A stretch of DNA of 64,000 nucleotides, from assembly GCA_030599585.1 (NCBI GenBank), contig JAUVNS010000016.1, positions 28,607 through 92,606 of the forward strand. The letters are read 5' to 3'. How positions within the stretch are numbered: position 1 is the first letter of the stretch; each line of letters begins with the position of its first letter. The notes under the pieces were generated by a model. That model saw nothing but the letters and a program-made list of their open reading frames with translations. It was not told the origin of the DNA and did not search any database. The DNA comes from Promethearchaeota archaeon. Its GTDB lineage: Archaea; Asgardarchaeota; Lokiarchaeia; Sigyniarchaeales; SOKP01. Made by a program: the position numbers and the translations under genes. Of the stretch, positions 1-64,000 are shown one piece after another.

Positions 1-1237
1 CGGGATTGCAATACGGTGGCGGGTTGCAAAAATACACGTTTGCCATTTTAATTCCGCCGGTAGTTTTTCCTTCCACTTGGTAAAAAATAGTTTCAGGAGT
101 TTTTCTCGATTTAAAGAATTCTATTTCTGCAAACGGATCGATAAGCCCAATATCTTTAAATTTAAACAAAGAACCCTTCATTACTTGAAATAACAATTCC
201 TGCCACCAAAAAAGTAAAATCGTAACGATTATACCAAGGCTTATTAAAAAACGGTATCCCATAGGTAAGGCAAAAAACAATAGAGACACGTCTAACGCTA
301 TCGTTATGCCAATTACATACGCCACCTTTAAGATGGAAGCCGTTAGTTTTGAATTTGTAGGTTTACACGTAATTTTTTTAGGATCGGACTCTAATGGAAC
401 GTCTCGCTTCAATACGGTGCTCCTAAACGACTCAATTAACGCTTGTTCGGTTAGAAGCGACACTTTAAAGTGGTGGAAATTGGACGAAATCCCCGTTTTT
501 AACGCAGTTACGCTTTTCCGGAGCTGACCTACCAACTCGGTCACCTTAGACTTCGTGATTTTTCCGGTCATTTTATAATAAGTAGAAAACAAAATAACCG
601 TCTCGAAGGTAGTATTTTTTCCGTTTCCTTTACTATCGATTATTTGAAGTGGTTTGTGAACGATCTGGAAAGTATAAGGGGTTCGATTGTTGTACATTCC
701 TTTGATAAATGTATGTAAGGACGGATTCACGTTTTCGGCCATGACTTCGACTTTTAAAGTACTTACGCCGGTAGTTACCAAATCTACTCTATTTGTATAG
801 TACAGCACGGATTTATAATACTCAGCCTTGTCGTAATCTTTCTTGTCGTATTCAGTCTGCCAGAAAATCAAGTTTTGAAAAGGGTTAAACGCTCCAAATT
901 CCAATAGGTGACGCAAACCAAAAAAACTTTTTCTAAACACCAGCACGAAACTTATCCCGACTACAACGGTTGCGCCAATCGAGAGCACAAAATCCATCGT
1001 GGTTAAAACTAACGAGGCAAAAAAAAGAAATTCGATTATTACAAACGAGATCGCTTTTTTGAGCGTGTCGGTTTTATCGATGTCTTTATAAGAAGGGAAA
1101 GCGTTCCAGACGCTATAGTAGGGGTCGTCGTCGCCTTCTCTGTCGTCACCTTTACTGTTTTCGTTACTTTCTTTTCCTTTTCCTTTTCCATTCCAATTAT
1201 TATCTTCGTCTAAAAATTCTCCATACGATTTTACCAT
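1..1237 (-). CDS. Partial membrane protein (runs off left edge) with two repeated TM-TM + alpha/beta modules
   Basis: Hand translation from ATG at 1237 (MVKSYGEFLDEDNN...) is open to the window edge. Two hydrophobic hairpins are each followed by a similar segment (NPFQNLIFW..YYTNRVDLVTTG / DPFAEIEFF..FYQVEGKTTGG). Missing from the ORF track because it has no stop in the window; starts 6 nt after the upstream gene's stop. Confidence 0.85.
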   Translation of the reverse strand, partial: MVKSYGEFLDEDNNWNGKGKGKESNENSKGDDREGDDDPYYSVWNAFPSYKDIDKTDTLKKAISFVIIEFLFFASLVLTTMDFVLSIGATVVVGISFVLVFRKSFFGLRHLLEFGAFNPFQNLIFWQTEYDKKDYDKAEYYKSVLYYTNRVDLVTTGVSTLKVEVMAENVNPSLHTFIKGMYNNRTPYTFQIVHKPLQIIDSKGNGKNTTFETVILFSTYYKMTGKITKSKVTELVGQLRKSVTALKTGISSNFHHFKVSLLTEQALIESFRSTVLKRDVPLESDPKKITCKPTNSKLTASILKVAYVIGITIALDVSLLFFALPMGYRFLISLGIIVTILLFWWQELLFQVMKGSLFKFKDIGLIDPFAEIEFFKSRKTPETIFYQVEGKTTGGIKMANVYFCNPPPYCNP

Positions 1238-1243
1238 TTTTTT

Positions 1244-2098
1244 TCACCTTTTTCCGTAATACAGTTTGTTAATAAATACTAAAATTACCATCACTCCTAC
1301 GCAAATAAGAGTCGAATTACTTACGGTCATGGATAACACGCCGTACATGAACGACTCCACCAAAAGAATTGCCCCAATCATGCCAAATAAAATAATTAAA
1401 CCAAAAACCACGAGTTGTCCGGCGTTTTCTTTTGTATTTCGATACGAAATGTTGTCTTTTAACGAGCCTGAAACTACGATCTTTCTCCTCGATTTCTGCT
1501 CTAACTTTGTTTTGATTGTTTTTAGTTGTAAAATCTTTTCAAACGCGTTTTTATCGAATTGTTGTTCGAGCTGAATCTGGAGGGCTTTCTCCTCGTCTTT
1601 AAACCGTTGCATTAATATCGGGCTAAAAGTGTTGTCGCTTCTTCCTTTTTTAGACCGACCACCAGAAAGAAACGAAAACATAGATATATTGCGGTTTGAA
1701 TGTAGAGCGTCTGCGTTAATCTTCTCGTGTAAATTGGGAATTTCTAATTTTCGGAGCTCGTAATACGTCTCAAGTACGCTTTTTACTTGCGTCAGGTTAA
1801 TATCTCCCTCCCGTCTTAAAAACAAAAGTTCGATCTGAGAAATTGTTTCTATCCATTCTTTCTTGAACACGACAATATCGAAGTTGAGCGAAAATATGTT
1901 GTTTACGAGTTTCATGTATTCAAAAATGTTCTCCCCCGCTTCTTTGCTCCTCGACCGAAACCCTAATTTAATTCCGATCTCGTCTACGGCGTTGCTTACG
2001 AACACGAAACTGACCACTGATAACCTTTTGTAGTTACCTGACTCCTTACAGAGCTGGGCCAACCGTCTTAACTTTAGATCTAACACTTGTTCGCTCAT
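1244..2098 (-). CDS. Hypothetical membrane protein (helical N-terminal domain, two C-terminal TM helices)
   Basis: 284 aa ORF, overlaps the upstream gene by 4 nt (ATGA coupling), hydrophobic C-terminus. Confidence 0.75.
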   Translation of the reverse strand: MSEQVLDLKLRRLAQLCKESGNYKRLSVVSFVFVSNAVDEIGIKLGFRSRSKEAGENIFEYMKLVNNIFSLNFDIVVFKKEWIETISQIELLFLRREGDINLTQVKSVLETYYELRKLEIPNLHEKINADALHSNRNISMFSFLSGGRSKKGRSDNTFSPILMQRFKDEEKALQIQLEQQFDKNAFEKILQLKTIKTKLEQKSRRKIVVSGSLKDNISYRNTKENAGQLVVFGLIILFGMIGAILLVESFMYGVLSMTVSNSTLICVGVMVILVFINKLYYGKR

Positions 2099-2844
2099 TT
2101 TTTGCCCCTCGCTTCCAAAAAATCTTCATATATAAATTCTGCTTCGTTTTTTACCCCTTTTTTGCGCTTGACTCGGGAAGATTCGAGTTCTAATTCTTCT
2201 TGGGCTATTAATCGGTCTAAATCGAACGGTTCTTTTGCGTTCGTAATATACGCGTTAACCATTTTTTCGGGAGTTGATTGTTCCTTTTCGAAAGTATTTA
2301 CTACCGAATGGTTAAACAAGGCGTACGGAAAAGTACACCCAAAAGAAATTACTTGAAGCCAATATCCAGGACCAAGGGAATAATACAAAGTAAGTTCTAA
2401 CTCGTAATCGTAATAGACCATGAAAGGATAATACAAGTCGTTTGGCAATAGAAAAAATAACGGGAACACCGACACAAAAAATCCTATAAGCGTTACTAAC
2501 GAGAGAGTAATAAAACCGAACCTTTTAACTTTCACCAAGTTATCTCCTTTTTCTACGTCGTGAAAAAGCGCGGAGTAGCCAGAAAGGAAAATAACGATTA
2601 CAAAAATAATCGCGATCACAACCGGCATAGTAGCGTTCTGGGGCTGGAAATGATCGTTAAATAAATTCCCACCCGCAAACGGAGTGCTCCACCCTAACAA
2701 AGCGTTATACGTCCACGAAGTGACGGTCGCTCCGCTATCGAGTACTCCTTGAAAGTAATACCAATCCAAAAAAACGGAGGCGAGACTAAAGATAAGGCCA
2801 ACTAAAAAAATTATTTTATATCCTGATTTTATATTTATCGACAT
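2095..2844 (-). CDS. Multi-pass membrane protein, first gene of a membrane-protein operon
   Basis: 249 aa, about 4 TM segments, charged C-terminal tail. Confidence 0.75.
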   Translation of the reverse strand: MSINIKSGYKIIFLVGLIFSLASVFLDWYYFQGVLDSGATVTSWTYNALLGWSTPFAGGNLFNDHFQPQNATMPVVIAIIFVIVIFLSGYSALFHDVEKGDNLVKVKRFGFITLSLVTLIGFFVSVFPLFFLLPNDLYYPFMVYYDYELELTLYYSLGPGYWLQVISFGCTFPYALFNHSVVNTFEKEQSTPEKMVNAYITNAKEPFDLDRLIAQEELELESSRVKRKKGVKNEAEFIYEDFLEARGKK

Positions 2845-2894
2845 ATTGCGTTACGCTCTATTTATTTTCACTTGGAGGGTATAATAGAGGGGAA

Positions 2895-2910
2895 TTTATA
2901 AAGAAAAAAA
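2895..2910 (-). promoter_or_regulatory. Non-canonical promoter TTTTC-TTTATAAA
   Basis: Reverse-strand TATA box preceded by TTTTTTC, about 50 nt upstream of ATG 2844; same motif recurs before many genes. Confidence 0.6.
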
Positions 2911-2922
2911 GAAGAAAAAAAA

Positions 2923-3011
2923 TTACTTTACACCACAAAGCTTACTTTACACCACCAGGTTGCGCGTAACTCGCTGAACTTACTTTACACCACCAGGTTG
3001 CGCGTAACTCG
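2923..3011. repeat. Direct repeat: 2 x 33 nt (CTTACTTTACACCACCAGGTTGCGCGTAACTCG) plus a 14-nt partial copy
   Basis: Copies at 2941-2973 and 2979-3011; partial TTACTTTACACCAC at 2923-2936. Confidence 0.9.
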
Positions 3012-3105
3012 TTTCTCTCCGTAGCACAACGATTTTGGATATGAATCCTTCGGTTTAATCTTTGTGCGACTGCGTTTCACTAAAGTGTCGCAACCAGATA
3101 TTAAC

Positions 3106-3324
3106 TTATTTTGATAAGTCGCATTCAATAGAATAACAATTCTCTCCAAATTTGTCTTCCTTAGTAAAATAAGCTAATTCGTTATTATTGCGCTCTTTAA
3201 TTACTCTTAGGTAGAACCTATCGTTTTCAATCCAAATTTTATCAGCGTAAATTCCATCAATATCAGGCTCTTCACCTCCTTCCGGATTGAACACGTTTAG
3301 CAAAAAAATATTATTATACACCAT
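3106..3324 (-). CDS. Small hypothetical protein
   Basis: 72 aa ORF with ATG and a purine-rich upstream region. Confidence 0.5.
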   Translation of the reverse strand: MVYNNIFLLNVFNPEGGEEPDIDGIYADKIWIENDRFYLRVIKERNNNELAYFTKEDKFGENCYSIECDLSK

Positions 3325-3462
3325 ATCTCTTTTTTCCTCTTGTTGTTTTATCTGAGGTTTAAAAATTTGTTAATTTTTTTAATAGTAGAACTCTTTTGAT
3401 CATTTAAATTTTTAAGAATTAATTAGAAACACATTGCGCTAAAAGAAAAAGAAAAAGTAATT

Positions 3463-5250
3463 TTACGGATCGTCTAAAAACGACGAGTATTTACCGTTAT
3501 ATTTTGTTGTTGATACGTTAACAGACTTAGCTTTGACTTGCTCGGGTTCAAACATGTTTTTAAATTCAGGTTCGCTTCGTTTCGTGTCAATGCTATTTTT
3601 TAAAGATTTGACTTCGACTTGTTCAATTACCCCAAACGAGGCTTCCTTTCCTAAACACTCGTATCCAAACTGAGCCATCAACTCGTCCGTCAGCTCTTCC
3701 TTAAAATCGAGTAAATCGGTTTCGTTAAATTCCAAAGTTTGTTGGTAGTATGGCGTTTTTACTTGAACCACGAACTCCTTTTTAGTTTTATAGGCTCTGA
3801 AGTATAAGAACGCGAGCAAGGAAAGGTAAATCCCTAGGACAGCGAACCCAACGGTGTTAAGTAACCTCAATAAAAAATACATTTCGGCAAAATAAATTAC
3901 TAAAAGCGCTACTGCGTACCCGAAGATAGGAATTGAAGCGTATCTTACGCGAGAGTTAAGCTCGACTTGTGATTTTTGATAATCTTTAATAGAACTCTTT
4001 TTTTTCGTTCTCTTCTCGATCATTTTGTATTTCTTCTCTAAAAATTTAACCAGAGGAGGAACATCGGTGCGAACAACTGCGTGAAGGTTCGAAGTTCTTT
4101 GGTACGGAAAGACCAGCGATTTTTCCATGCTTTTAGGAGGGGCGTTGCACACTAAGATAGGTTCGATAACGACTTTATATTGCGTGGTTCCAGAGAGAAA
4201 CACCAAATTTTTATTTCCGAAGCTTTTTTCCGATCGTAATTCTAGTTGTAAATATTTTTGGAAGAACTGAAGAATAGTAGTATCGTTTGCCACGTCTTCT
4301 TGGATATTATTTCGGACTTGGAATAAATTCTGGGTAATTTGTTTTACGTCGTTAAAAGCTCGCGAATCTTTGTTGTTCCGATAATCTTTCAATTCTATCT
4401 TGGTTTCGTCAACTAATACCGTTCCGCTTCCTTCAAACCGTTTCACAGGAAACAGAAACAAAATTTTAAGGTTATTCGAAACCCCCACTAGTTTACACCC
4501 GAGATAGTCGAGGTTCTTCGTAAACTCACTTAACGATTCTAACGAGTCAGGGATTTCGTAACACCCTAAATCTTTGAACGTTTCTCTAATTTCGAAAGCT
4601 CTACTTCTAGAAAGTCCTGCGTCTACGGTAATTGGTTTTGTGGCAGTAACTTCGATTTCTTCTTCTACTCCTTTTTGTTGTTCTGGCTGATCTTGTTCCG
4701 TTAACATCGCGCGACTAGTATGTTTTATTTCTTGCGAAGCTTCTTCTTCGTATTCAACTACTTCCTCCTCTTCTTCCTCGTATTCAATTACTTGCTCAAC
4801 CTCTAGTTGACCACCGTAATCAACGATTTCAGGGAATTGAATTGCTTTTGGTTTGCTTGCGCTAAAGTCTTCTTCCGCCTGAACTTCTTCGTAAGAATTT
4901 TGTGTCTCTTCTACGATTAGTTCTTCCACTTCGTATTTTTCAACTTGGGTTGGTAATAATTCGATTTCTACTGCTTCTTGAATTTGAGGCGTATTGTTTG
5001 CAATACTTTCTTCTTGAGAACTATCCAAATAATTTTTAGCCGCAGTAATGAATTTTGTGGCGGTGGTTAAACCAATTCCGGGAGTTTCAGAAAGTCGTTC
5101 AGGAGTCATCTCGGCAATTTGTCTTACCGTTACAATTTTTGCGTTATATAATTTCTCGGCGGTAGTCGTACCAATACCCTTGATCTTGGTTAGATCGTCT
5201 CTAGAAAGCTTAACAACTACGTTTTTTTGGGTTCCGTATACATCTGTCAT
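3463..5250 (-). CDS. Helix-hairpin-helix DNA-binding protein with acidic linker and two TM helices
   Basis: N-terminal DLTKIKGIGTTTAEKL...TPGIGLTTATKF (HhH2, Rad51-N-like); E-rich linker; hydrophobic hairpin YASIPIFGYAVALLVIYFA / VGFAVLGIYLSLLAFLYF. Confidence 0.8.
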   Translation of the reverse strand: MTDVYGTQKNVVVKLSRDDLTKIKGIGTTTAEKLYNAKIVTVRQIAEMTPERLSETPGIGLTTATKFITAAKNYLDSSQEESIANNTPQIQEAVEIELLPTQVEKYEVEELIVEETQNSYEEVQAEEDFSASKPKAIQFPEIVDYGGQLEVEQVIEYEEEEEEVVEYEEEASQEIKHTSRAMLTEQDQPEQQKGVEEEIEVTATKPITVDAGLSRSRAFEIRETFKDLGCYEIPDSLESLSEFTKNLDYLGCKLVGVSNNLKILFLFPVKRFEGSGTVLVDETKIELKDYRNNKDSRAFNDVKQITQNLFQVRNNIQEDVANDTTILQFFQKYLQLELRSEKSFGNKNLVFLSGTTQYKVVIEPILVCNAPPKSMEKSLVFPYQRTSNLHAVVRTDVPPLVKFLEKKYKMIEKRTKKKSSIKDYQKSQVELNSRVRYASIPIFGYAVALLVIYFAEMYFLLRLLNTVGFAVLGIYLSLLAFLYFRAYKTKKEFVVQVKTPYYQQTLEFNETDLLDFKEELTDELMAQFGYECLGKEASFGVIEQVEVKSLKNSIDTKRSEPEFKNMFEPEQVKAKSVNVSTTKYNGKYSSFLDDP

Positions 5251-5278
5251 AGGGATCGATACGGGTAGAATATAGCTT

Positions 5279-5292
5279 TATTTAAAGGAAAA
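5279..5292 (-). promoter_or_regulatory. Non-canonical promoter TTTTCC-TTTAAATA
   Basis: 28 nt upstream of ATG 5250, a leaderless-type spacing. Confidence 0.7.
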
Positions 5293-5612
5293 GTTATTTT
5301 AAATTTTTTAATATCTCTTTTTTATTTATATAGATACGAAAAATAGTTTTAATATGGTTTTTACCAACTCGCCACCAAGAAATTCTATTCAATTTTTCAT
5401 CTTCATTGGACCCCGGAAAATTTTTTTAAATTTTTTTTTTTGCCATAATTAATCACTTTCTTTTTCTTTGCATTGTTTGGTAGGTAAGCCGGTAAAAACC
5501 TCTTTCTTTTTCTTTATTACCTCTTCCAAACATTGGAGAAAGTAAATTACTTTTTAATTTTGATATTTATTACAAAGGAAATTTTAAAAAAAGAATAAGA
5601 TTTAGAATTTAA

Positions 5613-6161
5613 TTATTCCGTCATTACTTCCGTCATTATAGTAATATTCACTATATACGGGTTTGATAGTACACGATATTCAAGATACCAAATGTCGTGA
5701 TAAGGGATATTCCAAACCCTTCTAAGATACATATTATTGAAAGACAAAACATCATAAGTAAAATCAGAATCTTTAGCTTCTAACCAAAAATCATACATCG
5801 AATCTTGAATTAAATATAGCTCAATATCAACATTATCCGTTTTGTTAACTGTAAATATGACGATGTTATTACTGTATAATTCTAACGTATTATTAGCAAA
5901 AAAACCACTTGCTGTCGTTATATTATAATAATTCTCGATTTCCAATGGATATATTATTGTTTCAGTTTCATTATCTCCGCCAATAATAGTTGTAGAATTA
6001 TCTATATTGACTATCGTGGTGTTATTCGTGGTATAATAGTTATTAGTGTAATAGTTGTTTATTGTAGCGTCTTTATTGAACCCCATAATTCCAATTGGAA
6101 GCGAAACACTTGCGATTGCGATTGCTAATATCAAGCCTACGCTTTTTATATTTTCTCTCAT
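5613..6161 (-). CDS. Secreted/surface protein, N/T-rich
   Basis: N-terminal signal/TM segment, NNYYTNNYYT low-complexity tract, several N-x-T sequons. Confidence 0.7.
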   Translation of the reverse strand: MRENIKSVGLILAIAIASVSLPIGIMGFNKDATINNYYTNNYYTTNNTTIVNIDNSTTIIGGDNETETIIYPLEIENYYNITTASGFFANNTLELYSNNIVIFTVNKTDNVDIELYLIQDSMYDFWLEAKDSDFTYDVLSFNNMYLRRVWNIPYHDIWYLEYRVLSNPYIVNITIMTEVMTE

Positions 6162-6239
6162 TTGTTATCATCTTTTCTTTTAGATGTTTGTCTGCTCGAC
6201 CATATCGGGAAATCCGATTATTAATAAATAAAAATTGAT

Positions 6240-6845
6240 TTAATTCTTAATCTTTTCTGCATACACTATAATCACGCCAATACATATAAACCCTAAGAGA
6301 AAAGGTATGATGTTTATTCCTATTTTTATTACATCATCTGGCTGGTTTTCTACAATATCTCTTTCAATCCAAAATTTCCAAGTAAGATGATAAAGATAAC
6401 CCTTAGGGTTAAGAAAACCACGTCTTTTTACAAGAACAAATGTGTTGTTGCGATTATCAGGGGAAAAATTACCTACATCATGATATTTTCTCTGGTCGCA
6501 TACATCATTATCATCTGGATGTATATAAAAAGCATCTCCTCCCGATCCACCTTCGGGTATCGGTCTAAAATAAAATATGATAGTTAAGCTATCACAATTT
6601 CCCGAATATATACTATGCCAATATAGTCTATCCCTACCACTTTTAAGTAGAATTGGAATTGAAATGTTGAATAGTATTTCCCACTCTTCTATAGTACCAT
6701 TGAAATCTCGCCAATTATCTTTGTCATATGTTATATTACCTTCAAGTGAGTACACTTCTTCAGTTTCCGCATTTACATTCTTAGGTATTCCACAGAACAC
6801 CATCAATAGTAATATCCCTATTAATAAAATGTGTTTTTTTCTCAT
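6240..6845 (-). CDS. Secreted protein with C-terminal membrane anchor
   Basis: Signal peptide MRKKHILLIGILLLMVFC..VNA; C-terminal TM followed by KIKN. Confidence 0.7.
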   Translation of the reverse strand: MRKKHILLIGILLLMVFCGIPKNVNAETEEVYSLEGNITYDKDNWRDFNGTIEEWEILFNISIPILLKSGRDRLYWHSIYSGNCDSLTIIFYFRPIPEGGSGGDAFYIHPDDNDVCDQRKYHDVGNFSPDNRNNTFVLVKRRGFLNPKGYLYHLTWKFWIERDIVENQPDDVIKIGINIIPFLLGFICIGVIIVYAEKIKN

Positions 6846-6975
6846 TTGTTAATTGAATAATTGAGTTTTATGTTTATAAATACATGTTTGCTACGGTTTT
6901 TCCTTTATATTTGCTCAAACCTAATTGATGTAATGCAAAATAACAATTTAACAAGTAATAGATAAATCGCGAATC

Positions 6976-9516
6976 ATGTCTCTTACAAACTATACCGACT
7001 CAAAGAGTTCGTCAGACGAGGATGGAACGGAGGAAGAAATATTTGAATACGTTCAAGACGAGCGTATCCTTCGAGTATTATTCGAACAAAAGATATTTAA
7101 GCTCCGGCAGATTCAAAAAGAAGCCATCCAAAAAGGTCTTTTCTTTCGAAAGTCTTTCCTCGTAAGCGCACCTTCGGGAAGCGGTAAAACGCTGATAGGA
7201 GAAATTAGCGCCGTAAACAACGTGTTCCAAAAGTTCGGTAAATCGATTTATTTAGTTCCCTATAAAGCTCTCGCAACCGAAAAATACGTCCATTTTAAGA
7301 AAGCGTACGAACGATTCGGCGTTAAAACCGAGCTATCGATAGGCGATTACGATGTGGACGATTCTCGGTTGGCTAAAGCAGATATTATAGTAACTACCTA
7401 CGAAAAAATGGATTCGATTTTGCGAAACTTCAGCGAAAAAGAATGGATTATCGACATCTCGACTATTATAATCGACGAAATTCACATTTTGGGAGAATCG
7501 AGCGGTTCTCGTGGTCCACGGTTAGAGTCGTTAATCGTGAGACTGAACGAGTTCTTACACCAACCGCAGCTTATAGGACTTTCGGCAACCATAAAAAATC
7601 CCCAATTTTTTAACGAGTGGCTCTCTTCACTTGGTAATAGTTCTACACTTATAATGTCCGACGCCCGTCCCGTTCCTTTACATTATAGCGTAGATATAAC
7701 CCAGAACAAAGACTCCACGATAAAAAAAATAATCAAAACAACTTTAGCAGATAGGGGACAAATCCTAGTTTTTTTAAACAGGAGAAAATCTACTCAACAA
7801 ACCGCTCGAAACCTAAAAAATTTGGTGAAGACCCAATTATCCGAAACCGAGTTAAAAGCGTGTAAGAAGATAGAAGAAAAGCTCAATAGAATTAAAGGAA
7901 GACACGCAGAACTTAAAAAGGCGGTTAAGTGTGGGATAGCGTTCCATCACGCCGGATTGCTTCCAAAGGAACGAAAACTAGTAGAAGACGGGTATCGAAA
8001 ACACGTGATTAAAGTGATATGTTGTACAACTACTTTAAGTGCCGGTATTAACGTGCCTGCTCGAGTAGTGGTAGTCAAAGATTTCAAGCGATACGTGACC
8101 TCAGGGCACAACATTAAAAACTTTTCTGGATACTACGAACAGGGGGACGGCTTCTCCTACTTCATGCCCTTCTCGGCTAATTCCGTGTTTCAAATGCTCG
8201 GTAGAGCGGGAAGACCGGGGCTTGACTTAGAAGGGTTTGGTTATTTACTCGCAAAGAACGTAGACGAAAGGGATTGGATCGAGGATCATTACTTCCAAAA
8301 CGCCCATACTACGGATACCTACGTTCCTAAATACAACGATTTAATTTCGGGGCTCAATAAACTTAACACCTTGAAAGAACAAGTACTATTACGAATTTAC
8401 GAGGAGAAAAATATGACCTTGGACAAGTTAAAAGATTTTTTCCAGAAGACGTTTTTTTGGTTCAGCATAAAAGATAAGATGTCAAAAGAACAAATACCGA
8501 TAGATCAACTCTTAATGATTAAAGAAATAACTCCTGCAAACATACTCAAACTCCACTCACATCCAGAAAAAGTTAAGAAATTAGGTATTAGGCGTTACCA
8601 AATTAAAATTACCAAGCTCACGAAATCTAACGTGTCGGGATACATAAAAACCGATTTTGGAGTCTTTTTTACCGAGTTCGACGTTGATGTGGGAATACGA
8701 TGTTCGTGCGGGTTCGAAAACGGACTGTCAAACAATTACTCTAACGAGCAGTTTTCGTTCGAGTTCTGCGACCACATCACTGCATTTTTGCTCCACTTGA
8801 TCGAAATCCCAGATAAAAACTTTCAAAAATATGTAGAAGATATCGTTCCTAAGTCGGTTAAGAACCAATACGTGCTCAACTATCTTTTTGAAAAAGGGTT
8901 AATCGTAAAGAGGGATAACGGCACCATAAAATGCTCGCAATTCGGAAAACTCATTATAAGGCTTTACCTTTATCCCGTTTCAGGAGTTTTAATACGATAC
9001 AAGCTCGAAAACGCCGCGATTGAAACATACCAAGACGTAATTAAGGAAGCGTACGAAGTGCTTAAATCGGAAATGAGGGTTCGAGACTACAAGTTGCTCC
9101 AACCCATCTTGGAGTGGTGCGACGAAGAACCAATCGACGACATTTTAGAGAGACATAAGATAATGGCGGGCGACCTTTACACTATTAAGGACAACTTAGA
9201 GCGCATCATAACGTTTATTGGAATTATTGCGGTTCACCTAAGCGAGTCAGATCGAGACATCGCTGAGGCTATGGTTAAAGTAGCGGAGATGTCCGAGACG
9301 CTCAAAATTAGGGTGCATTACGGGATTAGCGAAGAGTTATTCGATTTGGTTTTACGACTGGACAACGTGGCAAGAGTAAGAGCGAGAATATTATATAACG
9401 CCGGTTATCACACCGCCACGAAGGTTAAAAGAGAAAATCCTTACGTATTGAATCGAAAAACGGGATTAGGGATTAATTTATGTAAGAAGATTGTAGGAAA
9501 AAAAACACTTTCTTGA
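6976..9516 (+). CDS. Ski2-like SF2 helicase (Hel308/Hjm family paralogue) with SWIM zinc-finger insertion
   Basis: APSGSGKT, DEIH, SAT, HHAGL, QMLGRAGRPG, C-terminal HhH; CSC...CDH SWIM signature. Confidence 0.9.
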   Translation: MSLTNYTDSKSSSDEDGTEEEIFEYVQDERILRVLFEQKIFKLRQIQKEAIQKGLFFRKSFLVSAPSGSGKTLIGEISAVNNVFQKFGKSIYLVPYKALATEKYVHFKKAYERFGVKTELSIGDYDVDDSRLAKADIIVTTYEKMDSILRNFSEKEWIIDISTIIIDEIHILGESSGSRGPRLESLIVRLNEFLHQPQLIGLSATIKNPQFFNEWLSSLGNSSTLIMSDARPVPLHYSVDITQNKDSTIKKIIKTTLADRGQILVFLNRRKSTQQTARNLKNLVKTQLSETELKACKKIEEKLNRIKGRHAELKKAVKCGIAFHHAGLLPKERKLVEDGYRKHVIKVICCTTTLSAGINVPARVVVVKDFKRYVTSGHNIKNFSGYYEQGDGFSYFMPFSANSVFQMLGRAGRPGLDLEGFGYLLAKNVDERDWIEDHYFQNAHTTDTYVPKYNDLISGLNKLNTLKEQVLLRIYEEKNMTLDKLKDFFQKTFFWFSIKDKMSKEQIPIDQLLMIKEITPANILKLHSHPEKVKKLGIRRYQIKITKLTKSNVSGYIKTDFGVFFTEFDVDVGIRCSCGFENGLSNNYSNEQFSFEFCDHITAFLLHLIEIPDKNFQKYVEDIVPKSVKNQYVLNYLFEKGLIVKRDNGTIKCSQFGKLIIRLYLYPVSGVLIRYKLENAAIETYQDVIKEAYEVLKSEMRVRDYKLLQPILEWCDEEPIDDILERHKIMAGDLYTIKDNLERIITFIGIIAVHLSESDRDIAEAMVKVAEMSETLKIRVHYGISEELFDLVLRLDNVARVRARILYNAGYHTATKVKRENPYVLNRKTGLGINLCKKIVGKKTLS

Positions 9517-9579
9517 TTTTTTGTTTAAATGTTTTCACACAATTCTTCTGGTAAAATCGTTTGAAAACTTATCGATACT

Positions 9580-9921
9580 ATGAAAATTAACAACCTAGAA
9601 ATTACCAGAAAAATAGTTCAGATAGTTACCGTTTTAACCGTGGTGAGCTGCGTTCCATTAGCAATATTTACTCCTTGGAGTAAGGAGCGCGTCGTAGAAG
9701 ACTACGGTCTTTACGGTTCTATTACTTGGGTTATTCATTTTAACATTTATATCGCTATAGCTTTTTTTCTTCCCGTAGTCGGGTCGCTATTTACCAACGG
9801 GAGCGTAAAGCGATATTTTAAACAACGCAGAGCCGAGATTAACCCTCAATTTTGCATCGTTTGTGGTAAACCTAACAATTCTACAGGAAAATTCTGCAAT
9901 TATTGCGGAACCAACTTGTAA
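9580..9921 (+). CDS. Two-TM protein with C-terminal zinc ribbon
   Basis: Two hydrophobic helices; FCIVCGK...FCNYCGTNL. Confidence 0.75.
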   Translation: MKINNLEITRKIVQIVTVLTVVSCVPLAIFTPWSKERVVEDYGLYGSITWVIHFNIYIAIAFFLPVVGSLFTNGSVKRYFKQRRAEINPQFCIVCGKPNNSTGKFCNYCGTNL

Positions 9922-10116
9922 CTCTTTTTTTCCTTTTGTTTTATTTTTGTCTTTTTTTTCTTTGACTTTCCAAGTTTTAGTATGAGGGCCAACTCGTAAA
10001 GATCAAAAAAATCAACTGTTCCTGGCATGATCACTACAAGACAATTTTAGTATTTAAACTATTGTTCTGGAGTAAACCTTTTGCTACGAAATGTATGAAA
10101 ATTAGATTTCACTGGT

Positions 10117-10536
10117 TTACACTTCGTGGAATCGTTCCGCAAGCAAGTCCAAAACCCTTTCTTTCTTAGTTTTTTCGACTTCTTGGCTAAAATCGCGAAA
10201 TCTTCTTAAATCAGAGTCCCACTCCTCGGGCAAATTTCGATACATTTCTACAAATTTGTCCCCGAGATATTCTAAGTTTCCTTGAGCTGCTTTTGAGTTA
10301 ACGTTTTTTTTGGAAAACCCAACGAATAAAAATTGATCCTTTTTGTAAAAAAAGATCGTGTGCGTTTTAAATTCGACAGATTTCAGTTCTTTTACGAATA
10401 ACGTTTCGTGGAAAGAGATACACGCAAAGAGAAACCCACCAATTAATTGCTCGTCGATAGTAAACGAATTACCCTCGTTAAACACTACTTTTCCGCTTTC
10501 AGAAAGTATTAAAAAATCTGTAAGAAATTGAGGCAT
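10117..10536 (-). CDS. Longin/roadblock-like domain protein (Asgard eukaryotic-signature type)
   Basis: ILSESGKVVF, QLIGGFL, FLFVG, W.SD..RFRDF pattern; canonical GGGAAG-TTTAAATA promoter at 10594-10607. Confidence 0.65.
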   Translation of the reverse strand: MPQFLTDFLILSESGKVVFNEGNSFTIDEQLIGGFLFACISFHETLFVKELKSVEFKTHTIFFYKKDQFLFVGFSKKNVNSKAAQGNLEYLGDKFVEMYRNLPEEWDSDLRRFRDFSQEVEKTKKERVLDLLAERFHEV

Positions 10537-10682
10537 ATTCGTGTCTCCCTAAGTTACCCTATTTTGGTATTATATCGATAATAAAAGGCTTGTTATTTAA
10601 ACTTCCCTAGCGGATATATCTGTTCGATCTATCGTTCCCAAAATTTTTCCTTTTTAACCGTTTACACGTTATTACCTTTATA

Positions 10683-10967
10683 ATGGGATCTAATACCGAA
10701 AACGATCCGTTTGCCATTCACGACAAAAAGAAGGTAAGAATCACGGAGTTTTTGGTTTATTTAGAATCAGAAGACGGACAAGACAATTACATCATAAAAC
10801 AGTTTGATAAAACCAAAGAGCAGAACTTAGAGGCGCTTACATTCATCCAAAACCTTATTAAAAGCTATCCCGATATCAATTCAGATCGTATGAAAGGATA
10901 TTTGAAACGACAACGTTTTTTTATGAAACTTTACCTAAAAGAAGTAAACAAAGATTCTTCTGAGTGA
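10683..10967 (+). CDS. Hypothetical protein
   Basis: 94 aa ORF; TTTTTCC-TTTTTAA motif at 10644-10658. Confidence 0.6.
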   Translation: MGSNTENDPFAIHDKKKVRITEFLVYLESEDGQDNYIIKQFDKTKEQNLEALTFIQNLIKSYPDINSDRMKGYLKRQRFFMKLYLKEVNKDSSE

Positions 10968-11035
10968 AGGCGGTTATTTTCTTTTATATACTTCTACCAA
11001 TTATTTGCTGCAAAAATCAATAAGAAGCGATAATA

Positions 11036-11287
11036 TTGGGTGTAGAAGTTAGTAAAAAGAAAGACCACGAACCAATTGTTATTGAAATAGTGAATTACGA
11101 CAACCTCGAAGCGTTGCTGTCGAAGATAGTAATTCCCTTTTCAGAAGTTTTAGGAAATACCAACGTCCCAGATTTATACGCAGGACACGAAAAAATACCG
11201 TTCGAAAAACGCTACCCGCTTTATCAGACTATTATGAGGCGCGAGTTTGCAGACGCAATCAAAAAATTAGAACCTAAAGAAAAATAG
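11036..11287 (+). CDS. Hypothetical protein
   Basis: 83 aa ORF; TTTTC-TTTTATATA motif at 10977-10990. Confidence 0.55.
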   Translation: MGVEVSKKKDHEPIVIEIVNYDNLEALLSKIVIPFSEVLGNTNVPDLYAGHEKIPFEKRYPLYQTIMRREFADAIKKLEPKEK

Positions 11288-11294
11288 CGTTTTT

Positions 11295-11819
11295 CTATTT
11301 CTTTTTACGCCTGTAATATGTATCGTCATTCTCAATCTTGATCAGCTCCCCGCTTTTCTTAGCGCTTCGAATTAAAGTTTTTAACTCTATTGCGGGAATT
11401 CCGTAGTCTTCGGCCTTGATTTCGAGCAAGTATTTTGGAAATTGGTTGTATAGGCTCGAGAGCTCTATTACCATTTCGTTAAATTTATCTGTATAGTCAA
11501 TTTCTTTATCTTCGTCCCCCAACTTGATTTTTTTGCTTTTAGGTCTAGCAGTATTACTAGCAGTAATAACAAAATCACCTCCAGAGCGGAACTCCGGAAT
11601 CGCTATCTCGTTCTGCTTTCTTTTTACGGCATTCACGGCTTCCGTCATGCCAATTACTTCTTCGCCATCACTCAAAATATCTCGTACTTGGTGAGTTCTC
11701 CCGCACCTTAGACATTTTTTAGTTTTCTGGATAGTTTTTACGTAGGAAAACTCCTGACATTTTTTACAAGCAAACACTAAATACGGTGTTTCGTCTTTTT
11801 TAAAACCAACATCTTCCAT
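11295..11819 (-). CDS. DUF1922-like zinc-ribbon protein with probable C-terminal winged helix
   Basis: YLVFACKKC...KTKKCLRCGRT; directly downstream of the Hef-like gene. Confidence 0.65.
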   Translation of the reverse strand: MEDVGFKKDETPYLVFACKKCQEFSYVKTIQKTKKCLRCGRTHQVRDILSDGEEVIGMTEAVNAVKRKQNEIAIPEFRSGGDFVITASNTARPKSKKIKLGDEDKEIDYTDKFNEMVIELSSLYNQFPKYLLEIKAEDYGIPAIELKTLIRSAKKSGELIKIENDDTYYRRKKK

Positions 11820-11822
11820 AAT

Positions 11823-14000
11823 TTACAATCCTCCTTCGTTTTTTACGTGTAAATAGATGTTTTTAACTACAAAATACAACTCTTCTGAAAGATCGATCGT
11901 TATGGCTTGAAAATCGTTGTTTTTGCCCCAATCGTTAATTTTTCTCTTCAGAAGCTTTTCTTCTGATTCGAACTGTTCTTCGAAGTCTACGAAGTCGAAC
12001 AGCGACGCTATGAGTTTATACTTTGTACTGAGCAGAGCGTATTTTTTTAGGGTTGCGATTCTGTCAAACGTTCGGGGGTCTATTATTTGGACTAACGCTT
12101 TATCAAATAAGGTTAAATCGAGTATAGACTTTACTGTTGTAAAAGGTATTCCGTCTTTCTGAAACTTTTTTCGCAGACCAAATTTTACGGGAAAGGAAAC
12201 GTTAATTTTTACTTCTGGTTGGCTGCTAACCGGTTTACTTGGCAATTCTTGGGAAAAGGAATGTAAACTCGATTGCACTTCCTTTTTGTTTGCGTTCTTA
12301 CTAAACTTGGGAGGTTGTGCTGGTTTATTGGTATCCGATGTGCTTACAGGCTGCGGCTCTTCAATAGTATCAATCGAAATATCGGAATAGGCGGTCTGAA
12401 GTTGTTTTTCTCCTTTTAAGTTCACGTTCATTTTTTTAAGCTTCGTTAAAGCTATGTGCATGTAAACTTCGTCGTGTGTGCCCTTACAATAAAGGATAAT
12501 TACTTTACCCTCTCGATGACGAGCGGTCCTTCCTTTTCTTTGGATAAACCGTATTTCCGAAGCTACTACGTCGTAAAACACTACAAGGTCGCACTCTGCA
12601 ATGTCTAACCCTTCCTCACCAACGTTAGTGCTAACCAAAATGTTATACTCGCCTTTCTTAAACATTTCTAATACTTCTAACTGCCTTTTCTGCGACATTC
12701 CTTTGTCGTTTTTAGATTTAGTCGCTTGCCCTACGAATCGAGTTGGTTTAAAAACTAGACTACCGCTCGTTTCTAGCTTGATCGTTATATTTTTTACCGA
12801 ATCTCGCAACTTCACGAACACTAGCACCCTCGAACTCGGGTTATTTTCAAATTCTTGGGCTAGTAAAGATTCGAGCGCGTAATATTTGGGATGGACCAGA
12901 TTCTCAGAAGAATATTCTTCGTTTTTTTTCAACTCGATAAATATCTGATTGAGCCTGTGATCGCTCACCAAAATTTTTAAGGCTTTGGAGCTGTTTTTCT
13001 TTCTAGCCTTGGCTTTCATCTTAGTTAAATAAATTAAAAGCACATCTAAGCCTTGTTGTTCTATTAATTCTAACATGTGATACAAAATCAAACCTTGTGC
13101 GTTTACCGATAGGGCGCTATAAGCCCCGGTTTTGTCTCCATCTCCTTTGATTATCCTCGTCAACTCGCTATTTAGCGTTAACAAATCTTTTCTAATAATT
13201 TTAGCGTATAGCTTATCTGACTTCGTATTTATGAAACTAAGCTGAGAAAGGTATTGCAACCGCTCCTCCAAAAGAGATTGAACGGCGTAGTAAGTTTGGC
13301 CCATCAATTCGGTTAAATTAACCCCGATTTTGTAAATATCCATTGGTTTTAAATACGATTTCACGTCCAAGTCTTTTCGGGTGCGGGTGTGAATGTTTTC
13401 TTTAGGAACGTAGAGGTTTTCGCAAAGTATCCGTATTTTTTCTTTCGAAGCGCCGGGACTTGCGGTTAACCCTAAGATCGCACCATCGGGATTTTGGTAT
13501 TGGAATTCGTCGGCAATAAATGTGTAAGCGTAATCTCCTGTGGCGTGGTGAGCTTCGTCAAAAATAATTAAGCACGTATCCTTCAAAGAATATCTAAGAT
13601 TTACTAAGTCGTTTCTTAGCGTTTGGGGGGTGTAAAAAATAATCTGGTTTTTTTCAAATAATACTGCTCTTTTCTCGGAGTTTATTTTTCCGGTTAAAAC
13701 CACGAATAACTCCTCAGAAATCGTCATTAAATTTCTAAACGAGTCGTAATGTTGGTTAATTAAAGGTCTTGTTGGTGCTAAAACGAGTATTTTGCTCTTA
13801 GGAGGAAAGTTTTCTAGGGTGAGCGCTGCCACAAAAACCCCAATAATCGTTTTTCCAAGACCTGTAGGGAGGACTACTAGCGAGTTTTTGGACGCGCACT
13901 TTTTTGCTATATCGAGTTGATATTTTCTGCTTTCGATGTTATCTTGGCGTAAGTAAGAAGTAGTAATACCTTCTAGCTTGCTTTTCTCGGGTTCAATCAC
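11823..14000 (-). CDS. hef: Hef/FANCM(Mph1)-like DEAH helicase with degenerate C-terminal nuclease-like domain
   Basis: LPTGLGKT, DEAHHA, TASPG, EEGLDIAECD, QRKGRTAR; no ERK-x-x-x-D motif in the C-terminal domain. Confidence 0.85.
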   Translation of the reverse strand: MIEPEKSKLEGITTSYLRQDNIESRKYQLDIAKKCASKNSLVVLPTGLGKTIIGVFVAALTLENFPPKSKILVLAPTRPLINQHYDSFRNLMTISEELFVVLTGKINSEKRAVLFEKNQIIFYTPQTLRNDLVNLRYSLKDTCLIIFDEAHHATGDYAYTFIADEFQYQNPDGAILGLTASPGASKEKIRILCENLYVPKENIHTRTRKDLDVKSYLKPMDIYKIGVNLTELMGQTYYAVQSLLEERLQYLSQLSFINTKSDKLYAKIIRKDLLTLNSELTRIIKGDGDKTGAYSALSVNAQGLILYHMLELIEQQGLDVLLIYLTKMKAKARKKNSSKALKILVSDHRLNQIFIELKKNEEYSSENLVHPKYYALESLLAQEFENNPSSRVLVFVKLRDSVKNITIKLETSGSLVFKPTRFVGQATKSKNDKGMSQKRQLEVLEMFKKGEYNILVSTNVGEEGLDIAECDLVVFYDVVASEIRFIQRKGRTARHREGKVIILYCKGTHDEVYMHIALTKLKKMNVNLKGEKQLQTAYSDISIDTIEEPQPVSTSDTNKPAQPPKFSKNANKKEVQSSLHSFSQELPSKPVSSQPEVKINVSFPVKFGLRKKFQKDGIPFTTVKSILDLTLFDKALVQIIDPRTFDRIATLKKYALLSTKYKLIASLFDFVDFEEQFESEEKLLKRKINDWGKNNDFQAITIDLSEELYFVVKNIYLHVKNEGGL

Positions 14001-14015
14001 GCTTATCTCCTCCTA

Positions 14016-14591
14016 TCAAACGATTTGTATTGAGTAATCCCCTATTTCTAATTTCGATAAAGTTTTTTTGCTTCGTTTGTATGACTGGATGAGTTTACCC
14101 GCCTCGACCGCTAATTTCGAAGGGTAAATCAGTCCGTTCCCTCTATGTTCAAATAAACAAGGGAGCGCTCGGTTAAGGAGTTTAACTTTCTTTGAAAGTT
14201 CCGTTCCATTTCTTTTTACGTCAAATCCCTTACCAATCTTTATGTGGTGAAAATAATACACTATATCGTTTAATAGATCGGCTTGTTCTTTATTAATTTC
14301 GATTTCTTTTAGCTCCAAAGCGTCAAAATTTCTAATTTCTGTTTTTGGCTTTAAAGTGAGATACGAGCTTCCGTTTTTCCACTTCTTTACGAGAACATAT
14401 CCTTCAAACATCGAGCTAAATAGTTTTTGAAACCGAAACACCAACTCTAACACCTCTTCCAAGTCTCGTTCGGATACGTTGAGGTAGGTAGCTAGCTTTT
14501 CGAGGCTAAAAAGACTATTCTTTCTAGTTTGAAATTGTTCTAACGCCAAAATAATTTTGTGTAATTGATTAATTTTATCGCTTTGAGCCAT
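14016..14591 (-). CDS. Hypothetical protein, probable winged-helix (likely start MAQSDK at 14591)
   Basis: FSLEKLATYLNVSERDLEEVL HTH-like segment; promoter motif TTTTTCC-TTTTTAT at 14614-14628 favours ATG 14591 over 14603. Confidence 0.65.
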   Translation of the reverse strand: MAQSDKINQLHKIILALEQFQTRKNSLFSLEKLATYLNVSERDLEEVLELVFRFQKLFSSMFEGYVLVKKWKNGSSYLTLKPKTEIRNFDALELKEIEINKEQADLLNDIVYYFHHIKIGKGFDVKRNGTELSKKVKLLNRALPCLFEHRGNGLIYPSKLAVEAGKLIQSYKRSKKTLSKLEIGDYSIQIV

Positions 14592-14671
14592 TACAAGGTA
14601 CATTTGTCGTAAGAATAAAAAGGAAAAATTGTGAAATGGATAAAAAAATAAAAAAAAAAAGAAAATATGAT

Positions 14672-17644
14672 TTAATTTTTAGAATTTCGCTTATTTTTAA
14701 ATATCTTAGTCCGAATTGTTTTAGAAGAACCAAGCATTGAGGTAGTAGCGACGCCCAACAGTCCAAACGCTAAGGGAGGCGTAAAGACCGCGTCTCCTTG
14801 GTATAATTCAGTTGAATCGGGGTCTGGATCTGGATCGGGGTCTGGATCTGGATTTGGGTTGGAATTAGGATCGACGTAATCGAAAGTTGCGTTGCAGACG
14901 AATTGGGAGTCCCCCAAGTAAGGATCGTTGAGAATAAATTCAAAATAATAGTTTCCGTAATAGGTGGGCGAGTAATCGAAAGTAAACGTCGAACTTTCTA
15001 AGGAATGAGAGGAAAGCAAGTCAATTACGTCGACATAATCTCCATCGCGGTATACTTTTGCGTACATCAAGCCATCAAAGATCGGTTCGTCTCCTGAGAT
15101 AAAAGCGTGGCGTCCATAGATATTTGCTTGGATGCGAGATTCGGTCTTTACTATCGAATACGAAAAGAAAGAATCAAATTCAGTAATAAAAGAGAACGGG
15201 AGACTCGCTTTTTTTATCGCTCCGTCGTACACGCATAAATCTCCTTCAACAACAGGATAATTACCGGTATCAATAGACACGTATACCATTTTCTGGTAAG
15301 TATAGTTGCCTAATTGGTCCAGTAGTATAGTTCCTAACTGTGTCGACTCGATTTTAACCGTAGTATATTGTCCAAAATCCGAAAGTACGAGGTTTACCAA
15401 TTCGACGGAAAACAAGTTGTTGCTTCCTAAGCCAACCGCGTCGTAATAGGAAGCGCTCAATCGAACGGTGTCAGTTTTTGCTATTTCGCATAACCACATA
15501 AACACATCGTGGTCCAAATCCTTTCTTTCAACGGTAACGTAAAATTCGTTGTAAGTATCAGAAAAGATGTTTTGAACGAGTAGGTGCGTTTGTTCTACGT
15601 CGAATTGAATATCTAGGGATAACAATTCCGAAATTTTGTAGCTGTAATAGAGATTTTTTGCGTTCGAATAGTTAAGGTGGTTTACAACGAAATTACTAAT
15701 TTTATTAGAGTCCAGATTATATTGTTCAGTCGAATCTAAAATAAATATAGTGTAGTACAAATTCTCTAAGATTAATTCTACGTTGTCAGAATATTTAGCA
15801 TCAAAAAATATCTCGGTTGGAGTTTCCACCAGATTTCTCGTAATATATGTCCCGAGCGCGGTTTTATCGAACCCTAAATCGGCGAAATATTGACCTGTTA
15901 TATTCCCTAGTCCAAAAAATTGACTGATAATTTCCATTGTTTGTATGGCGTAATAAGAATTCATTAGGTACACTAGGTCGTTTTTCCATTCGGAAGAAGA
16001 GTTAATATAAATGTTGATTAAAAACCCTCCAAAGTTATCTGCGTAGTTCGGATCGAGGAATTGAGAGTCGATAACGTCTTGTAAAACAGGATGTAAATCG
16101 TAAAGTGAGGCAAAGTCGTTTAATTTAAAAATTTTTTTCAACGAGTCAAGCATTTTGAAAATATTTTGGTGGGCGCTTATAGAATTGATTTCTTCTACGA
16201 ATTCGTGGTGTCCAGCGGTGTCGTAATCGAAGGGATTCGAACGAAAACTTACCTTGTTTAGATTCATGCTGGTGCATGCGAAAAAATCGTAATTACCACC
16301 ACGATCTACCACAGTGCCTACGAGTAAGTCGTATATCGATTGAATGTTAAGTTCTCCAATTTTCCCGAAGTATTCGTAAGACTTCACTAGGTTATAGAGC
16401 AAATCTACAGAAGCGTAATCCTCTGAAAGTAAAGAATATCCGCGTTCTTGAGCAAATAAGGTTATAAACAAAGAAATCTCGTCCTTATCACCTAATGACA
16501 ATTCAAATAGATCTCCCGTATTAGAAAGCGACCTTACAATTTGGAACGTATCGATAAGCTCGTGATATTTCACCGAAGTCGAAGCTTCCCAACCACCGCG
16601 ATAGTTTCGATTGTTAAGGATAAACGACACTACATCGCTTCTCGCAAAAGAAGTAAACCCCGTAATATCCGATAGTTCTAAATTAATCGCAGTAGCAACT
16701 ATATTGGAATAATTGACCACCCACACAAAGTCGGAAAGATCAAAGTAAGCTCCTTCGGAATGATATAACGCTGTAAGGTGCGCGTGAAACTTGGTTTTAT
16801 CTATGATATCTATATAACTACTTCCGAAAATTTCTAGGGTTTTTAAGCAATAGTAGGAAGCAAATTGGTTCGGTTCTGGCTCCAATAACGAGTCAAACAT
16901 GACCTCGTTATCGTTATAAAAGCCTGAAGAAGAACTCAACGATTGCAAACTATCAATGTAGGAGGCTATATCGCTCCTTTCTTGGGAGTGTGCGTTCCAG
17001 TCAACGCCTAAAACGTCTAACGTAAGAACAGCGTAATAGGTGTTATCTGCAGTAGGGACTTTAAATCCTTCTTCTAACGAGGGATCGTAAGGTTGACCTA
17101 TAAATCCATATAAATTTGGGTGATAACTATCCCAAATAAAATCAATCATATCGGCTATATCTATCGAATTAACAGTATTTAAAAGTTCCAACGAAAGAAC
17201 TGCGTAGCAATTGACTTGTAAAAGCGTGGACAGAGGGTAATACCTACCCGGTATTTTTGAAGCGAAGTATCTATCAGAATTTTTATCCGAAAAAATATGA
17301 GTGCCGGAGTCGTAAAACGATAAAATATAATCGGTTACAGCTTGTTGGTCAATATCCCCTAACTTTCCGATAGCGTCTAGGACATAAAGAGCGTAATAAG
17401 TCGCTTGAAGAGAATCCGAGTAAATCTGGAGGTAATAGCCGTAAGTTGCGTAATCGGCGTTTTTTGCGTCAAAAACTGATTGCAATATTTCGAGGTTCGA
17501 GACGTCAGATGTTGCCAACAAGTCAAAATTTTCGTTTTGTTTTTCACCAGGATTCGCGACAGATTTTATGCTTATTGTAGAAACATAAGCTAAAACCACA
17601 ATTAACACAACGCTAACTAAAACTAGATGTTTTTTCCATTTCAT
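14672..17644 (-). CDS. Large secreted membrane-anchored protein with prenyltransferase/squalene-oxidase-like alpha-toroid repeats
   Basis: Signal peptide; repeated TYYAL/TYYAV/SYYCL/SYYAI..L motifs with GGF/GGW; (DP)n linker; C-terminal TM plus basic tail. Confidence 0.75.
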   Translation of the reverse strand: MKWKKHLVLVSVVLIVVLAYVSTISIKSVANPGEKQNENFDLLATSDVSNLEILQSVFDAKNADYATYGYYLQIYSDSLQATYYALYVLDAIGKLGDIDQQAVTDYILSFYDSGTHIFSDKNSDRYFASKIPGRYYPLSTLLQVNCYAVLSLELLNTVNSIDIADMIDFIWDSYHPNLYGFIGQPYDPSLEEGFKVPTADNTYYAVLTLDVLGVDWNAHSQERSDIASYIDSLQSLSSSSGFYNDNEVMFDSLLEPEPNQFASYYCLKTLEIFGSSYIDIIDKTKFHAHLTALYHSEGAYFDLSDFVWVVNYSNIVATAINLELSDITGFTSFARSDVVSFILNNRNYRGGWEASTSVKYHELIDTFQIVRSLSNTGDLFELSLGDKDEISLFITLFAQERGYSLLSEDYASVDLLYNLVKSYEYFGKIGELNIQSIYDLLVGTVVDRGGNYDFFACTSMNLNKVSFRSNPFDYDTAGHHEFVEEINSISAHQNIFKMLDSLKKIFKLNDFASLYDLHPVLQDVIDSQFLDPNYADNFGGFLINIYINSSSEWKNDLVYLMNSYYAIQTMEIISQFFGLGNITGQYFADLGFDKTALGTYITRNLVETPTEIFFDAKYSDNVELILENLYYTIFILDSTEQYNLDSNKISNFVVNHLNYSNAKNLYYSYKISELLSLDIQFDVEQTHLLVQNIFSDTYNEFYVTVERKDLDHDVFMWLCEIAKTDTVRLSASYYDAVGLGSNNLFSVELVNLVLSDFGQYTTVKIESTQLGTILLDQLGNYTYQKMVYVSIDTGNYPVVEGDLCVYDGAIKKASLPFSFITEFDSFFSYSIVKTESRIQANIYGRHAFISGDEPIFDGLMYAKVYRDGDYVDVIDLLSSHSLESSTFTFDYSPTYYGNYYFEFILNDPYLGDSQFVCNATFDYVDPNSNPNPDPDPDPDPDPDSTELYQGDAVFTPPLAFGLLGVATTSMLGSSKTIRTKIFKNKRNSKN
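14817..14873 (-). repeat. Coding (NP/DP)n linker repeat
   Basis: DPNSNPNPDPDPDPDPDPD encoded by GGATCT/GGGTCT hexamer repeats. Confidence 0.8.
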
Positions 17645-17832
17645 TATACTTCACGTAAAGTTTGTTACAAAAGCTTTGAAATACCCTTATACCGAGCGTT
17701 TATAAATAAAAAAGTGTAAAAAAATTTCGAAATCATAAAAGTAAAAATAGAAGGAGCACCATCAATTATATTATATTGAAACACCCTCACAATAAATTCT
17801 TTAGTAGCAAAAACCTGAAAATTGTATAAATT

Positions 17833-19110
17833 ATGACGGCACCAGTATTGACTACGGAAGCTGTAATGGAAGCTTTATCGAACAATTGGCAGCCAATAAC
17901 AGCGTTAATATTTAAAATGCAAATAAAAGAAATGATGGACGCTCGTTTTTTACAAATTAAATTAAAGGATTTAGAGCGCAAAGAGTTAATTTTAGTTGAA
18001 ACAAAATTGGGTAAAAAGCATTTCAGATTAAACGAATCAGTCGATATGGTTGTTGACGTTGAAGAAGATTTCGATATTGACACTATAAATTCGGACGAAC
18101 CAGACGTTTCCTACTCTCAAGGCGATTATCCCCGCTCTCAAGATAACATTGATTTTATTAATTCAGAAGTGAAAAATTTGCTTGAAAAAATTGGTAACAT
18201 GGAAACCTTAGACGAAGATACATTGATAGATGTAGCTTTTAACATAATGGGTCTTAGCGATTTAGGAGACAAGTATCACAAACACGGTGATAACCAGTTA
18301 GCGATGGGTTTTTACGAGAGTGCTCTTAAATTAGACGCCGCTTCTGGAGAAGATAAGAATTTCAGAAAATTTCTTTTTAAAGATATTGGTAATTTATTTT
18401 TCGAGGAAGGCAATCACCAAGAAGCTATAAAATATTACGAAAACGCTATTGGGTTGTCAATATTGGAAGAAGTTTCTCCTTTTAATCGAGAAATTTTGTT
18501 CAATCTTGGAACATCGTATAGTAATATTAACCAGCCAGAGAAAGCTATTCTTTACTTTGAAAAATTAGCTGAACACGATCCTGAACTTGATATACTTTGG
18601 AGCGCGTTAGGTCTAGCATATAGCGCTAATAAAGAATACGATAAAGCTGCCGATTGTTTTAAAATTGCACTTAAATTTAATCCTTCAGATGAGGATATTA
18701 TAGATAAACTAAATTTCGTTGTAGAACAAAAGAAAAAAAGCGAACAATTTGCTTTAGAAGATTTAGAAAATTCTCCTCAAGAACTTCAAGACGAAACTAT
18801 ACTCTCGTTATTGAAAAAACTAAACGATAAGTTTGGCGAATTAATTAAAATTAATGAATTTTCGACTACAATTCACATTAAATCGTACATAAACGACCTA
18901 ATTAAACCCTTTTTTGAAAAACCAAGCGACAGAAAGATTAAAAAACTTAAAAAATCTATTGAACAACACATAGAAGGTTGGCCCGAAGATAAGCGAGAAG
19001 AATTTTTCAACGAATATTTCAGGACCATAAAGCGATACGAAGAACTCCAACCGTCAAAATGGAAAAAGTATGGGTCAGCGCTCCTTAAATTAATTCCCAT
19101 TCTAAGTTAG
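17833..19110 (+). CDS. TPR-repeat protein with N-terminal winged-helix-like domain
   Basis: Several TPR units (IGNLFFEEGNHQEAIKYYENAI; LWSALGLAYSANKEYDKAADCFKIALKFNP). Confidence 0.8.
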   Translation: MTAPVLTTEAVMEALSNNWQPITALIFKMQIKEMMDARFLQIKLKDLERKELILVETKLGKKHFRLNESVDMVVDVEEDFDIDTINSDEPDVSYSQGDYPRSQDNIDFINSEVKNLLEKIGNMETLDEDTLIDVAFNIMGLSDLGDKYHKHGDNQLAMGFYESALKLDAASGEDKNFRKFLFKDIGNLFFEEGNHQEAIKYYENAIGLSILEEVSPFNREILFNLGTSYSNINQPEKAILYFEKLAEHDPELDILWSALGLAYSANKEYDKAADCFKIALKFNPSDEDIIDKLNFVVEQKKKSEQFALEDLENSPQELQDETILSLLKKLNDKFGELIKINEFSTTIHIKSYINDLIKPFFEKPSDRKIKKLKKSIEQHIEGWPEDKREEFFNEYFRTIKRYEELQPSKWKKYGSALLKLIPILS

Positions 19111-19136
19111 TTAATGAAAAACATAAGTCTTAGAAA

Positions 19137-19172
19137 GCGAAAAAAAAAGAAAAGAAAAGAAAAAAAAAAAAG
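19137..19172 (-). terminator. Oligo-T terminator downstream of the TFB gene
   Basis: Long A-runs on the + strand between convergent genes. Confidence 0.5.
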
Positions 19173-19203
19173 GAATTTAACTCGTTATATTTTCAGCCCA
19201 CCG

Positions 19204-20478
19204 TCAACAAACCGATGGTGGACCGGTTGGGTTGTGATATCTCCATAGTTCGACTTTCACGCCCTCCTCATCCATATTACCTTTTTTGTTAGATAAAGAA
19301 ACGTCTTGAAAGTTCGTTGAATTATCGTTATTTTGATTTTTGGCAACTGAGGCTACTAAATATCCACTTACGTCTTTTACAACGAGGTAATATTCTTCGC
19401 TCTCGTTTAAGTTGTTAAACACTTGACTTGCGTCCCCTAAGATTATTTGAACTATGTCGTCGCACTGTTCCTCGCCTTCCGAAATCTCGCCAAGGTCTGT
19501 AAACGCAGGATCGAGCACGCCTAATTTGTTCATAACTCTTTTTAATAAATCAGCCGATTTTACGAGACTTACAAAACCCGGAACGTTAAGCCTTTGGATA
19601 ACCCTTTTCTCGACTTGCCTGTGAATCGTTGACATTTTAACGCCTAAACGCTCGCAGATTGCGCTAACGCTCACTTCTTTTTTCTGAGAGCAGAGAAGCG
19701 TAATTGAAGTCACTAAACCCACTACCACGTCGTCCTTAGTATTTTTTATAACATCGTAAAACCTGTCAAGTATTCGTTTCGATTGGTAGTAGAACGACAT
19801 CCCCAAATTGAAGTGCTCGCTGACCTCTAAAATTCTTTCTTTTATGTATTGCTTGCGATCCCGCTCTTGATATTCGGGCCAAATGCGTATAATCGAAAAT
19901 TTAAACGAGTTAAAATCGTTCTTGGAAACCTTGGACACCCCCAAAAGTTCTTTCTCGCTGATCGGTTTACCGTTCTCTTTGTAGTACGCGTAAATAACGC
20001 AAGGCACAAGCATTTCAGCGCTTCTATATTTCGTTCCTTTTTCTAAACTCGCTCGAAATTGCTTGACCTTGCGAACAATTACCTCTACATCGCCTGAGGA
20101 GAAACCTAACGCGGTTAAAATTCGTTTTGCTTCTACTTTTACCGCAATATTAAAAGTTTCTTCGGTAGGTCGGGAAGCGTCTATCTTGCTTAACCCTTCT
20201 AATTTAGCGGAACGTTGCATTCTTCTTCTTTCAGACCTAAATCCGATTTGGGTTTTTCCTAATACGGCGTACTGAACGATGTCTGCGTCGTACGGTCGGT
20301 GATATTCTAATTTTTGTATTTCTAATACTATTCCACACGCTCGACAAGTGTAACCTTCCCGGGTTTCTATCACGTCGGTAGAATTACACACGTCGCATTG
20401 ATATTGCGACTCGAGACCTGAGACAATTTTTAACGATTTTATTTTATCAGCACTATGAGGCGTTGCCATTTTTTTCAA
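19204..20478 (-). CDS. tfb: Divergent transcription initiation factor B (TFB/TFIIB) paralogue with C-terminal extension
   Basis: Zn ribbon CDVC..CRACG, two cyclin-like repeats, HTH VSVSAICERLGVKMSTIHRQV. Confidence 0.8.
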   Translation of the reverse strand: MKKMATPHSADKIKSLKIVSGLESQYQCDVCNSTDVIETREGYTCRACGIVLEIQKLEYHRPYDADIVQYAVLGKTQIGFRSERRRMQRSAKLEGLSKIDASRPTEETFNIAVKVEAKRILTALGFSSGDVEVIVRKVKQFRASLEKGTKYRSAEMLVPCVIYAYYKENGKPISEKELLGVSKVSKNDFNSFKFSIIRIWPEYQERDRKQYIKERILEVSEHFNLGMSFYYQSKRILDRFYDVIKNTKDDVVVGLVTSITLLCSQKKEVSVSAICERLGVKMSTIHRQVEKRVIQRLNVPGFVSLVKSADLLKRVMNKLGVLDPAFTDLGEISEGEEQCDDIVQIILGDASQVFNNLNESEEYYLVVKDVSGYLVASVAKNQNNDNSTNFQDVSLSNKKGNMDEEGVKVELWRYHNPTGPPSVC

Positions 20479-20559
20479 CTCAGTTTTTTTATTGTAATCT
20501 ATTTTTCTTTGATCGATATTTTCTTCCTTTTACTAAGAAAACTAAAATGGGGTGAGGCC

Positions 20560-20575
20560 TTTTTAAACCTTTCGG
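20560..20575 (-). promoter_or_regulatory. Canonical BRE-TATA promoter of the TFB paralogue (CCGAAAGG-TTTAAAAA)
   Basis: Purine-rich BRE directly 5' of a TATA box on the reverse strand. Confidence 0.65.
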
Positions 20576-20979
20576 TTGCTAAAAAAATTTCACAAAAGGT
20601 GGAGTTTATAAACATAAAATGAAATTTTTACAAAACTATAAGATACTAAACATTGTTCACTACAGATTTGTAAAAAAAAATTGTGACGTGATCGCCTCCA
20701 CGATCTGAATCCGAGAGAAGCTCGGTTGGACTGAGTCAGTCAAAATAAGGGTAAGTTTCTCAACCGAATTTTTCTTAAAATCAATATTTTTCTTGTTTGG
20801 TTATGCGATAAAAAGATACACTTTTTGATCAAAGTTCGTTTGTGAAACTTTTTTACTTTTTATTGCACTTTGATCTCTTTTTTTGAAATGATCTTTTTAA
20901 ATCCCACGGATTTTTCCAAAAAATTTTTTACAATTTTTTTTCCTCCTGAAATTTTTTTTTAGATTAATTTTTTCTTTAT

Positions 20980-21774
20980 ATGCTTCCTTTGCGTGACCTA
21001 ATTATAATCATGATAATGTTATATATTTGGTTTTTCGCCTTGTTAGCTGCCTCCAGCGCAATTCGAGCCCTCTACGGGTTAGCACATACGCCCGGATACA
21101 AGTTGTTTTTTAACTTGATAGCCTTTGTTGGAGTGTTCGTTCACGAAGTAGCGCACTATATTGTGTCGCTCATTGTAGGTGGGAATCCCGGTAAAATTCG
21201 GGTGAAATATCGAAGTGAGGATAAAACGAGAATATCCCCTCACGGATCGGTCGGCAATCCGGAATTCAAAAGGCAATCGGTCCTACAAGCGTTCAGTATA
21301 AGTTTTGCCCCTCTTTTGGTGTCCACTTTACTGTTTATGTTTTGCTTAGACGTCGTCTTTCACATCCAAACCGATCTATGGGTAAAAGTAGTTGCTGTAG
21401 TTTTTGGCGTATCGTTAGTGTTTGGCTTAAAACCTTCGGGACAAGACGCGAAAATAGTCGGCTACGCGTATCAAAACGACCCTCGTTATTCGATGTATCA
21501 GATATTTCTCCTAGTATTATCGGGAGTGATTATTTGGTTATTTGTAGATTTATATTTTATCATGCTACCGTTTGAGGTAATGTATTACGCCGAATATATA
21601 TTAATTCTAGTCGTATTTTACTTCGGACTAAAAGGTTTGTTTTGGTTAGCAGGTAGAATTATAGGTAGCGTAGCTAAAAAATTGGGAAAAGCTCAAGTAT
21701 CGAGCCCTAAATTCCTTACCCGAAGAAGAAGGTTTAAATACGTAAAAGACCCTAACGAAAGAGAGGTGCAATAA
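20980..21774 (+). CDS. M50-family (site-2-protease-like) membrane metallopeptidase; likely start 21010
   Basis: HEVAH in a TM segment, SFAPL, PSGQD; promoter motif at 20968-20982. Confidence 0.7.
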   Translation: MLPLRDLIIIMIMLYIWFFALLAASSAIRALYGLAHTPGYKLFFNLIAFVGVFVHEVAHYIVSLIVGGNPGKIRVKYRSEDKTRISPHGSVGNPEFKRQSVLQAFSISFAPLLVSTLLFMFCLDVVFHIQTDLWVKVVAVVFGVSLVFGLKPSGQDAKIVGYAYQNDPRYSMYQIFLLVLSGVIIWLFVDLYFIMLPFEVMYYAEYILILVVFYFGLKGLFWLAGRIIGSVAKKLGKAQVSSPKFLTRRRRFKYVKDPNEREVQ

Positions 21775-21780
21775 TAAAAT

Positions 21781-22125
21781 ATGAAAGGATTTTGTTTAAT
21801 CGCGATAATAGTCACAATGCTGATGTTTTACCAGAGAGAACCTATCTACACGGTAATTATAATCGGTATCGGTTTAGTATTGTATATCGTTTACAAAGCA
21901 AGGAAAGGGGGTAACGGAATGATCGGAGCTTTTTTCAGTGGGAATCAATCGCGTCAAGACAACAGGTTGGACGATTTAATTGCTCTGATGATGCTCCAAC
22001 AACTCTCTTCGACCAACTCTCAGAGCATGGGGGCGTCTGAGCAAATTTCCGAACAAGCTCGAAAACGACGGGAAGCAATCGAAAAGACGCAAAAAGAAAC
22101 CTTAGATTTACTGGGCGGTGACTGA
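21781..22125 (+). CDS. Small two-TM membrane protein with coiled-coil tail
   Basis: Lies in an operon between the M50 and RadB-like genes (6-nt and 2-nt gaps). Confidence 0.7.
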   Translation: MKGFCLIAIIVTMLMFYQREPIYTVIIIGIGLVLYIVYKARKGGNGMIGAFFSGNQSRQDNRLDDLIALMMLQQLSSTNSQSMGASEQISEQARKRREAIEKTQKETLDLLGGD

Positions 22126-22127
22126 AA

Positions 22128-22832
22128 TTGGATACCTTTGACATAGCTTCCTTACTAAATTTGCTAAAAGAATGTAGAATCGTTTCGATCTCGGGAGAAT
22201 CAGGCACCGGAAAAACTACCTTAGCTTTACAGTTGGTCGCTTCTGCGTTAACTCAAAAGGGCGGGAGCGAGAACCAAGCTTTATGGGTCCAAGCCAGCGA
22301 ACAATTTCCTAAAAAACGTCTTCAAGTACTTTTTAAAAATTCTCACGATAGCTATAAAGCCCTCCTAAAAAGAATTTTTGTACATCCAGGAACGAATCCT
22401 TTTTTGGATTATCAAACCCAATCTATCTTTTTTGCGAACTTAATATCTGTAATTTTACCGTTTAACACTAAATACATCGTAATTGATAACATATCCCACT
22501 ACCTAAGGTTTGCTGCTTCGTGTTGCTCCGATGTAAAGCAAAAGATGGCGCTCTTAGACGCTTTTTTTAGCTCACAACTATTTCCTCTTATAATGCGGTG
22601 TCTAAGGGAAGAGATCGTTCTTGTGTTAATACACGAAGTCTCTTTCGACCCTGCGCTAGGAAAAAACCAACCATTTTTTAACAAGTTATACTCGAGGATC
22701 AACAGCGTAAACGTGAGCTTGTCAAAACCGTTCGGCTCTAAAGTCAAATTGATGGAACTTGCCTCGCGGGACGAGTTAATTTCGAAAGGCGTAAGATACA
22801 TGATCAAAAACAAAGGAATTTCTATAATTTAA
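22128..22832 (+). CDS. RadB/Rad51-paralogue RecA-fold ATPase
   Basis: SISGESGTGKTT, SEQFPKKRL, YIVIDNIS; lacks the N-terminal HhH domain. Confidence 0.8.
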   Translation: MDTFDIASLLNLLKECRIVSISGESGTGKTTLALQLVASALTQKGGSENQALWVQASEQFPKKRLQVLFKNSHDSYKALLKRIFVHPGTNPFLDYQTQSIFFANLISVILPFNTKYIVIDNISHYLRFAASCCSDVKQKMALLDAFFSSQLFPLIMRCLREEIVLVLIHEVSFDPALGKNQPFFNKLYSRINSVNVSLSKPFGSKVKLMELASRDELISKGVRYMIKNKGISII

Positions 22833-22878
22833 GAGTAAATCGCTATATAAAGCAAAAATTTCGCCTTCTTATTTTTTC

Positions 22879-22892
22879 TTTTCCTTTAAATA
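22879..22892 (+). promoter_or_regulatory. Non-canonical promoter TTTTCC-TTTAAATA
   Basis: 21-22 nt upstream of ATG 22914. Confidence 0.7.
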
Positions 22893-22913
22893 GTTCTACG
22901 TAGTATCTAGTGC

Positions 22914-23288
22914 ATGATCAACTCGACTAATTCTAAAATTTCTCGGGGGATTAAATGTTCCATCTGTCGATCCGGGATTAAAGACCTCAGAACAATGTAT
23001 CAATCAAGGCTAAAATTAGGAGTAATCTGTAAAACTTGTCGGAAACATTTCTCTGAAGACGATATCGAGATGATCGTGAACTTATTTTTTGCGTTTGGAG
23101 GATATTTCGGACAGTTCGATAAATCCGACTTTTCTATGGACGAAGCAATCTTCGAATTTGCAGAAAAGCTATCCGCGGGAGATTCTACTTTTCACGCCCA
23201 GAACGTGAAGATGTGGCACAAAATACTAACTTACGGCATCACACCTAAAGAGTTTTTGGAAGAGTTGTCTGTTTTTGCTAACCAGTAA
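22914..23288 (+). CDS. Zinc-finger protein (CxxC..CxxC, FGGYFG); paralogue of 40360..40740
   Basis: CSIC..CKTC..FFAFGGYFGQ..HK..TYGITP. Confidence 0.75.
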   Translation: MINSTNSKISRGIKCSICRSGIKDLRTMYQSRLKLGVICKTCRKHFSEDDIEMIVNLFFAFGGYFGQFDKSDFSMDEAIFEFAEKLSAGDSTFHAQNVKMWHKILTYGITPKEFLEELSVFANQ

Positions 23289-23413
23289 TTTTGAATTAAT
23301 CGTTCCTGCTTATTATGCAAAAGTTTTTCACAATATTTGATCTGATTTAAATATTTAGGTACATAATAAGTCTTAAAATTCAAAAGACGAATAAATTACA
23401 CAAAAATTAGTAT

Positions 23414-23689
23414 ATGGAAGTAAGCATTATGGATTGGGAGAAATATATTAAAGATTTTGTAACTTATACGGAACATACTAAAAGTGTATCGGTCCTTGAA
23501 ATTGATGAAGGAGGAGAAATAAATAAAGTAGATGTTTTGGATGAAAAGGTTGAAGATATAGGAAAAAAATATTTTACTTGTTTATTATGCAATAAAAGGA
23601 TTAAAGATTCCACAGAAAGTAGTTTATTCCAAATATTTACTGCAAAGAAGATTAAACTTCATTTTGAAAAAAATCATCTTCAAACTTAA
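23414..23689 (+). CDS. Small C2H2-like zinc-binding protein
   Basis: CLLC...HFEKNH. Confidence 0.55.
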   Translation: MEVSIMDWEKYIKDFVTYTEHTKSVSVLEIDEGGEINKVDVLDEKVEDIGKKYFTCLLCNKRIKDSTESSLFQIFTAKKIKLHFEKNHLQT

Positions 23690-23709
23690 CAATTAAAAAC
23701 TCTCTTTTT

Positions 23710-23722
23710 TTTTCTTTAAATA
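23710..23722 (+). promoter_or_regulatory. Non-canonical promoter of radA, TTTTC-TTTAAATA
   Basis: 35 nt upstream of ATG 23758. Confidence 0.65.
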
Positions 23723-23757
23723 AAATCGTTTGTATACAAGTTTAATTCAAATTACAC

Positions 23758-25051
23758 ATGAGAGATGATAACAAAAAAATTATGTCAGACTTAGACCAAG
23801 TAAAATCGATCAACGCCCGACAGATCAAACTCCTTCAAGAAAGCGGGATTAGCACGGCTGAAGCGCTTGCAATGTCCCCACACAACATCATATCAGAGAT
23901 CGACGGATTAGGCGGTAAAACGGCGAAAAAATTAATTTGGAACGCGAGAAACGCCCTTGGAATGACAGAATTCACGACTGCTTACGATATCGACGAGAAT
24001 ACGGAGTATATTACCACCGGTTCTTCTGAACTAAACAGGATTTTAGGCGGTGGGTTCCAAACGGGTAAACTTACCGAAGTATACGGTCCTTTCAAAAGCG
24101 GGAAGACGAATTTGGCCCATACCATTGCGGTAACCATCCAACTTCCAAAGAAAAAAGGAGGTTTGAACTCGGCTGTTGCTTACATTGACACGGAAAACAC
24201 GTTTGCTAAGGAAAAAATCAAAAGAATCGCCAAGAGATTTGGACTCGATCCAAAAAAAGTACTGTCCCAAATATTTCACGCCAGAATATATTCTTCAGAC
24301 CACCAGATGCAAATGATTCAGAAGGCAGAAACCCTATGCAAGACGAGGAACGTGCGACTTATCGTGGTAGATAGCTTAATGGCTTTAATGAGAGTTGAAT
24401 ACATAGGAATTGGAATGCTCGCTCGTCGTCAAGGAGTTCTCAACAACATGATACACGGGCTTTCTCGAATTGCAGAGACTTACAATTGCGCTATTTTACT
24501 TACCAATCAAGTATCGACCAAAATGATGGGTATGTTTTCAGGAAACGACGCCATAGGGGGAAATAGTGACGAGATATTTCGTCAGTCACTTCTAAATAGT
24601 AGCCCATGGTTGCCACTTCCGTGTCATGTTTAAAACAAAAGGATTTTCAGCAAATAACTCTTTGAAGCGAAGAGCAGTGATAGTAGACGCGCCCGACTTA
24701 CCACCAGACGAAGCTGAGTTCTATATTACAGCCGTAGGTATTGCTGACACAGAAAAAGGAGAAGTTCCGGAAGCGAAAGGGTTGGACTTCGAAGTAGAAG
24801 CGTTGTACGAGGAAGAGCAAGTTGTAGAAGAAGTGTCTATTGAAGAAAGTACCGATTCAGGAGAGTATTCATTAATAGACGTAAAAGGGATAGGAGCCGG
24901 AATGGCAAAAAACCTCATTAAAAACGGAGTTACTTCGGTTGACGCCTTGATTGAATCCGATCCCGAACAACTTGCCTCCAAAATTAGCGGTATCTCCTCT
25001 AAAATGATAAATGATTGGCAAACAAACGCGATTGCTCTTATAAACGCCTAA
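23758..25051 (+). CDS. radA: RadA recombinase, join(23758..24564,24596..25051), 420 aa after removal of the 31-nt intron; carries an extra C-terminal HhH domain
   Basis: N-terminal HhH, GPFKSGKT, IDTENTF, LIVVDS, TNQV. Removing 24565-24595 gives AIGGN|IVAHGCHFRVMFK..RRAVIVDAPDLPPDEAEFYIT..GI, the continuous RadA/Rad51 C-terminus. Confidence 0.9.
24565..24595 (+). other. Candidate bulge-helix-bulge (BHB/BHL) mRNA intron, 31 nt
   Basis: GGAA(24559-62):UUCU(24590-93) 4-bp helix; bulge AU^A(24563-65); bulge/loop AA^A(24594-96); intron stem GUGAC:GUCAC; the cuts restore the frame and the IGGNIVAH motif. Confidence 0.8.
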
Positions 25052-25090
25052 ATTTCTTTTTTTTTATTTTATTTTTTGCTTTTTTTTTAC
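25052..25090 (+). terminator. Oligo-T terminator after radA
   Basis: Multiple T-runs immediately after the stop codon. Confidence 0.55.
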
Positions 25091-25188
25091 CTTGTGATTC
25101 AAGCTAAAAAAATAATTTTGAATTTGATGGGCTTAGAATAATTTTTGATTTTATTGAGTGGTTTAAAGAAAGAGTGTTAGAATTTGGT

Positions 25189-25413
25189 CTACCCTAATTT
25201 ATCCTCTGTCATGTTGTGCGTTTTCCAGAGCTTCACGTAGTTTTTAAAAAGATCGTGCGAGAGACCAATGGAGTTAATAACACTCGTATCTTTTTTCAAA
25301 GGTAATATTTTTTTGGCCTTCTTTTTTTTAAAGGTCTGTTCCCAGTCAAAATACGATCCTGGTTTTTCCATACAAAACGAATATAAATTTGAACTATTAA
25401 GCGGAAAGACCAT
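25189..25413 (-). CDS. Small hypothetical protein
   Basis: 74 aa ORF 24 nt downstream of the second M50 gene. Confidence 0.45.
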   Translation of the reverse strand: MVFPLNSSNLYSFCMEKPGSYFDWEQTFKKKKAKKILPLKKDTSVINSIGLSHDLFKNYVKLWKTHNMTEDKLG

Positions 25414-25437
25414 TTTAGTTTAGAAATTTTTCCCGAT

Positions 25438-26319
25438 TTACCTTAATTGCATCAGAGGAAATATTGTCGAGGTTACGTCGGACAGGTCGGGAATATATCT
25501 CTTAACGAAATTCTTGACACGAAAAACGATCTTTATGGTTAAAAAGAACCACAGACAAAAATACACGGCGTAATAAAACAACACGCAAAAATTTGTTAAC
25601 CAGAGGCCGTCGACTTGCGGAAGATACCGTAAAAAAATCCACGGATCGCCAAATTCTTGAAAAACGCCGTTATGCCAGTAAATTGCCTCACCAAGTATGT
25701 ATCGACCGATTTGGGCGTAAATAGGAACGAACACCTCGAGTTTCATCTTTTTTTTTCTATAGATTACAATCGCTAAGATCAACCCGAAGATCGTAGATCC
25801 CAATGCTCCAGCTAGGGAAACAAAAGACCTTCTATAATCGGGGGGTAAAGAATAATATTCTACTAGTCCGCCTCCAAAGGGGTAGATAGTAATACTGTGA
25901 ACTTGACCGCCGTACGCAGCAGCGGTTATTGCGTGGCTTATCTCGTGAACAAAGGTAAAAATATATGGTAAGGAAAAATATAGAACGATTCCTAACCAAA
26001 ACCCAAGCAAACCTTTCGCGTAAAAGACGTTTTCGTAAGACCAAATTTTCTTAGATTTTATAACTTGCTTATTTTCTCCAACAAAAGTTATTGTTAATTG
26101 CTGGTTCGTCGCGTAAAAAGTTCTAATTTTGGCGTGAAGACTAATTTTGGTAGAAAGTAGTTTGAAAAAACAATAGAAGCCGAGATTTAGCCCCACGACG
26201 CTTAAAAAGAGCGTAATCTGCGCGATTCCTAATTGGTCGTAGAATCGCGTAAGAACGCTGAGAATTAAGTTAGCAAAGGCGAAATACAAAATAATTTTCT
26301 TTTTCTTTTTCGATACCAT
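25438..26319 (-). CDS. M50B-like membrane metallopeptidase
   Basis: FVHEISHA, GGG, VSLAG, GDP; multiple TMs. Confidence 0.8.
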   Translation of the reverse strand: MVSKKKKKIILYFAFANLILSVLTRFYDQLGIAQITLFLSVVGLNLGFYCFFKLLSTKISLHAKIRTFYATNQQLTITFVGENKQVIKSKKIWSYENVFYAKGLLGFWLGIVLYFSLPYIFTFVHEISHAITAAAYGGQVHSITIYPFGGGLVEYYSLPPDYRRSFVSLAGALGSTIFGLILAIVIYRKKKMKLEVFVPIYAQIGRYILGEAIYWHNGVFQEFGDPWIFLRYLPQVDGLWLTNFCVLFYYAVYFCLWFFLTIKIVFRVKNFVKRYIPDLSDVTSTIFPLMQLR

Positions 26320-26396
26320 TACAAATAACGTAACTCGGATAAATTATTTAAACAAAAAAATGTAGAGCTTAAAAAAAAAAGAAGTTAAAGGTAGAA

Positions 26397-26684
26397 TTAC
26401 TGAACGATTACTTGGTTCCCAGTTTGTTTCTGAGCGTTCGCTTCGTATTTTCGAATAAACCACGCTGGTTGGAAGCGGTATATGTAAAGGTTAATAGAGC
26501 CCACTATGCTCCCCGCGATCACCAAGAATAACGAAAGCAACCCAAGGTTCAAAAAATTAAACGTGAACGCGAAAAAAGCTCCAATGGCAGCGACAAAGCT
26601 AACTATTCCCCAAACTAAGTTAAGTTTTACCACGCTTTCTTTTGAAATAACTATTTTTTCTACTTGGTCTAAAATTATCACCAA
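26397..26684 (-). CDS. Small two-TM membrane protein
   Basis: Hydrophobic hairpin; promoter motif at 26703-26718. Confidence 0.6.
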   Translation of the reverse strand: MVIILDQVEKIVISKESVVKLNLVWGIVSFVAAIGAFFAFTFNFLNLGLLSLFLVIAGSIVGSINLYIYRFQPAWFIRKYEANAQKQTGNQVIVQ

Positions 26685-26888
26685 ACATTAGACTTCAGCC
26701 ATGTTTAAAAAGAAAAAAGATTAAAAAAAAACTTGGAGAAGAGGTATAACTAATGCTAAGAAGTTTTTAACCGCATTTTTCTTTATTTTTCCTCCTATTT
26801 TTATTTTATAATCAGGTGAGAATTTATCTGTAGTATTCACCTTACACGATTATAACTTTATAAAGAACAAATAAAAAAAAATAAAAAT

Positions 26889-27923
26889 TTAAGGGGGTGG
26901 CAAACTGACCGAGTCTTTTCTACGCCTGAGCACTCCAAAGACTATTAAAACACATATTAACGCCCCAGAAGCGATTCCAAATCCTAGTGTCCACTCCATC
27001 GGCATGTAGAAATATCCGCTTACCGTTTCGTTTTTTGGTGGCTCGGGCTCTGGCTCAGTTCCGTTGTTTACGGTACTAATCTGATAATCTTCTGCTATGG
27101 CGTATGCAACGTTTACCACCTCAACTTGACAACGAATTCGAATTTTTACCGTGTATATTCCTTCTATAGCGGTTCCGAAATCGAAACGCAACACCGTTCC
27201 CACGCTTCCCATGGTTTCGTTTTGGTAGATCGTAAATTCAATCTCGCCGGGATCAGTCACGTCGTAATCTACCCTCACTTCGTTGTCAACGGTTAGCCCA
27301 CCAATAGCAGAAACTCGTCCGATGTAGAACTTGTAGGACGTATCGGTTTTAAACGCTGTGTTATGCTCGACCACCATCTCGTTGGTGAACTTGTTTACTT
27401 GGTAGAGTTTCAATCGTTCCAAAAATTTGGGGGCTATTATGTCGTATAAACACTTATCTTCTGTATCGAACGATATTTTTACGTGTAAGTTCAAGTTAAG
27501 CTCACATTCAACTGAAATAATAAAGCTGTAATTGCCCTCAATCGCAGTTCCGAACGGAATTTCGAACCAATCGTCGCCTTGAGAAATGTTCACTTCCGTC
27601 TTAAACACTTCGTATACATCTAAAACCGGATCGATAATAGTGACGTTGATTTCGCTATTGTGAGGGGTTACGATCTCAAGTAAGATGTAATAATTAATTT
27701 TTTCAAACAAGTAAAAGTCGTCGAATCGCAAAGTATCGAAAGGCGCCAAAAAGGTAAACACTTTATCTACTAGATTTTCTTCGGAACTCGTCTTTAAGTT
27801 GTTAGTTTGTTGATCTATATTTCCTAAGCCGGTGCGAGGATAAGTAGACAACGTTCCAAAAACGATTAAGCAGATAACGAGCGCAATAATTATTAATGGT
27901 TTTCTACGAGAGTTAATAACCAT
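26889..27923 (-). CDS. Secreted membrane-anchored beta-rich protein
   Basis: Signal/TM, duplicated FGTAIEG motif, EPEPEP linker, C-terminal TM plus RRRK. Confidence 0.75.
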   Translation of the reverse strand: MVINSRRKPLIIIALVICLIVFGTLSTYPRTGLGNIDQQTNNLKTSSEENLVDKVFTFLAPFDTLRFDDFYLFEKINYYILLEIVTPHNSEINVTIIDPVLDVYEVFKTEVNISQGDDWFEIPFGTAIEGNYSFIISVECELNLNLHVKISFDTEDKCLYDIIAPKFLERLKLYQVNKFTNEMVVEHNTAFKTDTSYKFYIGRVSAIGGLTVDNEVRVDYDVTDPGEIEFTIYQNETMGSVGTVLRFDFGTAIEGIYTVKIRIRCQVEVVNVAYAIAEDYQISTVNNGTEPEPEPPKNETVSGYFYMPMEWTLGFGIASGALICVLIVFGVLRRRKDSVSLPPP

Positions 27924-28230
27924 ACACCTGCAATTCTTTGAATTCAGAAACGAGAATCTTAACGTTTGAACACCTATCGAAATCGATACAAGTAAAGCAC
28001 GGTTGGTCCGACCAAAAATACGCCGGCTGATTTGTCCTCTCCACGATTAAAAGCGGAAACTTACCTTTTGGGCATTCTAACGCAGAATTGCTAATCGTCC
28101 CCCTCTTTGGAAGCGGATAGGAAGTCCCACACGCATCGCACTTTACGAACCGTTTGTAATTTTTTGTTTTGTACATCATCAAAGAGCATTGACAGGACGG
28201 ACAAGTACCTATTTCTTGAATCTGTCTCAT
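27913..28230 (-). CDS. Topoisomerase-type C4 zinc-ribbon protein (stand-alone)
   Basis: IGTCPSC..LM...RFVKCDAC..SYPLPKRG. Confidence 0.75.
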   Translation of the reverse strand: MRQIQEIGTCPSCQCSLMMYKTKNYKRFVKCDACGTSYPLPKRGTISNSALECPKGKFPLLIVERTNQPAYFWSDQPCFTCIDFDRCSNVKILVSEFKELQVYGY

Positions 28231-28670
28231 AAAATTTCATACACCTAAAATATACTTTTACCTAGTTGCACGCGTATTTACTTATAAAGAAAAAAATAAA
28301 CGGTCGACAAAAATCAGAAATTAGGGAATTTTTTTTGAAGGGTTGGGATTTACTTCCTGACCTTTCTTTTTTTTTTTTTATTTATATTGAGAATTGAAAT
28401 GAAAAAAATTCTGACTATTTCTAAACCTCTTTTAACTTAAAAATTACTAAAACCTTTAAATTACTGTCGGAGGTACCACTAATATTAAAAACCTTATAAT
28501 TGGGGTTTTCTTCCTTAAATTCCTTTATTTTTCTGTTTACTTTTTTTATAGTAACTTTTATTATTTTATATTCTTCTTTATCCATACTATTTTCTTCTTA
28601 TTTTTTTTATTTAAAAGTAACGAAAATGGTAGGATTGTATTATGAGCTTAGAGAATGACGAGATGTAAAG

Positions 28671-29051
28671 ATGGCAGGAAACGATCATAAAGTTGATACA
28701 AAAGAATATATCGCCAATTATATCGAACAGAAGGTAAGAGATTTGCTTGAATACGACATGAACGAATACCAAACCCCCGCGTGGGTACAAGCTGCCGAAT
28801 TATTTAACGAAATTGTGGTTCCTTGTGAAAGTTATTATTCAGAAGGGTTTTATACTTTAGGAATCGATATCGTGAAGAAAGCAGAAAACCACGGGTTTCA
28901 AGTAGCGTATCAAAGAATCCCTGGAACCTACAACGCGAAATTAATCTCAAAAGAAGATGATTCAGACGCTAAAATTGATAACTTCGACTACTCAAAAACT
29001 ATTAATTCGATTAAAGCGTGGCTAACAAAAAATAAGGAACGGTTTTCGTAG
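28671..29051 (+). CDS. Hypothetical protein
   Basis: 126 aa ORF with ATG. Confidence 0.65.
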   Translation: MAGNDHKVDTKEYIANYIEQKVRDLLEYDMNEYQTPAWVQAAELFNEIVVPCESYYSEGFYTLGIDIVKKAENHGFQVAYQRIPGTYNAKLISKEDDSDAKIDNFDYSKTINSIKAWLTKNKERFS

Positions 29052-29112
29052 TTTTTCCTTTAAATATATAAACTTCCCTATCTTCAATTAGTATTGTAGG
29101 TGAACTAAAAAA

Positions 29113-29211
29113 ATGCGACGAAAGATTATAGAGAGGATTAGACGCCTTTTTAAGCGAAAAGAACCTATGAGAAGAGGTGGGCACCCTCATCCCCACATTT
29201 ACTTACCGTAA
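29113..29211 (+). CDS. Unannotated 32-aa basic peptide MRRKIIERIRRLFKRKEPMRRGGHPHPHIYLP
   Basis: Preceded by the regulon motif TTTTTCC-TTTAAATA (29052-29066) and a GGTGA SD-like sequence. Confidence 0.5.
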   Translation: MRRKIIERIRRLFKRKEPMRRGGHPHPHIYLP

Positions 29212-29355
29212 CTATTGCTTTTAGCACGTATTAGGTCGATTAAGGTCACCGTGAGTAATATATATTTTTTCCTTGGAATATAAAATCTAAAATTTTATTT
29301 TTACATCTAATTGTATTTACTTTTCATATTTTTCTTTTAAATACTCGCAACTTCT

Positions 29356-29592
29356 ATGGCGTATATAATGGTAATGTTCGATTATTTTGAAGAATTACTA
29401 GGTGGCGTCGAGTTTTTAATAGCCTTCGGCTCGCTTATAGGCATATTAGGAATCTTAATTGGTTTAATTTTTGCCATCTGGGGCGGAAGCAGGCTTCGCT
29501 ACAAAATGGTTGGAGTCATAGTTTTCTCTTTTATTTTAGTAGCAGTATGCGGGTTCGACACTGGCTTCAAATACTTCAGGATTTTTAGGTAG
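29356..29592 (+). CDS. Small two-TM protein resembling VirB2/TrbC-type pilins (likely start 29368)
   Basis: GSLIGILGILIGLIFAIWGG-SRLRYK-MVGVIVFSFILVAVCG; motif at 29329-29343. Confidence 0.6.
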   Translation: MAYIMVMFDYFEELLGGVEFLIAFGSLIGILGILIGLIFAIWGGSRLRYKMVGVIVFSFILVAVCGFDTGFKYFRIFR

Positions 29593-29747
29593 GTCCAAGA
29601 GTCAGTCTATTCTCGTATTTTTTTACAAGGCGACAATTTATAAAATTGTGTTTCGTATCTTTTAGTAGGATATAACTTTTTTGTGTTAAACCTTATTGAT
29701 TGTACTTATCATGTTCAGGAGAAAAAAAGAAAAAAAAAAGAAAAAAA

Positions 29748-30119
29748 TTAATAAAAGTGGTATCCTTGAGGCGGGGGGTTGCCTCCTATCATAAATCCTA
29801 ATATGTCGAAGGAAACTCCGGTAAGAAACGCGCCGATCCACAGCAACAAAACGCCATACAATATAGTTTTTACGCTAAACCTTTTAAAAAAGATTTTAAG
29901 AAACCCGATTACTAACACCGCCCCTCCGATAGTAAGGCATATCTCTCCTACGCTCACGAAAACAGTTTTAAAAAGCGATCCTACCATATAACGTAAGTTT
30001 GACCCGAAGAAAGGGACGACTATAGCTATGAACCCCAATATTCCTGCAAAAACTAGAAAGATACGGTTTGGCTTGCGCTGTTTGCGAAGGATGAAAATGT
30101 CGTTTTTATTTCTAGCCAT
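29748..30119 (-). CDS. Small membrane protein, pilin-like hairpin
   Basis: 3 TM segments, IGGAVLVIGFLKIFFKR..KTILYGVLLLWIGAF; motif at 30166-30179. Confidence 0.6.
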   Translation of the reverse strand: MARNKNDIFILRKQRKPNRIFLVFAGILGFIAIVVPFFGSNLRYMVGSLFKTVFVSVGEICLTIGGAVLVIGFLKIFFKRFSVKTILYGVLLLWIGAFLTGVSFDILGFMIGGNPPPQGYHFY

Positions 30120-30302
30120 CGATTGTTTGCTCGGTATGATTTTTACCTTACTTACAGGTCGAATCTTTTTAAAGAAAAAGTTTACAGTATTAGGAATAGC
30201 TAGTTTTGTGGCGATAGTGCTGACCGTAAGCGGAATAGTTTTTAGACCGTTTTTCTAATTATAAACTTCTTTTTTTTCAATTTTTTTCGAAGTTCAATTA
30301 CC

Positions 30303-31508
30303 TTAAATTAGATTAGAAGGTAAAACTGGATTTTCGAGTAAGGAGCGAAAATTTTTGGCAGAAGGATGTTCTCCTAACGCTTCGATTATTAACCTTTTCC
30401 CGAGCGTAGCAGCAAAGCCCACCATTTTATAAGTTGGATCATCTGTTCGAACCATCATATCGTTAATTGACTTATCGGTATATACTTCAAAATCTTTGAT
30501 GTATTGTATTACTTCTTTATCTTCCCAACCTTCGACAAGCTTATAATAGACAGCGTTAAACTCTATAAAATACAAGTCCTTCCTTACCATATTTTGCTGT
30601 AGCAACTCCTCGATGGACGGTTTATCTCGCTCAACACAGAATTCTTTTAACGCGATCTCTTCTTGCTCTCGATAAGAAAAAAGCGTATTTATTCCAATAC
30701 CGGCGATCCCTTCACACATTATCATATTAGGTGTGTTGTAAAGTAGAATAGCGTGTTCGAACCGATTCTCTTTTCGGTATAGTTTATCTTCTGCGACCAC
30801 AAACTCGGTATGGTGCCCTGGATATCCCTCGTGAGAACTCGCCCGCAAAAAACTAGTCCAATACAACTTTTTCGGATTAATTTTCACTAACGAATAATAA
30901 TTCCCGTCATACCATTCGTAGGCAGCCCAAGGTATGCTTGAATCTACAACCACTTTGATGTTTGATTCTTCGGGAAGCATTTCAGGGTACAGTTCTCGAG
31001 TTTTTTGTTCTGTTAATTTTAACCCTTTCTCGAACGCTTCTTTAACCTCTTCTTCGGGAATAGCTCGATTCTTTCTCATTTTTTCCATACGCTCTGTTAG
31101 AGTTCCTGATCCCCCGTATGCTTCGTCTGTCCGCGCCTTTAAATCGTCCAGTTTCGATTCTTTAAAAGGACGGAGTTCCATATCGGCTTGTATGCTAAAA
31201 TCTTCCTCTATTGATCTTCCTTTTCTTTTTCCTAAGACATCTCTTTCGATGGTAACTTCTATCGCGTTAAGCATTTTTTCGAGGTATTCCTCGCGCTTTC
31301 CGTCGAACCCTTGATCGGTAACGCTTTTTTGCAAGGAAGCACAATCCTTAAGGAGCTGTATGGGAGAGATTTCAGATTCTTTGTTAACTTTCCCTTTAAT
31401 TTCCTTCGGACCGTAGTAATAATCCTTGTATCCCTTTTGATGTTTATCAATTCGCAACCCTAATTGCAAATAATCGCGTCCAAACGGTCCGATTGTGCCT
31501 GCTGCCAT
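30303..31508 (-). CDS. DUF885-like zinc metallopeptidase-fold protein
   Basis: HEGYPGHH and EGIA motifs. Confidence 0.7.
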   Translation of the reverse strand: MAAGTIGPFGRDYLQLGLRIDKHQKGYKDYYYGPKEIKGKVNKESEISPIQLLKDCASLQKSVTDQGFDGKREEYLEKMLNAIEVTIERDVLGKRKGRSIEEDFSIQADMELRPFKESKLDDLKARTDEAYGGSGTLTERMEKMRKNRAIPEEEVKEAFEKGLKLTEQKTRELYPEMLPEESNIKVVVDSSIPWAAYEWYDGNYYSLVKINPKKLYWTSFLRASSHEGYPGHHTEFVVAEDKLYRKENRFEHAILLYNTPNMIMCEGIAGIGINTLFSYREQEEIALKEFCVERDKPSIEELLQQNMVRKDLYFIEFNAVYYKLVEGWEDKEVIQYIKDFEVYTDKSINDMMVRTDDPTYKMVGFAATLGKRLIIEALGEHPSAKNFRSLLENPVLPSNLI

Positions 31509-31651
31509 TCTTTAAAACGCCAAAAAAAGTTTACTAAGTCTTTATCTAGTAATATGAGTTTTAATTATTAACTTTTAGGTCAAAAACGTTTCCTTTATTA
31601 AATATAAGTAACTACTTTTTCCTTTTTATAGAACCGAATTACCTAAACTAC

Positions 31652-32749
31652 ATGGGAGTTAAACTTCAAGACTTAGTAACCCGAAACGCGATCGAATTTT
31701 CCAAGCTCGCAGGCAAGATTATAGCGATAGACGCCCCGAACATTATTATGAGCTTGTTTAATTTCGCTCGTAAAAACTCAGACGGTTCAAGAGCGGGACT
31801 CATTCTCGACCGCACCCAAAGACCTATATCTCACTTATATGGTTTACTCTACAGGACGAATTTTTTCCTTTCTAAAAAGATTTTTCCAATTTTCTGTTTC
31901 GACGGGCTCGATTCCGACCTCAAAAAACTTAAGACGAAGGACAGACTCAACGATTTCTTGTTTACGGAAAAATTATTCCGATCTTTACTACAATCGGGAA
32001 ACAAGCAAAACGCGAGACAAATTGCAATGTCGAAAGAATACATGTGGCCTAACATCGTTAAAGAATCAAAGCAACTTTTAGGAGCGTTGGGCGTCCCGTG
32101 TATTAATTCACCAGCATCAGCGGAATCGCAATGCGCTCAACTCGTCAAAGATAAAGTAGCTCATTATTCTAACTCGCAAGATTTCGATTCGCTGTTGTTC
32201 GGCTGTCCAAGAACGATACAAAACTTCTCAAAGTCGCGTAAGAGAAAAGTTCACGGTCGATGGACCTATCAAAAAATCGCTCCGGTTCAAATAAATCTCA
32301 AGGAGAGCCTAAAAAAATTAAATGTAAACCAATTTCAGTTGGTAGACATGGCAATTCTCATCGGGAACGACTATTTTAAGGGTATAAAAAATATTGGACC
32401 GAAACACGCGCACAAATTCCTTCTCAAACATAAAAGTTTAGAAATGGTTATTCAGCAGGAAAAAAACGCGTACGATTTTTCCTTACTCACCTCAAGTATT
32501 ATCTCAAAAGTGAGAAAAATTTTTTTGTTGCCTGAAGTAATAAATCGCTACCAAGACATTAGGTGGAACTATCCGAACGAACAAAAAACACTTTTTTTAC
32601 TGTGCGAAGATCACCACCTCAACTTGGAAAGAGTGCAAAAAAATCTGGACAAGTTTTCTACAAATTTTGAAAAGTGTCAAAAATATTTCGACGCTCACAA
32701 AAACAACCGTAGAACGGTTCAAAACACTTTACAAAAAGTAATTTCCTAA
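31652..32749 (+). CDS. fen: Flap endonuclease 1 (FEN1/XPG family) paralogue
   Basis: MGVKL, IAIDA, SHLYG, FDG, AESQCA, SQDFDSLLFG, GNDY..GIKNIGPK; promoter motif at 31616-31630. Confidence 0.9.
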   Translation: MGVKLQDLVTRNAIEFSKLAGKIIAIDAPNIIMSLFNFARKNSDGSRAGLILDRTQRPISHLYGLLYRTNFFLSKKIFPIFCFDGLDSDLKKLKTKDRLNDFLFTEKLFRSLLQSGNKQNARQIAMSKEYMWPNIVKESKQLLGALGVPCINSPASAESQCAQLVKDKVAHYSNSQDFDSLLFGCPRTIQNFSKSRKRKVHGRWTYQKIAPVQINLKESLKKLNVNQFQLVDMAILIGNDYFKGIKNIGPKHAHKFLLKHKSLEMVIQQEKNAYDFSLLTSSIISKVRKIFLLPEVINRYQDIRWNYPNEQKTLFLLCEDHHLNLERVQKNLDKFSTNFEKCQKYFDAHKNNRRTVQNTLQKVIS

Positions 32750-32796
32750 CCTTATATCAAGACGCAAAAAAATACTCAAAAAAGAAAAAACAATTA

Positions 32797-33393
32797 TTAT
32801 TTTAGATTAAATTTTACTTGTTCTCTATATTTTTCCTTACCAATGTATATTGCATAATGAGGAACTTTGAGTATTTTGAATTTATGGTTCAAGTTTCTTT
32901 TTAGAATATTATATGAATCGTTACCAAACGCGATTAGAGTTGGATTATTAGCACCTATATCAGCCAATTCTTGTAAAAAGTTTTCAACGTTTTCTTCCTC
33001 AAATTGTGTGTTGTTCTTTAAATATGAAATAACCTTACCAGATATTTTTTGTTCGAAGTCTTTTATAATATCTGTCATATAACCGCCCCAATAAGGCGTC
33101 CCTCTAAATGCAAATCTAATTTTGAAATCATTTGACCCTGGTCGTTTATCGTGAAAGTTTGCTAAGGGAACTTTAATACTCCTTGAAATGTTTAAACCAA
33201 CTAGAACAACGTTAGGTTTAAGTTGTGAAAGTAAATTTTTATTAATATCGGGGTCTAAAATAGTTAGGTCGCCAGTATTGCTTTTCGGTTTATTACCTTC
33301 TTCCGCCCATATTGCCCAACTTCCAACATTACCATATTTTTCCTTTATGAAATCATATTTTTTTCTGGTAAATGTTCCATCTAATTCTTCCAC
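32797..33393 (-). CDS. Hypothetical protein, possibly uracil-DNA-glycosylase-like fold, probably horizontally acquired
   Basis: SWAIW, VLVGLNIS, NFHD, YMTDIIK, LIAFG, PHYA pattern; few CG dinucleotides relative to neighbours. Confidence 0.55.
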   Translation of the reverse strand: MEELDGTFTRKKYDFIKEKYGNVGSWAIWAEEGNKPKSNTGDLTILDPDINKNLLSQLKPNVVLVGLNISRSIKVPLANFHDKRPGSNDFKIRFAFRGTPYWGGYMTDIIKDFEQKISGKVISYLKNNTQFEEENVENFLQELADIGANNPTLIAFGNDSYNILKRNLNHKFKILKVPHYAIYIGKEKYREQVKFNLK

Positions 33394-33615
33394 TTTCTCT
33401 CGTCTCCTTTATAAAAATCAAACTGGTTAATTAATTATAGTACGCAAAAGATAAATTAGAAATTAAATTTACCCTAATTTTTTTTGATCCTCTGCTAACC
33501 TTGCTTCCTACCAATTTCTCTTTTTTATTTATAAATAACGGTAGTCTAAACTATGCATTTAGTAAATATTTTAATTTAAACATAAATTTTTTAAAAAAAA
33601 ACTGTTGAGCAAGGC

Positions 33616-34233
33616 ATGCCAGGATCAGCGGACGATTCGATCGTCCTCCAAAACCACTTAGGAGCGTATAGAAGCGCTTCTGGAAGCAACGTAAACAAAG
33701 CACAAGTGCTTAATTTTTTTTTTAGGTTCGAAAGCTTTGCAAACGACAACAACGAATACAGAGATTTAAGCCCTTTGTTCGTTGGAACCATAGTAAAGGA
33801 TACGGATTTACCCGATTCAGTCGTATTGCGCACTGCTTTAGGGTTCATTTCAGAAGCGTCTAAATTTAGCCAATTGTTAAGCTTAGGACTCGTATCGTGG
33901 GGTTCGGGCGAAAAAAGTAAATTGAGACAAGCAAGGTTCTACTTGCGGAGGGCGTATAATATAGCCCCGGTGTTCAATTATGCTCGAGCGATCGTTAACT
34001 TAGGAATACTGCACAAAATCTTGAAAAAACATTTTTATTGGCCTCGCATCACCACTCAGCTTGCTTTAACAATTTTTGTCACTGACAGGAACGACCCAAC
34101 TATAGAGAAAAATGAGTATATTTTGCAAAAAAACTTAAGAGCTTTTTGCGCGTGCTCCGCTTACGCGTTTCACATGGCTCGAAAAAAGTTAAACATCAAC
34201 AAAATGGGACGCGTGACTCCTAACCCGTTTTAA
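33616..34233 (+). CDS. Hypothetical helical protein; C-terminus resembles a TFB/cyclin repeat
   Basis: TTQLALTIFVTD...ILQKNLRAFCACSAYAFHMARKKL. Confidence 0.6.
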   Translation: MPGSADDSIVLQNHLGAYRSASGSNVNKAQVLNFFFRFESFANDNNEYRDLSPLFVGTIVKDTDLPDSVVLRTALGFISEASKFSQLLSLGLVSWGSGEKSKLRQARFYLRRAYNIAPVFNYARAIVNLGILHKILKKHFYWPRITTQLALTIFVTDRNDPTIEKNEYILQKNLRAFCACSAYAFHMARKKLNINKMGRVTPNPF

Positions 34234-34314
34234 TATTTTTTTCAATAGGATTTTTCCTTTAAATATTCGCCCCTTATTTTTTACTTATTAGTAAATTATT
34301 ATTAGGTTTTAATC

Positions 34315-35238
34315 GTGAGCGATTCAGTAGACGAGTTATATCGACAGTTATTAAATCTTGGTATGTCAGAAGCAGAACTAGAAAAAAAAGTTAAAAACAA
34401 AGTAGAAGAATACGGCGGTTTTATGACAGAACAGGGAGTGTTGTTTATAATTGCCAGAGAAAACGGGCTTGATTTACGGTCTCCCGATATTGACGATTAT
34501 CTTTACGACGAGTTAGAAGAAGAAATTGATTACGACGAGTTTACCATAGATAATTCGGACCTCAAGGAAGGTATGACCAACATAGTGCTATTAGGTAAGA
34601 TTTTAACCGTCCAAAAAGTTCGCGAGTTCGTCAGGAAGGATCAGTCCGTGGGAAAGGTGTGCTCTTTTTTGTTCGGCGACTCAACCGGAACCGTAAAAAT
34701 CGTTTTGTGGGACGATCGGGCAGATATCGTTAATCAAGAATATTTCAAACAGAAAGAGCTCGTAAGAATTGTTGGTGGATACGCAAAATTAGGACAGAAC
34801 GAGGCAATAGAAGTTCACTTAGGAAAAAAAGGTACGCTACTTCTCTCTCCCGAAGTGTCCGGTAAGAAGCGGGAACAATTAGAAGCGATAACGGTTGCAA
34901 GTTCAGACGATTATTCTCGTAAGAGCGCTTTAAAACCGTTAAGTCAAGCCCTCGAGCAAAATAAATACGTCAGCGTAGTAAAAGGAACCGTCCTAATTGA
35001 AGAATTTAAGGAGTTAGAATTGAAATCGGGCGATAAATCGTTTTTGCTCACCATCCTCTTAGAGTCGGAAGGTACTACGATTCGAGTGAAAGCGTGGGGT
35101 ATGAAAGCGATAGAATGTTTAAAAATAATAAACGACGGAGATTGCGTTTCAATAACTAATCTAGCGGTAAAAGAGAACAAATACTCGTTAGAAAAAGAGC
35201 TTTCTTTTACGAAGAATTCGAACGTGTTATTAATTTAA
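34315..35238 (+). CDS. rpa: Replication protein A / OB-fold ssDNA-binding protein
   Basis: YGGFMTEQGVLFIIARENG N-terminal domain; REFVRKD..GKV..GDSTGTVKIVLWD; second OB fold; motif at 34251-34265. Confidence 0.85.
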   Translation: MSDSVDELYRQLLNLGMSEAELEKKVKNKVEEYGGFMTEQGVLFIIARENGLDLRSPDIDDYLYDELEEEIDYDEFTIDNSDLKEGMTNIVLLGKILTVQKVREFVRKDQSVGKVCSFLFGDSTGTVKIVLWDDRADIVNQEYFKQKELVRIVGGYAKLGQNEAIEVHLGKKGTLLLSPEVSGKKREQLEAITVASSDDYSRKSALKPLSQALEQNKYVSVVKGTVLIEEFKELELKSGDKSFLLTILLESEGTTIRVKAWGMKAIECLKIINDGDCVSITNLAVKENKYSLEKELSFTKNSNVLLI

Positions 35239-35333
35239 AATTTAGATTTATTTAGATTTCAGGTCTTAGAAAAGTATAATTGATCGCAAAAATAATTATT
35301 TCTAGTTGAATAATAATACAAGGAGGGATACTA

Positions 35334-35822
35334 TTGTCAAATATTGAAGATAAACAAAAAGCTATCCTAAAAGAGCTAGCAAAATACAACAAGTTTGCTC
35401 GAAAATTCTTAAAAAAACGATCGTTCAACTATAAAGTCGCCTACGCACGGCTAACTAAAACTGAGGACTGGAGAAAAGGGAAGGCTTTAGTGATCGAATA
35501 TTTTTCTCTTGCTAACAACAAGTTTATATGTCCTGTGTGCGAAACCGAAGTAAACCCCTACTCCTCTACCATGCATCACAACGTTTACGACAACCGAAGA
35601 TTGTTCGAGCCCAAATATGTTTCTTTTTTACACTACAAATGCCACGACGCTCATCACCAACAAATGCTCGACCTCGCGTGGACCAGAAAGGGACACTTTA
35701 GAGTAGCGTTTTTTACTCGCGGGTTTAAAATTTATTTTCCTAAAAAGAGCAAGATTTTCGTAAGATACGAGTATTGCACTCTTCTTGTTGTACTAATTTT
35801 TTTGTTGATATTTGCCGCGTAA
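35334..35822 (+). CDS. HNH-like nuclease with C-terminal TM anchor
   Basis: CPVC..MHHNVY..LHYKCHDAHH; C-terminal LLVVLIFLLIFAA. Confidence 0.6.
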   Translation: MSNIEDKQKAILKELAKYNKFARKFLKKRSFNYKVAYARLTKTEDWRKGKALVIEYFSLANNKFICPVCETEVNPYSSTMHHNVYDNRRLFEPKYVSFLHYKCHDAHHQQMLDLAWTRKGHFRVAFFTRGFKIYFPKKSKIFVRYEYCTLLVVLIFLLIFAA

Positions 35823-35898
35823 AAATACCATACCCATTTTTTGTTTAAATATTCTACTTATTTCTAATCGTAAAATATTTTATAATTTTTTAAAAACC

Positions 35899-36561
35899 AT
35901 GATAACTAAGCAAAAGGTAAAAATATTCGAAGTCATCAGAGAAAAACCTTCTAATCTCCCTTTAAAGAAGTTAGAAAAGGTTCTTTTTTACTGTTGCGTT
36001 GGTTACATCGCGTTGTTGGTCTTAAATGTAGTTTTTTCTTCGTTCTTTGGATTTTCGCTCGTTACCAATTACATTAGCGACCTGGGAAGCAGAAACTTCA
36101 TTCCTTTTCCCTATATTCACGATTTAATTTGCGTATTCGGGGGAATTGTGAGCCTTCCGGTTAATTTTTTTGTAAGACAAAAATTGAAGGTAGTGTATAA
36201 AAATTCAAAACATTCAATTTTATTCGTAGAGTGCGGAGTCGCTCTGGGAATAGTTGGAAACGTAGGATATATTTTTCTTGGAGTGTTTAGTTTAGATAGA
36301 GCAGGTCCCGGACAAATCTTTCACGGATTGACGGCGTTATTTTCTTTTAGCGGGTATGTAGTCTCAATATTCTTTTATAGCCTGAACATCTTTTTGTCCC
36401 ACAAGTGCAAGTTAAAAAACTTGGGATTGTTTGGATTAATCGTCCCTGGAAGTTTGATGGTGTTGTATTTTATTTTTTCAATTCCTCTTATCGAATGGTT
36501 TTTACTTAGTTCTATTTTGGCGTTTTTACTTTTGTTGAGCTATTACGTGTTCAAAGTGTAA
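35899..36561 (+). CDS. DUF998-like multi-pass membrane protein (start 35899 preferred over 35812)
   Basis: NYISDLG motif, 5-6 TMs; TTTTTTG-TTTAAATA at 35837-35851. Confidence 0.7.
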   Translation: MITKQKVKIFEVIREKPSNLPLKKLEKVLFYCCVGYIALLVLNVVFSSFFGFSLVTNYISDLGSRNFIPFPYIHDLICVFGGIVSLPVNFFVRQKLKVVYKNSKHSILFVECGVALGIVGNVGYIFLGVFSLDRAGPGQIFHGLTALFSFSGYVVSIFFYSLNIFLSHKCKLKNLGLFGLIVPGSLMVLYFIFSIPLIEWFLLSSILAFLLLLSYYVFKV

Positions 36562-36641
36562 TTTGTGGAAAATTTTTTCTTTAAATACTTAAAAATTCTT
36601 ATTCGTAAAAAAATACATATTATTGGAGAAATGATGAAAAA

Positions 36642-37175
36642 ATGACAATATACGTTCCTAAAGCGCTTTACGAGAACGAGATCGCCCAAGTGTTAGACGA
36701 AGTGCGTTATAATTACGGGATGTTAACCAGAAAAGGATACATCTATGGATTGATTGCTATAGACCAAGACGCAAAAATAATCGCAATCGATTCTCGGTTC
36801 GACAGGAAGCTAAATTATTGGGACTTAAGTTCTATTGGAGCGGCGTTGTATGGGGTTGCCCGGCAAGCACAAGATTTCTTCGAAGCCGATTCTTTGGTTC
36901 GAGCAACTTTAATATTTAAAGACTTACAGCTCTACGTCAAATCGATCGGAGACGTGATCCTCGTCAAAAAAGGAAAGCGAGAGATTCTGGTAATTCTTTT
37001 GGTAGATAATCAAGTCAACATTGGCGTGCTCATACTCCAAATGCGCAAGTTTTCGGAAAGGATAAAAGAAGCCATTACTCAAAGCCAAACCATCATGCAA
37101 AAACTTCAGATGTCGGAACAAGATCTCAAACAATACCTCAGAGAGTTAAAGAAAAAAGTTTTTCAGTCAGCGTAA
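36642..37175 (+). CDS. Roadblock/LC7 (MglB-like) protein
   Basis: GLIAIDQDAKIIA, SSIGAALYGVA, VNIGVLILQMRK; adjacent to an MglA-like GTPase. Confidence 0.75.
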   Translation: MTIYVPKALYENEIAQVLDEVRYNYGMLTRKGYIYGLIAIDQDAKIIAIDSRFDRKLNYWDLSSIGAALYGVARQAQDFFEADSLVRATLIFKDLQLYVKSIGDVILVKKGKREILVILLVDNQVNIGVLILQMRKFSERIKEAITQSQTIMQKLQMSEQDLKQYLRELKKKVFQSA

Positions 37176-37199
37176 TTTTAGACGAGGCGATCAGAAAAA

Positions 37200-37865
37200 A
37201 TGACTGTAGATTCCAACGATAAAGGTAAGGAATTGGAAAAAAAAGAACTCGGTATAAGCGATAAATCCGGGACAAATTCTCTCAAGGAAGTGTTGCAATT
37301 TAAAGTAGTTTATTGGGGTCCTGGCGAATCTGGGAAAACTACTAACTATTTTAGGTTAAGAGAAAAGTTCGACGGAGTGAAACTCAACCGAGGATATTCT
37401 ATAGAAACCACGGACGGAAGAACCTTGTGGCAAGATTCTGTGCGCTTGTCGTTCTATCTTAACCTCGCAGAGATAAAATTTAACGTTATAACCCAGATCG
37501 TGACCGCAACGGGACAAGAACGGTTTTTGTCCACTCGCGAATACGTGTTAGACGGTGCAGACGGTGTGGTATTTGTCGCCGACTCCGATCCAGAAAAAAT
37601 GGAGCAAAATAAACGCAGTTTCCGGGAATTGGTAAGTTTTACCAGCGAACAGGACGTTCCTTTCGTTATTCAGCTCAATAAAAGAGATTTAGAGGGGGCC
37701 ATTTCAGTCGAAGAGTTCAAAAAAGAACTTGGGCTGCCGAAGTTTGAAAAATACGAAGACGGAACGCAAGTTGTATATCCCACCGTTGCGATCGAAGGAG
37801 AAAGCGTGAGAAAATGTTTTGAAGATTTGATGGTGCTCGTATTGTTCAACTTTTTTCGCGAATAA
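37200..37865 (+). CDS. MglA-like small GTPase
   Basis: KVVYWGPGESGKTTN, DGRTL, TATGQ, GADGVVFVADS, NKRD. Confidence 0.85.
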   Translation: MTVDSNDKGKELEKKELGISDKSGTNSLKEVLQFKVVYWGPGESGKTTNYFRLREKFDGVKLNRGYSIETTDGRTLWQDSVRLSFYLNLAEIKFNVITQIVTATGQERFLSTREYVLDGADGVVFVADSDPEKMEQNKRSFRELVSFTSEQDVPFVIQLNKRDLEGAISVEEFKKELGLPKFEKYEDGTQVVYPTVAIEGESVRKCFEDLMVLVLFNFFRE

Positions 37866-37899
37866 CAATAATAATAATTTAAAATAATTTTAGCGTCAG

Positions 37900-39093
37900 G
37901 TGAAAAAAAACATGGATACCGAATACGATTTTATCACGCCAGAATTTTTACACTTACTTTTTTTCAAACAGAGAAACATAGTTGTATTTCCCTACGTAGA
38001 CTTAAAGCACCTTAGATCTCTGGACTTGTTTGCGGTAGGTTTCGAGACCGTGGACATTGATTCCACCGTGATTCACAATTTAAACGAGATTATTGAGTAC
38101 GAAAACAACAATTCTTACTCAGCGCTCCAAACTCTTTATTTCGTTCTTAACCCTTCTTTTGAAGAGTTGGAGAAGTTAATAGACTCTAGCGGATTGAGAT
38201 GCGTAATTAACTCAAAGGAGAACGTGGAAAGTTTAGCAAACGGAGACCATTTTGTCTTTTACAACAAGAAAAGCAACACCTTCTTAAACTACTCCTTTGA
38301 TAGCCAAGATTTATCCTTTGAAAAAGAACTATTTCGGATTTCTTCTAGCAAGGAATTGCTATTAGACGAGCTTCTTAAGGTAAAAAGCGCGTCCTCCAAA
38401 ATTTTCGCCGAGCTAAACCAAAGCGGAACTCCCGATAATTTTCCAGAAATTCTTGACGGATACGACCAGAAATATTGGGGCAAAATTCTTGAGTTTACCA
38501 AGTTATATTATCAAATAGAAATTCCGGATTTTAATCCTCTCCCTCAATTGCCTAAAAACGGTAGTGCAGAAAAAAAAGAAATCGACTACTCATCAGAGTA
38601 CGAAATAGTTATTAAGACCAACCGTAAAATTGGAAGGTCGTTCATTCAATTAATTCACGAATATCGCTATAATAAGGTTAATTCGGCTAACTTAGAAGTA
38701 AACCAACTGTTCTACCCCAAGAAGCTTTATAATTACCTCAGAAACCACCATTGGAAAGACGGGATACCCAAAGAATTCGTTATTGACTGGCTTAAAAGCG
38801 CAAATAAAGATTTTTCGGACAATGAAGAAGCTTTAATGGAATTCCAAGTAATTCTTAACATGTTAAATCTAGATTATTCTATGAACGAAGTCAAATTAAA
38901 GGAAAAACAAGAACTTGAGAGTAAAATAAATACCCTTAGAAAAAAACCAATCAAACATAGCGAATCTATACCCTCAGCACCTGCTAACCGACCAAAAATA
39001 GTGTCAACTATACCTTCCATCCACAATTTTTCTGAATTTAGGCAATGGTTGTTAGATAAGATAGCCAAGTTAGAGAAGTTGGAATTAAGTTAG
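37900..39093 (+). CDS. Hypothetical protein
   Basis: 397 aa ORF co-oriented after the GTPase. Confidence 0.7.
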   Translation: MKKNMDTEYDFITPEFLHLLFFKQRNIVVFPYVDLKHLRSLDLFAVGFETVDIDSTVIHNLNEIIEYENNNSYSALQTLYFVLNPSFEELEKLIDSSGLRCVINSKENVESLANGDHFVFYNKKSNTFLNYSFDSQDLSFEKELFRISSSKELLLDELLKVKSASSKIFAELNQSGTPDNFPEILDGYDQKYWGKILEFTKLYYQIEIPDFNPLPQLPKNGSAEKKEIDYSSEYEIVIKTNRKIGRSFIQLIHEYRYNKVNSANLEVNQLFYPKKLYNYLRNHHWKDGIPKEFVIDWLKSANKDFSDNEEALMEFQVILNMLNLDYSMNEVKLKEKQELESKINTLRKKPIKHSESIPSAPANRPKIVSTIPSIHNFSEFRQWLLDKIAKLEKLELS

Positions 39094-39141
39094 ACGGGAG
39101 TGCATTTTTTTCTTTAAATACTCCTCGTTAATTGTCGCTTT

Positions 39142-40227
39142 ATGATAGCACCTGAACTCGTAAAAATCCAAAAATCGAGAATAAGCCTTTCCATGGCGAG
39201 ATATTTCGACTTCGTAGGACAATACGAAAAATCGTTAGAAGCGGTCGAAGAATTTTTAGAACAAAAACCTCTTCATAAAAGAGCGTTAAAATTGAAATGT
39301 AGTATGACCAAGATCTTAGATCGATTACCGGAATCGATTCAAGCTTGCAAACAACTCCTTTCGCTTTGTAAGCCCGTGCGGGATTTTTGGAAAAGAACTT
39401 CTTTACTCAATTCAATTGGAAGCGCTTATTGGAGGTTAAAAGAGCCCGAATTAGCAATCAGGTACATGGAAAGCGTCGTCAGGTTGTACGAGATGTACTA
39501 TCGTTGGGGCAAAGAAGCGTTCGACGAACCAATTTTGTGGGCTCTTTGGACTTTAGCAGAATACCAGACAAAATCTGGTAGATTGTCAGACGCCATCGCA
39601 ACGTACGAAAAATCTCTCGAATTTTTGTCTAAAACAGGACCGCTATGCAGCTTCGCCGATCCTCTACACGAACTCGGAATATTATATTATAAACATCAAG
39701 AACTGGACAAAGCATTGCTCAAATTCGTAAGCGCTGCGAAAATTCACGAATCGTTCAAAATGCTTCTTTATTCTGGATACGATCACTACTTTATCGCTTG
39801 TATTTTACTTGAAAAGGAAATTTTCTCACAATCGCTCGTTCACATCAGAAAAAGCGTTGCATTTCTAAGGAAATCCTACTCTTCAGCTTACTGCGTAGAC
39901 TCGGACGACGATCCGTATTATCGAAGGGCTTATAGATTGAGAAACGCTCTGCAAAAACACGTATCTAAGGCTTTAATACGCAAAGCCCAAATCGCTGCAA
40001 GTAAAAACGACAAGATATCGACTTTAGAAGCGCTAAAAGAAGCTATTAGAGTTGAAGTAACGCTCAATTTCTCTCAAAATTATGATTTTTCTCATGTATT
40101 CAATATCCACGTTGAAAGTATGAAAAAAAAGATAAATAATTGTCCTGAATTCAAAAGATATAGAGATACAGAAGAATTCAAATCAATGTTTCTCCTGAAT
40201 TATAAAGATTTTAGATATGAAAAATAA
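39142..40227 (+). CDS. TPR-repeat protein with MIAPELVK leader
   Basis: TPR-like helices; motif at 39105-39120. Confidence 0.75.
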   Translation: MIAPELVKIQKSRISLSMARYFDFVGQYEKSLEAVEEFLEQKPLHKRALKLKCSMTKILDRLPESIQACKQLLSLCKPVRDFWKRTSLLNSIGSAYWRLKEPELAIRYMESVVRLYEMYYRWGKEAFDEPILWALWTLAEYQTKSGRLSDAIATYEKSLEFLSKTGPLCSFADPLHELGILYYKHQELDKALLKFVSAAKIHESFKMLLYSGYDHYFIACILLEKEIFSQSLVHIRKSVAFLRKSYSSAYCVDSDDDPYYRRAYRLRNALQKHVSKALIRKAQIAASKNDKISTLEALKEAIRVEVTLNFSQNYDFSHVFNIHVESMKKKINNCPEFKRYRDTEEFKSMFLLNYKDFRYEK

Positions 40228-40359
40228 GTAATATATTTATTTTTTCGTGGCTTCGGCCTCCAATAATCTAAAACCTCAAATCTTTTTCTTTTTTTTTTTA
40301 TAATTTTAATTTTTTTATCAAGACTTTTTCTTTAAATACTACTCATAAGTTGTTAAACC

Positions 40360-40740
40360 ATGATAACACCTGAGCTCGTAAAAACGCGAGAATCAAAAAA
40401 AGCCATGGCACAATGCGCTATTTGTGCCGGATTAGGTATAAAAATCCTAAAATTAGGCTCCAACTTCGCGGTAGTATGTAAAAACTGCTTAGTTACGTTC
40501 TCTTTAAGCGACCTCGAACTTATGCACAACATGTTCCTTGCCTACGGAGGGTATTTCGGGAAATACGCCAGCAGTAAAGAAGAGTCTTATCAAGAACTAG
40601 AAGCAATCTCAGAAGAATACGCTCAGTCAAGTAAAGACTTCGAAAAAATAGAAAGCGACGTGAGAAACCTCCATCGGGCGTTTACGCACGGAATCACCCC
40701 AATTCAATTAGTTCAAGGGCTTCGGGTGTTATCAGACTAA
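40360..40740 (+). CDS. Zinc-finger protein (GGYFG family), paralogue of 22914..23288
   Basis: CAIC..CKNC..FLAYGGYFGK..HR..THGITP; motif at 40325-40338. Confidence 0.75.
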   Translation: MITPELVKTRESKKAMAQCAICAGLGIKILKLGSNFAVVCKNCLVTFSLSDLELMHNMFLAYGGYFGKYASSKEESYQELEAISEEYAQSSKDFEKIESDVRNLHRAFTHGITPIQLVQGLRVLSD

Positions 40741-40759
40741 TTCAATCAGAAAACGGAAA

Positions 40760-40954
40760 GTGAATAATATGGAAAAAGTTGAAAGTAGCATCAAAAATCG
40801 ATTTATGGCTCTAGCATCTTTAGAGTTAGGTTTTGACGACATAGCGAGAGAAAGAGCGAGTAAACAACTCGAACGTTGTTCTCCCGCAAACTCTTTAAGT
40901 GTAGAAAAAAACGAGCTTCTGATGTTTCTTCTCTCTCAGAGCATAATGAGTTGA
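40760..40954 (+). CDS. Small hypothetical protein
   Basis: 64 aa ORF directly downstream of 40740. Confidence 0.4.
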   Translation: MNNMEKVESSIKNRFMALASLELGFDDIARERASKQLERCSPANSLSVEKNELLMFLLSQSIMS

Positions 40955-41011
40955 TTTAATTTAAGTTTTAGATATAAAAATTAGTTTTTTAAGAATATCA
41001 GGTAAATAGAT

Positions 41012-43921
41012 ATGTCAAACGAAACCTATCCTAAGGAAGTCCCGTATAAGTACAAGTATTTTGAAGGGTTAGAAATTGGCGCAGTCTCAGTGAAGTGGCT
41101 TCGAATAGCGCAAGACGGTGCGATATTAAAAGAAATTGTGCGCCACGAAGGTTATCCAAGGGAAAAAATTAAGCAAATTTTTGAGCGATACAACAGCAAC
41201 GGAGATTCAAGCGTTGTAGTTACGGGTAGCGTAGCCAAAAAATTTTACGATTTTTCTTATTACTCTGAAGCCGAATGCTTTGAAAAGGCGTTAACCTATT
41301 ACGGCATAAAACCAGACTTACTTCTATCCTTGGGAGGCGAGACCTTTAGCGTATATCCCATGAGAAACGGTATCGTTAAAAATATAATATCCAGTTCAAA
41401 ATGTGCTGCGGGGACGGGAGAGTTTATTGTACAACAACTCGGAAGAATGGGTTTATCTTTGAAGCAAGGTATTAGAGAAAGCTCAAAGGGTCAAATCGTA
41501 CAGTTAGCTACTCGATGTTCGGTCCATTGTAAATCTGATGCGACTCATAAGCTCAACAAAGGGGAATGTAAGCCCGAAGACATCGCAAAAACGTTAATAC
41601 ACGATTTAGCCAGAAAAGTGAGCGAGATGATTGAAAGCGCTCAATGGCCAACAAAGTTGATAGTAATTGCTGGAGGTGTTGCGTTAAATAAGTATTTTAT
41701 TGAAAGCATGAAAACATTCCTTCCTGGTTCTGAACTAAAAGTCTTGCCCGAAAGTCCTCTTCTCGAAGTATTTGGAGCAGCTCTATACGCGTCTGAAATT
41801 GGAGGCGAAACCCAACATCACGAGAGTTGGGACGCTCGATCCGGTAATAAGTTTGAAACCTTAGAACCTCTTAACAATGCCGAAGGATTATTAGATTATC
41901 GCGTTGAATCGACTTATAGAACACACATAATAAATAACGGTTCTTATATTTTTGCTGTAGACGCGGGATCCACTACCACAAAGGCAGTTCTCTTTAACCT
42001 CGATAACGGTTCGATTGGGGCTAGCGCATATTTAAGAACGCTAGGGAATCCAATTCTATCGGTAAAAAAGTGTATAAAAAGTCTTATTGAACAAGTAGGA
42101 GACGCATCAATAAAAATCGTTCAGTGCGCAGTTACGGGGTCGGCAAGAGAAATGGTGTCTGTATATTTGGACAATTGCCGGAGTTTTAACGAAATATTAG
42201 CTCACGCCAGAGGTGCTACTGAAGAATTACCAAACGTTGACACCGTATTTGAAATAGGCGGACAAGATTCAAAGTTTATAAATTTTCTAAATGGCGTTCC
42301 AATCGATTGCACCTTGAACGAAGTGTGTTCTGCGGGAACAGGAAGTTTTTTAGAAGAATCCGCTTCGGTAGATATGCGTATTCCAGTAGGAGACATTAGC
42401 GACATGGCTTTAAAAAGCACTCATCCGATTGCGTTTGGAGTGCGGTGCGCTGCTTTTATCAACACCGATTTAAGAAACGCACTCCAACAAGGTGCTAAGC
42501 GAGAAGCCGTCGTTGCTGGTTTAGCGTATTCGATCGCTGAAAATTATAAGTCGAGGATAATTGGTTCCCGTCAAATAGGAGAAAACGTGCTATTTCTGGG
42601 CGGGGTTGCGCTAAATAAGTCGGTAGCGTTGGCTATTGCGAATTGCACTCAGCGTAAAATTATCGTACCTTCTCACCCTGAGCTCATGGGAAGTATAGGT
42701 TCTGCCCTTATGGCGCGCGATCTTTTGGATCGGAAAGATATTGTTAGAAGAAAGTTTGCGTTAAAAGATTTGTTATCAGGAGACATGAACGTTAAAAATA
42801 AGTTTAGGTGTAACGCGTGTAAAAATAATTGCGAAATTCAAAATATATCCATTCGGGGTAAATCGTATCCGTTCGGAGGTTTATGTTCCAAATACACGCT
42901 GTTGCGACAAAAAGACGTCAAGAAGAGGGGTATAAACCTAGTTGAGATGAGAAACAACTTACTTTACAACGAATTCGGTCCAATTACTCTTAAAAACCCG
43001 CTTGGTTCTATAGGGTTGCCGATGGCGTTAACTACTCATTCGCTTTTCCCTTTATACGCTAAGTTTATTAACGAATTAGGGTATAACGTAGTTTTATCGA
43101 AGTCAATAGAAACAGGAGACACAAAAACTTTGTCCCCTATCTGTTACCCTTGCGAATTGGTACACGGGGCAGTAAAAAATCTCATCAAGCAAAAGGTCGA
43201 TTATATCTTCCTACCCCGGGTTCTTGAGATGGAAGCGTCCGACGGTTACTTGCACGGATACACGTGTACTTCGACCTCTATCATATCCGACGTCGTAATC
43301 GCAGCTTTTGAGAACGAACGAGATAAAATTTTGTCTCCTCACGTGAGCACCTCAACAGATTATGTTACTACAACCTTACAAGAATTTGGAAAAGTGGCTG
43401 AAAAACTCGGATTAGAAAAAACAAAAGGAGAGGAAGCCGGAAAAAAAGCTTTTACCCATTACGCAAAGTTTCTTGCCAAATATCGCAACTTAGGAGAAAA
43501 AATGCTCCCGAAATTAACAAAAGATCCTTGCGTAATAGTTGCCGGAAGACCTTACGTAGTTTACCCAAGCGGGATTAACATTGCACTCCCTCAGAAGATT
43601 GCGAGTAGAGGGTACCACGTAATTCCAGCTGATATTTTGCCTCAAATGAACGCCGATCACGAAAGAAACGCGTGGCACTACACTCAACAGATGAACAAAG
43701 CGGTTGATTTCGCAAGGAAGCACCCAAGAGTGTACATCTGCTTGGTCTCGTGTTTTTCTTGTGGCCCTGACGGTACGATGTATCACAGTTTTCGGCAAAA
43801 ACTAGCGGGAACCACGTTCTGCTACCTCGAGATTGATTCCCACACGGCACACGCAGGCTTCGAAACGCGAGTGGGAGCTTTTCTGGACATAATTGAAACG
43901 CAAGTAGTTAAATTAAGTTAA
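41012..43921 (+). CDS. Acyl-CoA dehydratase activase (double BadF/BadG/BcrA/BcrD ATPase + DUF2229)
   Basis: CAAGTG, RCSVH, DAGSTTTK, EIGGQDSK, CSAGTGSFLEE, CFSCGPD, LEIDSH. Confidence 0.9.
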   Translation: MSNETYPKEVPYKYKYFEGLEIGAVSVKWLRIAQDGAILKEIVRHEGYPREKIKQIFERYNSNGDSSVVVTGSVAKKFYDFSYYSEAECFEKALTYYGIKPDLLLSLGGETFSVYPMRNGIVKNIISSSKCAAGTGEFIVQQLGRMGLSLKQGIRESSKGQIVQLATRCSVHCKSDATHKLNKGECKPEDIAKTLIHDLARKVSEMIESAQWPTKLIVIAGGVALNKYFIESMKTFLPGSELKVLPESPLLEVFGAALYASEIGGETQHHESWDARSGNKFETLEPLNNAEGLLDYRVESTYRTHIINNGSYIFAVDAGSTTTKAVLFNLDNGSIGASAYLRTLGNPILSVKKCIKSLIEQVGDASIKIVQCAVTGSAREMVSVYLDNCRSFNEILAHARGATEELPNVDTVFEIGGQDSKFINFLNGVPIDCTLNEVCSAGTGSFLEESASVDMRIPVGDISDMALKSTHPIAFGVRCAAFINTDLRNALQQGAKREAVVAGLAYSIAENYKSRIIGSRQIGENVLFLGGVALNKSVALAIANCTQRKIIVPSHPELMGSIGSALMARDLLDRKDIVRRKFALKDLLSGDMNVKNKFRCNACKNNCEIQNISIRGKSYPFGGLCSKYTLLRQKDVKKRGINLVEMRNNLLYNEFGPITLKNPLGSIGLPMALTTHSLFPLYAKFINELGYNVVLSKSIETGDTKTLSPICYPCELVHGAVKNLIKQKVDYIFLPRVLEMEASDGYLHGYTCTSTSIISDVVIAAFENERDKILSPHVSTSTDYVTTTLQEFGKVAEKLGLEKTKGEEAGKKAFTHYAKFLAKYRNLGEKMLPKLTKDPCVIVAGRPYVVYPSGINIALPQKIASRGYHVIPADILPQMNADHERNAWHYTQQMNKAVDFARKHPRVYICLVSCFSCGPDGTMYHSFRQKLAGTTFCYLEIDSHTAHAGFETRVGAFLDIIETQVVKLS

Positions 43922-43971
43922 TTATTTTTTGGTTTTATTAAAAACAATTAAAGAAAGGTGTAAAAAGAAGT

Positions 43972-45360
43972 ATGTTGGATGTAAGTAATTGTGCGGTGGA
44001 AGAAATTCCCAAAGCGGTCCAAGCTAAGTTTTCTGGGGGCTATATTGTAGATAGTGACGGTCAGAAAGTTGATCTTAGCGATCCTAGAGTGGTCTACGTT
44101 TTACCCGAACCAAGGAATTCCTACGGAAGACGCCTTGTGGAAGATTTGTACGCTTCCCACAACAAGAGCGTTCGAATAAGTGGGGAAACTAACGCTTCCA
44201 CGCTAAATTACGGTAAAAAAATCTGTTCTGGAAGGGAATGTCTTCCGAGTCTTGCAATAGCTGGCGCTGTGTTAAGAGACATTCAAGAGCATCGGGAGGA
44301 AAACGAGGTTACTATTTACACTACCCCAATTGACCAACATGGACCGTGCCAAAATGGTGCTTGGCCAGTACTGTGGGAAACATTTGCCAAGAGGTTAAAC
44401 GTTAAAAATTGTCTTTTTTACCAGACGCCTGGTTACCACAACAACTATTTAGGGTTAGACAAAGATTTCATAGCGCAAGAAAAGCTTAACTTCGTTATAG
44501 GTCAGTACATTATCGAAGCACGGAACGCCTTACGCTGTACCGCAGAAGATCAGTATTCCGCATTAAACGATTTCGAAGAAATTACGGACAAGTTTATTGA
44601 AAGCGTAAGGCTAAAAGAAAAAACGATTAAAACTGGTTTACTCAGATGGGCAAAAGAAGTCGCTAAAATACCGTTAAAGGCTAAAGTAGAAGAAACTGCT
44701 AAAATATTAATCTTTGGCGGGTTGAACTTAATGTTCGATCACTACCCCATCGAAGAATTTTACTTAGAAAAAGGGATAATAACAAAAGTTTCTGACTTGG
44801 CAGAAGCAATGACTCTTTTGTTGTCTGAAAAAATAATAAAATTTGGTCTTAAAAAAGGACTCCTTACCCCGAAAGAACAGTTCGACGAGTCCTTGATAAA
44901 TTTTTCGGAACTAAGCCAGCAAGAACAGAAGGAGGCCACGAAAGCTAAGCGAAGCAAGAGCGTGATTAATTTTTTGGACACGCAATGTAAGACATATCGA
45001 AGGATCATGGGAAAGTCGGGGTTATTGTTCGATTCCTACGTTGAGATCGATAAACTTTTAGAAGAAGGGCATCAACACGCCTCCGCAAATAGTATGACTG
45101 AAACGCCGCAAATAGTTGGGAGGTTTCTCTATTCTCTTAAAGAACAAATATTTGACGGGCTGATAAACCTTGGGACGTTCAATTGCCAACCAGCCATGAA
45201 CTCTCAAGCAATTATTCGACCGTTAGCGAACAAGAGCGAAGTACCATACGCCGCAATTGATTGCGAAGGACCGTGGATATCTTCTAACCAAAAAAGACTC
45301 CTCGAAACGATCGCAGTTCAAGCTAAAAGGTTACGCAAAAAGAAAAATGGTTTTCTTTAA
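43972..45360 (+). CDS. Activase-associated 2-hydroxyacyl-CoA dehydratase-related protein
   Basis: CSGRECLP, GPCQNG, GTFNCQP; adjacent to the activase. Confidence 0.75.
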   Translation: MLDVSNCAVEEIPKAVQAKFSGGYIVDSDGQKVDLSDPRVVYVLPEPRNSYGRRLVEDLYASHNKSVRISGETNASTLNYGKKICSGRECLPSLAIAGAVLRDIQEHREENEVTIYTTPIDQHGPCQNGAWPVLWETFAKRLNVKNCLFYQTPGYHNNYLGLDKDFIAQEKLNFVIGQYIIEARNALRCTAEDQYSALNDFEEITDKFIESVRLKEKTIKTGLLRWAKEVAKIPLKAKVEETAKILIFGGLNLMFDHYPIEEFYLEKGIITKVSDLAEAMTLLLSEKIIKFGLKKGLLTPKEQFDESLINFSELSQQEQKEATKAKRSKSVINFLDTQCKTYRRIMGKSGLLFDSYVEIDKLLEEGHQHASANSMTETPQIVGRFLYSLKEQIFDGLINLGTFNCQPAMNSQAIIRPLANKSEVPYAAIDCEGPWISSNQKRLLETIAVQAKRLRKKKNGFL

Positions 45361-45593
45361 TCGTTCCTATGTCTGAGTGTAAGAGATGTAGACAATCTTG
45401 GCGCCCTCCTAAAGATATAATCTACAAAGAAGGGTTTTGTATTCCTTGTTATTTTATCGTACACGATTTTTTAGAAGAGAAAAAACCTTCTTTAGAAAGG
45501 TGTCTCGTTCAGCAATCTTTATAACCGGGTTTATTAAAAATTTTCTTCGTTGAGACTTTTTCTTTAAATATTCCTCACATGAGTAATAAAACT

Positions 45594-46341
45594 ATGATAA
45601 CACCTGAACACAAGACGGTGAAAAATTATTCTTGATAAAAAATGTTTTATAATTAACAACAACTTAACGCTACAGTTGAACGGAGAAACTACTAATATTT
45701 ACGTGAACGGTAAATTGTTTCGTCACTGCAAATTTCTTTTACTGCAAATTCCTAACGAAAACATTAAAGATTATAAGAGCATCGATTCAATAGACGAAGC
45801 AGAAGAAGTTTATAGTCGTTCGTTAGAGCGTCCCAGAACATCTGTTTGTAAGATTTCTCCGGAAGAAGAATTCTTTGGTCATTGTTCGAATTTGCAAGCG
45901 TGGGCAGAGAACGAATACGATAGTAGAATACTTCACAGAAACTTGGCGTTCCCTTTGTTAAAAATGCTCTTCGATACAGGCGATTCCTTCGCAAAAATTA
46001 GGCTAAGAGAAGAGGTTGCCCTACGCCTTGAGAGTGGACACCCTTCGGTTGTAAGATATCTTATTTCTGAAGGTTATTTGTCGTATTTAGACGAAAATGA
46101 GATAGGGAATATTCTTCTTAGTTTAATTAGAAAACACGGCAAAAACATTAATCCTAAAACATACGACGCTATCATCCATTATTTTTTCAACAAATATCAG
46201 GCTGAATTTGGTTTTTCTTTACTTGAGCTCATTGAGAGAATGGGGAAAGAAAAAAACTACAGAAACACTAAAGGAAGCTGTAAGTGTGGGTTAACATTCA
46301 ATTTTTCTCAATATTTTGATTTATCTCGCACATATCTTTGA
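45594..46341 (+). pseudogene. Loki-type 'NIYVNG..CKFLLL' domain protein with a +1 frameshift in an A5 run near its start
   Basis: MITPEHKTVK (45594) joins KIILDKKCFIINNNLTLQLNGETTNIYVNG if one A is removed at 45621-45625; downstream ORF 45676..46341 carries EEEFFGHCSNLQAW..LHRNLAFPLL. Confidence 0.55.
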
Positions 46342-46413
46342 AAATTTTTCAATTTTTCTTTTATATATATATACATTTAGTAGATTTATTAAAGATCAAT
46401 TTGTTATTATCCT

Positions 46414-46824
46414 ATGGCAGAATCACAAGATAGTATAGAACAATTTTTAAGCCCATATGCAACCGATCGCTTAAATCAGAAATCAGGGAAGCCAGTCAAA
46501 AATATTCTTAAGCAAACTGTACATAAAGAGTTTCTTGATTATTATGCTTGGATGATTAAAGCTTTTGCGAGATGCGTTTTCAATTTAGAAGGGGAAATAT
46601 ATCTTAGAGACATTATTACTATAATAATAGCTGAGGCTAACCTTGCAACGGATGCTCCTCCATTTAGAGTAATGTTAGCAAATAATTTCTTTAGTACTTT
46701 TAACGCTTTGGATTTTAAGGCATTTTTGGAGAGCGAAGTCCACCGATGGTTAGTATATCTACAAGAAAATAGTAAATTGCCTGGAAAATATAACAGATTC
46801 ACTGGAAAATACGAAAAAAATTAA
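46414..46824 (+). CDS. Hypothetical protein
   Basis: 136 aa ORF; motif at 46353-46367. Confidence 0.65.
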   Translation: MAESQDSIEQFLSPYATDRLNQKSGKPVKNILKQTVHKEFLDYYAWMIKAFARCVFNLEGEIYLRDIITIIIAEANLATDAPPFRVMLANNFFSTFNALDFKAFLESEVHRWLVYLQENSKLPGKYNRFTGKYEKN

Positions 46825-46860
46825 ATTATTAAAATTATTTTAATAGGAGTGAAGAGATAA

Positions 46861-47145
46861 ATGACTTTTGACCCATTTCAAGATTTTTTTGGCGCTTTTA
46901 CTTTTATGACCATAATTTTTATAGTAATAGCAATAATAGCTATCGTCTTTTTCGTCGTTATAATCTATTTCATAATTAGATCATTAAAGGGTGATACTAA
47001 ACGAAGCGAAAGAACGAGTCCAGCTAAACCATACCCGGAAAAGGTCTTCAAAAAAGAAGAAACATCGAAATTTTGCAAATATTGCGGTGCTAAAATCACT
47101 GAAGAACTTATTATTTGTCCTGATTGTGGAGAACAACTGAAATAA
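46861..47145 (+). CDS. Single-TM zinc-ribbon protein
   Basis: TM followed by FCKYCG..ICPDCG; GGAGTG SD. Confidence 0.75.
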   Translation: MTFDPFQDFFGAFTFMTIIFIVIAIIAIVFFVVIIYFIIRSLKGDTKRSERTSPAKPYPEKVFKKEETSKFCKYCGAKITEELIICPDCGEQLK

Positions 47146-47289
47146 CTTAATATATCGAGCGCAAACATAGAACTACCTCCTCACTCCATGAATAACTCTA
47201 ATGTTCTTATATCAAATCCTTACAGTATTACGATGAAAGATTTGTTCTATGACAATTACGTTAATCACATTTGAATTTACCGATTTTGC

Positions 47290-48042
47290 TCAAACAAAGA
47301 CTTCGTTCTTTTTTAACACCCAAGTATCGATTGTGAACTGTTGCGTGTTGCTCGATTCTAAGTCGTAATTCGAGTGGATGGTAGACTTCGGAATCCAAAT
47401 TTGTTTTCCGCTTTCGAAAAGGATCAGAAGCGCTTTTTCGGTCTTTCTCTCGCATATCCCTCTAACCTTAACGGATTCGTTGTCGAGATTTATTTTTTCT
47501 AATTGCGAGGGGGGAACTTGACTAGTAGTTTGGTTTTTTGGTTCTGATACGCCTACCGTTTCTTCTGTCACTAATAGCTCTGATTTTTGCTCGTTTGTTT
47601 CAATGACAGCAGGTTTCTTAAAGCCACCGTTTTTGGATTTAACGGTCGAATTTGCTATTTTCTCTTCGAATACATGCTCCAATAGCGCTTTAAACACCAC
47701 AACCTCGGAGTAGTTTAACATTTTGTAGTAATCGCCACCGTTGACGTGGAATCTTTCTTTATTTTCTTTATCCCATTTGAAAAAAATAGAAGTTTTATTT
47801 TCTTCGAAGATGTGAATCGTTTTCCAACTTGGCGCTTCTTTGCGTAGTACTCTTAGGATGAGCACCATTTCTTCTAGAGAGAATTTAATGGACTTTCCTT
47901 CTCCTTTTGAGGGCTTTTCCCACGTTCCATTATCTTTCTTTTTGATAAACCTTAAAAAAAAAAATTGGTTACTCCAGGAACTACTGTCAAAAAACATCCC
48001 CCCACTCGAACCAAAAAACGCTTTGTTGTGATATTCTACCAT
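47290..48042 (-). CDS. Putative PC4/Whirly-like ssDNA-binding protein with small C-terminal beta domain
   Basis: FIKKKDNGTWEKPSKGEGKSIKFSLEE; C-terminal TEKALLI..WIPKS; motif at 48087-48100. Confidence 0.55.
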   Translation of the reverse strand: MVEYHNKAFFGSSGGMFFDSSSWSNQFFFLRFIKKKDNGTWEKPSKGEGKSIKFSLEEMVLILRVLRKEAPSWKTIHIFEENKTSIFFKWDKENKERFHVNGGDYYKMLNYSEVVVFKALLEHVFEEKIANSTVKSKNGGFKKPAVIETNEQKSELLVTEETVGVSEPKNQTTSQVPPSQLEKINLDNESVKVRGICERKTEKALLILFESGKQIWIPKSTIHSNYDLESSNTQQFTIDTWVLKKNEVFV

Positions 48043-48120
48043 AAGTCGATCAACTTGTACTAATTACTAAGTAATCAGATTTTACTTATTTAAAGAAAAA
48101 TTTATTATTCAAATTTACAA

Positions 48121-48325
48121 TTAAATCGAAGTCTTTACTGCTTGAGCTAACCGATACGACATTAAAGGAAGCACTGCATTACCAATTTGCTTAATCAGGT
48201 ATGTCTTCGAACGATATATCTAAAATGTCAATCGCGTACACGATTTCGAATCCGGCTTTGACAAACCCTATATCGAGCCCTCCACAACCGCTAAACAAAC
48301 TGCAAACTTTTATTTTTGTTCCCAT
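48121..48325 (-). pseudogene. Remnant of a C5 cytosine DNA methyltransferase (internal deletion)
   Basis: Motif I SLFSGCGGLDIGF..AGFEIVYAID, then a stop; motif X KQIGNAV.P in another frame about 100 nt later. Confidence 0.85.
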
Positions 48326-48389
48326 AACTACTTGAGATAGGAAACAAGTGAGTGCTTTTAAAAAAAAAAATACTAGAATAGTTTTAGGT

Positions 48390-48665
48390 TTAAGGACAAA
48401 TTCCCGTATCTCTATTTGTGTTGATTTGATAATCTATAACCTGTGGTTTTAGCAAATTATTTGACGAAGTTTGCAATTTTTCTATCGATACGAGAGATTC
48501 TCTGTCTATCCAGACGATATTTCCATCGTTTTCTATCCATATAAAATTCTCTTCTCTTTCAAGGAAATTATCTAACTTAGATTCGTTAATTTCGCCGTAG
48601 CAAACTTTTTTTTCCCCGTCTCGTTCGTATCTTATCCTAACCACGGTGTTATCATTTTCGTTCAT
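48390..48665 (-). CDS. Small hypothetical beta-rich protein
   Basis: 91 aa ORF; TTGTTC-TTTATATA about 22 nt upstream. Confidence 0.6.
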   Translation of the reverse strand: MNENDNTVVRIRYERDGEKKVCYGEINESKLDNFLEREENFIWIENDGNIVWIDRESLVSIEKLQTSSNNLLKPQVIDYQINTNRDTGICP

Positions 48666-48816
48666 GTCTACTCGTAAAAATATAAGTATATAAAGAACAA
48701 GAAATTTTTCTTGCTCGATCGAAAAACCTCGATGTTAATATTAACATTTTTGAAGTTTAATTATATAAATATCACAGCTTATATTACTATATTAAAGGCA
48801 AAATTAACGATTACAA

Positions 48817-49950
48817 ATGAACGACGATAACAATCCCTCTGTGTTGAAAGATTGTATAAAATTTATTCAACAGCACAAAAGAGAAGCCCCATTTGAAGAT
48901 ACTCCTTTTATTGAAGGAGAGGATGAAATAAGTTATGATATCGCTAAAGAAAGAATTTTTCCAATTCCGATCTGTAACATTTCGCAAAAATTAGGCTTCG
49001 TGGACGGAGGGACTGCCTCAATTTTGAGCGCAGCAGATTTTAGTATTAGTTTGAATAGAGTTGCAGGAGCATTATTCGAAGGAAATAAAATTACTTCTTT
49101 CAAGAAAACTCCCGAAGTTATAGAATTTTATACTGCCACGATCCTAGAGCCTATGACAGATGGAAAAATGGCTTACAACATCCAACTATTTCCGAGAGAA
49201 CCAGAATTTAAAGAATTTTTGCCAGACGAAGAAATTATTATACCCTTGAGTGAAGTAAGACAATTAATTGGATTTCGATTTATGCCGAGAATTGAGATTT
49301 TTGGCGGAGTTGCAATGAGGTTTGCCGAATGGACATACGCTACCAAACTTATCGAATATGAACTGGATAAGGGAGATATATTTATTCGAGATGGATCGCT
49401 TCAAACTGGATATAAAGACGAAATCTTGTTGGTGAGAGAATTACACGCTACGGCCAAAGAGAAAAATGTGTATATTACTGGACTCTCAAAGACGTGTAGG
49501 TTGATTACAAAAAGCGGGGATTCCTTAATCTCTTTAGTTGATATGATGGCAACTAAAAAATATCCAGAAGAGAAGTGGTATTATCATCCAATTTATAGAA
49601 TAACTAAGGCAGATAATTTAGCAGACGTTTATTTCGTGAAACTCCACAAATATGCTCGCTCGCCTTTTAGGTTTGATATTTATTTAGACCAGTCAAAAAA
49701 GTTAGATCAACAAGAAAAAGAAGTAATCATCTCAAATTTAGCAGAAAATTCAACCGATTTATCGTTTCCCGGTTATCCCTACGGTTTAATCAAAGTAGAT
49801 CAATTATCGAGAGTTGCTGCAAGGGAAATTGGGCCTCAAAAAATTCAGTTAATGGCTGAATTCGATTCGGAGCTTTACGAAAAGTTTATTTTGCCACGCA
49901 TTCGCTCCATCGACGCACACGATCTCTTAAACGCAATAAGAAAAAACTAA
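48817..49950 (+). CDS. nurA: NurA 5'-3' nuclease
   Basis: FVDGG, RDGSL, GLSK, GYPYGL; first gene of the nurA-herA-mre11-rad50 operon. Confidence 0.9.
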   Translation: MNDDNNPSVLKDCIKFIQQHKREAPFEDTPFIEGEDEISYDIAKERIFPIPICNISQKLGFVDGGTASILSAADFSISLNRVAGALFEGNKITSFKKTPEVIEFYTATILEPMTDGKMAYNIQLFPREPEFKEFLPDEEIIIPLSEVRQLIGFRFMPRIEIFGGVAMRFAEWTYATKLIEYELDKGDIFIRDGSLQTGYKDEILLVRELHATAKEKNVYITGLSKTCRLITKSGDSLISLVDMMATKKYPEEKWYYHPIYRITKADNLADVYFVKLHKYARSPFRFDIYLDQSKKLDQQEKEVIISNLAENSTDLSFPGYPYGLIKVDQLSRVAAREIGPQKIQLMAEFDSELYEKFILPRIRSIDAHDLLNAIRKN

Positions 49951-49993
49951 AAATTAAATTAAAATTATAACTCAAGTATGAAGGTAATAAAAA

Positions 49994-51583
49994 ATGACAG
50001 AATTAGGAAATAAAATAGGAAGTTTCGTATCAGGGTCTTTTGCAAAATTAATGCTAAGACAAAAATCCGAAAAGGAATTTGAGATTGGAGAATTAATTGT
50101 CGCTGGAAATAGTGCGAACGAATATTCAATCTTCCAGATTAAAGATTTATTTTACGGAAGCCAAATTCCCGATAGTTCTTTGGAGTTAATGGCGGGGTAT
50201 AAATTAGAAAGAGAACGCTCAAATCTCAAAATTTACGAGCCTGAACTAAGGAATTACGTACTTGCCCACGCAAGGGAATTAATATCCGTTAAAAAAAACG
50301 AGGTTTCAGGAGATTTTAATCTTACAATTCCCAAAAAATTACCCAAATTCTTTTCAGATATTTACGAATTAGAAGAATCTCACCTTCAATTTTTCCAAGA
50401 AGAAGAGATTGAGACGCCGTTAAACCTTGGAAAAGTGCGTTCTGGTTCGAAAGTCTTAAATATAAACGTTAAGGTTAACGCTCCAGAGGTATTAAAACAT
50501 CATATATTAATACCGGCGGCAACGGGAAGAGGTAAATCTAATTTGGTAAAAACAATTCTTTACGATCTTCTGGACAACGATAAGTGTGGTAAATTAATAT
50601 TTGACCCCCATAACGAATATTACGGAAGCACAAATCAAAAAGGTTTGAGAGATCACCCAAAAAGTCCTGAATTCTTAGAATATTATACAACAAGAAAAAA
50701 TCCGGGAGCGAACGATTTGAAATTTAACATGAACCTCATTAATCCGGCACACGTTATTGGAAGTATTAGCCTTACCGACGCCCAGAAACAAGCAATGGTA
50801 GTGTTTTATCGGGCTGATAGAAAAAAGTGGATTCAAAATATATTTGAGGATCAGTCAATAGCAGAATTAAAAACCAAAGGAATTCAACTTACAACTATCG
50901 AAGTTCTAAGGAGGAAGATTGGGCTACTATTAAACCTTTACCTTGAAGAAGACGGAACTCTAACCGAAAGAGGAATTTATAAAGCTAACGGCTACGAGCA
51001 AACTACGCACGCTATAATAAGTTCTTTATCTGAGGGCAAAACAGTTATTATTGATAGTTCCTTATTAGAAGGCGCAGAAGAGATATTTATCGCCTCAATT
51101 ATCGTAGAAGGAGTGTTTAAAGCTTACAAAAAGCTTAAGTTTGACGATAAATTGCGCGATAGACCTGTTATCTCAATCGTAATCGAAGAAGCTCCGCGAG
51201 TTATTGGAAAAAAAGTGTTAGATTCAATTGACAACGTCTTTGGAAAGATCGCAAGGGAAGGAAGGAAATTCCAAATCGGTCTTATCGCAATTACGCAGCT
51301 TCCGAGCATAATCGATCGCGAGATTCTTGCCAATATGAACACAAAAATTATTCTTGGAAACGAAATGGGTCCAGAACGAAGGGCTTTAATTGATAGTGCT
51401 GCCCAAGACTTATCGGACGATTATCAAACGATCGGAAGCCTTGATAAAGGAGAAGCTATTGTCACATCTACATTTACTAAATTTGCAGTTCCAATTAGCA
51501 TACCTTTATTTGAAGATTTTATTAAAGAAGGGAAACAAAAACAAAATTCAAAAACTAAAACAACATCACCTGGATTTTCGTAA
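49994..51583 (+). CDS. herA: HerA helicase/ATPase
   Basis: HAS-barrel-like N-terminus, [31 protein letters not shown]. Confidence 0.9.
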
Positions 51584-51624
51584 ATCTTAAGTGATTAAAA
51601 ATAAATAAGTAAAAGGTCAAAAGA

Positions 51625-52926
51625 TTGATTGTAAAATTTGCACATTTATCTGATTGTCATTTGGGAGCTTGGAGAAACGAAGTACTAAATCAAATGGGAT
51701 ACGAAGCGTTCGAGCAGACAATTGATACAATTCTTAAAGAGGAAGTAGATTTTGTTATTATTAGTGGCGATCTATTCGACATCAGTAATCCAAAAGTGGA
51801 CGTCGTGGATTTAGCAGTAAGAGAGTTAAAGAAATTACAAGACAAAAACATCCCGGTCTATGGAATAATGGGCTCGCACGATTTTTCACCGTCTGATAAT
51901 TCAATGATCCGTCCTTTAATTTCGGCAGGATTATTTATAGACCTATCTAAAGGTGAAATAACGGACGATAAGAAATTAAAATTAAAATTTTTCCAAGATG
52001 AAAAAACGGGTATAAAACTAACCGGATTACGAGCGCGGAAGCGAAGTTTAGAAATCGAAGATTATAAACGACTACTGCGGGAAAATTTAGAGAGTGAGAC
52101 AGGAATCAAAATATTTGTATTACATACTATGATGAGCGAATTAAAACCTATAGAATTCAAAGAAATGGAATCTTCTCCTAAATCGCTCTTACCTCAGAAT
52201 TTTGCGTATTACGCTGGTGGTCACCTACATAAAACTGTTCCCGAAGAATTACGAGAAGGCGATGGAACATTTGTTGTTGATCAAAAAAATAACATTATTT
52301 ACCCTGGATCGCTTTATCCGACCAATTTTCGCGAGCTTGAAAAAAATCGATATGGAGGCTTCTGTATCGTTTCTGGAGATATTAACGCCGAATCTCAAAG
52401 TGCGAAGCTTACGATTAAATATATCCCGATAAAACCGCGAGATATTGTTACACTTACGATTGATTGCGCTAACAAGACCGCTTTAGAATCTATAGAACTT
52501 ATAGCCCAAAAAATTTCTGGCTTAGATGCCGAAGGAAAAATCGTAACGGTCAGAATTATCGGCTCGCTTACTTCTGGGAGAGCCTACGAAATTAAATCGA
52601 GCGAAATTGCAGAACAACTAAAGAATAAAGGAGCGCTCGACGCCTTAATTAATAAGAATGCTCTTACATCGAGAGATTACGCTCCAGTAAGCGTGGCGGT
52701 AGGTAAAACAAACGAGGAGATCGAAGAGGCGCTCATTCACGAACACGCTGAAAAAACTACCATGAAAAAGACATCCAAAAAAGACATGGAAAACAAAATT
52801 CACGGAATCCTAGACGTGTTGGGCACCGATAGAGAGGAAGGAACTCAAGTTAGAGAATACAACGAACAAATATTGCGTCAATTTCTTGAGATTTTTGACC
52901 TAACTAAAAAGGAGAAGAGCTTATGA
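51625..52926 (+). CDS. mre11: Mre11 nuclease
   Basis: SDCHLG, GDLFD, GSHD, GGHLH, YPGS. Confidence 0.9.
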   Translation: MIVKFAHLSDCHLGAWRNEVLNQMGYEAFEQTIDTILKEEVDFVIISGDLFDISNPKVDVVDLAVRELKKLQDKNIPVYGIMGSHDFSPSDNSMIRPLISAGLFIDLSKGEITDDKKLKLKFFQDEKTGIKLTGLRARKRSLEIEDYKRLLRENLESETGIKIFVLHTMMSELKPIEFKEMESSPKSLLPQNFAYYAGGHLHKTVPEELREGDGTFVVDQKNNIIYPGSLYPTNFRELEKNRYGGFCIVSGDINAESQSAKLTIKYIPIKPRDIVTLTIDCANKTALESIELIAQKISGLDAEGKIVTVRIIGSLTSGRAYEIKSSEIAEQLKNKGALDALINKNALTSRDYAPVSVAVGKTNEEIEEALIHEHAEKTTMKKTSKKDMENKIHGILDVLGTDREEGTQVREYNEQILRQFLEIFDLTKKEKSL

Positions 52927-55004
52927 TTTTAGAATCAATTACAATAGGAAACATAAGAAGCATAAAAAAAATGGATCTTACTTTTCCTCAGACAACTATG
53001 CTTTTTTACGGCGATATTGGGAGTGGAAAAAGTTCAGTTCTAAAGGCGATCGAATTCGCTCTATTTGGAACGCTAAAAAGTGGGGATTTAAGCGGAGATT
53101 CTATCTTACGTCGAGGTGAAAACAAAGCTTCTGTGGAGCTAGCTTTTTTACTTGATGGTAATAGATACGTTATAAAGAGGGGGCTTTCAAAAAGTAAGGC
53201 TGGGACGGTCTCACAGACGAAAGGATCGTTTACAATAAACGGTAGTGTAACGTCTTACGCCCCCACTGATTTGCGTAGAAAGATTTTAGAAACGCTCAAC
53301 TATTCAGTTACAAGGTACGAACGAGCACAAAAAATTGATTTGTTTCGATACACGGTATATACGCCCCAAGAATCAGTAAAAGAGATTTTAGAAGCTGCTC
53401 CAGAAAAACGATTTGAAATTTTAAAGGACGTATTTGGCATTGAGAAATACGAAGTTGCGTTAAGAAATATCAAAATTATAATCGATTTTTTAAGAGACGA
53501 TAGTAAAGAGATCGAATTTCGAATTGGTCAACTCGAAGGGATCGAAGATATTATTCCTGAAAAAGAAAAAGAATTACAAGAGCAAGAGAGCAAAATTAGT
53601 AGCATGGAAAAAGATGGTGAAGTTAAACAAAACGAGATAAACCTCGTTAAGAAAGATTTTGACGCAATAAAATCTAAAAAAGAAGACTTATCAAAGAAAA
53701 TAATAGAACTCGAGGGAAAAGAAAAGACCTTTAAAGATTATATTGACCTAAAAGAAAAATACGCGAAAGATCTTGAAACTGCCAAAAATAACATTACTAC
53801 AAACGAACAAGAAGCTAAAAAAATAGTATTAGCTGAACTGTCAAGAGATTTAACTGAAGATCAGATACGAGCTCAAATCTCCGAAGCCCGAGAACAAATA
53901 TCGGAAAAAGGAAAAAAAAAAGCAGTTATCGAGCAGAAAATTAAAGATGTCGATAAATTATTAAAAGAAGGGAAATGTTCGATGTGTGGACAAGAAATCC
54001 ACGAAGAGAAGCGATTTAAAACAGAGTTAAAAGACGCGTTAGGCAAAGTTGATTCGTTTTCAAATGTAATAGCAACGTTATCTAAAAATATTGACGCATC
54101 AGAACTAAATCTGAAAAATTTACAAGACTACACGGCCAATAAGAGTAAAATAGAGCTATACGAGAAGCTAGTCGAAGCAAGTAAAATACAAGAAACGGAT
54201 AATCAGAAAAAACTAGACGAGATAGTAGTAAAAATAACCCAACTACAAAAAGAAATAGATGGAGCGCTAAAAGCTTTCAAAATCGCTGATATATCCGAAT
54301 TAAAACAATTAGAGGTAGGCATTAAAGAAAAGCTAGCTACGTTTGAGAAGAAGATAGAAGAACTGAATTCCCTAAAGAACGCCATTGACATCGAGTTAAG
54401 CGCTGAAAGCAAAACTCTAGAGTATATGAAAAAAGAAGTTAGCGATTTAAAAACTTGGTTAGAAGAAAAGAAAAAATTAAAAGAGAAGCTGGAACATTCT
54501 ACTGAGATTAGGAATTGGATAAAAGACCAATTTCCCGTGTTATTAAGAGATATTGAAAGGCAGATTTTAATTTCGAGCGCTCGCGAGTTTAACACCTTTT
54601 TTAAAGAATGGTTTAACGTATTAGTTGAGAGCGGAAATATAGAAGTTGAGATTCGCCCTGACGATTTTCAGCCAATAATTAACGTGAACGGATATGATTC
54701 TCCCTTTAAAGATCTTTCAGGAGGAGAAAAAAGTGCGATATCATTGGCTTACAGGTTAGGGTTAACTAAGATCATTAACGAACGGTATCAGGACGTAAAA
54801 ACCAAAGATTTACTGATTTTAGACGAGCCTACTGACGGTTTTAGCCAGCAACAAGTTAATCGCATGCAAGAGATTTTTAACTCGCTGAACACTTCCCAGA
54901 TGATTATCATTTCTCACGAAAGGGCCTTAGACTCGTTTGTAACTGATATATATACGTTTAAAAAGAACAACCACATTACAAAAGTTGTAAGGGAGTCAAT
55001 GTAG
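52923..55004 (+). CDS. rad50: Rad50 ATPase
   Basis: GDIGSGKSS, coiled coil with CSMC zinc hook, LSGGE, LDEPT, ISH. Confidence 0.92.
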   Translation: MILESITIGNIRSIKKMDLTFPQTTMLFYGDIGSGKSSVLKAIEFALFGTLKSGDLSGDSILRRGENKASVELAFLLDGNRYVIKRGLSKSKAGTVSQTKGSFTINGSVTSYAPTDLRRKILETLNYSVTRYERAQKIDLFRYTVYTPQESVKEILEAAPEKRFEILKDVFGIEKYEVALRNIKIIIDFLRDDSKEIEFRIGQLEGIEDIIPEKEKELQEQESKISSMEKDGEVKQNEINLVKKDFDAIKSKKEDLSKKIIELEGKEKTFKDYIDLKEKYAKDLETAKNNITTNEQEAKKIVLAELSRDLTEDQIRAQISEAREQISEKGKKKAVIEQKIKDVDKLLKEGKCSMCGQEIHEEKRFKTELKDALGKVDSFSNVIATLSKNIDASELNLKNLQDYTANKSKIELYEKLVEASKIQETDNQKKLDEIVVKITQLQKEIDGALKAFKIADISELKQLEVGIKEKLATFEKKIEELNSLKNAIDIELSAESKTLEYMKKEVSDLKTWLEEKKKLKEKLEHSTEIRNWIKDQFPVLLRDIERQILISSAREFNTFFKEWFNVLVESGNIEVEIRPDDFQPIINVNGYDSPFKDLSGGEKSAISLAYRLGLTKIINERYQDVKTKDLLILDEPTDGFSQQQVNRMQEIFNSLNTSQMIIISHERALDSFVTDIYTFKKNNHITKVVRESM

Positions 55005-55110
55005 GATTTAGATTAAATTCTTAAACTTAATGAATTAATGGATAAATCAATATTTTTTATTATTATTTTAATATGATAATTATATAATTGATCTTAGTTT
55101 CTTTGTAAAG

Positions 55111-58100
55111 ATGACATTCGATAAGGGACATCTCGTTTCTAAAATAAAAGAGAAAACTAAAATTCAGTATCATGAGAAAATTCTCAAAGAAGGAAGAGAA
55201 ATTAAACCTGAATGGATGATTAATCCGCAAAAACCTGAAAATCTTGTTGGAGATATTTTTGATGAGCTCTTGACTCTGCTTAAAATCCCTAATGAATCTA
55301 TAATTACTCAAACTAGGGTTGAAAGGTATGATCTTTTTAAAGAGAAACGATACAGATATCCCGATTATCAGTTAATTAAACATCGAAGATCCGAGAAAAA
55401 CTTGTATATTGAATTAGAACCATACAATACAGATATCGAAATAGGAGTAAAACAAGCAAAAGAATGGATAAGCGATATTACTATAGGAACAGTTGCCAAT
55501 GCGATGGCAATTAATTTAAATAAATTTATTTTGATCTATTTTGATGGTAAAAAAGTTCGAAAAAAAGAACTTTCAGTGGAAGAAGCTTGTTCTTATTTAT
55601 CTGAAATTGTGTCTGGAAAAGAATTATCAATTAAATTAGATGAAATCAATAAAATCACAGATCAGTTTTACAATCAATTTTCTGCAATAATTCATAGTGG
55701 AACGTATACAAGTATTATAAACGAGAAAATAACAATTCTTCCCGAAAATAGCATTGTTGAAAACCTTTTATACGCTAAAAAATTTAGCGAGATGGAAAAA
55801 ATAGAATTCATTTATACAATATTTAACAGGTTAATCTTTATCAAAATATTAGTAGATTGGAATCTTTTTCCAGAAATATTTTCTTATCTTCGAAAAGTCC
55901 CCCATCATTTAATACATACAGAATTAAATAATCTTTTTTTTAGAACTTTATCAGTCAGAAAAGGAGATAGAATTAATTTACCTAAAGCTTATGATGATAT
56001 ACCATTTCTAAATGGAGGTTTATTTAGGATTACTACGATTGAAAAAGATAATCCTAACATAACGATAGATCCGGATTATTTACTAATAATACTTGATTTT
56101 TTAGAGGAATATACATTTATAGAAAATGGGTCAAGTAAATCTTCAATAAATAGTGAAGTTCTGGGTTATATTTTTGAAAAAACGATTGAATTTCGCAAGG
56201 GTACAGGATCATACTATACTCACGCAATAATTTGTGATTTTATGTGTGAAAGTGTTCTCTATCCACATTTAATCGCAAGAATGAACGATTATTTAAAGGC
56301 GATTGGATATAAAGAAGGTGAATTATTGGAAAACTTCGAGGAAATATTCATGTTAAAGGAAACATCTTTAAATAATTTGTATGAGAAGGTAATAAGAAAT
56401 CTGAAAGTATGTGATATATGTGTTGGCTCTGGAGCTTTTCTCTTAGCTATGGGTAATCTTTTACTTGAAATACACGAAAGAATTCTAACGATCCTTCATA
56501 AAAAAGTAGATAAGATAGAATTAAAGCAGAATATTGTGGAGTCTAATCTATTTGGCGTAGATCTTATGCTTTCAGCAATTCAAATCTGCCAATTGAGATT
56601 ATGGCTATGGATTTCAGAAGGTTCTAAAGAGCTAAAACCATTACCCAATATAGAATATAATCTAAGAGTAGGAAACACTCTTTTAGGTTCTACTACAACG
56701 ATAAATATTCAATCAATTAATTATAAGTTTATTAAAAAAATAAAAAAAGCAACTTTCTTAGGCGAGAGTATTCCAGAATATAAAGAAATTATAAAAGAGT
56801 TTGAAAAAATGACTGTGAGTTTTCAATCTTTAAAAAAGTTGAAAACATTGCTCTTAGATCTTTACGTGTATAGTCACGATACAAATACGATTTTATTAAA
56901 AGAATTAATTGAAGATTTAAACGAACTAATTGTAGAAAGCGCTGATATTCTTTATTTGGAAGTATTTAAGAAAGATGTTAAAAAAATAAAACTTAAAAAC
57001 GAAGTTTCCCATGATTTCTTAAGGAATTTAAAAGCCTTTCATTGGTATGTCGAATTTCCACAAGTATTTCCTAAAGGGTTTGATATAATCGTAGGTAACC
57101 CTCCTTATATTTCTACAAAATTCTTAACAAAAATTCCTTTAGAACAAGATATTCAGGCTCTTACTAAAGAACGAGATAAAAAGAAAAAGAAAGTAAAGAA
57201 ATTAAAATCTAAGGATTATATTGAGAAATATCAGAACGAAGTAAGAAGTCTAGAAGAGCAAATCATTACTAAAACTGAATTGCTTCAAACAGAACCCTAT
57301 CAAAAGGAAATTCTCTATAATAAGATTTATAAAAATTTTTTAAAAAATCATTATAAATGGGCTTATAAGATTTATGACATCTTAATACCTTTTTTTGAGA
57401 AAGGATTCGAACTATTAAAAAATAACAAAAAAACTTATTTAAGCTTTATAACGTCGAATAAATTCTTGGCAACAGATTATGGTGAGTTGATAAGGAAAGC
57501 CTTTTTAAACGAATTTCAAATAGAAATCATCATCGATATATCAATGATAAAGGTGTTTAAGGATGCTGCTGTTTACCCAATTATTATTTCAATAAAAAAA
57601 TGTGAACCGATTGAACATTGGAATGTTGCGATAGGAAGATATAAAGACATAAATCAATTGGGAAATTCATTATATTCTGTTGAACAGGAGAGATATAACA
57701 AAATTGATACCAAATTTTTAATTTATATCCCGCTGTATATGGAATCCTATACTTTATTCGATAAATTATACTCTCATTCAAAATGTACTACTGTCGGGGA
57801 AGAATTTCTTAATTCCTATCGTGCATTTCATTTTACAGAATGGGGAGATTACGAGATCTTTGTTAAAGATCAACCTGGAGAAAAACTTGGTGACGACTAT
57901 TTTTTATATGTCACTAATAATGATATATCTCCTTTCAGAATTGAAACGGAAAGACTCTTATATTTTCATAAGTCAGTTTCTAAAAAGACGAATCCTAAGA
58001 ACATCATTATAGAAGATGAGAAATGGAATATTTTTAACAGTGAACTTTTATTAATCAAAGAAGTCGCATTAGATCTAATTTGTGCATTAGGAAAAAACTA

Positions 58101-58605
58101 TGCAAATATAGGTAAAATTTATGCACTTAGACTAAAGGAGGATTCAGAATTTGGAAATATTTCAAATCTTTATTTTTTAGCTCTTTTTAATTCAATACTA
58201 TTAGACTTTTATTTTCGGGTCATTTTTTGGAACACACATCTAAGTGGCGGATATTTAAATTATCATTTTAGTTACCTATCGATATTACCGCTCTTAAAGA
58301 TTAAGCCAACCTCAATCGAATTAAAAAGAATAGTGTTTCTATCTCAGTATTTAACGATTCATTCGAACGAAATAATTAATTTACTACTTAATTTTCTAGT
58401 AATAAACGCTTATTTTCCAGATGAATTTCTAATCCCTACATCAATAATTGACATTATAGATGAGAATAGAAGTAAACATAGAAATGAAAATAAAATCAAT
58501 AAGGTTTTTGAAAAACTAGAAGATATAAAGAGAGAGATTTCTGCATTAGAAAGTCACAAAATATATCAGATTATAAAGAAAGAAAGAAAATTTAAAGAAA
58601 CTTAA
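55111..58605 (+). CDS. Type IIG (Eco57I-like) restriction-modification enzyme, N6-adenine MTase fused to a PD-(D/E)xK-like N-terminus and TRD
   Basis: YPDY..YIELE, PFLNGGLF, GSYYT, DICVGSGAF, GVD, GNPPY. Confidence 0.85.
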   Translation: MTFDKGHLVSKIKEKTKIQYHEKILKEGREIKPEWMINPQKPENLVGDIFDELLTLLKIPNESIITQTRVERYDLFKEKRYRYPDYQLIKHRRSEKNLYIELEPYNTDIEIGVKQAKEWISDITIGTVANAMAINLNKFILIYFDGKKVRKKELSVEEACSYLSEIVSGKELSIKLDEINKITDQFYNQFSAIIHSGTYTSIINEKITILPENSIVENLLYAKKFSEMEKIEFIYTIFNRLIFIKILVDWNLFPEIFSYLRKVPHHLIHTELNNLFFRTLSVRKGDRINLPKAYDDIPFLNGGLFRITTIEKDNPNITIDPDYLLIILDFLEEYTFIENGSSKSSINSEVLGYIFEKTIEFRKGTGSYYTHAIICDFMCESVLYPHLIARMNDYLKAIGYKEGELLENFEEIFMLKETSLNNLYEKVIRNLKVCDICVGSGAFLLAMGNLLLEIHERILTILHKKVDKIELKQNIVESNLFGVDLMLSAIQICQLRLWLWISEGSKELKPLPNIEYNLRVGNTLLGSTTTINIQSINYKFIKKIKKATFLGESIPEYKEIIKEFEKMTVSFQSLKKLKTLLLDLYVYSHDTNTILLKELIEDLNELIVESADILYLEVFKKDVKKIKLKNEVSHDFLRNLKAFHWYVEFPQVFPKGFDIIVGNPPYISTKFLTKIPLEQDIQALTKERDKKKKKVKKLKSKDYIEKYQNEVRSLEEQIITKTELLQTEPYQKEILYNKIYKNFLKNHYKWAYKIYDILIPFFEKGFELLKNNKKTYLSFITSNKFLATDYGELIRKAFLNEFQIEIIIDISMIKVFKDAAVYPIIISIKKCEPIEHWNVAIGRYKDINQLGNSLYSVEQERYNKIDTKFLIYIPLYMESYTLFDKLYSHSKCTTVGEEFLNSYRAFHFTEWGDYEIFVKDQPGEKLGDDYFLYVTNNDISPFRIETERLLYFHKSVSKKTNPKNIIIEDEKWNIFNSELLLIKEVALDLICALGKNYANIGKIYALRLKEDSEFGNISNLYFLALFNSILLDFYFRVIFWNTHLSGGYLNYHFSYLSILPLLKIKPTSIELKRIVFLSQYLTIHSNEIINLLLNFLVINAYFPDEFLIPTSIIDIIDENRSKHRNENKINKVFEKLEDIKREISALESHKIYQIIKKERKFKET

Positions 58606-58680
58606 TAAATTTTTGGATGATTTACCAAAGAACCAATAAGATTTTAACTCCAAATTAATTGGGACTCATGCTTTATATTT

Positions 58681-59622
58681 TTGAAAACAAATAAAATCTT
58701 TAATAAACCTCAAGCTTACAATGTGAAAGAAATTGTGATTAGAGACGGAGATTTATCCTTAGCAGGGAACCATCCACTATTTAACTCGTTTACATTTGTA
58801 AAAGGGATTGGCGGTAAAGCAGAAACGATGCTCAGAGAATTAGGCATACGTTGTTGGAATGACGTGATAAAAAAACAGCGTCCTGAACTGTTTCCAAAAC
58901 AGAAGTGGGTTACCTTATGGAATGGCGTCAATTCAGCAATAGAAGCTCTAAAAGTCCTCGATATATCCCAACTAACAAGGCTTATACCCAATATACAACA
59001 TTGGAAAATGATCCCAAACTTTATTGACCGTATTGCTTACCTCGATATTGAGACGACCGGTTTAAGCCCTCACTATAGCCATATAACAACTATTGCCGTT
59101 TACGATGGAACGAGAGTTCACGATTTTGTTAGAGGTGATAATTTACACGATTTTCCGGATTTTATTTCGAAATTTTCTGCAATAACTACTTTTTACGGTA
59201 AAGCTTTCGATATTCCGTTTATCAGGCACGAAATGGGAATCGGTTTTAATCAAATCCATTTTGACGTGTGCTTCTTACTCAGGAGATTACAGATAAAGGG
59301 TGGCTTAAAAAAAATTGAAAAAAGGTTTGGAATCTCGCGTGGTGCTCTTGAAGACTTGGACGGCTATTCTGCGGTGCTCTTGTGGAAAAAATATAAACAA
59401 ACTAAAGAAAAAGAATATCTCGAAACGTTATTGGCCTATAATAACGAAGACGTTATCAACCTCGAGTTCCTCTTACATCAAGCCTACAATTTACTGATCG
59501 AAAAAGAACACTCCTTTACGCCTCCTTTAGAATTTCCAAAAAAGAAGGTTACAAATCCTTTTGTGGCGAACAAACGAGTTGTGAAAGAAATATTAGGAAG
59601 AAGGACAAATTTATACCGTTAA
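58681..59622 (+). CDS. YprB/RNase H-like (DEDD) exonuclease with N-terminal HhH
   Basis: VKGIGGKAE, YLDIETTG, FYGKAFDIPF, LLAYNNED. Confidence 0.85.
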   Translation: MKTNKIFNKPQAYNVKEIVIRDGDLSLAGNHPLFNSFTFVKGIGGKAETMLRELGIRCWNDVIKKQRPELFPKQKWVTLWNGVNSAIEALKVLDISQLTRLIPNIQHWKMIPNFIDRIAYLDIETTGLSPHYSHITTIAVYDGTRVHDFVRGDNLHDFPDFISKFSAITTFYGKAFDIPFIRHEMGIGFNQIHFDVCFLLRRLQIKGGLKKIEKRFGISRGALEDLDGYSAVLLWKKYKQTKEKEYLETLLAYNNEDVINLEFLLHQAYNLLIEKEHSFTPPLEFPKKKVTNPFVANKRVVKEILGRRTNLYR

Positions 59623-59673
59623 TTGACGAGTTAAGAAAAGAATGAACCGAAGTTTTTCACAAATTAATATTAA

Positions 59674-60546
59674 ATGTTATATTATAGTAATCATATGGCA
59701 CTTATAATCACACATCCCGGTTCTGCACATTTAGACGATTTTTTGTCTTGCTGCTTGGTCGTGAATAAGAGCGGAAACATAAAGAAGATCAAGAGGAAAG
59801 AACCAGATAAGGCAGAAATTAAAGATCCTGCGATATGGAAACTCGATGTTGGGGAAAGGCTCGATCCCGAAATAAAGTGTTTTGATCACCATCAAGACGG
59901 CATGAATGAAGAATGTACTCTTTCCTTATTGTTAAAGAACTGGGGATTGTGGTCAATTGCTAACGAAGTTCATAAGTGGCTCAATATCGTGGTGGTAAAC
60001 GATACTAAAGGACCGAAAGAGGTAACAAAGCAGTTAAAAATTTCTTTTAAAGCCATGGGGGCTTTAGATTCGTTTGTTGAAAGGACGATACTAGATTTGT
60101 TTAAGAAACAGAAGGAAATTAAAAAAGAGAGCCTACTTTTCTCGCTTATGGAAATTATTGGTCAGAATTTTTTTGCGTTAATTGACGAATACGCTACTGT
60201 TATGGAGAAAGTGAACGAAAAATTAGAATATAAAACTATTAATGGAGTACAATCGATCTTTTGCTACGAGGGGCTTACCCATTCTAGCACTCTGTTACGG
60301 ATTATAAGAGATAAAATGATTGAAAAATGGCCAAACTTAAAGGGGGGGATTGCTGTCTACCCTAATAAAAGAGTTAAGGGCACAATTGCTTTACGGCGAT
60401 ATGATGACGATGAGAGGGTAAATTTTTCGAGGATATCCAATTACGACAAAGTGGTATACTCACATCCTGCAGGATTTTTTATATCTGTGGAGCAAATGAC
60501 TAAAGATCAGTTGGAGCAATACATTAAGGACGCCATAAAAAAGTAA
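59674..60546 (+). CDS. MYG1-like DHH-family exonuclease
   Basis: ITHPGSAHLDD, DVG, FDHHQ, HPAGF. Confidence 0.8.
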   Translation: MLYYSNHMALIITHPGSAHLDDFLSCCLVVNKSGNIKKIKRKEPDKAEIKDPAIWKLDVGERLDPEIKCFDHHQDGMNEECTLSLLLKNWGLWSIANEVHKWLNIVVVNDTKGPKEVTKQLKISFKAMGALDSFVERTILDLFKKQKEIKKESLLFSLMEIIGQNFFALIDEYATVMEKVNEKLEYKTINGVQSIFCYEGLTHSSTLLRIIRDKMIEKWPNLKGGIAVYPNKRVKGTIALRRYDDDERVNFSRISNYDKVVYSHPAGFFISVEQMTKDQLEQYIKDAIKK

Positions 60547-60567
60547 TTTTTTAGAAAACACATTAAA

Positions 60568-62730
60568 TTAATTCTTTCCAAGTTTATCTGCCGTTGTAAA
60601 TGACGATTTATTATCTTTTGATGTTTCTTTTTTCGATAATACAGGTTTGTAACGGACTGACGATCTTTTGTAGACTTTAGGGTTTAATTCCCCGACAAAC
60701 TGAGATACGCGCACCGTCTGAGGACCTCGATAAGTATTTCTTACCGCCGGTGAAATAAGATACAACTCGTCCTTAGTTCTTGTTGTTGCTACGTAAAACA
60801 CTCTTCTTTCCTCTTCGTAGGCGTCAGCGTCTCCAATCACCCTACTGGAAGGAAACGAATCCTCGCACAGCATAGGGATGAACACCACTCGCCACTCCAA
60901 ACCCTTGGCTCGATGAACTGTAGATAAAACCACCGGTTTTTCATCCTCGGTTTGAGAGCCCATTTTGGTCGTTCTAGATTCTAAAGCCGAAGCGTTCAAA
61001 CTTAAATTTTCCAAAAATTTTTGAGTGGTCGGATAGCTTTGAGCGTACACGCCTAATTGATTCAAATCTTCCAATCTGTCTTGCCAATTATCGTACTTAG
61101 CCTTAATATGGTCTTCAAGTGCCCCTATTAACTTTTGAACCACCTCAGTTGGGGGGTCGTCAACCGTAAACCCTTTTAAATTTTTAGCGTGAGAAAGTAA
61201 GTTTTTAACGCCGTCTTTTGAGATTCTTGAACCTCTAAGCTGCTTATCGATAAAGGTCTTACTCGAAACGTTGGTAATCGGATCGTCTGTTTTTGAAATT
61301 ACTCCAAAAATTTTTGCTGCTGAAACATTACCTATCCCTGGAACAATGCTAAATATTCGAGACCACGAGATTTCGTCGTAAGGGTTTTCAATTACCCGCA
61401 AATGAGCAATCATGTCTTTTATATGGGCTTTTTCGAAGAACGCTACTCCTGCTCGGACTTCGTAAGGGATGTTTTTTGCCTTTAGTTCCAACTCAATTCT
61501 AATCGTATGAAACCCCGCCCTTACGAGAATTGCCATTTCGTTCAGTTTGTAGCCATCTTGGCGCAATTTTAAAATTTGGTTTGCGATAAACCTTGCTTGG
61601 TCTTTATCGTCTCCTAAGTTAATTTGATAAGGTTTGACTCCCTTTGGGCGAGTTGCTCTCATTAATTTTTTGAACTGATTTTCGTTGTGTTCTATGCAAT
61701 CATTTGCTAAGTCTAATATTTGAGGGACGCTCCGATAATTGTAGGTAATGGTGTATCTTTTACATTTTTTATAATTTTTTCCGAAATTCAAAATGTTCTG
61801 AAAATTCGCACCCCGAAAAGCGTATATGCTCTGGGCATCATCGCCGACCGCCATAATGTTTCGTTCTGGATTTTGCAACACGATTTTATGAATAATTTCG
61901 TCTTGGATATAGTTAGTATCTTGATATTCGTCAACCAATACGTATTTAATCTTACTTGCTATTAGTTTAGCAATAGATCTTTCGTCGAGCAATTTACTCC
62001 AGAACACAAGCAAGTCGTCGAAATCTAATAAACCATCGTCTGCTTTTTTAGTTTTGTAAATTTTAATAACTTCGTTCAATTTAGCGTAAATAGGATCGCT
62101 ATCAAACTGGCCATACTTCCATTGGACGACTTCTTTAATAGATTTGTTACAATTAATAGAAAAAGATAAAATTGATTTGACCATTGCCGAAGTAGGAAAC
62201 CGCTCTTCGAGATCTTTTACGCCTGCTTTATCGATTGACAACTTCATTAACCCTTTGGCGTCGGTCTCGTCCATGATTGTGAAATTAGGCTTTAATCCTA
62301 GCGTTTTTGCGTACATCCTCAAGAACCGGTTGGCAATCGAGTGGAAAGTTCCTCCCCAAATACCTTTTGGTTTTTTTCCAAGTAAGATTTCTACGCGTTT
62401 AATCATTTCGTGAGCAGCTTTATTGGTGAAAGTCACCAACATTATCTGACTAGGTTTAACTCCGGACACTAAAAGTTTAGCAACAGAATAGACGATGGTC
62501 CTTGTCTTTCCAGAACCAGCTCCGGCAATAACTAACATTGGCCCTTGAATATTGTTCACAATTTCGAGCTGTTCTTCGTTTAAGCCCGTCTCGAAATCTA
62601 TCTCGTTATATTCCTCTATTGTTACTGGTTTTTCGATGTCTTCTAGTGATTTCGCGTAATCTTCGTCATAAAACTCAAAGACGAATTCCTCCTCTCCACT
62701 CTCTTTTTTTTGTGTCATGAGCAAATTCAA
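60568..62730 (-). CDS. UvrD/PcrA/Rep SF1 helicase
   Basis: AGAGSGKT, TFTNKAA, DEYQD, GDDAQSIYAFRGA, NYRS, STVHRAKGLEW, EERRVFYVATTR. Confidence 0.93.
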   Translation of the reverse strand: MNLLMTQKKESGEEEFVFEFYDEDYAKSLEDIEKPVTIEEYNEIDFETGLNEEQLEIVNNIQGPMLVIAGAGSGKTRTIVYSVAKLLVSGVKPSQIMLVTFTNKAAHEMIKRVEILLGKKPKGIWGGTFHSIANRFLRMYAKTLGLKPNFTIMDETDAKGLMKLSIDKAGVKDLEERFPTSAMVKSILSFSINCNKSIKEVVQWKYGQFDSDPIYAKLNEVIKIYKTKKADDGLLDFDDLLVFWSKLLDERSIAKLIASKIKYVLVDEYQDTNYIQDEIIHKIVLQNPERNIMAVGDDAQSIYAFRGANFQNILNFGKNYKKCKRYTITYNYRSVPQILDLANDCIEHNENQFKKLMRATRPKGVKPYQINLGDDKDQARFIANQILKLRQDGYKLNEMAILVRAGFHTIRIELELKAKNIPYEVRAGVAFFEKAHIKDMIAHLRVIENPYDEISWSRIFSIVPGIGNVSAAKIFGVISKTDDPITNVSSKTFIDKQLRGSRISKDGVKNLLSHAKNLKGFTVDDPPTEVVQKLIGALEDHIKAKYDNWQDRLEDLNQLGVYAQSYPTTQKFLENLSLNASALESRTTKMGSQTEDEKPVVLSTVHRAKGLEWRVVFIPMLCEDSFPSSRVIGDADAYEEERRVFYVATTRTKDELYLISPAVRNTYRGPQTVRVSQFVGELNPKVYKRSSVRYKPVLSKKETSKDNKSSFTTADKLGKN

Positions 62731-62762
62731 TATGATAATATCTTTTTTACTATAAATTAAAT

Positions 62763-63587
62763 TTATTTCCGTTTATCAGTGCCTACCATTAAAATCAACA
62801 CTAAACAACATCCGATGATCAAAAACGTCAAAAAATCAGTAGTAGCTATGTAAATTAGGACTCCTATTCCAACCAAACCTAATATTGTTACAATTAGTAA
62901 GATGAGCAAAATATTTCGTTTGTGTTTTTTCTTGGTAAAAGCTAAACAATCAAGACAATAATATTTTTCCTTATAGATTTTAGTAGAATGTTTTCTCGTG
63001 TCTAATTTTTTATCGCACTCGGAACAAATAACCCAATATTCGCAGCGCTCACAAAGTCTAGGATTTTTGGGGATTAAATTATCTTGGAGGTTATTAATTG
63101 CTTTTTTCAACTTGACCGATTCTGTTGTTCTTCTTACTTGATGTTTCCAATCAAATTCAGTATAGTTTCCTTTTATAGTTTTATTACACTGAACACAATA
63201 AGCGCGAACAGGCTTTGAGTTTTTTATTTGTCGTAATAATTCGTTACCGTCCCAAAATTCTATTTCTATAGCTCTATCTTTTTGTTCTATTGCAACAGTT
63301 CTTGTAAAAAATCCGGTTGTAACAAAAATACCGTGATTAGCACGCATCCTCCGACAAGCATCAGCAAAAATTCTCACATCGCGAGAACCAACCTTATTAT
63401 CGGCAGAATATTTTTTGCATTCAAATAACACTTTTTCCGCTTGTTTAATCGCAGAAATATCGTAACCAGAATCTGCGGCTTGACTCGTAAGTTTAACGGC
63501 GGAATAACCCAACTTGGGGAGTAATTTTGCGATATATTCCTCAAACCCCCTTGGTGTATCGTTCCTTAAAGATTCTAACGAGATCAT
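62763..63587 (-). CDS. Mrr-like restriction endonuclease with Zn-finger segment and C-terminal TM hairpin
   Basis: FEEYIA.L...GY, DSGYD, ECKKY, FVTTG.FT, DGNEL; four CxxC motifs; two TMs. Confidence 0.8.
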   Translation of the reverse strand: MISLESLRNDTPRGFEEYIAKLLPKLGYSAVKLTSQAADSGYDISAIKQAEKVLFECKKYSADNKVGSRDVRIFADACRRMRANHGIFVTTGFFTRTVAIEQKDRAIEIEFWDGNELLRQIKNSKPVRAYCVQCNKTIKGNYTEFDWKHQVRRTTESVKLKKAINNLQDNLIPKNPRLCERCEYWVICSECDKKLDTRKHSTKIYKEKYYCLDCLAFTKKKHKRNILLILLIVTILGLVGIGVLIYIATTDFLTFLIIGCCLVLILMVGTDKRK

Positions 63588-63770
63588 TTTGCGATTTTGT
63601 TTTGTCTTTTAACAACTAAAACATTTCTTAATAAAATGTACCTTATTAAAGGTTAATAAATCTCACTTTTCCTCCCAGTTGAACCTCGAGATCAAAAAAA
63701 TTTTATAAAGAAATGAAATACTAATAAGATACTGTAGTTTGTTAAAAAAATAAAGACAAAAATGTGATAA

Positions 63771-64000
63771 ATGCTCGTGTTCGTAAGAAGTTATAGCAAA
63801 AAGGCTCTAATTATTTTTATAATAATGTTAACTTTACCAATGACAGTTGTACATGGAGAAGAACGAACCGACTATCTATCTCCTTTTGCGTGGACAAACT
63901 TTAGTTTGACTTTACCCGAAAATTTTAATCTCAACTGGGAATTTGAGACGTATAACAGCTCTTTTCAAGCTTTAGTGAGAATAGATGATCCTGATGGTCA
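63771..64000 (+). CDS. Partial secreted protein (runs off right edge)
   Basis: Hand translation MLVFVRSYSKKALIIFIIMLTLPMTVVHGEERTD... is open to the edge, with a signal-peptide-like start. Confidence 0.55.
   Translation, partial: MLVFVRSYSKKALIIFIIMLTLPMTVVHGEERTDYLSPFAWTNFSLTLPENFNLNWEFETYNSSFQALVRIDDPDG

Follow-up and report, generated by a model that had tools for sequence, protein, structure and literature searches.

A putative accessory recombination island with a dedicated promoter class in one family of Lokiarchaeia

We analysed a stretch of 64,000 nucleotides from a Promethearchaeota archaeon (contig JAUVNS010000016.1, positions 28,607 to 92,606; hereafter the window). Most of an accessory 'recombination island' of ~45-60 kb, specific to one Lokiarchaeia family (f1), probably lies within the window. 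About 20 transcription units share one sharply defined promoter, composed of a pyrimidine BRE and TTTAAATA. The genes behind this promoter code for a second, divergent set of homologous-recombination proteins (RadA with an extra HhH, an RPA-like protein, a FEN1-like protein, Hef reduced to its helicase part, and Hel308 carrying a SWIM-like insert). They also code for envelope proteins, among them a membrane-anchored HerA/VirB4-fold protein that has lost its ATPase motifs and an HhH DNA binder tethered to the membrane. A preliminary description of the region had proposed a co-regulated system for DNA transfer and recombination; an accessory unit with a shared promoter and its own TFB was indeed found, but movement of DNA between cells was unsupported. 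Among the findings it had named as speaking against the proposal were sole housekeeping copies, lack of synteny and lack of a transfer-system fold; instead, separate housekeeping copies, conserved gene order and such a fold were observed. The island is real and conserved, and it may have a role in DNA exchange between cells, which we consider rather unlikely.

The promoter consensus TTTTYC-TTTAAATA was ~11-fold denser in island copies than elsewhere. Allowing up to 2 mismatches to TTTTCCTTTAAATA, 24 sites were present in the window as compared to 6.2 expected, and none of 100 shuffles reached 24, thereby confirming the shared motif noticed earlier. The sites lie 35-70 nt upstream of gene starts and are oriented toward the genes. 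The 4.85 Mb genome bin has 116 strict sites, including 21 on the window's contig (C12), 9 on C49 and 14 in C20:234-294 kb. A pyrimidine BRE was found in 75% of the TATA-bearing promoters in island copies and in 16% of those elsewhere, and the motif recurs at orthologous promoters in three relatives (G002, G015 and G016). That the region is a co-regulated accessory unit rather than a housekeeping neighbourhood is supported at the sequence level, co-regulation being argued from promoter sequence.

The island encodes a divergent TFB paralog (19204-20478, reverse strand), with a Zn ribbon, two cyclin repeats and a ~130-aa extension. A PF00382 search of the bin missed this gene and found ten other TFB genes. 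Comparison with seven canonical TFBs of the same bin by hhalign gave a probability of 96.5% (E 8.5e-10, 260 columns), and TFIIB matches in PDB were weak. The recognition helix reads IKMSTIH, as against VTEVTLR in canonical TFBs. Judged from these features, the gene codes for a genuine, though divergent, TFB in which the BRE-reading helix has changed; it is itself preceded by an ordinary purine-type promoter. Since the TFB and the TTTTYC promoters co-occur and the helix is changed, we infer that the island TFB reads and acts on these promoters. Regulation directed by general transcription factors is known from haloarchaea, where specific TFB paralogs read specific BRE/TATA variants, as at the hsp5 promoter (PMC2396416). 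The present bin is similar in having several TFBs (ten canonical genes), and promoter choice would likewise follow BRE/TATA, but here a single, highly divergent TFB has its gene within the very island that it would serve, and promoters of this class scarcely occur elsewhere.

Pfam and NCBIfam profile searches of the window ORFs bore out most of the recombination toolkit originally listed: RadA, RadB-like (weakly), RPA-like, FEN1-like, Hel308 and Hef (helicase domain only) gave family matches, while no candidate for a PC4/Whirly-like SSB did so. The island versions of RadA, FEN1, Hef and RPA are additional, divergent paralogs, and canonical copies with far better equivalog scores are present on other contigs of the bin. 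Island RadA (23758-25051, forward strand; promoter TTTTTCTTTAAATA at 23709-23722) consists of an N-terminal HhH, an ATPase core (Rad51 domain, E 1e-60) and an extra C-terminal HhH, and scored 248 bits with TIGR02236 as compared to 428 bits for canonical RadA (cut-off 361). A 31-nt insert at 24565-24595 interrupts it, leaving one ORF at 23758-24633 and an HhH-bearing C-terminal ORF at 24626-25051; removal of the insert yields one 420-aa ORF. C12, C49 and G016 share the insert, whereas C20, G002 and G015 lack it. The FEN1-like paralog (31652-32749, forward) scored 274 bits with TIGR03674 (cut-off 352) and canonical FEN1 on C32 429 bits; the short RPA-like OB-fold protein (34315-35238, forward; perfect motif at 34252-34265) scored 95 bits against 198 for the canonical one. 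The Hef operon (11295-14603, reverse) encodes a 195-aa protein, a Hef-like SF2 helicase and a DUF1922-type Zn-ribbon protein. Its helicase (11823-14000) is without the XPF nuclease domain, covers model positions 5-548 of 781 and scored 569 bits with NF010337 (cut-off 610), as against 781 bits for the canonical, nuclease-bearing Hef on C4. The Hel308-type helicase (6976-9516, forward) does carry a CxC-x20-CxH (SWIM-like) insert at aa 576-600 (~8701-8775), as had been noticed, but gave no Pfam SWIM match. Hel308 with this insert was found only in island-bearing genomes and not in two sampled island-free genomes of genus g16. The RadB/KaiC-like P-loop ATPase (22128-22832; TIGR02237, a weak 34 bits) belongs to an operon (20980-22832, forward) without a clear promoter motif, together with a 7-TM HExxH protein and a 114-aa 1-TM protein.

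Some Asgard archaea are reported to have two RadA clades (PMC12722695), and the present case is similar in that Lokiarchaeia possess more than one RadA paralog. The parts of that paper considered here treat RadA phylogeny and do not mention an island context, a C-terminal HhH fusion, a dedicated promoter or restriction to one family.

The membrane operon described at 1-2844 was confirmed, and its third gene runs past the left edge of the window. Two tightly coupled genes head the operon (1244-2844, reverse), encoding proteins of 284 aa (2 C-terminal TM) and 249 aa (~4 TM), with the promoter variant TTTTTCTTTATAAA 64 nt upstream of 2844. Neither gene gave a Pfam or PADLOC match; their orthologs keep the same order in G002, G015 and G016. 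The third gene encodes a membrane-anchored protein of 1275 aa, of which the N-terminal 412 aa with TM hairpins lie at 2-1237 (reverse) and the rest extends to C12:26016. This protein had no Pfam or PDB match at sequence level. In its AF2 model (pLDDT 83.7), however, residues 560-1000 adopt a HerA/VirB4/TrwB-type fold, with Foldseek matches to HerA 4d2i (E 7e-13), VirB4 4ag5 and TrwB, and a language model supported the HerA/VirB4 assignment. Of the VirB4/CedB/HerA-type ATPase that the preliminary description had suggested looking for beyond the left edge, the HerA/VirB4 fold is there, but the protein has no Walker A GxxxxGK[ST] and no recognisable VirB6/CedA accompanies it. Degenerate motifs, NGTNSSRE (Walker A) and FIxxPH (Walker B), are conserved in its place, and the loss of both Walker motifs is conserved across ~200 homologs. 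The protein resembles VirB3-VirB4 fusions and the HerA/FtsK/TrwB ring ATPases that act in conjugation and DNA end resection (PDB 4ag5, 4d2i, 1e9s) in this fold, in having N-terminal TM hairpins before the ATPase-like domain and in sharing an operon with small membrane proteins. It differs from them in its lack of recognisable sequence similarity, its conserved NGTNSSRE/FIxxPH motifs and its length, which includes further domains without known fold. The island would thus encode a membrane complex built on a dead relative of DNA pumps.

Next to this operon lies a 595-aa HhH membrane protein (3463-5250, reverse), which was confirmed as membrane-tethered. It has an N-terminal, RadA-N-like HhH module (HHH_5, E 7e-12; NCBIfam RadA N-terminal match), a C-terminal TM hairpin at aa 435-484 and a promoter with a perfect TTTTCCTTTAAATA at 5279-5292. 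Since neither the HhH nor the HerA-like domain is preceded by a signal peptide, both are, as a matter of predicted topology, probably cytoplasmic. In the mechanism we propose, housekeeping transcription would produce the island TFB under some signal, and this TFB would redirect RNA polymerase to the TTTTYC promoters. The products would assemble on the cytoplasmic side of the membrane into a machine for recombination, in which the dead HerA/VirB4 ring and the HhH protein may hold or thread DNA and the paralogous RadA/RPA/FEN1/helicase set may pair and process it. Candidate substrates are imported or exchanged DNA, the sister chromosome or the island itself.

The island could alternatively be a chromosomal DNA-uptake or mating system like competence or Ced/Ups, with the membrane operon and small hydrophobic proteins as conduit and the paralogous set integrating incoming DNA; we consider this unlikely. 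In Sulfolobales, DNA damage leads, through TFB3, to the induction of Ups pili and of the Ced DNA importer (PMC6101594, PMC6101591). The island similarly ties a TFB paralog to DNA-repair and envelope genes. TFB3, however, is reportedly a truncated co-activator without the DNA-binding cyclin core, whereas in the island paralog the Zn ribbon and the two cyclin repeats are retained, the BRE-reading helix is altered and a distinct promoter class goes with it. As in the Ced and Ted systems (components in PMC9905601), a VirB4/HerA-superfamily protein, here membrane-anchored in a four-gene operon, is encoded with small membrane proteins, and recombination genes are associated. CedB and TedB are described as ATPases presumed to drive DNA translocation, unlike the island protein with its lost Walker motifs, and no other translocase was found in the membrane operon. 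Pfam scans of the window and left flank gave no TrbL/VirB6 (CedA), ComEC, DprA or type IV pilus ATPase/platform family; CedA1/VirB2 likewise had no identified counterpart. Duplication of the whole recombination toolkit, as seen in the island, is not described for Ced/Ups. Thermoproteales Ted loci commonly hold HerA and Rad50 genes (PMC9905601), and a NurA-HerA-Mre11-Rad50 operon (48817-55004, forward; no motif) adjoins the island on C12. The adjacency pointed out in the preliminary description is real there but not seen in C20 or the G015 locus examined. The operon is patchy among relatives, occurring within the bin on C12 and C38 only, and Mre11 turned up in G017 but in none of G002, G016 and G177.

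Bacterial competence regulons comprise an alternative sigma factor, ComEA, ComEC, DprA, RecA and SsbB. The island is similar in its alternative initiation factor, membrane-anchored HhH DNA binder and dedicated recombinase and SSB, but ComEC, DprA and pseudopilus families were not found and its components are of archaeal/eukaryote type. Unlike in ComEA, the HhH is N-terminal and, with no signal peptide, probably cytoplasmic, as is the HerA-like domain, which argues against uptake. Two convergent small hydrophobic proteins (29356-30119), of 78 aa (forward; 2 helices, basic loop) and 123 aa (reverse; 3 TM), each have a motif upstream and would suit a conduit; family searches gave no match for either, and the analogy with pilins is one of topology. 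Three diverged island copies in the bin, one of which joins core DNA in a region non-syntenic with G002 and G017, fit transfer of whole islands between species.

The same three copies, together with the odd composition of C12, keep an unusual mobile element (plasmid, ICE or virus-like) as a rival, though an improbable one. Here the own TFB and promoter would confer transcriptional autonomy, and RadA, SSB, FEN and helicases would serve the element's recombination-dependent replication or integration. In having its own initiation factor and promoter class, the island resembles a virus or plasmid. In most of the 24 same-genus genomes searched, the island TFB had just one close match. C12 stands out in composition (CpG o/e 1.42 vs 0.99), its GC and CpG being foreign to the bulk genome; with bin contamination at 8.9%, it may belong to another replicon or even another organism. 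Copy 2, on C52, joins core genes where a GTPase gene is truncated and synteny with G002/G017 stops, and the window's right-hand end carries genes for restriction-modification, Mrr and UvrD. Island markers were found in 5 of 6 sampled genera of family f1, a patchy presence, and not outside f1; RadA of at least 67% identity was confined to f1, and sampled genomes of the neighbouring family f2 showed no island. Genomes of g16 (98-99% complete) lack all the island markers searched, namely RadA, TFB, the 1275-aa protein and Hel308. On the other side, gene order is kept across the genus and holds steady between genera as well. In support of an accessory unit, order and promoter motif persist even in relatives whose proteins are only 27-40% identical; across the genus, identity is 86-96% for island RadA and falls to ~30% for neighbouring genes. 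The C20 copy lies inside a 411-kb contig and follows G002, the closest relative of the host, at 78-93% protein identity, as vertical descent would predict. As noted originally, integrase and replication genes are not visible among window ORFs; window and left flank lack families of integrase, replication initiator, polymerase, primase, capsid and terminase. The bin's two tyrosine recombinases are not on C12, C20, C49 or C52, no tRNA marks the island borders, and a PHROG search gave no informative match.

A defence island against viruses or plasmids, built around the HerA-like protein, is very improbable. Many top structural matches of its HerA-like domain are defence HerA partners (SIR2-HerA, DUF4297-HerA), and an Eco57I-type enzyme, Mrr and UvrD are encoded at the window's right end, but PADLOC models matched neither the 1275-aa protein nor its operon partners, ATPase motifs and any SIR2, DUF4297 or nuclease partner are lacking, and the restriction and Mrr genes are motif-less and outside the conserved block. 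An ordinary housekeeping replication/repair neighbourhood with the motif as standard strong promoter has next to no probability, being contradicted by paralog scores, marker distribution and the promoter BRE comparison, even though the island Hel308 is the bin's best Hel308 match and NurA-Rad50 is a standard archaeal repair operon.

Among the remaining genes of the putative recombination island, the M50B-type intramembrane metalloprotease (25438-26319, reverse; HEISH; promoter TTTTTGTTTAAATA) was confirmed, while the second M50 protease proposed (20980-21774; 7 TM, HEVAH in a TM segment) is a weak language-model lead (0.84). The topoisomerase-type Zn ribbon (27913-28230, 105 aa) did match, at E 4e-4, which is below the cut-off; next comes a 344-aa protein whose two ends carry TM segments (pair at 26889-28230, reverse), and the pair is conserved in G002, G015 and G016. 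A 990-aa protein (14672-17644, reverse) has an N-terminal TM/signal segment, a prenyltransferase-type alpha-alpha toroid and a motif variant upstream. In the GTPase operon (36642-39093, forward; motif 36574-36587), which encodes a 177-aa protein, an Arf/Ras-like GTPase (37200-37865) and a 397-aa protein, the GTPase of the suggested MglAB-like module was verified, but its MglB-like partner (177 aa) is roadblock-like by eye only, with no family match. At 67-71% identity to G015, this operon is among the best conserved of the island. The right-hand motif-bearing stretch (39107-48665), with no counterpart in C20, encodes a TPR protein, a Zn-finger protein and unknowns of 221, 136, 250 and 91 aa, interspersed with a motif-less BcrAD/BadFG-type activase pair (41012-45360). 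Many motif-bearing genes have no known function or DNA link (TPR proteins, the prenyltransferase-like protein, and radical SAM, M20 and ThiF genes left of the window), so the label 'recombination' covers ~1/3 of the units.

The island, an accessory block of about 45-60 kb, had been put forward in the preliminary description as a co-regulated system for recombination and DNA transfer. Here we find the observation largely borne out, with support for the interpretation up to the point of a co-regulated accessory recombination programme, linked to the envelope and with a TFB of its own. Extra paralogs, synteny and a shared motif bear out the accessory status and the promoter co-regulation, but for the exchange part a functional VirB4-type ATPase was not found, and DNA exchange as the function of the island is a reasonable but unproven hypothesis. 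The island thus delimited is a concrete testable system, in which one divergent TFB and one sharp promoter class go with a homologous-recombination toolkit that is duplicated and linked to membrane proteins. A TFB3/Ups/Ced DNA-damage programme has been described in Sulfolobales (PMC6101594, PMC6101591) and TFB-specific promoters in haloarchaea (PMC2396416); our literature search found no account of the island or of the TFB and promoter class that go with it.

The island promoters share the motif TTTTCCTTTAAATA, a pyrimidine BRE (TTTTYC) joined to a TATA element, as in TTTTCC-TTTAAATA. At two mismatches or fewer, TTTTCCTTTAAATA occurred 24 times in the window as compared to 6.2 expected, a count that none of the shuffles reached, and the sites lay 35-70 nt upstream of starts, oriented toward the genes. 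The strict form TTTT[CT][CTG]TTTA[AT]ATA was present at 116 sites genome-wide, 21 of them on C12, the contig of the window (C12:28607-92606). C49 had nine and C20:234-294 kb 14, and a further, smaller cluster was located at C9:326-336 kb. Among ORFs of at least 150 aa, a consensus TATA octamer was found upstream of 40/143 in the island copies, with a pyrimidine BRE in 75% of those, as against 379/3080 in the rest of the bin, where just 16% of the 379 had it. In the relatives G002, G015 and G016 the motif is kept at orthologous promoters though many of the proteins are just 27-60% identical. Co-regulation of the island genes, as read from promoter sequence, is well supported because the motif is enriched, placed and oriented at starts, and kept in relatives. 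The motif might have been a by-product of high CpG, and this was ruled out, as C23, C24 and C47 have blocks of high CpG that are nearly motif-free; the cause of the odd composition is therefore separate from the motif. A further motif match is present at window 45557-45612, and the 35 nt upstream of 39142 and 40360 (39107-39165, 40325-40390) are almost identical, the two genes being unrelated.

The island TFB gene (19204-20478) was missed by PF00382 (E 0.01 not reached), although the same model detects ten ordinary TFB genes elsewhere, all of the same bin, and a single-sequence phmmer search of the PDB returned nothing. A PDB profile search gave matches that were all TFIIB/TFB but weak (E 0.1-0.2). 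Its identity was settled by profile-profile comparison: hhalign of eight island orthologs against seven canonical TFBs of the bin gave a probability of 96.5% (E 8.5e-10) over 260 columns, spanning the Zn ribbon, both cyclin repeats and the last helix. The product thus has the TFB/TFIIB architecture, an N-terminal Zn ribbon and two cyclin repeats with the BRE-reading helix-turn-helix at their end. In TFIIB/TFB-DNA structures, V and R of the recognition helix VTEVT(L/I)R contact the BRE. The island TFB has IKMSTIH where canonical TFBs have VTEVTLR, so that the canonical BRE-contacting residues are absent from the aligned helix; all eight orthologs have the same M, S, T and I in this helix. Since a purine-type promoter, the ordinary type of the bin, lies in front of the TFB gene itself, we infer a two-step cascade in which the housekeeping machinery would make the island TFB, which would then read the TTTTYC promoters. 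If this pairing holds, it would be a clean instance, in Asgard archaea, of a general transcription factor that switches promoter class. Besides the island paralog, the bin has about ten canonical TFB genes, an unusually large set (e.g. C3:40750-41667, C40:143198-144085). Seven motif sites at C9:324-338 kb drive genes for 484-aa and 619-aa proteins with about 25% identity to the island TFB cyclin region, and a 569-aa protein with three TFIIB-type Zn ribbons is encoded at C10:6-9 kb; all three may belong to the regulatory circuit as well.

About 58 ORFs of the window were scanned against Pfam, and selected ORFs also against NCBIfam. The recombination toolkit of the preliminary description was recovered for RadA (first ORF 23758-24633, HhH-bearing second ORF 24626-25051), an RPA-like OB-fold protein (34315-35238), a FEN1-like protein with XPG_N and XPG_I domains (31652-32749) and Hel308 (6976-9516, with a CxC-x20-CxH motif at aa 576-600). 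The Hef-like protein (11823-14000) kept the helicase part of its assignment but not the XPF nuclease part, matching positions 5-548 of the 781 of NF010337. The RadB/KaiC-like ATPase (22128-22832) matched its family weakly, and the topoisomerase-type Zn ribbon (27913-28230) did so below the cut-off. As for the two M50 proteases that had been named, Pfam recognised an M50B protease at 25438-26319, and the 7-TM protein at 20980-21774, with HEVAH inside a TM segment, is a candidate second M50 on a weak language-model lead. The membrane-tethered HhH protein (3463-5250) was borne out by Pfam and TM prediction as a 595-aa protein with an N-terminal HhH and a late TM hairpin (aa 435-484). Family matches further identified a longin protein (10117-10536) and an Arf/Ras-like GTPase (37200-37865). 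For the PC4/Whirly-like SSB and the MglB-like partner that had been named, no family match was obtained, and both are putative. The right end of the window, 55111-63587, is a defence-like islet of low GC (0.28-0.31) encoding Eco57I/MmeI-type restriction-modification, RNase H-like, MYG1-like exonuclease, UvrD and Mrr proteins; the island motif is absent from every gene of this islet.

It was pertinent to ascertain if these genes were the sole copies, which would have made the locus an ordinary housekeeping neighbourhood. Canonical RadA, FEN1, Hef and RPA genes are present on other contigs. With TIGR02236 (cut-off 361), the canonical full-length RadAs on C24 and C27 scored 428 and 427 bits and the island RadA 247.9; with TIGR03674 (cut-off 351.95), FEN1 on C32 scored 429.2 bits and the island protein 274.1; with NF010337 (cut-off 610), Hef on C4, which covers positions 50-780 and also matches an Xpf model and so has the nuclease, scored 781 bits and the nuclease-less island protein 569; and with NF012035 (cut-off 362), RPA on C3 scored 198 bits and the island protein 95. 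In view of these higher scores elsewhere in the bin, the island genes are therefore extra paralogs. Against NF003301 the island RadA reached 273.6 bits (cut-off 259), the ORF scored being the 291-aa one, which is cut by a 31-nt insert (24565-24595). This insert lies inside the conserved GGN|IVAHG motif and splits radA into ORFs of 291 and 141 aa; with the insert removed, a single 420-aa ORF results. C12, C49 and G016 have the insert, whereas C20, G002 and G015 lack it, their radA being one continuous ORF. The RNA fold around it was no better than that of shuffles (z -0.69), and it is on account of the presence/absence alignment that we regard the insert as a candidate small mRNA intron.

No protein of the bin matches Hel308 better than the island copy. 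The two genomes of genus g16 that were searched (98-99% complete), in which the island RadA, 1275-aa membrane protein, TFB and Hel308 were all not found, have only the other, 893-aa helicase type; Hel308 therefore travels with the island too. Among 150 other genomes of the phylum, a RadA at least 67% identical to the island type occurred in the island-bearing Lokiarchaeia family f1 only (genera g1, g12, g13, g14, g15), and identity peaked near 45% in all remaining genomes. In some g1 and g13 genomes the TFB and the membrane protein are present although the island RadA is missing. Within the genus, the island TFB was matched in 22/24 other genomes, and the island RadA is 86-96% identical, its neighbours dropping to about 30%. 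Gene order proved to be kept across the genus, the whole block being collinear from the membrane operon to the GTPase operon in G002, G015 and G016, and partly so in G017; the loci compared extend hardly past the island itself. A 2025 paper reports two RadA clades in some Asgard archaea (PMC12722695).

The NurA-HerA-Mre11-Rad50 operon (48817-55004, family matches) does abut the island on C12, as had been described, but not as a conserved feature, since it was not found beside the island in C20 or in the G015 locus fetched for comparison. No island motif was found at this operon. Within the bin it occurs on C12 and C38 (C38:10044-18398) only, located in high-CpG DNA, and its distribution over the genus is patchy: G017 has its Mre11, which was not found in G002, G016 or G177 (99-100% complete). 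RadA, FEN1, Hef, RPA and even Mre11-Rad50 are thus partly an accessory gene pool in these organisms, which matters for studies counting such genes as markers.

The source bin (4.85 Mb, 52 contigs, rated 100% complete with 8.9% contamination) contains the island block three times. Relative to the C12 copy, nucleotide identity is about 88% for the one on C51-C49-C6-C52 and about 75% for the one at C20:238-285 kb. C12 has a GC of 0.362 and a CpG o/e of 1.42, as compared to 0.326 and 0.99 for the bin, and C49, C51, C23, C6 and C47 resemble it. The signature is regional, appearing at C24:369.5-409, C38:1-18, C52:50-61 and C9:320-343 kb inside otherwise ordinary contigs, and mildly in the C20 island (CpG o/e 1.15). 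As a whole the genome is mosaic: in about 7% of it GC is raised to 0.35-0.39 and CpG o/e to 1.3-1.5, as against about 1.0 in the bulk, and C23:1-45 kb, C24:360-405 kb and C47:30-75 kb are among these regions. At its end, C32 has a high-CpG block (C32:199-213 kb) with homologs of both C12 ends, spaced by 7 kb, and with one of the two tyrosine recombinases of the bin (C32:210086-210580).

These copies could reflect a plain mixture of genomes in the bin. Simple contamination does not explain everything: in an all-against-all comparison, redundancy was largely limited to the island contigs and the C23/C24 block, the rest being hardly redundant, and on C52 an island fragment is joined to a core gene that has no second copy in the bin and is 94% identical to its G002 ortholog. 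At the C52 junction the GTPase gene is truncated, and synteny with G002 and G017 stops just before it. Because of this link the main genome probably has at least two island copies at different loci; C12 itself may nevertheless be a contaminant. Proteins of the C20 copy are 78-93% identical to those of G002 (HhH protein 64%), and since G002 is also the closest relative by canonical FEN1 (93%), this copy fits vertical descent.

A membrane-anchored protein of 1275 aa (C12:26016-29843), whose N-terminus makes up the first ORF of the window, has TM hairpins within its first 345 residues. Pfam, PDB phmmer and a PDB search with a 35-sequence profile gave no informative match. About 196 homologs of 1250-1300 aa were found, those with a named source being 'hypothetical proteins' of Asgard, mostly Loki-type, metagenome bins; source names such as Lokiarchaeota and Promethearchaeota archaeon among them make the Asgard assignment of the window sound. 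In a language-model search the protein led to DUF87/HerA/TrwB clusters. An AF2 model of residues 400-1000 from a 6-sequence alignment (pLDDT 42.5) was discarded and replaced by one of residues 560-1000 from a 35-sequence alignment (pLDDT 83.7, pTM 0.85), for which Foldseek returned S. solfataricus HerA (E 7e-13), VirB4 4ag5 (TM 0.65), TrwB and DndH-C. The modelled residues 560-1000 are thus predicted to adopt the FtsK/HerA/VirB4 translocase fold, and the transfer-system fold sought among the island membrane proteins is present without functional Walker motifs. The protein has no GxxxxGK[ST] and no Walker A lysine, and the degenerate sites (NGTNSSRE for Walker A, FIxxPH for Walker B) are kept in orthologs; because of this it cannot by itself be a motor. 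A HerA/VirB4 fold conserved in a catalytically dead state in about 200 Lokiarchaeial sequences constitutes a new family that needs explanation.

The reading as a full DNA-exchange system, by uptake or mating, is consistent with this fold and with the analogy to the Ced/Ted import systems, which are homologous to T4SS (PMC9905601). The VirB4/CedB-like ATPase of those systems, unlike the island protein, has functional Walker A and B motifs. None of the island membrane proteins had a Pfam match to a VirB6/CedA-like channel, and the 7-TM protein (20980-21774) appears M50-like rather than VirB6-like; a 249-aa protein with about four TM segments is also encoded. Two putative pilins, proteins of 78 and 123 aa, have VirB2/CedA1-like size and 2-3 hydrophobic helices, and no family match. 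VirB6/TrbL, ComEC, DprA and type IV pilus families were not found by Pfam among the window ORFs or in the left flank; bacterial competence, by comparison, has ComEC, DprA and ComEA. The HhH of ComEA is extracytoplasmic, whereas that of the 595-aa island protein is N-terminal, with no signal peptide and with the TM hairpin late in the chain. As the large soluble domains of the 1275-aa and HhH proteins lack signal peptides, they would sit in the cytoplasm, and this topology argues for a cytoplasmic DNA-handling complex. With motor, channel and pilin not identified, we hold the full exchange reading to be tentative and rather improbable. Its specific form, a TFB-switched, envelope-coupled Lokiarchaeial mating system that would exchange and integrate chromosomal DNA via a domesticated, ATPase-dead VirB4/HerA scaffold and the dedicated RadA/RPA/FEN1/helicase set, we regard as unlikely; whole-island transfer between species would account for the three diverged copies in the bin.

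An unusual mobile element would fit the presence of several copies, the foreign composition, the patchy distribution, and a TFB and promoter that are the island's own. A virus or plasmid is opposed by the lack of any informative PHROG match for 20 island proteins, of an integrase on the island contigs (PF00589 tyrosine recombinases occur in the bin on C31 and C32 only) and of replication or packaging genes; as for an integrative element, no replication, capsid or terminase families were found in the window or left flank, and no tRNA borders the block, there being none on C12, C49 or C52 or near the C20 island. We consider an unusual mobile element unlikely, though still a live alternative. A defence island has no support from PADLOC, which gave no informative match for 20 island proteins, and an ordinary housekeeping neighbourhood is contradicted by the canonical copies elsewhere, the confinement of the island RadA to f1 and the pyrimidine BRE frequencies (75% vs 16%).

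To the left of the window, C12 encodes a further Rad51-family paralog of 245 aa (C12:8718-9455, PF08423, 40 bits) and a NOV_C-domain protein (C12:10776-12356). The DNA from C12:12356 to the window encodes two B12-radical SAM proteins, an M20 peptidase and a ThiF-like protein, and motif sites are found all along the left part of the contig from the Rad51 paralog onward.

Follow-up and report, generated by a model that had tools for sequence, protein, structure and literature searches.

A T-tract-TATA promoter element shared by a conserved gene island of a Loki-type Asgard archaeon, with a divergent TFB-family protein as its candidate reader

In a 64-kb stretch of DNA from a Loki-type Asgard archaeon, referred to here as the window, a common promoter precedes ~28 genes or operons with roles in DNA recombination and the cell envelope. 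The canonical archaeal core promoter consists of an A-rich BRE and a TATA box and is read by TBP and TFB (PMC7289017). The question raised by this locus is whether its promoters, which carry a T-tract upstream of TATA, form a class of their own and, if so, which factor reads them. We propose, with a probability of roughly 0.6, that T5-6-C(C)-TTTAWATA represents a second archaeal core promoter class, with the divergent TFB-family protein TFB-X as private reader of a conserved gene set. We found no publication on this promoter class.

The pattern T5-6-C(C)-TTTAWATA, written as TTTTYYTTTWWAWA, occurred 21 times in the window, while 100 dinucleotide shuffles gave an expectation of 2.09 (sd 1.74, largest count 7). 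Unseeded EM recovered TTTTTTCTTTAWA in ~47% of 96 upstream regions from the motif-rich contigs, and returned nothing like it in 2,886 other upstream regions. With a 15-nt site matrix and a threshold of at least 14.5 bits, the window gave 28 matches, compared with 8 in the reversed-sequence control. Non-coding DNA makes up only 12.8% of the window, yet it holds 27 of the 28 matches. A same-strand ORF begins at most 130 nt from 24 of the 28. The whole set is confined to 2.9-48.7 kb, and no match was found in the window beyond 48.7 kb. The sites are as follows.

2895..2909, minus strand: T5C-TATA promoter of the membrane operon 2844..1244 (18.0 bits, 58 nt to ATG)
5279..5293, minus strand: promoter of the HhH membrane protein gene 5250..3463 (19.0 bits, 36 nt; Pfam HHH_5), kept in C49, C20 and G081
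5318..5332, plus strand: back-to-back site (16.8 bits); a 32-aa ORF begins exactly 29 nt downstream
6897..6911, plus strand: promoter of the Hel308-like helicase gene 6976..9516 in a divergent region (17.1 bits, 72 nt; Pfam), kept in C49, C20, G106, G145 and G027
9517..9531, plus strand: G-variant promoter of the Zn-ribbon gene 9580..9921 (15.6 bits, 56 nt)
14614..14628, minus strand: promoter of a 191-aa gene, leaderless class (15.0 bits; real ATG at 14591, 30 nt downstream)
17699..17713, minus strand: promoter of the 990-aa prenyltransferase-toroid protein gene 17644..14672 (14.8 bits; Pfam); 20.0 bits in C49 and C20, always 62 nt
20968..20982, plus strand: promoter of the 254-aa membrane protein gene (ATG 21010), divergent from TFB-X (18.0 bits), kept in relatives
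22844..22858, minus strand: back-to-back site, antisense into the KaiC-like gene (17.8 bits), also in C49 and C20
22878..22892, plus strand: promoter of the 124-aa Cys-rich protein gene, leaderless 29 nt (19.0 bits), kept in 7 orthologues
23708..23722, plus strand: promoter of radA 23758..25051 (20.2 bits, 43 nt; Pfam Rad51); orthologues in G048, G106 and G081 are preceded by 20-bit sites
26345..26359, minus strand: G-variant promoter of the M50 peptidase gene (17.6 bits, 33 nt; Pfam)
26704..26718, minus strand: promoter of the 95-aa gene 26684..26397 (15.9 bits, 27 nt)
28281..28295, minus strand: promoter of an operon of a Zn-ribbon gene and a 344-aa gene, divergent region (16.1 bits, 58 nt), kept in 6 orthologues
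29052..29066, plus strand: strong site (20.0 bits) with only a 32-aa basic ORF 54 nt downstream
29329..29343, plus strand: promoter of a small hydrophobic protein gene (ATG 29368, 32 nt; 14.9 bits)
30166..30180, minus strand: promoter of the 123-aa gene 30119..29748 (17.3 bits, 54 nt), kept in 7 orthologues
31616..31630, plus strand: promoter of the FEN1/XPG-like gene, leaderless 29 nt, divergent region (17.6 bits; Pfam XPG); spacing retained in C52, C20, G145 and G081
33521..33535, plus strand: promoter of the 205-aa gene 33616..34233 (14.8 bits, 88 nt)
34251..34265, plus strand: promoter of the RPA-like OB-fold gene (20.0 bits, 57 nt; Pfam), conserved
35837..35851, plus strand: G-variant promoter of the 220-aa membrane protein gene (ATG 35899; 17.6 bits)
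36573..36587, plus strand: promoter of an operon of a 177-aa gene and an Arf-like GTPase gene (20.2 bits, 62 nt; Pfam Arf), kept in 8 orthologues
39106..39120, plus strand: promoter of the TPR protein gene, leaderless 29 nt (20.2 bits)
40324..40338, plus strand: promoter of the 126-aa Zn-finger gene, leaderless 29 nt (19.3 bits)
45556..45570, plus strand: promoter before 45676..46341 (19.3 bits)
46353..46367, plus strand: promoter of a 136-aa gene (14.7 bits, 54 nt)
48087..48101, minus strand: promoter of the 250-aa gene 48042..47290 (17.3 bits, 52 nt)
48687..48701, minus strand: promoter of a 91-aa gene, leaderless 29 nt (15.3 bits), last site of the block

All 26 sites listed in the original prediction showed the sequence it described, but two of them (10644 and 10977) were weaker than 14.5 bits, and four sites, at 5325 (+), 17706 (-), 22851 (-) and 33528 (+), were missing from its list. 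Its regulon of ~25 genes was an underestimate: we counted ~28 promoters in the window and at least 67 over three syntenic island copies in the assembly, plus sites left of the window. The assembly shows 8.9% contamination, so that co-binned strains may be the source of some of these copies. The products of the motif-bearing genes include RadA, the Hel308-like helicase, a second SF2 helicase and the FEN1/XPG-like and RPA-like proteins, together with a membrane and HhH apparatus, the Arf-like GTPase, radical-SAM and ThiF proteins and many unknowns. In the island copies the motif precedes 67 of 182 genes (37%), compared with 25 of 2,800 (0.9%; control 11) elsewhere in the genome. This genome-wide comparison indicates that the motif is not the default promoter of the organism, and supports the distinct promoter class that had been proposed.

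The sequence upstream of TATA is 79-100% T from position -7 to -3, T or C at -2 and 76% C at -1, and this T-tract element abuts the TATA box directly, with 0-1 nt play. An A-rich BRE next to TATA is absent from these promoters. The ordinary leaderless promoters of the genome show no more than a slight A preference at the upstream position, and T5C was not seen upstream of their TATA. Measured from the first T of TATA to the ATG, the 67 island promoters fall into the two classes of spacing anticipated by the original prediction, 29-37 nt (leaderless) and 49-77 nt, and the 29-nt leaderless class coincides with the 28-30 nt peak of the genome's ordinary promoters. Judged from this ATG spacing, the TATA box of the new class appears to be an ordinary one, at an ordinary distance from the start site.

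The island has the same gene order in five genera of one Lokiarchaeia family and resides on chromosomal contigs of up to 3.3 Mb. Conservation before orthologues in other Lokiarchaeia, which had been suggested as a check, was found for 11 orthologue groups (genera g1, g2, g11, g12 and g13), where the T-tract, the C and TATA are kept and the flanks are not. The motif is retained before orthologues whose proteins are only 27-35% identical. Of the 8 relatives fetched, those belonging to genus g1 tended to show higher protein identity to the window than those of the other genera. RadA of the block is 77-86% identical between genera and is the best-conserved RadA, and the genome has no close Hel308 homologue other than the one encoded in the block. 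The gene for TFB-X and the neighbouring genes that serve as contrast are located as follows.

10594..10607, minus strand: canonical promoter of the longin gene, GGGAAG-TTTAAATA (contrast)
19204..20469, minus strand: TFB-X gene; the product, 421 aa counted from MATPHS, combines a Zn ribbon and two cyclin folds with an altered HTH and an additional C-terminal domain
20549..20576, minus strand: TFB-X's own promoter, of canonical type, CCGAAAGG-TTTAAAAA then GGCCTCACCCC
48817..55004, plus strand: nurA-herA-mre11-rad50 operon adjoining the block, without the motif (contrast; Pfam)

As originally claimed, no matrix match lies upstream of nurA, the R-M gene or the activase, and the longin and tfb genes have purine-rich BREs; the non-regulon neighbours longin, TFB-X and nurA all carry purine-rich elements instead of the motif. 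The element in TFB-X's own promoter is also found upstream of TFB-X in L081.

The different TFB or factor that had been postulated as reader gains in TFB-X an explicit candidate, with an altered helix and co-occurrence with the motif excess across 161 genomes. TFB-X gave no PF00382, PDB profile or NCBIfam match, and Pfam Zn_Ribbon_TF reached 19.1 bits, under its cut-off of 29. Profile alignment with hhalign matched it to canonical TFBs over both cyclin repeats (95.4%, E 1.8e-8, 259 columns), with the Zn ribbons also aligned and GVKMSTIHR of TFB-X placed against GVTEVTLRN. In a Foldseek search with the predicted model, all 33 rows with E up to ~0.004 were TFIIB, TFB or Brf, and 1D3U_B matched with TMt 0.59 and rmsd 5.9 over 204 columns. 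The model is weak overall (pLDDT 58.6; core 70-84), and the B-reader/B-linker region, which in this family serves to load DNA into RNA polymerase, aligns without conserved residues in hhalign and has pLDDT <50. The Zn-ribbon cysteines (CxxC...CxxC; C25, C28, C42, C45) are invariant in two family alignments, and the C-terminus has ~100 extra residues. The HTH is present (helices 271-278 and 282-297 in the predicted structure), but its recognition helix reads KMSTIHRQ and departs from the conserved BRE-reading residues VTEVT[IL]RxR, at whose positions V283 and R286 of TFIIB contact the BRE. All 10 canonical TFBs of the genome retain (V/I)T(E/D)xTxRxR; among the genome's TFB-family proteins, the BRE-reading helix is altered in TFB-X alone. 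S280 and T281 of this helix are near-invariant in a family alignment reaching 20% identity. Lineages whose TFB-X has the helix IEMSTVHTQ carry the same motif, and no covariation was found between helix variants and motif.

Of the 134 genomes of family f1, 96 have TFB-X; the 26 genomes outside f1 gave only three weak matches (E ~1e-13). The pattern and its reversed control occurred 2849 and 1457 times in f1, compared with 174 and 193 times elsewhere; across the 161 genomes the motif excess was confined to the TFB-X family f1, with none in other Lokiarchaeia families. The excess per genome was 6.5, 10.5, 13 and 24 for 0, 1, 2 and at least 3 TFB-X matches (Spearman 0.37-0.39 with copy number), a correlation that is overstated since related genomes are not independent. 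Twenty high-quality f1 genomes without a TFB-X match still show a motif excess (ratio 1.58), and some TFB-X genomes show none for the exact pattern (e.g. G112, 7 vs 9). In all 8 relatives fetched, TFB-X lies inside the syntenic motif-bearing island.

These observations point to TFB-X as probably the reader of the T-tract. The T-tract ending in C occupies the 6-7 bp upstream of TATA, where TFB normally reads the A-rich BRE. TFB-X would recruit RNA polymerase through its retained Zn ribbon and contact TBP and DNA through both cyclin folds, while its rewired recognition helix would read the T-tract. Because TFB-X stands under a canonical purine-BRE promoter with a conserved post-TATA element, an upstream signal would switch on the TFB-X gene, and TFB-X together with TBP could then activate the whole gene set, like an alternative sigma factor. 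From the shared conserved cis-element and the co-distributed factor we infer that the motif genes are co-expressed, in a programme that may serve DNA exchange or repair.

If the motif were nothing special, it would be a default or strong promoter, or an oligo-T terminator abutting TATA by chance. With a GC of 0.326 the genome is rich in AT and has many T-runs and TATA-like words, and the reversed-sequence control did give 36 matches at 17 bits outside the rich contigs. Such a reading is at odds with the prevalence of 0.9% vs 37%, the purine-rich elements at neighbouring non-regulon genes, the conservation before orthologues and the lack of excess in other Lokiarchaeia families. It also conflicts with the 7 of 24 start-facing matches that lie in divergent intergenic regions, where the T-run is not a terminator, as had been argued from the start. 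We tested the default-promoter and terminator reading, found it not supported and rejected it as highly improbable. The block might instead be an integrated conjugative or plasmid-type mobile element, with the motif as the element's own promoter consensus, spread as the element multiplies. We consider this improbable: the three syntenic copies, the 2-5 TFB-X matches in the near-closed relatives G048, G154 and G061 and a GC content elevated by 2-4 points in C12 and likewise in C20 would fit it, but no integrase family was found among the 50 window proteins scanned against Pfam, and gene order is constant over five genera, with identity tending higher within g1 among the 8 relatives. The best-conserved RadA and the only close Hel308 homologue also speak for a core, not an accessory, function, and residence on contigs of up to 3.3 Mb likewise speaks against a mobile origin. 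A mobile element would be compatible with a private TFB and would leave the promoter class standing.

It is also conceivable, though on balance unlikely, that the promoter class and regulon are real and that TFB-X is not the factor which reads the T-tract. The reader could be a separate activator, such as a small Zn-finger or Zn-ribbon protein of the island, acting with a canonical TFB, or the DNA shape of the T-tract could be recognized by TBP and canonical TFB; TFB-X would then have another role, e.g. as a co-activator. There is precedent in Sulfolobus TFB3, which works with canonical TFB (PMC7289017), and several small Cys-rich proteins of the island have the motif in their own promoters. 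The motif excess in f1 genomes without a TFB-X match and the lack of covariation with the helix point the same way. Set against this, the element matches a BRE in size and position, abutting TATA with 0-1 nt play, and TFB-X, whose Zn ribbon and two cyclin folds are all retained, does not resemble a truncated co-activator. No other TFB-family protein has a changed recognition helix.

Like the canonical BRE-TATA promoter of the P. woesei ternary complex (PDB 1D3U), the new class has a TATA box (TTTAWATA), a 6-7 bp element abutting it upstream, 29 nt from the first T to a leaderless ATG, and a presumed reader with TFB architecture that matches 1D3U_B. Unlike the canonical BRE, the element is a T-tract ending in C and not A-rich, and unlike a canonical TFB, TFB-X has the helix KMSTIHRQ in place of TEVTLRNR, ~100 extra C-terminal residues and no detection by Pfam PF00382. 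In Sulfolobales, TFB3 serves the DNA-damage response with the ups/ced genes and cannot replace TFB but acts with it (PMC7289017), and TFB2 serves a cell-division wave, where TFB2- and TFB1-responsive promoters have near-identical TATA and similar BREs and differ only in spacing (bioRxiv 10.64898/2026.09.06.749720). The likeness lies in one TFB paralogue per gene programme and, for TFB3, in a DNA-damage/DNA-exchange set that includes genes for recombination and the envelope. Here, unlike in the TFB2/TFB1 case, the very sequence at the BRE position belongs to another class, and TFB-X, unlike TFB3, has the full domain set.

Haloarchaea have multiple TBP/TFB combinations for which a degree of promoter specificity was proposed, according to work cited in PMC7289017. 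Many TFB paralogues in one genome are common to both; unlike in haloarchaea, as far as that account goes, the ten canonical paralogues here share one recognition helix and only TFB-X departs, together with a distinct high-information motif. Vertebrate Brf2, chains of which are among the Foldseek matches of TFB-X, is described in PMC4671959 as a TFIIB-related factor on U6-type promoters; like it, TFB-X would be a TFIIB-family paralogue giving sequence specificity beside a TATA box, although Brf2, as described there, belongs to a vertebrate Pol III system. Bacterial alternative sigma regulons differ in that the promoter here is of archaeal/eukaryotic type, with TBP and a TFB-like factor. Sigma factors have no detectable sequence similarity to TFB, but one structural comparison, as presented in PMC4581349, argued that sigma factors, TFB and TFIIB are distant homologues, so that their unrelatedness is not to be assumed. 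The arrangement itself is alike: one factor paralogue, one private consensus and one presumably co-regulated set, with the factor gene itself under a housekeeping-type promoter.

The original prediction held that a non-canonical promoter, with a pyrimidine tract in place of the purine-rich BRE ahead of a TATA box, defines a regulon of about 25 genes, and every one of the listed sites was found to carry the described sequence. We refer to this element, a T5-6-C(C) tract at the BRE position followed by TTTAWATA, as the T5C motif, and to the gene block bearing it as the island. The degenerate pattern TTTTYYTTTWWAWA matched 21 times in the window, where dinucleotide shuffles led us to expect 2.09 matches (largest count 7). 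Using a 15-nt matrix with a cut-off of 14.5 bits or more, we obtained 28 matches in the window and 8 in the reversed-sequence control. All but one of the 28 lay in non-coding DNA, which makes up only 12.8% of the window, and they were confined to 2.9-48.7 kb. For 24 matches a same-strand ORF start was located at most 130 nt away. Seven of these start-facing sites are in divergent intergenic regions, so the T-run there cannot be the terminator of a preceding gene, as had been argued. Unseeded expectation-maximisation on 96 upstream regions of four motif-rich contigs recovered TTTTTTCTTTAWA, present in about 47% of these; applied to 2,886 upstream regions from elsewhere, it returned no T5C-like motif, only coding-like noise. 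The consensus of 67 island promoters was A(-8) T5(-7 to -3) Y(-2) C(-1) TTTAWATA.

The assembly (4.85 Mb, GC 0.326) contains three syntenic copies of the island:

Copy 1: contig C12, which holds the window
Copy 2: contig C49 with the fragments C6, C52, C23 and C38; 83-98% protein identity
Copy 3: contig C20 at 242-303 kb, inside a contig of 411 kb; 57-96% protein identity

If the motif were simply the default promoter of this organism, it should be equally frequent before genes throughout the genome. This explanation was rejected on the prevalence of sense-oriented matrix matches upstream of genes: 67 of 182 genes (37%) had one in the island copies, against 25 of 2,800 (0.9%) in the rest of the genome, where the reversed control gave 11. 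The exact words TTTTC(C)TTTAAATA occurred 44 times genome-wide, with 10 of these in the 64-kb window. Window genes outside the T5C set carry purine-rich elements ahead of the same kind of TATA box, as anticipated for the longin gene (GGGAAG-TTTAAATA) and for the gene of a TFB paralogue, TFB-X (CCGAAAGG-TTTAAAAA). No matrix match was found before nurA (of nurA-herA-mre11-rad50), the R-M gene or the activase, again in line with the prediction. We also asked whether a foreign or contaminant contig could account for the pattern by itself. GC is higher in the motif-rich contigs, and since marker contamination of the assembly amounts to 8.9%, a co-binned strain may have contributed the C49 set. Two versions of the whole region, with about 90% identity between their proteins, are present and extend to the flanking nurA-herA-mre11-rad50 operon (C38, 90-93% identical), reflecting either strain co-binning or large duplications; several copies are found in near-closed relatives as well. 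Contamination as the sole cause was rejected, because the third copy lies inside the 411-kb C20 and relatives carry the island in synteny, on contigs as long as 3.3 Mb. We consider it well supported, and very probable, that this promoter class exists and is restricted to a conserved set of genes.

Of the 134 genomes in the family to which the window belongs, 96 contained homologues of TFB-X. In all eight relatives for which 40 kb around the TFB-X gene was inspected, representing five genera, the same gene order was observed with the motif before orthologues. Alignment of promoters bore out conservation across these genera in 11 orthologue groups: T-tract and TATA box were retained, as was the C (replaced in some cases by A, T or G), while the flanks differed, even at 27-35% protein identity, and the 29-nt spacing of the FEN1-like gene was conserved. 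To judge from these alignments, this is the pattern that would be expected of a functional, vertically kept cis-element.

Relative to the first T of the TATA box, ATG codons clustered 29-37 nt (six at exactly 29) and 49-77 nt downstream. The short class gained sites once over-extended ORF calls were corrected, such as 14621 with the ATG at 14591 (30 nt) and 29336 with the ATG at 29368 (32 nt). Anchoring on any TTTWWAWA was uninformative for defining an ordinary promoter, and our contrast set consisted of the leaderless 28-30 nt class together with 17 tRNA upstream regions. TATA-like words before ordinary genes elsewhere in the genome peaked at 28-30 nt from the ATG, with counts of 22, 34 and 24 over a baseline of 12-16. 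The T5C spacing matches this peak, which indirectly suggests that the TATA part sits where it does in the organism's ordinary leaderless promoters. Upstream of the TATA box, 80 ordinary leaderless-class promoters showed an A/T mix with a slight preference for A and no T5C, and the 17 tRNA regions look A-rich before TTTAT. Motifs on opposite strands were also seen back-to-back within about 40-50 nt, at 22844-22892 and 5279-5332. The minus-strand site at 22851 is aimed antisense into the KaiC-like gene and is present in all three island copies; a 32-aa ORF begins exactly 29 nt downstream of the plus-strand site at 5325. The promoters at 39106-39165, 40324-40390 and 45556-45612 lead into ORFs whose first codons are nearly the same, MI(A/T)PE....

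Pfam assignments of the island's motif-bearing genes were as follows:

HhH membrane protein
Hel308-like helicase (window 6976-9516) and a second SF2 helicase
990-aa protein with a prenyltransferase-type toroid
KaiC/RadA-like ATPase, and RadA in two ORFs (window 23758-25051)
M50 peptidase
FEN1/XPG-like nuclease and RPA-like OB protein
Arf-like GTPase and TPR proteins
Many proteins without an assigned family

On the same contig, left of the window, the motif lies ahead of two B12-radical-SAM genes, a ThiF-type gene and others. Elsewhere in the genome, scattered strong sites lie in front of an Arf-family GTPase gene, a gene for an mTERF-domain protein and several winged-helix regulator genes. One 622-aa protein with four mTERF repeats (contig C35:89574-91487; Pfam E 1.8e-32) has a 19.8-bit motif 48 nt upstream. 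The island RadA is 77-86% identical between genera and at most 41% identical to the genome's other RadA-like genes, and the Hel308-like gene is without another close homologue in the genome. Because RadA is the best conserved and Hel308 has no close counterpart, the special promoter appears to serve the main recombination genes of the cell. Gene content makes DNA exchange or repair a plausible function of the programme.

We next considered TFB-X, a 421-aa ORF at 19204-20469 (-), as the candidate reader. Pfam gave a sub-threshold Zn-ribbon match only, NCBIfam gave none, and a profile search of PDB sequences with the TFB-X alignment returned no TFB; only profile-profile and fold comparison succeeded. 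Aligned as a profile with seven canonical TFBs of the genome, TFB-X matched with 95.4% probability (E 1.8e-8) over 259 columns that run from the ribbon through both cyclin repeats to the final helix-turn-helix. The AlphaFold model is weak overall (pLDDT 58.6; core 70-84), and all Foldseek matches obtained with it up to an E of about 0.004 (33 rows) were TFIIB/TFB/Brf chains, including the P. woesei TFB core, 1D3U. In the recognition helix, GVKMSTIHR of TFB-X aligns with the canonical GVTEVTLRN. All ten canonical TFB genes in the genome keep (V/I)T(E/D)xTxRxR, and TFB-X is the one TFB-family protein of the genome whose helix differs. TFB-X itself belongs to a large, distinct family that forms 404 clusters at 50% identity; close members show 59-86% identity, and the Ser-Thr of the helix is near-invariant among homologues down to 20% identity. 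Three TBP genes accompany the ten canonical TFB genes in the genome, two of them in tandem at C9:164.7-166 kb; none of the three lies inside an island, and a private TBP was discarded as a candidate. The C-terminus of TFB-X (window 19204-19215) reads GPPxxC, invariant in 25 of 25 close homologues, in which the Cys is the final residue, and the Pro-Pro is retained in the wider family. Two genes away is the conserved 990-aa protein, whose toroid is of the alpha-alpha type (14672-17644 (-)). As pure speculation, the terminal Cys and this neighbour may hint that the factor is modified, by a lipid or otherwise.

Across 161 genomes of the class, whose members are relatives and not independent, the exact pattern TTTTYCTTTAWATA exceeded its reversed control only in the TFB-X-bearing family (2849 vs 1457); in the other six families the counts were 174 vs 193. 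Among genomes at least 90% complete, the per-genome excess was 6.5, 10.5, 13 and 24 for 0, 1, 2 and 3 or more TFB-X matches, so that some excess persists where no TFB-X match was found; a few TFB-X-bearing genomes show no excess of the exact word. Covariation of helix variants with motif variants was not seen, as the motif is the same in lineages with IEMSTVHTQ. In another Lokiarchaeia family, a closed genome (G021, 4.32 Mb) has a syntenic island at C1:1719001-1779000 (L078-L080) with Hel308-like, RadA and FEN1-like genes, a GTPase pair and a 411-aa TFB-X-like ORF that is 23% identical and has the helix ITASTVYSH. The 9 T5C matrix matches in this genome were not above the control (14), and the island's upstream regions there have longer T-runs and other TATA forms. 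TFB-X as the reader of the T5C element is the best single explanation, to which we assign a probability of about 0.6.

The TFB-X genes themselves never have the T5C motif upstream. Two conserved promoter types are found before them; both combine a purine or A-containing element with a TATA box, directly followed by a conserved (post-TATA) stretch:

Type 1: window 20549-20576 (-) and locus L081; post-TATA GGCCTCACCCC
Type 2: C49:45937, C20:261289 and most relatives of the genus; post-TATA GCAAACTGGTGATCTT

The second-type stretch is absent from the rest of the genome. A wider regulon sharing the post-TATA element ACTGGTGATCTT was rejected, the element being absent elsewhere in the genome. The post-TATA stretches look like operators, which would fit a cascade with a regulator acting upstream of TFB-X.

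Transcription in archaea and eukaryotes starts with TBP and a TFB/TFIIB-type factor, and paralogues of these factors are common. To our knowledge, no such paralogue has been documented in archaea as having a clearly different promoter sequence of its own, and in the literature searched we found no description of the T5C promoter class, the TFB-X protein family or the island. The locus offers a sharp, high-information motif together with a single candidate reader, and the motif lets annotators find programme members among many unknown genes. A tentative and rather doubtful extension is that Loki-type Asgard archaea possess a sigma-like developmental switch, in which a TFB paralogue with a rewired helix would read an inverted (pyrimidine) BRE and turn on the principal homologous-recombination enzymes, a membrane DNA-handling apparatus and small-GTPase modules as one unit. 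Since the genome's most conserved RadA and its single close Hel308 homologue are among the motif genes, such a switch, if true, would control recombination in the lineage that lies closest to eukaryotes.

Among known systems, the closest are the canonical BRE-TATA promoter and its TFB, the Sulfolobus factors TFB3 and TFB2, and haloarchaeal TBP/TFB combinations. TFB3 serves in the DNA-damage response and acts together with TFB (PMC7289017). For TFB2 of the division wave, the best-studied case, the BREs are similar and only the spacing differs (bioRxiv 10.64898/2026.09.06.749720). Bacterial alternative sigma factors are alike by logic. The present system differs from its closest known counterparts in that the BRE position holds a sequence of a distinct class, combined with a full-length TFB paralogue that has a rewired helix.

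Follow-up and report, generated by a model that had tools for sequence, protein, structure and literature searches.

The eTFB gene and its product

The window, as we term the whole stretch of 64,000 nucleotides analyzed here, carries on its minus strand an ORF running from an ATG at 20469 to the stop codon at 19204-19206 (19204-20469), which encodes a TFIIB/TFB-fold protein of 421 residues, here called eTFB. An in-frame TTG at 20478 provides an alternative start (19204-20478) with three additional residues; the eTFB orthologs start with MAT..., and the database entry P0002, 421 residues long, is 100% identical to eTFB. Following a Zn ribbon and a shortened B-reader, the protein has two cyclin folds and an extra C-terminal region.

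The Zn ribbon (CxxC-x13-CxxC; 20335-20397, minus strand) aligns with the ribbons of the host TFBs, and its four cysteines (C28, C31, C45 and C48) are invariant among 57 members of the eTFB family. The Pfam model Zn_Ribbon_TF (PF08271) matches it with E=9.7e-4 and 19.1 bits, under the cut-off of 29. Compared with the canonical B-reader, that of eTFB lacks about 12 residues and has YHRPY where canonical TFBs have EWRAF. The conserved linker TQIGxxxER (20227-20253, minus strand; T76, G79, E83 and R84) corresponds to near-invariant columns of the family alignment, and we infer that it is the counterpart of the B-linker motif GLSTxIG. The B-reader/linker segment has low confidence in the AF2 model and is partly conserved, namely in YHRPY and TQIGxxxER. 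Since the ribbon cysteines are invariant and the linker is conserved, the polymerase-touching parts of eTFB appear to be under selection.

The first cyclin fold (residues ~105-200; 19879-20166, minus strand) was delimited by profile match and the AF2 model, with E-values of 2.8e-7 for the eTFB (A1) profile against human TFIIB cyclin 1 and 1.1e-5 against the TFB of P. woesei; the pLDDT exceeds 95 across residues 110-330, including this fold. The second cyclin fold (residues ~208-297; 19588-19857, minus strand) was located with the AF2 model and Foldseek. The eTFB core superimposes on 1d3u_B with a target-normalised TM of 0.79 and an rmsd of 3.5 A over 209 columns, the match to 1ais_B has a TM of 0.75, and all of the top 42 Foldseek matches are TFIIB/TFB/Brf chains. 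As a single sequence, eTFB has neither a Pfam PF00382 match nor a PDB chain match. These profile and structure matches bear out the earlier note, made from the sequence alone, in its view that the gene is a genuine TFB-family paralog: by fold, architecture and conservation, eTFB is predicted to be an initiation factor of the TFB family, complete though highly divergent.

The C-terminal extension (19207-19587, minus strand; alignment and AF2), which is not present in canonical TFBs, had been put at roughly 100 residues; alignment with the ten canonical TFBs of this genome gives about 125 residues past the canonical C-terminus. It consists of a conserved helix GF.SLVKS..LLK (F302, L305 and S308), a variable acidic linker and a small beta unit, and terminates in a (T/K)GPP motif (P420 and P421). 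Its pLDDT is high up to residue ~330 and low past it. A structure-atlas feature search with the extension found no look-alike.

The recognition helix of eTFB

The altered C-terminal helix-turn-helix (HTH) that the earlier note pointed out, VSVSAICERLGVKMSTIHRQV, was found at eTFB residues 269-289, which is exactly 19612-19674 on the minus strand, at the BRE-reading position. It includes the invariant C275 and the recognition helix MSTIHRQV, whose family consensus is MSTIQxQVK. No gap is needed to align the HTH with GVTE(V/A)T(I/V)RNRY of the host TFBs or GVADVTIRQSY of human TFIIB, and the positions matching human V283 and R286, which we take to contact the BRE, are both replaced in eTFB (Ser283 and His/Gln286). 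Thus the eTFB HTH, with its helix MSTI(H/Q)xQV, lacks the canonical BRE-reading residues VT.VT.R.R, whereas the canonical helix VTE(V/A)T.R.R is kept in the alignment by all ten host TFBs. The canonical helix against which the difference was originally drawn, RTQREVA...VTEVTVRNRY, belongs to P. woesei TFB (1d3u_B), and the host TFBs are of the same type.

The rewritten HTH is conserved across genera, with S283 present in at least 90% of sequences, and is among the most conserved segments of eTFB, which argues that it is used. Across genera, there was no co-variation of helix and promoter motif to exploit, both being too conserved.

The promoter of the eTFB gene

Sequence reading places the promoter of the eTFB gene at 20560-20575 on the minus strand, where the purine/A-rich, BRE-like CCGAAAGG (20575-20568) is followed by the TATA box TTTAAAAA (20567-20560). 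The promoter lies 98 nt upstream of the ATG, so that a leader carrying an SD-like site is predicted for the eTFB transcript. Upstream of orthologs from many genera, A occurs at position -3 in 24 of 24 cases and at -4 in 75%, and there is no T-tract of the kind described below for the island promoters.

The general archaeal BRE consensus consists of A-rich purines next to the TATA box. It is against this consensus that the eTFB promoter is judged canonical, since three approaches to a host consensus (upstream regions of 17 host tRNAs, 6-mer enrichment upstream of TATA-like boxes and a spacing-restricted set) showed a mild enrichment of A but no clear BRE. The earlier description of this promoter as canonical therefore holds in that CCGAAAGG-TTTAAAAA is present and its A-rich type is kept in the orthologs, with the general archaeal rather than the host consensus as the yardstick.

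Island promoters share a T-rich element at the BRE position

The promoters of the island in which eTFB resides are marked by a T-tract/C plus TATA motif, TTTYC-TTTAAATA, with a T-rich element at the BRE position. Allowing at most two mismatches, TTTTCC-TTTAAATA occurs 24 times in the window versus 6.2 +/- 2.5 expected, and none of 100 shuffles reaches 24. Genome-wide, we counted 46 copies of the motif versus 10 for a reversed control, and 34 of the 46 fall inside the island copies, which account for 5.4% of the genome (p about 1e-33 in a binomial test). The pyrimidine-BRE motif of the earlier note is specific to the island. At TATA boxes followed by ORFs, T accounts for 51-64% at positions -6 to -2 and C for 43% at position -1 on island contigs, whereas host contigs are flat. 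The register of the T-tract is fixed, with C at -1, and the element abuts the TATA box, also at divergent promoters.

Beside eTFB, the T-tract-C-TATA variant TTTTTCTTTATATG (20969-20982, plus strand; sequence reading) precedes the divergent neighbor operon. Because this variant overlaps the annotated ATG of that operon at 20980, translation probably begins at Met10 (21007), which would give a leaderless transcript. To the left, TTTTCCTTTAAATA is located at 5279-5292 (minus strand) upstream of a membrane-protein gene with HhH motifs (3463-5250). To the right, on the plus strand, TTTTCCTTTAAATA was also found at 22879-22892, 34 nt upstream of the ATG at 22914; before a small ORF at 29053-29066; and at 34252-34265, upstream of an RPA-like OB-fold gene (34315-35238). 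The first and last of these sites reflect a general tendency of the motif to be retained in paralogous promoters despite diverged flanks, the former being kept in the C49 and C20 island copies and the latter in four paralogous copies (C12, C20, C23 and C52).

The form TTTTTCTTTAAATA precedes the island RadA-like gene (motif at 23709-23722, gene at 23758-25051) and an operon with an Arf-like GTPase gene (motif at 36574-36587, operon at 36642-39093), both on the plus strand. Further plus-strand promoters are found at 39107-39120 and 40325-40338, each 34 nt upstream of an ATG (at 39142, for a TPR protein, and at 40360, respectively), and at 45557-45570, with an ATG (MITPE...) 22 nt past the motif. 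The spacing of 34 nt between motif and ATG fits leaderless transcripts, which are predicted for the genes starting at 22914, 39142 and 40360. The rightmost island promoter (48087-48100, minus strand) is upstream of 47290-48042 on the same strand. Right of 48100, the window contains no motif, and the NurA-HerA-Mre11-Rad50, restriction-modification and UvrD genes located there have none. The gene content of the island includes RadA-, FEN1-, RPA- and Hel308-like proteins, membrane operons, a small GTPase and TPR proteins, as well as several other small Zn-finger and HTH/DNA-binding candidates.

Distribution and inheritance of the island

The eTFB gene was found in 97 of 134 genomes of one Lokiarchaeial family at 0-4 copies per genome, with three copies in this genome, and a scan of about 250 other Asgard genomes returned no match. 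Within an often duplicated island of 55-70 kb it ranks as a core gene, and it is located 7-20 kb from the 1275-aa marker gene of the island in at least 45 genomes, in agreement with the earlier note, where it was seen as an island resident. The 1275-aa marker protein has no Pfam match that would back a VirB4/HerA-like label.

The eTFB tree tracks the host genera, with 10 label changes compared to a minimum of 9 and a shuffled mean of 27, which points to a long vertical residence of the gene. The island has a GC content of 36% versus 32% for the genome and is multi-copy, with some copies pseudogenised. A search for tyrosine integrases on the island gave no match, and its interpretation as an integrative element was therefore rejected; no capsid, other viral hallmark or mobility gene turned up among about 60 ORFs of the island and its flanks scanned with Pfam, and a pattern scan of IMG/VR viral contigs found no eTFB relative. 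Judging from these sequences, the island looks to be inherited mostly vertically within one family, with duplications, and does not look like a typical mobile element.

The motif follows the gene across genera and copy number, which is the outcome anticipated by the co-occurrence check that the earlier note had proposed for the eTFB clade. Around 19 eTFB loci of 16 other genomes, 43 motifs were counted in 361 kb, compared to 2 in 239 kb of control DNA of equal GC from the same genomes. The mean genome-wide motif excess equals +1.0, +6.8, +9.9, +11.1 and +25.3 at 0, 1, 2, 3 and 4 eTFB copies, respectively, with a flat reversed control; because the genomes are kin and not independent, these statistics are descriptive. 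Moreover, any two parts of a single island can be expected to occur together, and the association therefore does not single out eTFB as the reader of the motif. In the closed genome G189, the eTFB gene is 750 kb from the motif-bearing marker region, and in one genus (g2) eTFB is present and the exact 13-mer shows no excess. Marker regions still bear the motif in genomes where eTFB was not found; in all five such genomes checked for geometry, the contig stops short of the expected eTFB position, so that the absence of the gene there is not established.

A candidate sigma-like cascade and its alternatives

The motif is specific to the island and co-occurs with eTFB, whose own gene has a different promoter. 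The best explanation that we can offer, and one to which we give about an even chance, is that eTFB acts as the private sigma-like factor of the island in a two-tier cascade. A host TFB would transcribe the eTFB gene from its conventional promoter (A-rich BRE and TTTAAAA), and eTFB would then join host TBP and RNA polymerase at the island promoters. There, the rewritten HTH (Ser283 and His/Gln286 in place of Val283 and Arg286 of TFIIB) would read the TTTYC T-tract ending in C, which adjoins the TATA box where canonical promoters carry A-rich purines. An orthogonal promoter class would result, and the island genes might be switched on together, many as leaderless transcripts.

The sharing of a T-rich element by the island genes exactly where a TFB reads DNA suggests that eTFB is probably such a factor, and the different, A-rich BRE type of its own promoter, kept in the orthologs, fits two tiers. 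From sequence, we would expect eTFB to bind TBP and RNA polymerase and to read the T-rich element directly, and the cascade to proceed from host TFB through eTFB to the island genes. Counting against eTFB as the dedicated reader, the host has ten TFBs and three TBPs, and a related protein of the virus WyrdV1 is not accompanied by the motif. A complex prediction of the eTFB core with host TBP gave a score of 0.00, which was counted neither for nor against binding.

We tentatively extend this reading, at slightly less than an even chance, to a rewired TFB paralog that defines an orthogonal Asgard promoter class, where a T-tract/C, more or less the inverse of the A-rich BRE, takes the BRE position. 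The private regulon would comprise about 20 transcription units per island copy with recombination, membrane and small-GTPase genes, many of them leaderless, under a two-tier sigma-like cascade made up of eukaryotic-type basal factors, the eTFB gene itself being conventionally promoted.

Alternatively, eTFB may be an auxiliary activator or co-factor, TFB3-like in function, that aids host TFB and TBP by protein contacts, for instance through its C-terminal extension, while the T-tract affects DNA shape or TBP affinity, or else has a reader other than the eTFB HTH among the island proteins. TFB3 is an activator of its regulon that does not act as an initiation factor on its own (PMC6101594), and in eTFB itself the B-reader is shortened and an additional C-terminal module is conserved. 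The island also offers several further candidates for DNA binding, among them small Zn-finger proteins, and the co-occurrence data fit equally well. However, eTFB, unlike TFB3, keeps the ribbon, the conserved linker and both cyclin folds, its HTH ranks among the most conserved segments (including the invariant C275 and the widely conserved S283), and the conserved element occupies precisely the BRE position next to the TATA box. On balance we regard an auxiliary role as unlikely.

Shared residence of eTFB and the motif is a still less probable account, in which eTFB has another role, one of the ten host TFBs or a TBP paralog serves the island promoters, and the T-tract may double as an oligo-T terminator of the upstream unit. 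Archaeal terminators are oligo-T runs, the host TFBs fall into several subgroups alongside three TBPs, and both the persistence of the motif at marker regions where eTFB was not found and the distant eTFB gene of G189 are in line with this account. On the other hand, the contigs concerned end before the expected place of eTFB in five of five genomes checked, all host TFBs have the canonical helix, and the motif excess scales with eTFB copy number. The T-tract also has a fixed register with C at -1, at divergent promoters as well, and is missing upstream of host TATA-like boxes, though the host needs terminators too.

We regard it as very improbable that eTFB is the relic of a domesticated virus or mobile element, serving not as a positive specificity factor but as a decoy or inhibitor by which TBP or RNA polymerase is kept from host promoters through titration. 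In its favor are TFB homologs encoded by Asgard viruses and mobile elements (10.1101/2021.07.29.453957; PMC13700489), a WyrdV1 protein closer in sequence to eTFB than any solved TFB, and an island of elevated GC with multiple, partly pseudogenised copies. Against it stand a tree that tracks the host genera, an island on which the searches detected neither capsid nor integrase nor further mobility genes, and a conserved, distinct HTH with a matching island-wide promoter element that a decoy leaves unexplained.

Whether archaeal TFB paralogs select BREs in a sigma-like manner is a long-standing question with little documentation; the cases on record are subtle (haloarchaea) or indirect (TFB3). 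The conserved but rewritten helix of eTFB and the sharply defined, island-restricted element at the BRE position form a clean testable pair, for which the ten canonical host TFBs are built-in controls. If confirmed, the sigma-like role of eTFB would show how TFIIB-type factors diversify the recognition of promoters in the archaea most closely related to eukaryotes, would bear on how TFIIB, Brf and Rrn7 each ended up with a promoter class of its own, and would open a way into an uncharacterised island of 55-70 kb with many recombination genes.

Comparison with known systems

We found no description of the eTFB family or its promoter motif in the literature. Canonical TFB/TFIIB proteins (P. woesei TFB, 1AIS/1D3U; human TFIIB) have the same Zn ribbon, linker and two cyclin folds as eTFB, with the HTH of the second fold at the BRE-reading position. 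In contrast to them, eTFB has MSTI(H/Q)xQV instead of VTEVT(I/V)RNRY, the shorter B-reader and the long extension ending in GPP, and is confined to one Lokiarchaeial family and to an island.

Brf1/Brf2 and Rrn7/TAF1B likewise combine a TFIIB-like core with a C-terminal extension and serve a subset of promoters. The eTFB profile matches Brf2 with E=1.6e-3 and Brf1 with 2.1e-3, weaker than its match to TFIIB. Given these weaker core matches, an extension without a match and the restriction of eTFB to a single archaeal family, which argues against an ancestral link to Brf/Rrn7, a Brf1/Rrn7 ancestry was set aside.

To our knowledge, no function has been shown for any of the TFB homologs carried by viruses and mobile genetic elements (MGEs) of Asgard archaea. 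Such homologs occur in WyrdV1, 10H_0, 7H_42 and JinchiV1, as well as in some rudiviruses (10.1101/2021.07.29.453957; PMC13700489), and resemble eTFB as TFB-like genes on accessory elements of Lokiarchaeia. The WyrdV1 protein matches eTFB with E=4e-10, shares the helix type (V/M)S.(I/V)C..LGI..ST(I/V) and falls inside the eTFB clade of a quick tree, on a very long branch that makes its position unsure. Unlike eTFB, it has 240 residues and no Zn ribbon, and a search of the WyrdV1 genome did not find the T-tract-TATA motif; with neither motif nor ribbon, WyrdV1 is uninformative as an independent replicate. Unlike these virus and MGE genes, eTFB belongs to a large, vertically inherited island on which no viral hallmark genes were found.

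TFB3 of Sulfolobales is truncated, without the B-reader/linker and full cyclin core, and needs TFB1. It is a paralog dedicated to one program, and its own expression is regulated upstream of the regulon. This regulon covers DNA damage and DNA exchange and includes repair genes (PMC6101591, PMC6101594), and the target promoters bear a specific short motif (PMC5817253). The precedent that the earlier note saw in TFB3 holds as a functional analogy, that of a dedicated TFB paralog, and fails in architecture: far from being truncated like TFB3, eTFB has the full length plus an extension, retains both cyclin folds and has a conserved linker, and the motif associated with it is at the BRE position itself.

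The role proposed for eTFB is similar to that of the haloarchaeal TFBs, paralogs that choose promoter subsets via the BRE in sigma style, as exemplified in Halobacterium by the TFB-paralog-specific BRE of hsp5 and TFBb (PMC2396416). However, the haloarchaeal paralogs are closely related, have canonical helices and show subtle preferences among BREs, whereas eTFB has a rewritten helix and is associated with a BRE-position element changed from A-rich to T-rich.

A divergent TFB-family protein

The TFB paralogue claimed in the earlier note, here called eTFB, is a real ORF on the minus strand, at 19204-20478 from a TTG start or at 19204-20469 from an ATG start (421 aa); the database record also has 421 aa, matching the ATG at 20469. 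As a lone sequence, eTFB is nearly undetectable with standard tools. Pfam returned only a sub-threshold Zn_Ribbon_TF match and no TFIIB repeat, NCBIfam gave nothing useful, phmmer matched no PDB chain, and a PF00382 scan of the genome recovered the ten canonical TFB genes (host TFBs) and missed eTFB. Family-level evidence makes its TFB-family membership clear. A profile built from 57 aligned eTFB sequences matches human TFIIB repeat 1 (E=2.8e-7), P. woesei TFB (E=1.1e-5), and Brf2 and Brf1 (E ~2e-3). The AlphaFold2 model has a mean pLDDT of 78.6 (>95 across residues 110-330), its top 42 Foldseek matches are all TFIIB/TFB/Brf chains, and the predicted core superposes on that of P. woesei TFB with a TM of 0.79 at 3.5 A.

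In the alignment, all four Cys of the Zn ribbon are invariant, the B-reader is ~12 residues shorter with YHRPY in place of the EWRAF of host TFBs, and the TQIGxxxER linker is nearly invariant. The modelled core consists of two cyclin folds. Beyond it come an additional conserved helical segment (GF.SLVKS..LLK) and a tail in which a variable acidic linker leads to a small beta unit; the C-terminal (T/K)GPP is conserved. The extra C-terminal region thus exists as described earlier, although it extends ~125 residues past the canonical TFB end instead of about 100.

The HTH sequence VSVSAICERLGVKMSTIHRQV comprises residues 269-289 and maps exactly to 19612-19674, where it had been placed. Located in the second cyclin fold, it aligns without gaps with GVTE(V/A)T(I/V)RNRY of the host TFBs and GVADVTIRQSY of human TFIIB. 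Ser283 and His286 of eTFB replace Val283 and Arg286 of the human protein (the residue numbering coincides by chance), which we take, from Lagrange 1998 and Tsai and Sigler 2000, to be the BRE base-contacting residues. C275 is invariant, at least 90% of family sequences have S283, and MSTIQxQVK is preserved between genera; the rewritten helix is conserved, not decayed. The canonical helix is kept in 10 of 10 host TFBs; the version quoted in the earlier note traces to P. woesei TFB and is of the type that the host TFBs have as well.

Promoter motif of the island

The eTFB gene lies in an island, a 55-70 kb, often duplicated gene block of one Lokiarchaeial family, in which a T-tract and C (TTTYC) abut the TATA box, with the T-tract at the BRE position. 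Across the genome, TTTYCTTTAAATA was counted 46 times versus 10 for the reversed control; 34 copies fall in island copies, which make up 5.4% of the genome, and the other 12 correspond to the control level. The base profile was seeded only on TATA-like boxes with an ORF following. At such boxes in island contigs, T frequencies are 51-64% across positions -6 to -2, and C reaches 43% at -1, the base directly before the box; the profile of 864 host sites is flat. Paralogous promoters, for example those of the RPA-like gene (four copies), have kept the motif between diverged flanks. Approximately 19 motif-bearing transcription units were found on the contig of the window, all within its 8 kb to 77 kb section. 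Several genes start 34 nt from the beginning of the motif, a distance that fits leaderless transcripts. At 39107-39165, 40325-40390 and 45557-45612, three unrelated genes share a common promoter and near-identical first codons (MI(A/T)PE...), with the ATG 22 nt past the motif, which looks like a copied promoter-plus-start cassette.

Co-occurrence of the motif and eTFB

The earlier note had proposed examining the co-occurrence of the motif with the eTFB clade, and the two do travel together, both in eTFB versus control loci and with copy number. In 19 eTFB loci from 16 other genomes (361 kb) we counted 43 TTTYCTTTAWATA, 76 TTTTTVTTTAWAWA and 3 reversed controls, compared with 2, 4 and 3, respectively, in 12 control loci of equal GC from the same genomes (239 kb). 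Among 63 genomes, each at least 95% complete, the mean motif excess over the reversed control was +1.0, +6.8, +9.9, +11.1 and +25.3 at 0, 1, 2, 3 and 4 eTFB copies (Spearman rho 0.39; control flat), figures that are descriptive because the genomes are kin.

The motif is still carried by genomes that have the island gene for a 1275-aa protein (the marker gene) and no detected eTFB; in 5 of 5 such genomes with checked geometry, the contig stops short of the expected eTFB place. In the closed genome G189, 750 kb separate eTFB from the marker region, so that action in trans would be required there. The sole eTFB of a 95%-complete genome (G177:C64:36000-55900, L103) has its Zn ribbon and remainder in different frames, with a break near residue 55 and the motif still in its flanks; the break may come from a sequencing error, or the gene may be a pseudogene or carry a frameshift.

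Distribution and descent of eTFB

The family forms 296 clusters at the 90% identity level and has 344 representatives at the 50% level, and its named database entries are Lokiarchaeota or 'Hermodarchaeota' MAGs. Our scan of 400 Asgard genomes detected eTFB in one family, where 97 of 134 genomes have it. A sister family yielded weak relatives only (7 of 14 genomes, E 1e-24 to 1e-34), and ~250 other genomes gave no match. Copies per genome range from 0 to 4, and some are broken. The quick ML tree, with SH-aLRT support only, tracks host genera (10 label changes versus a minimum of 9 and a shuffled mean of 27.2), derives same-genome copies from within-genus duplications, and separates canonical TFBs from the eTFB clade by a very long branch.

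Lokiarchaeota virus WyrdV1 encodes a TFB-like protein (24% identity, E=4e-10) that has no ribbon, sits on a long branch and is a distant relative of the ribbon-bearing eTFB. In the WyrdV1 genome (MZ666939.1, L102), a ~60-nt intergenic block, GTTTTTTAAGGTATTAGGCACTTAGCCTAATCGAAAAGC..., occurs three times (1040-1111, 2121-2193 and 2514-2590), each before a gene, and is presumably the virus's own promoter or operator class. The genome under study also encodes three ~484-620-aa proteins with an eTFB-type cyclin core (C9:327119-327691, C9:335298-335861 and C10:7501-8025; L012-L014; ~25% identity, E 1e-16 to 1e-20), in whose database relatives several N-terminal HTH domains replace the Zn ribbon; TTTCTTTTAAATA precedes one of the C9 genes.

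Copies, content and borders of the island

Three eTFB genes occur in this genome, on C12 (the window's contig), C49 (94% identical) and C20 (70%), and C23 holds a fourth, partial island copy. All 92 kb of C12, non-island DNA included, are collinear with contigs C51-C49-C6-C52-C38 at ~87% nucleotide identity. The latter set may be, at least in part, co-binned DNA of a relative; the estimated contamination of 8.9% and a genome ~1 Mb larger than those of congeners suggest that part of the bin perhaps comes from a related organism. C12 10-67 kb is collinear with C20:238-294 kb at ~75% identity, the C20 copy being embedded in a 411-kb contig. The GC content of C12 is 36% versus ~32% for the genome.

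Recombination-type island genes encode RadA-like, RadB/KaiC-like ATPase, Hel308-like and other SF2 helicase, FEN1-like and RPA-like proteins. The island RadA and FEN1 are its own paralogues, since higher-scoring housekeeping versions are located elsewhere. Further products include a membrane protein with HhH motifs, an Arf-like GTPase, longin, TPR and radical-SAM proteins, and many belong to no family. The 1275-aa protein has no Pfam hit; its gene is a good island marker, sharing a contig with eTFB at a distance of 7-20 kb in at least 45 genomes. A tyrosine-integrase search found no integrase on the island. The RadA-like gene (23758-25051) consists of two overlapping ORFs in different frames, one of 291 aa that contains the Rad51 domain and one of 141 aa that contains HhH. 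Longin-domain proteins and Arf-like small GTPases are eukaryote-signature types, and the island encodes both (10117-10536 and 37200-37865), the GTPase gene belonging to a motif-driven operon.

Right of the island (48817-62730 in all) are a directly adjoining NurA-HerA-Mre11-Rad50 operon (48817-55004), an Eco57I/MmeI-type (type IIG) restriction-methylase gene (55111-58605), and RNase H-like, MYG1-like and UvrD genes. The motif is absent from these right-flank genes.

Promoter of the eTFB gene

The eTFB promoter described earlier, CCGAAAGG/TTTAAAAA, was found at 20575-20560, 98 nt ahead of the ATG. Automatic anchoring of a box succeeded in 24 of the 46 upstream regions of orthologues, and by eye several more have the same sequence. 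It reads TTTAAAA(A/T), with A at -3 in 24 of 24 and A at -4 in 75%; a T-tract plus C never precedes it in the 24 anchored regions. Directly after the TATA box, many genera share a conserved CAAACTCC(T)TCC block (L015-L064; 20480-20560 in the window). It is a candidate operator or initially melted region through which expression of eTFB could become conditional. Near the ATG of the orthologues, TAGTGATCA is read as a predicted Shine-Dalgarno site.

On C49 and C20, the eTFB gene has a different promoter variant (TTCAAATA-GCAAACTGG), with the T-tract likewise absent. The upstream region at 20493-20795 is unalignable between C12 and C49, yet its flanks are ~89% identical. The C12 promoter type is that of another clade in the same genus and differs from the C49/C20 type, and the sequences suggest promoter replacement by recombination.

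Proposed cascade and comparison with known systems

In the sigma-like cascade advanced in the earlier note, eTFB would be expressed from a conventional promoter class and would in turn act on the T-rich-BRE island promoters. The eTFB gene has a leader and a promoter class unlike that of the surrounding leaderless island genes, which fits such a cascade. Our best-supported reading, held with about even confidence, is that eTFB is a dedicated, island-encoded initiation factor and putative reader of the T-rich BRE. Direct reading by its HTH is argued by the position of the conserved element, exactly where a TFB HTH contacts DNA, and by the fact that, of the TFB-family proteins, eTFB alone has a changed HTH and its gene lies in the island. 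The polymerase-facing ribbon and linker are conserved, which points to a functional initiation factor that does more than bind DNA. Co-occurrence cannot tell which island protein reads the motif. That eTFB is instead a TFB3-like co-activator seems unlikely. It is improbable that eTFB and the motif are merely co-resident, with another reader for the latter, and very improbable that eTFB is a decoy which a domesticated element left behind.

Dedicated regulons have been described for other TFB paralogues, namely TFB3 (PMC6101591, PMC6101594) and the haloarchaeal TFBs (PMC2396416), and Asgard viruses and MGEs encode TFB homologues (10.1101/2021.07.29.453957; PMC13700489). Our literature search found the eTFB family, the T-rich element at the BRE position and the island nowhere described. 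The particular value of the eTFB case is its sharp prediction, which is open to bench testing.
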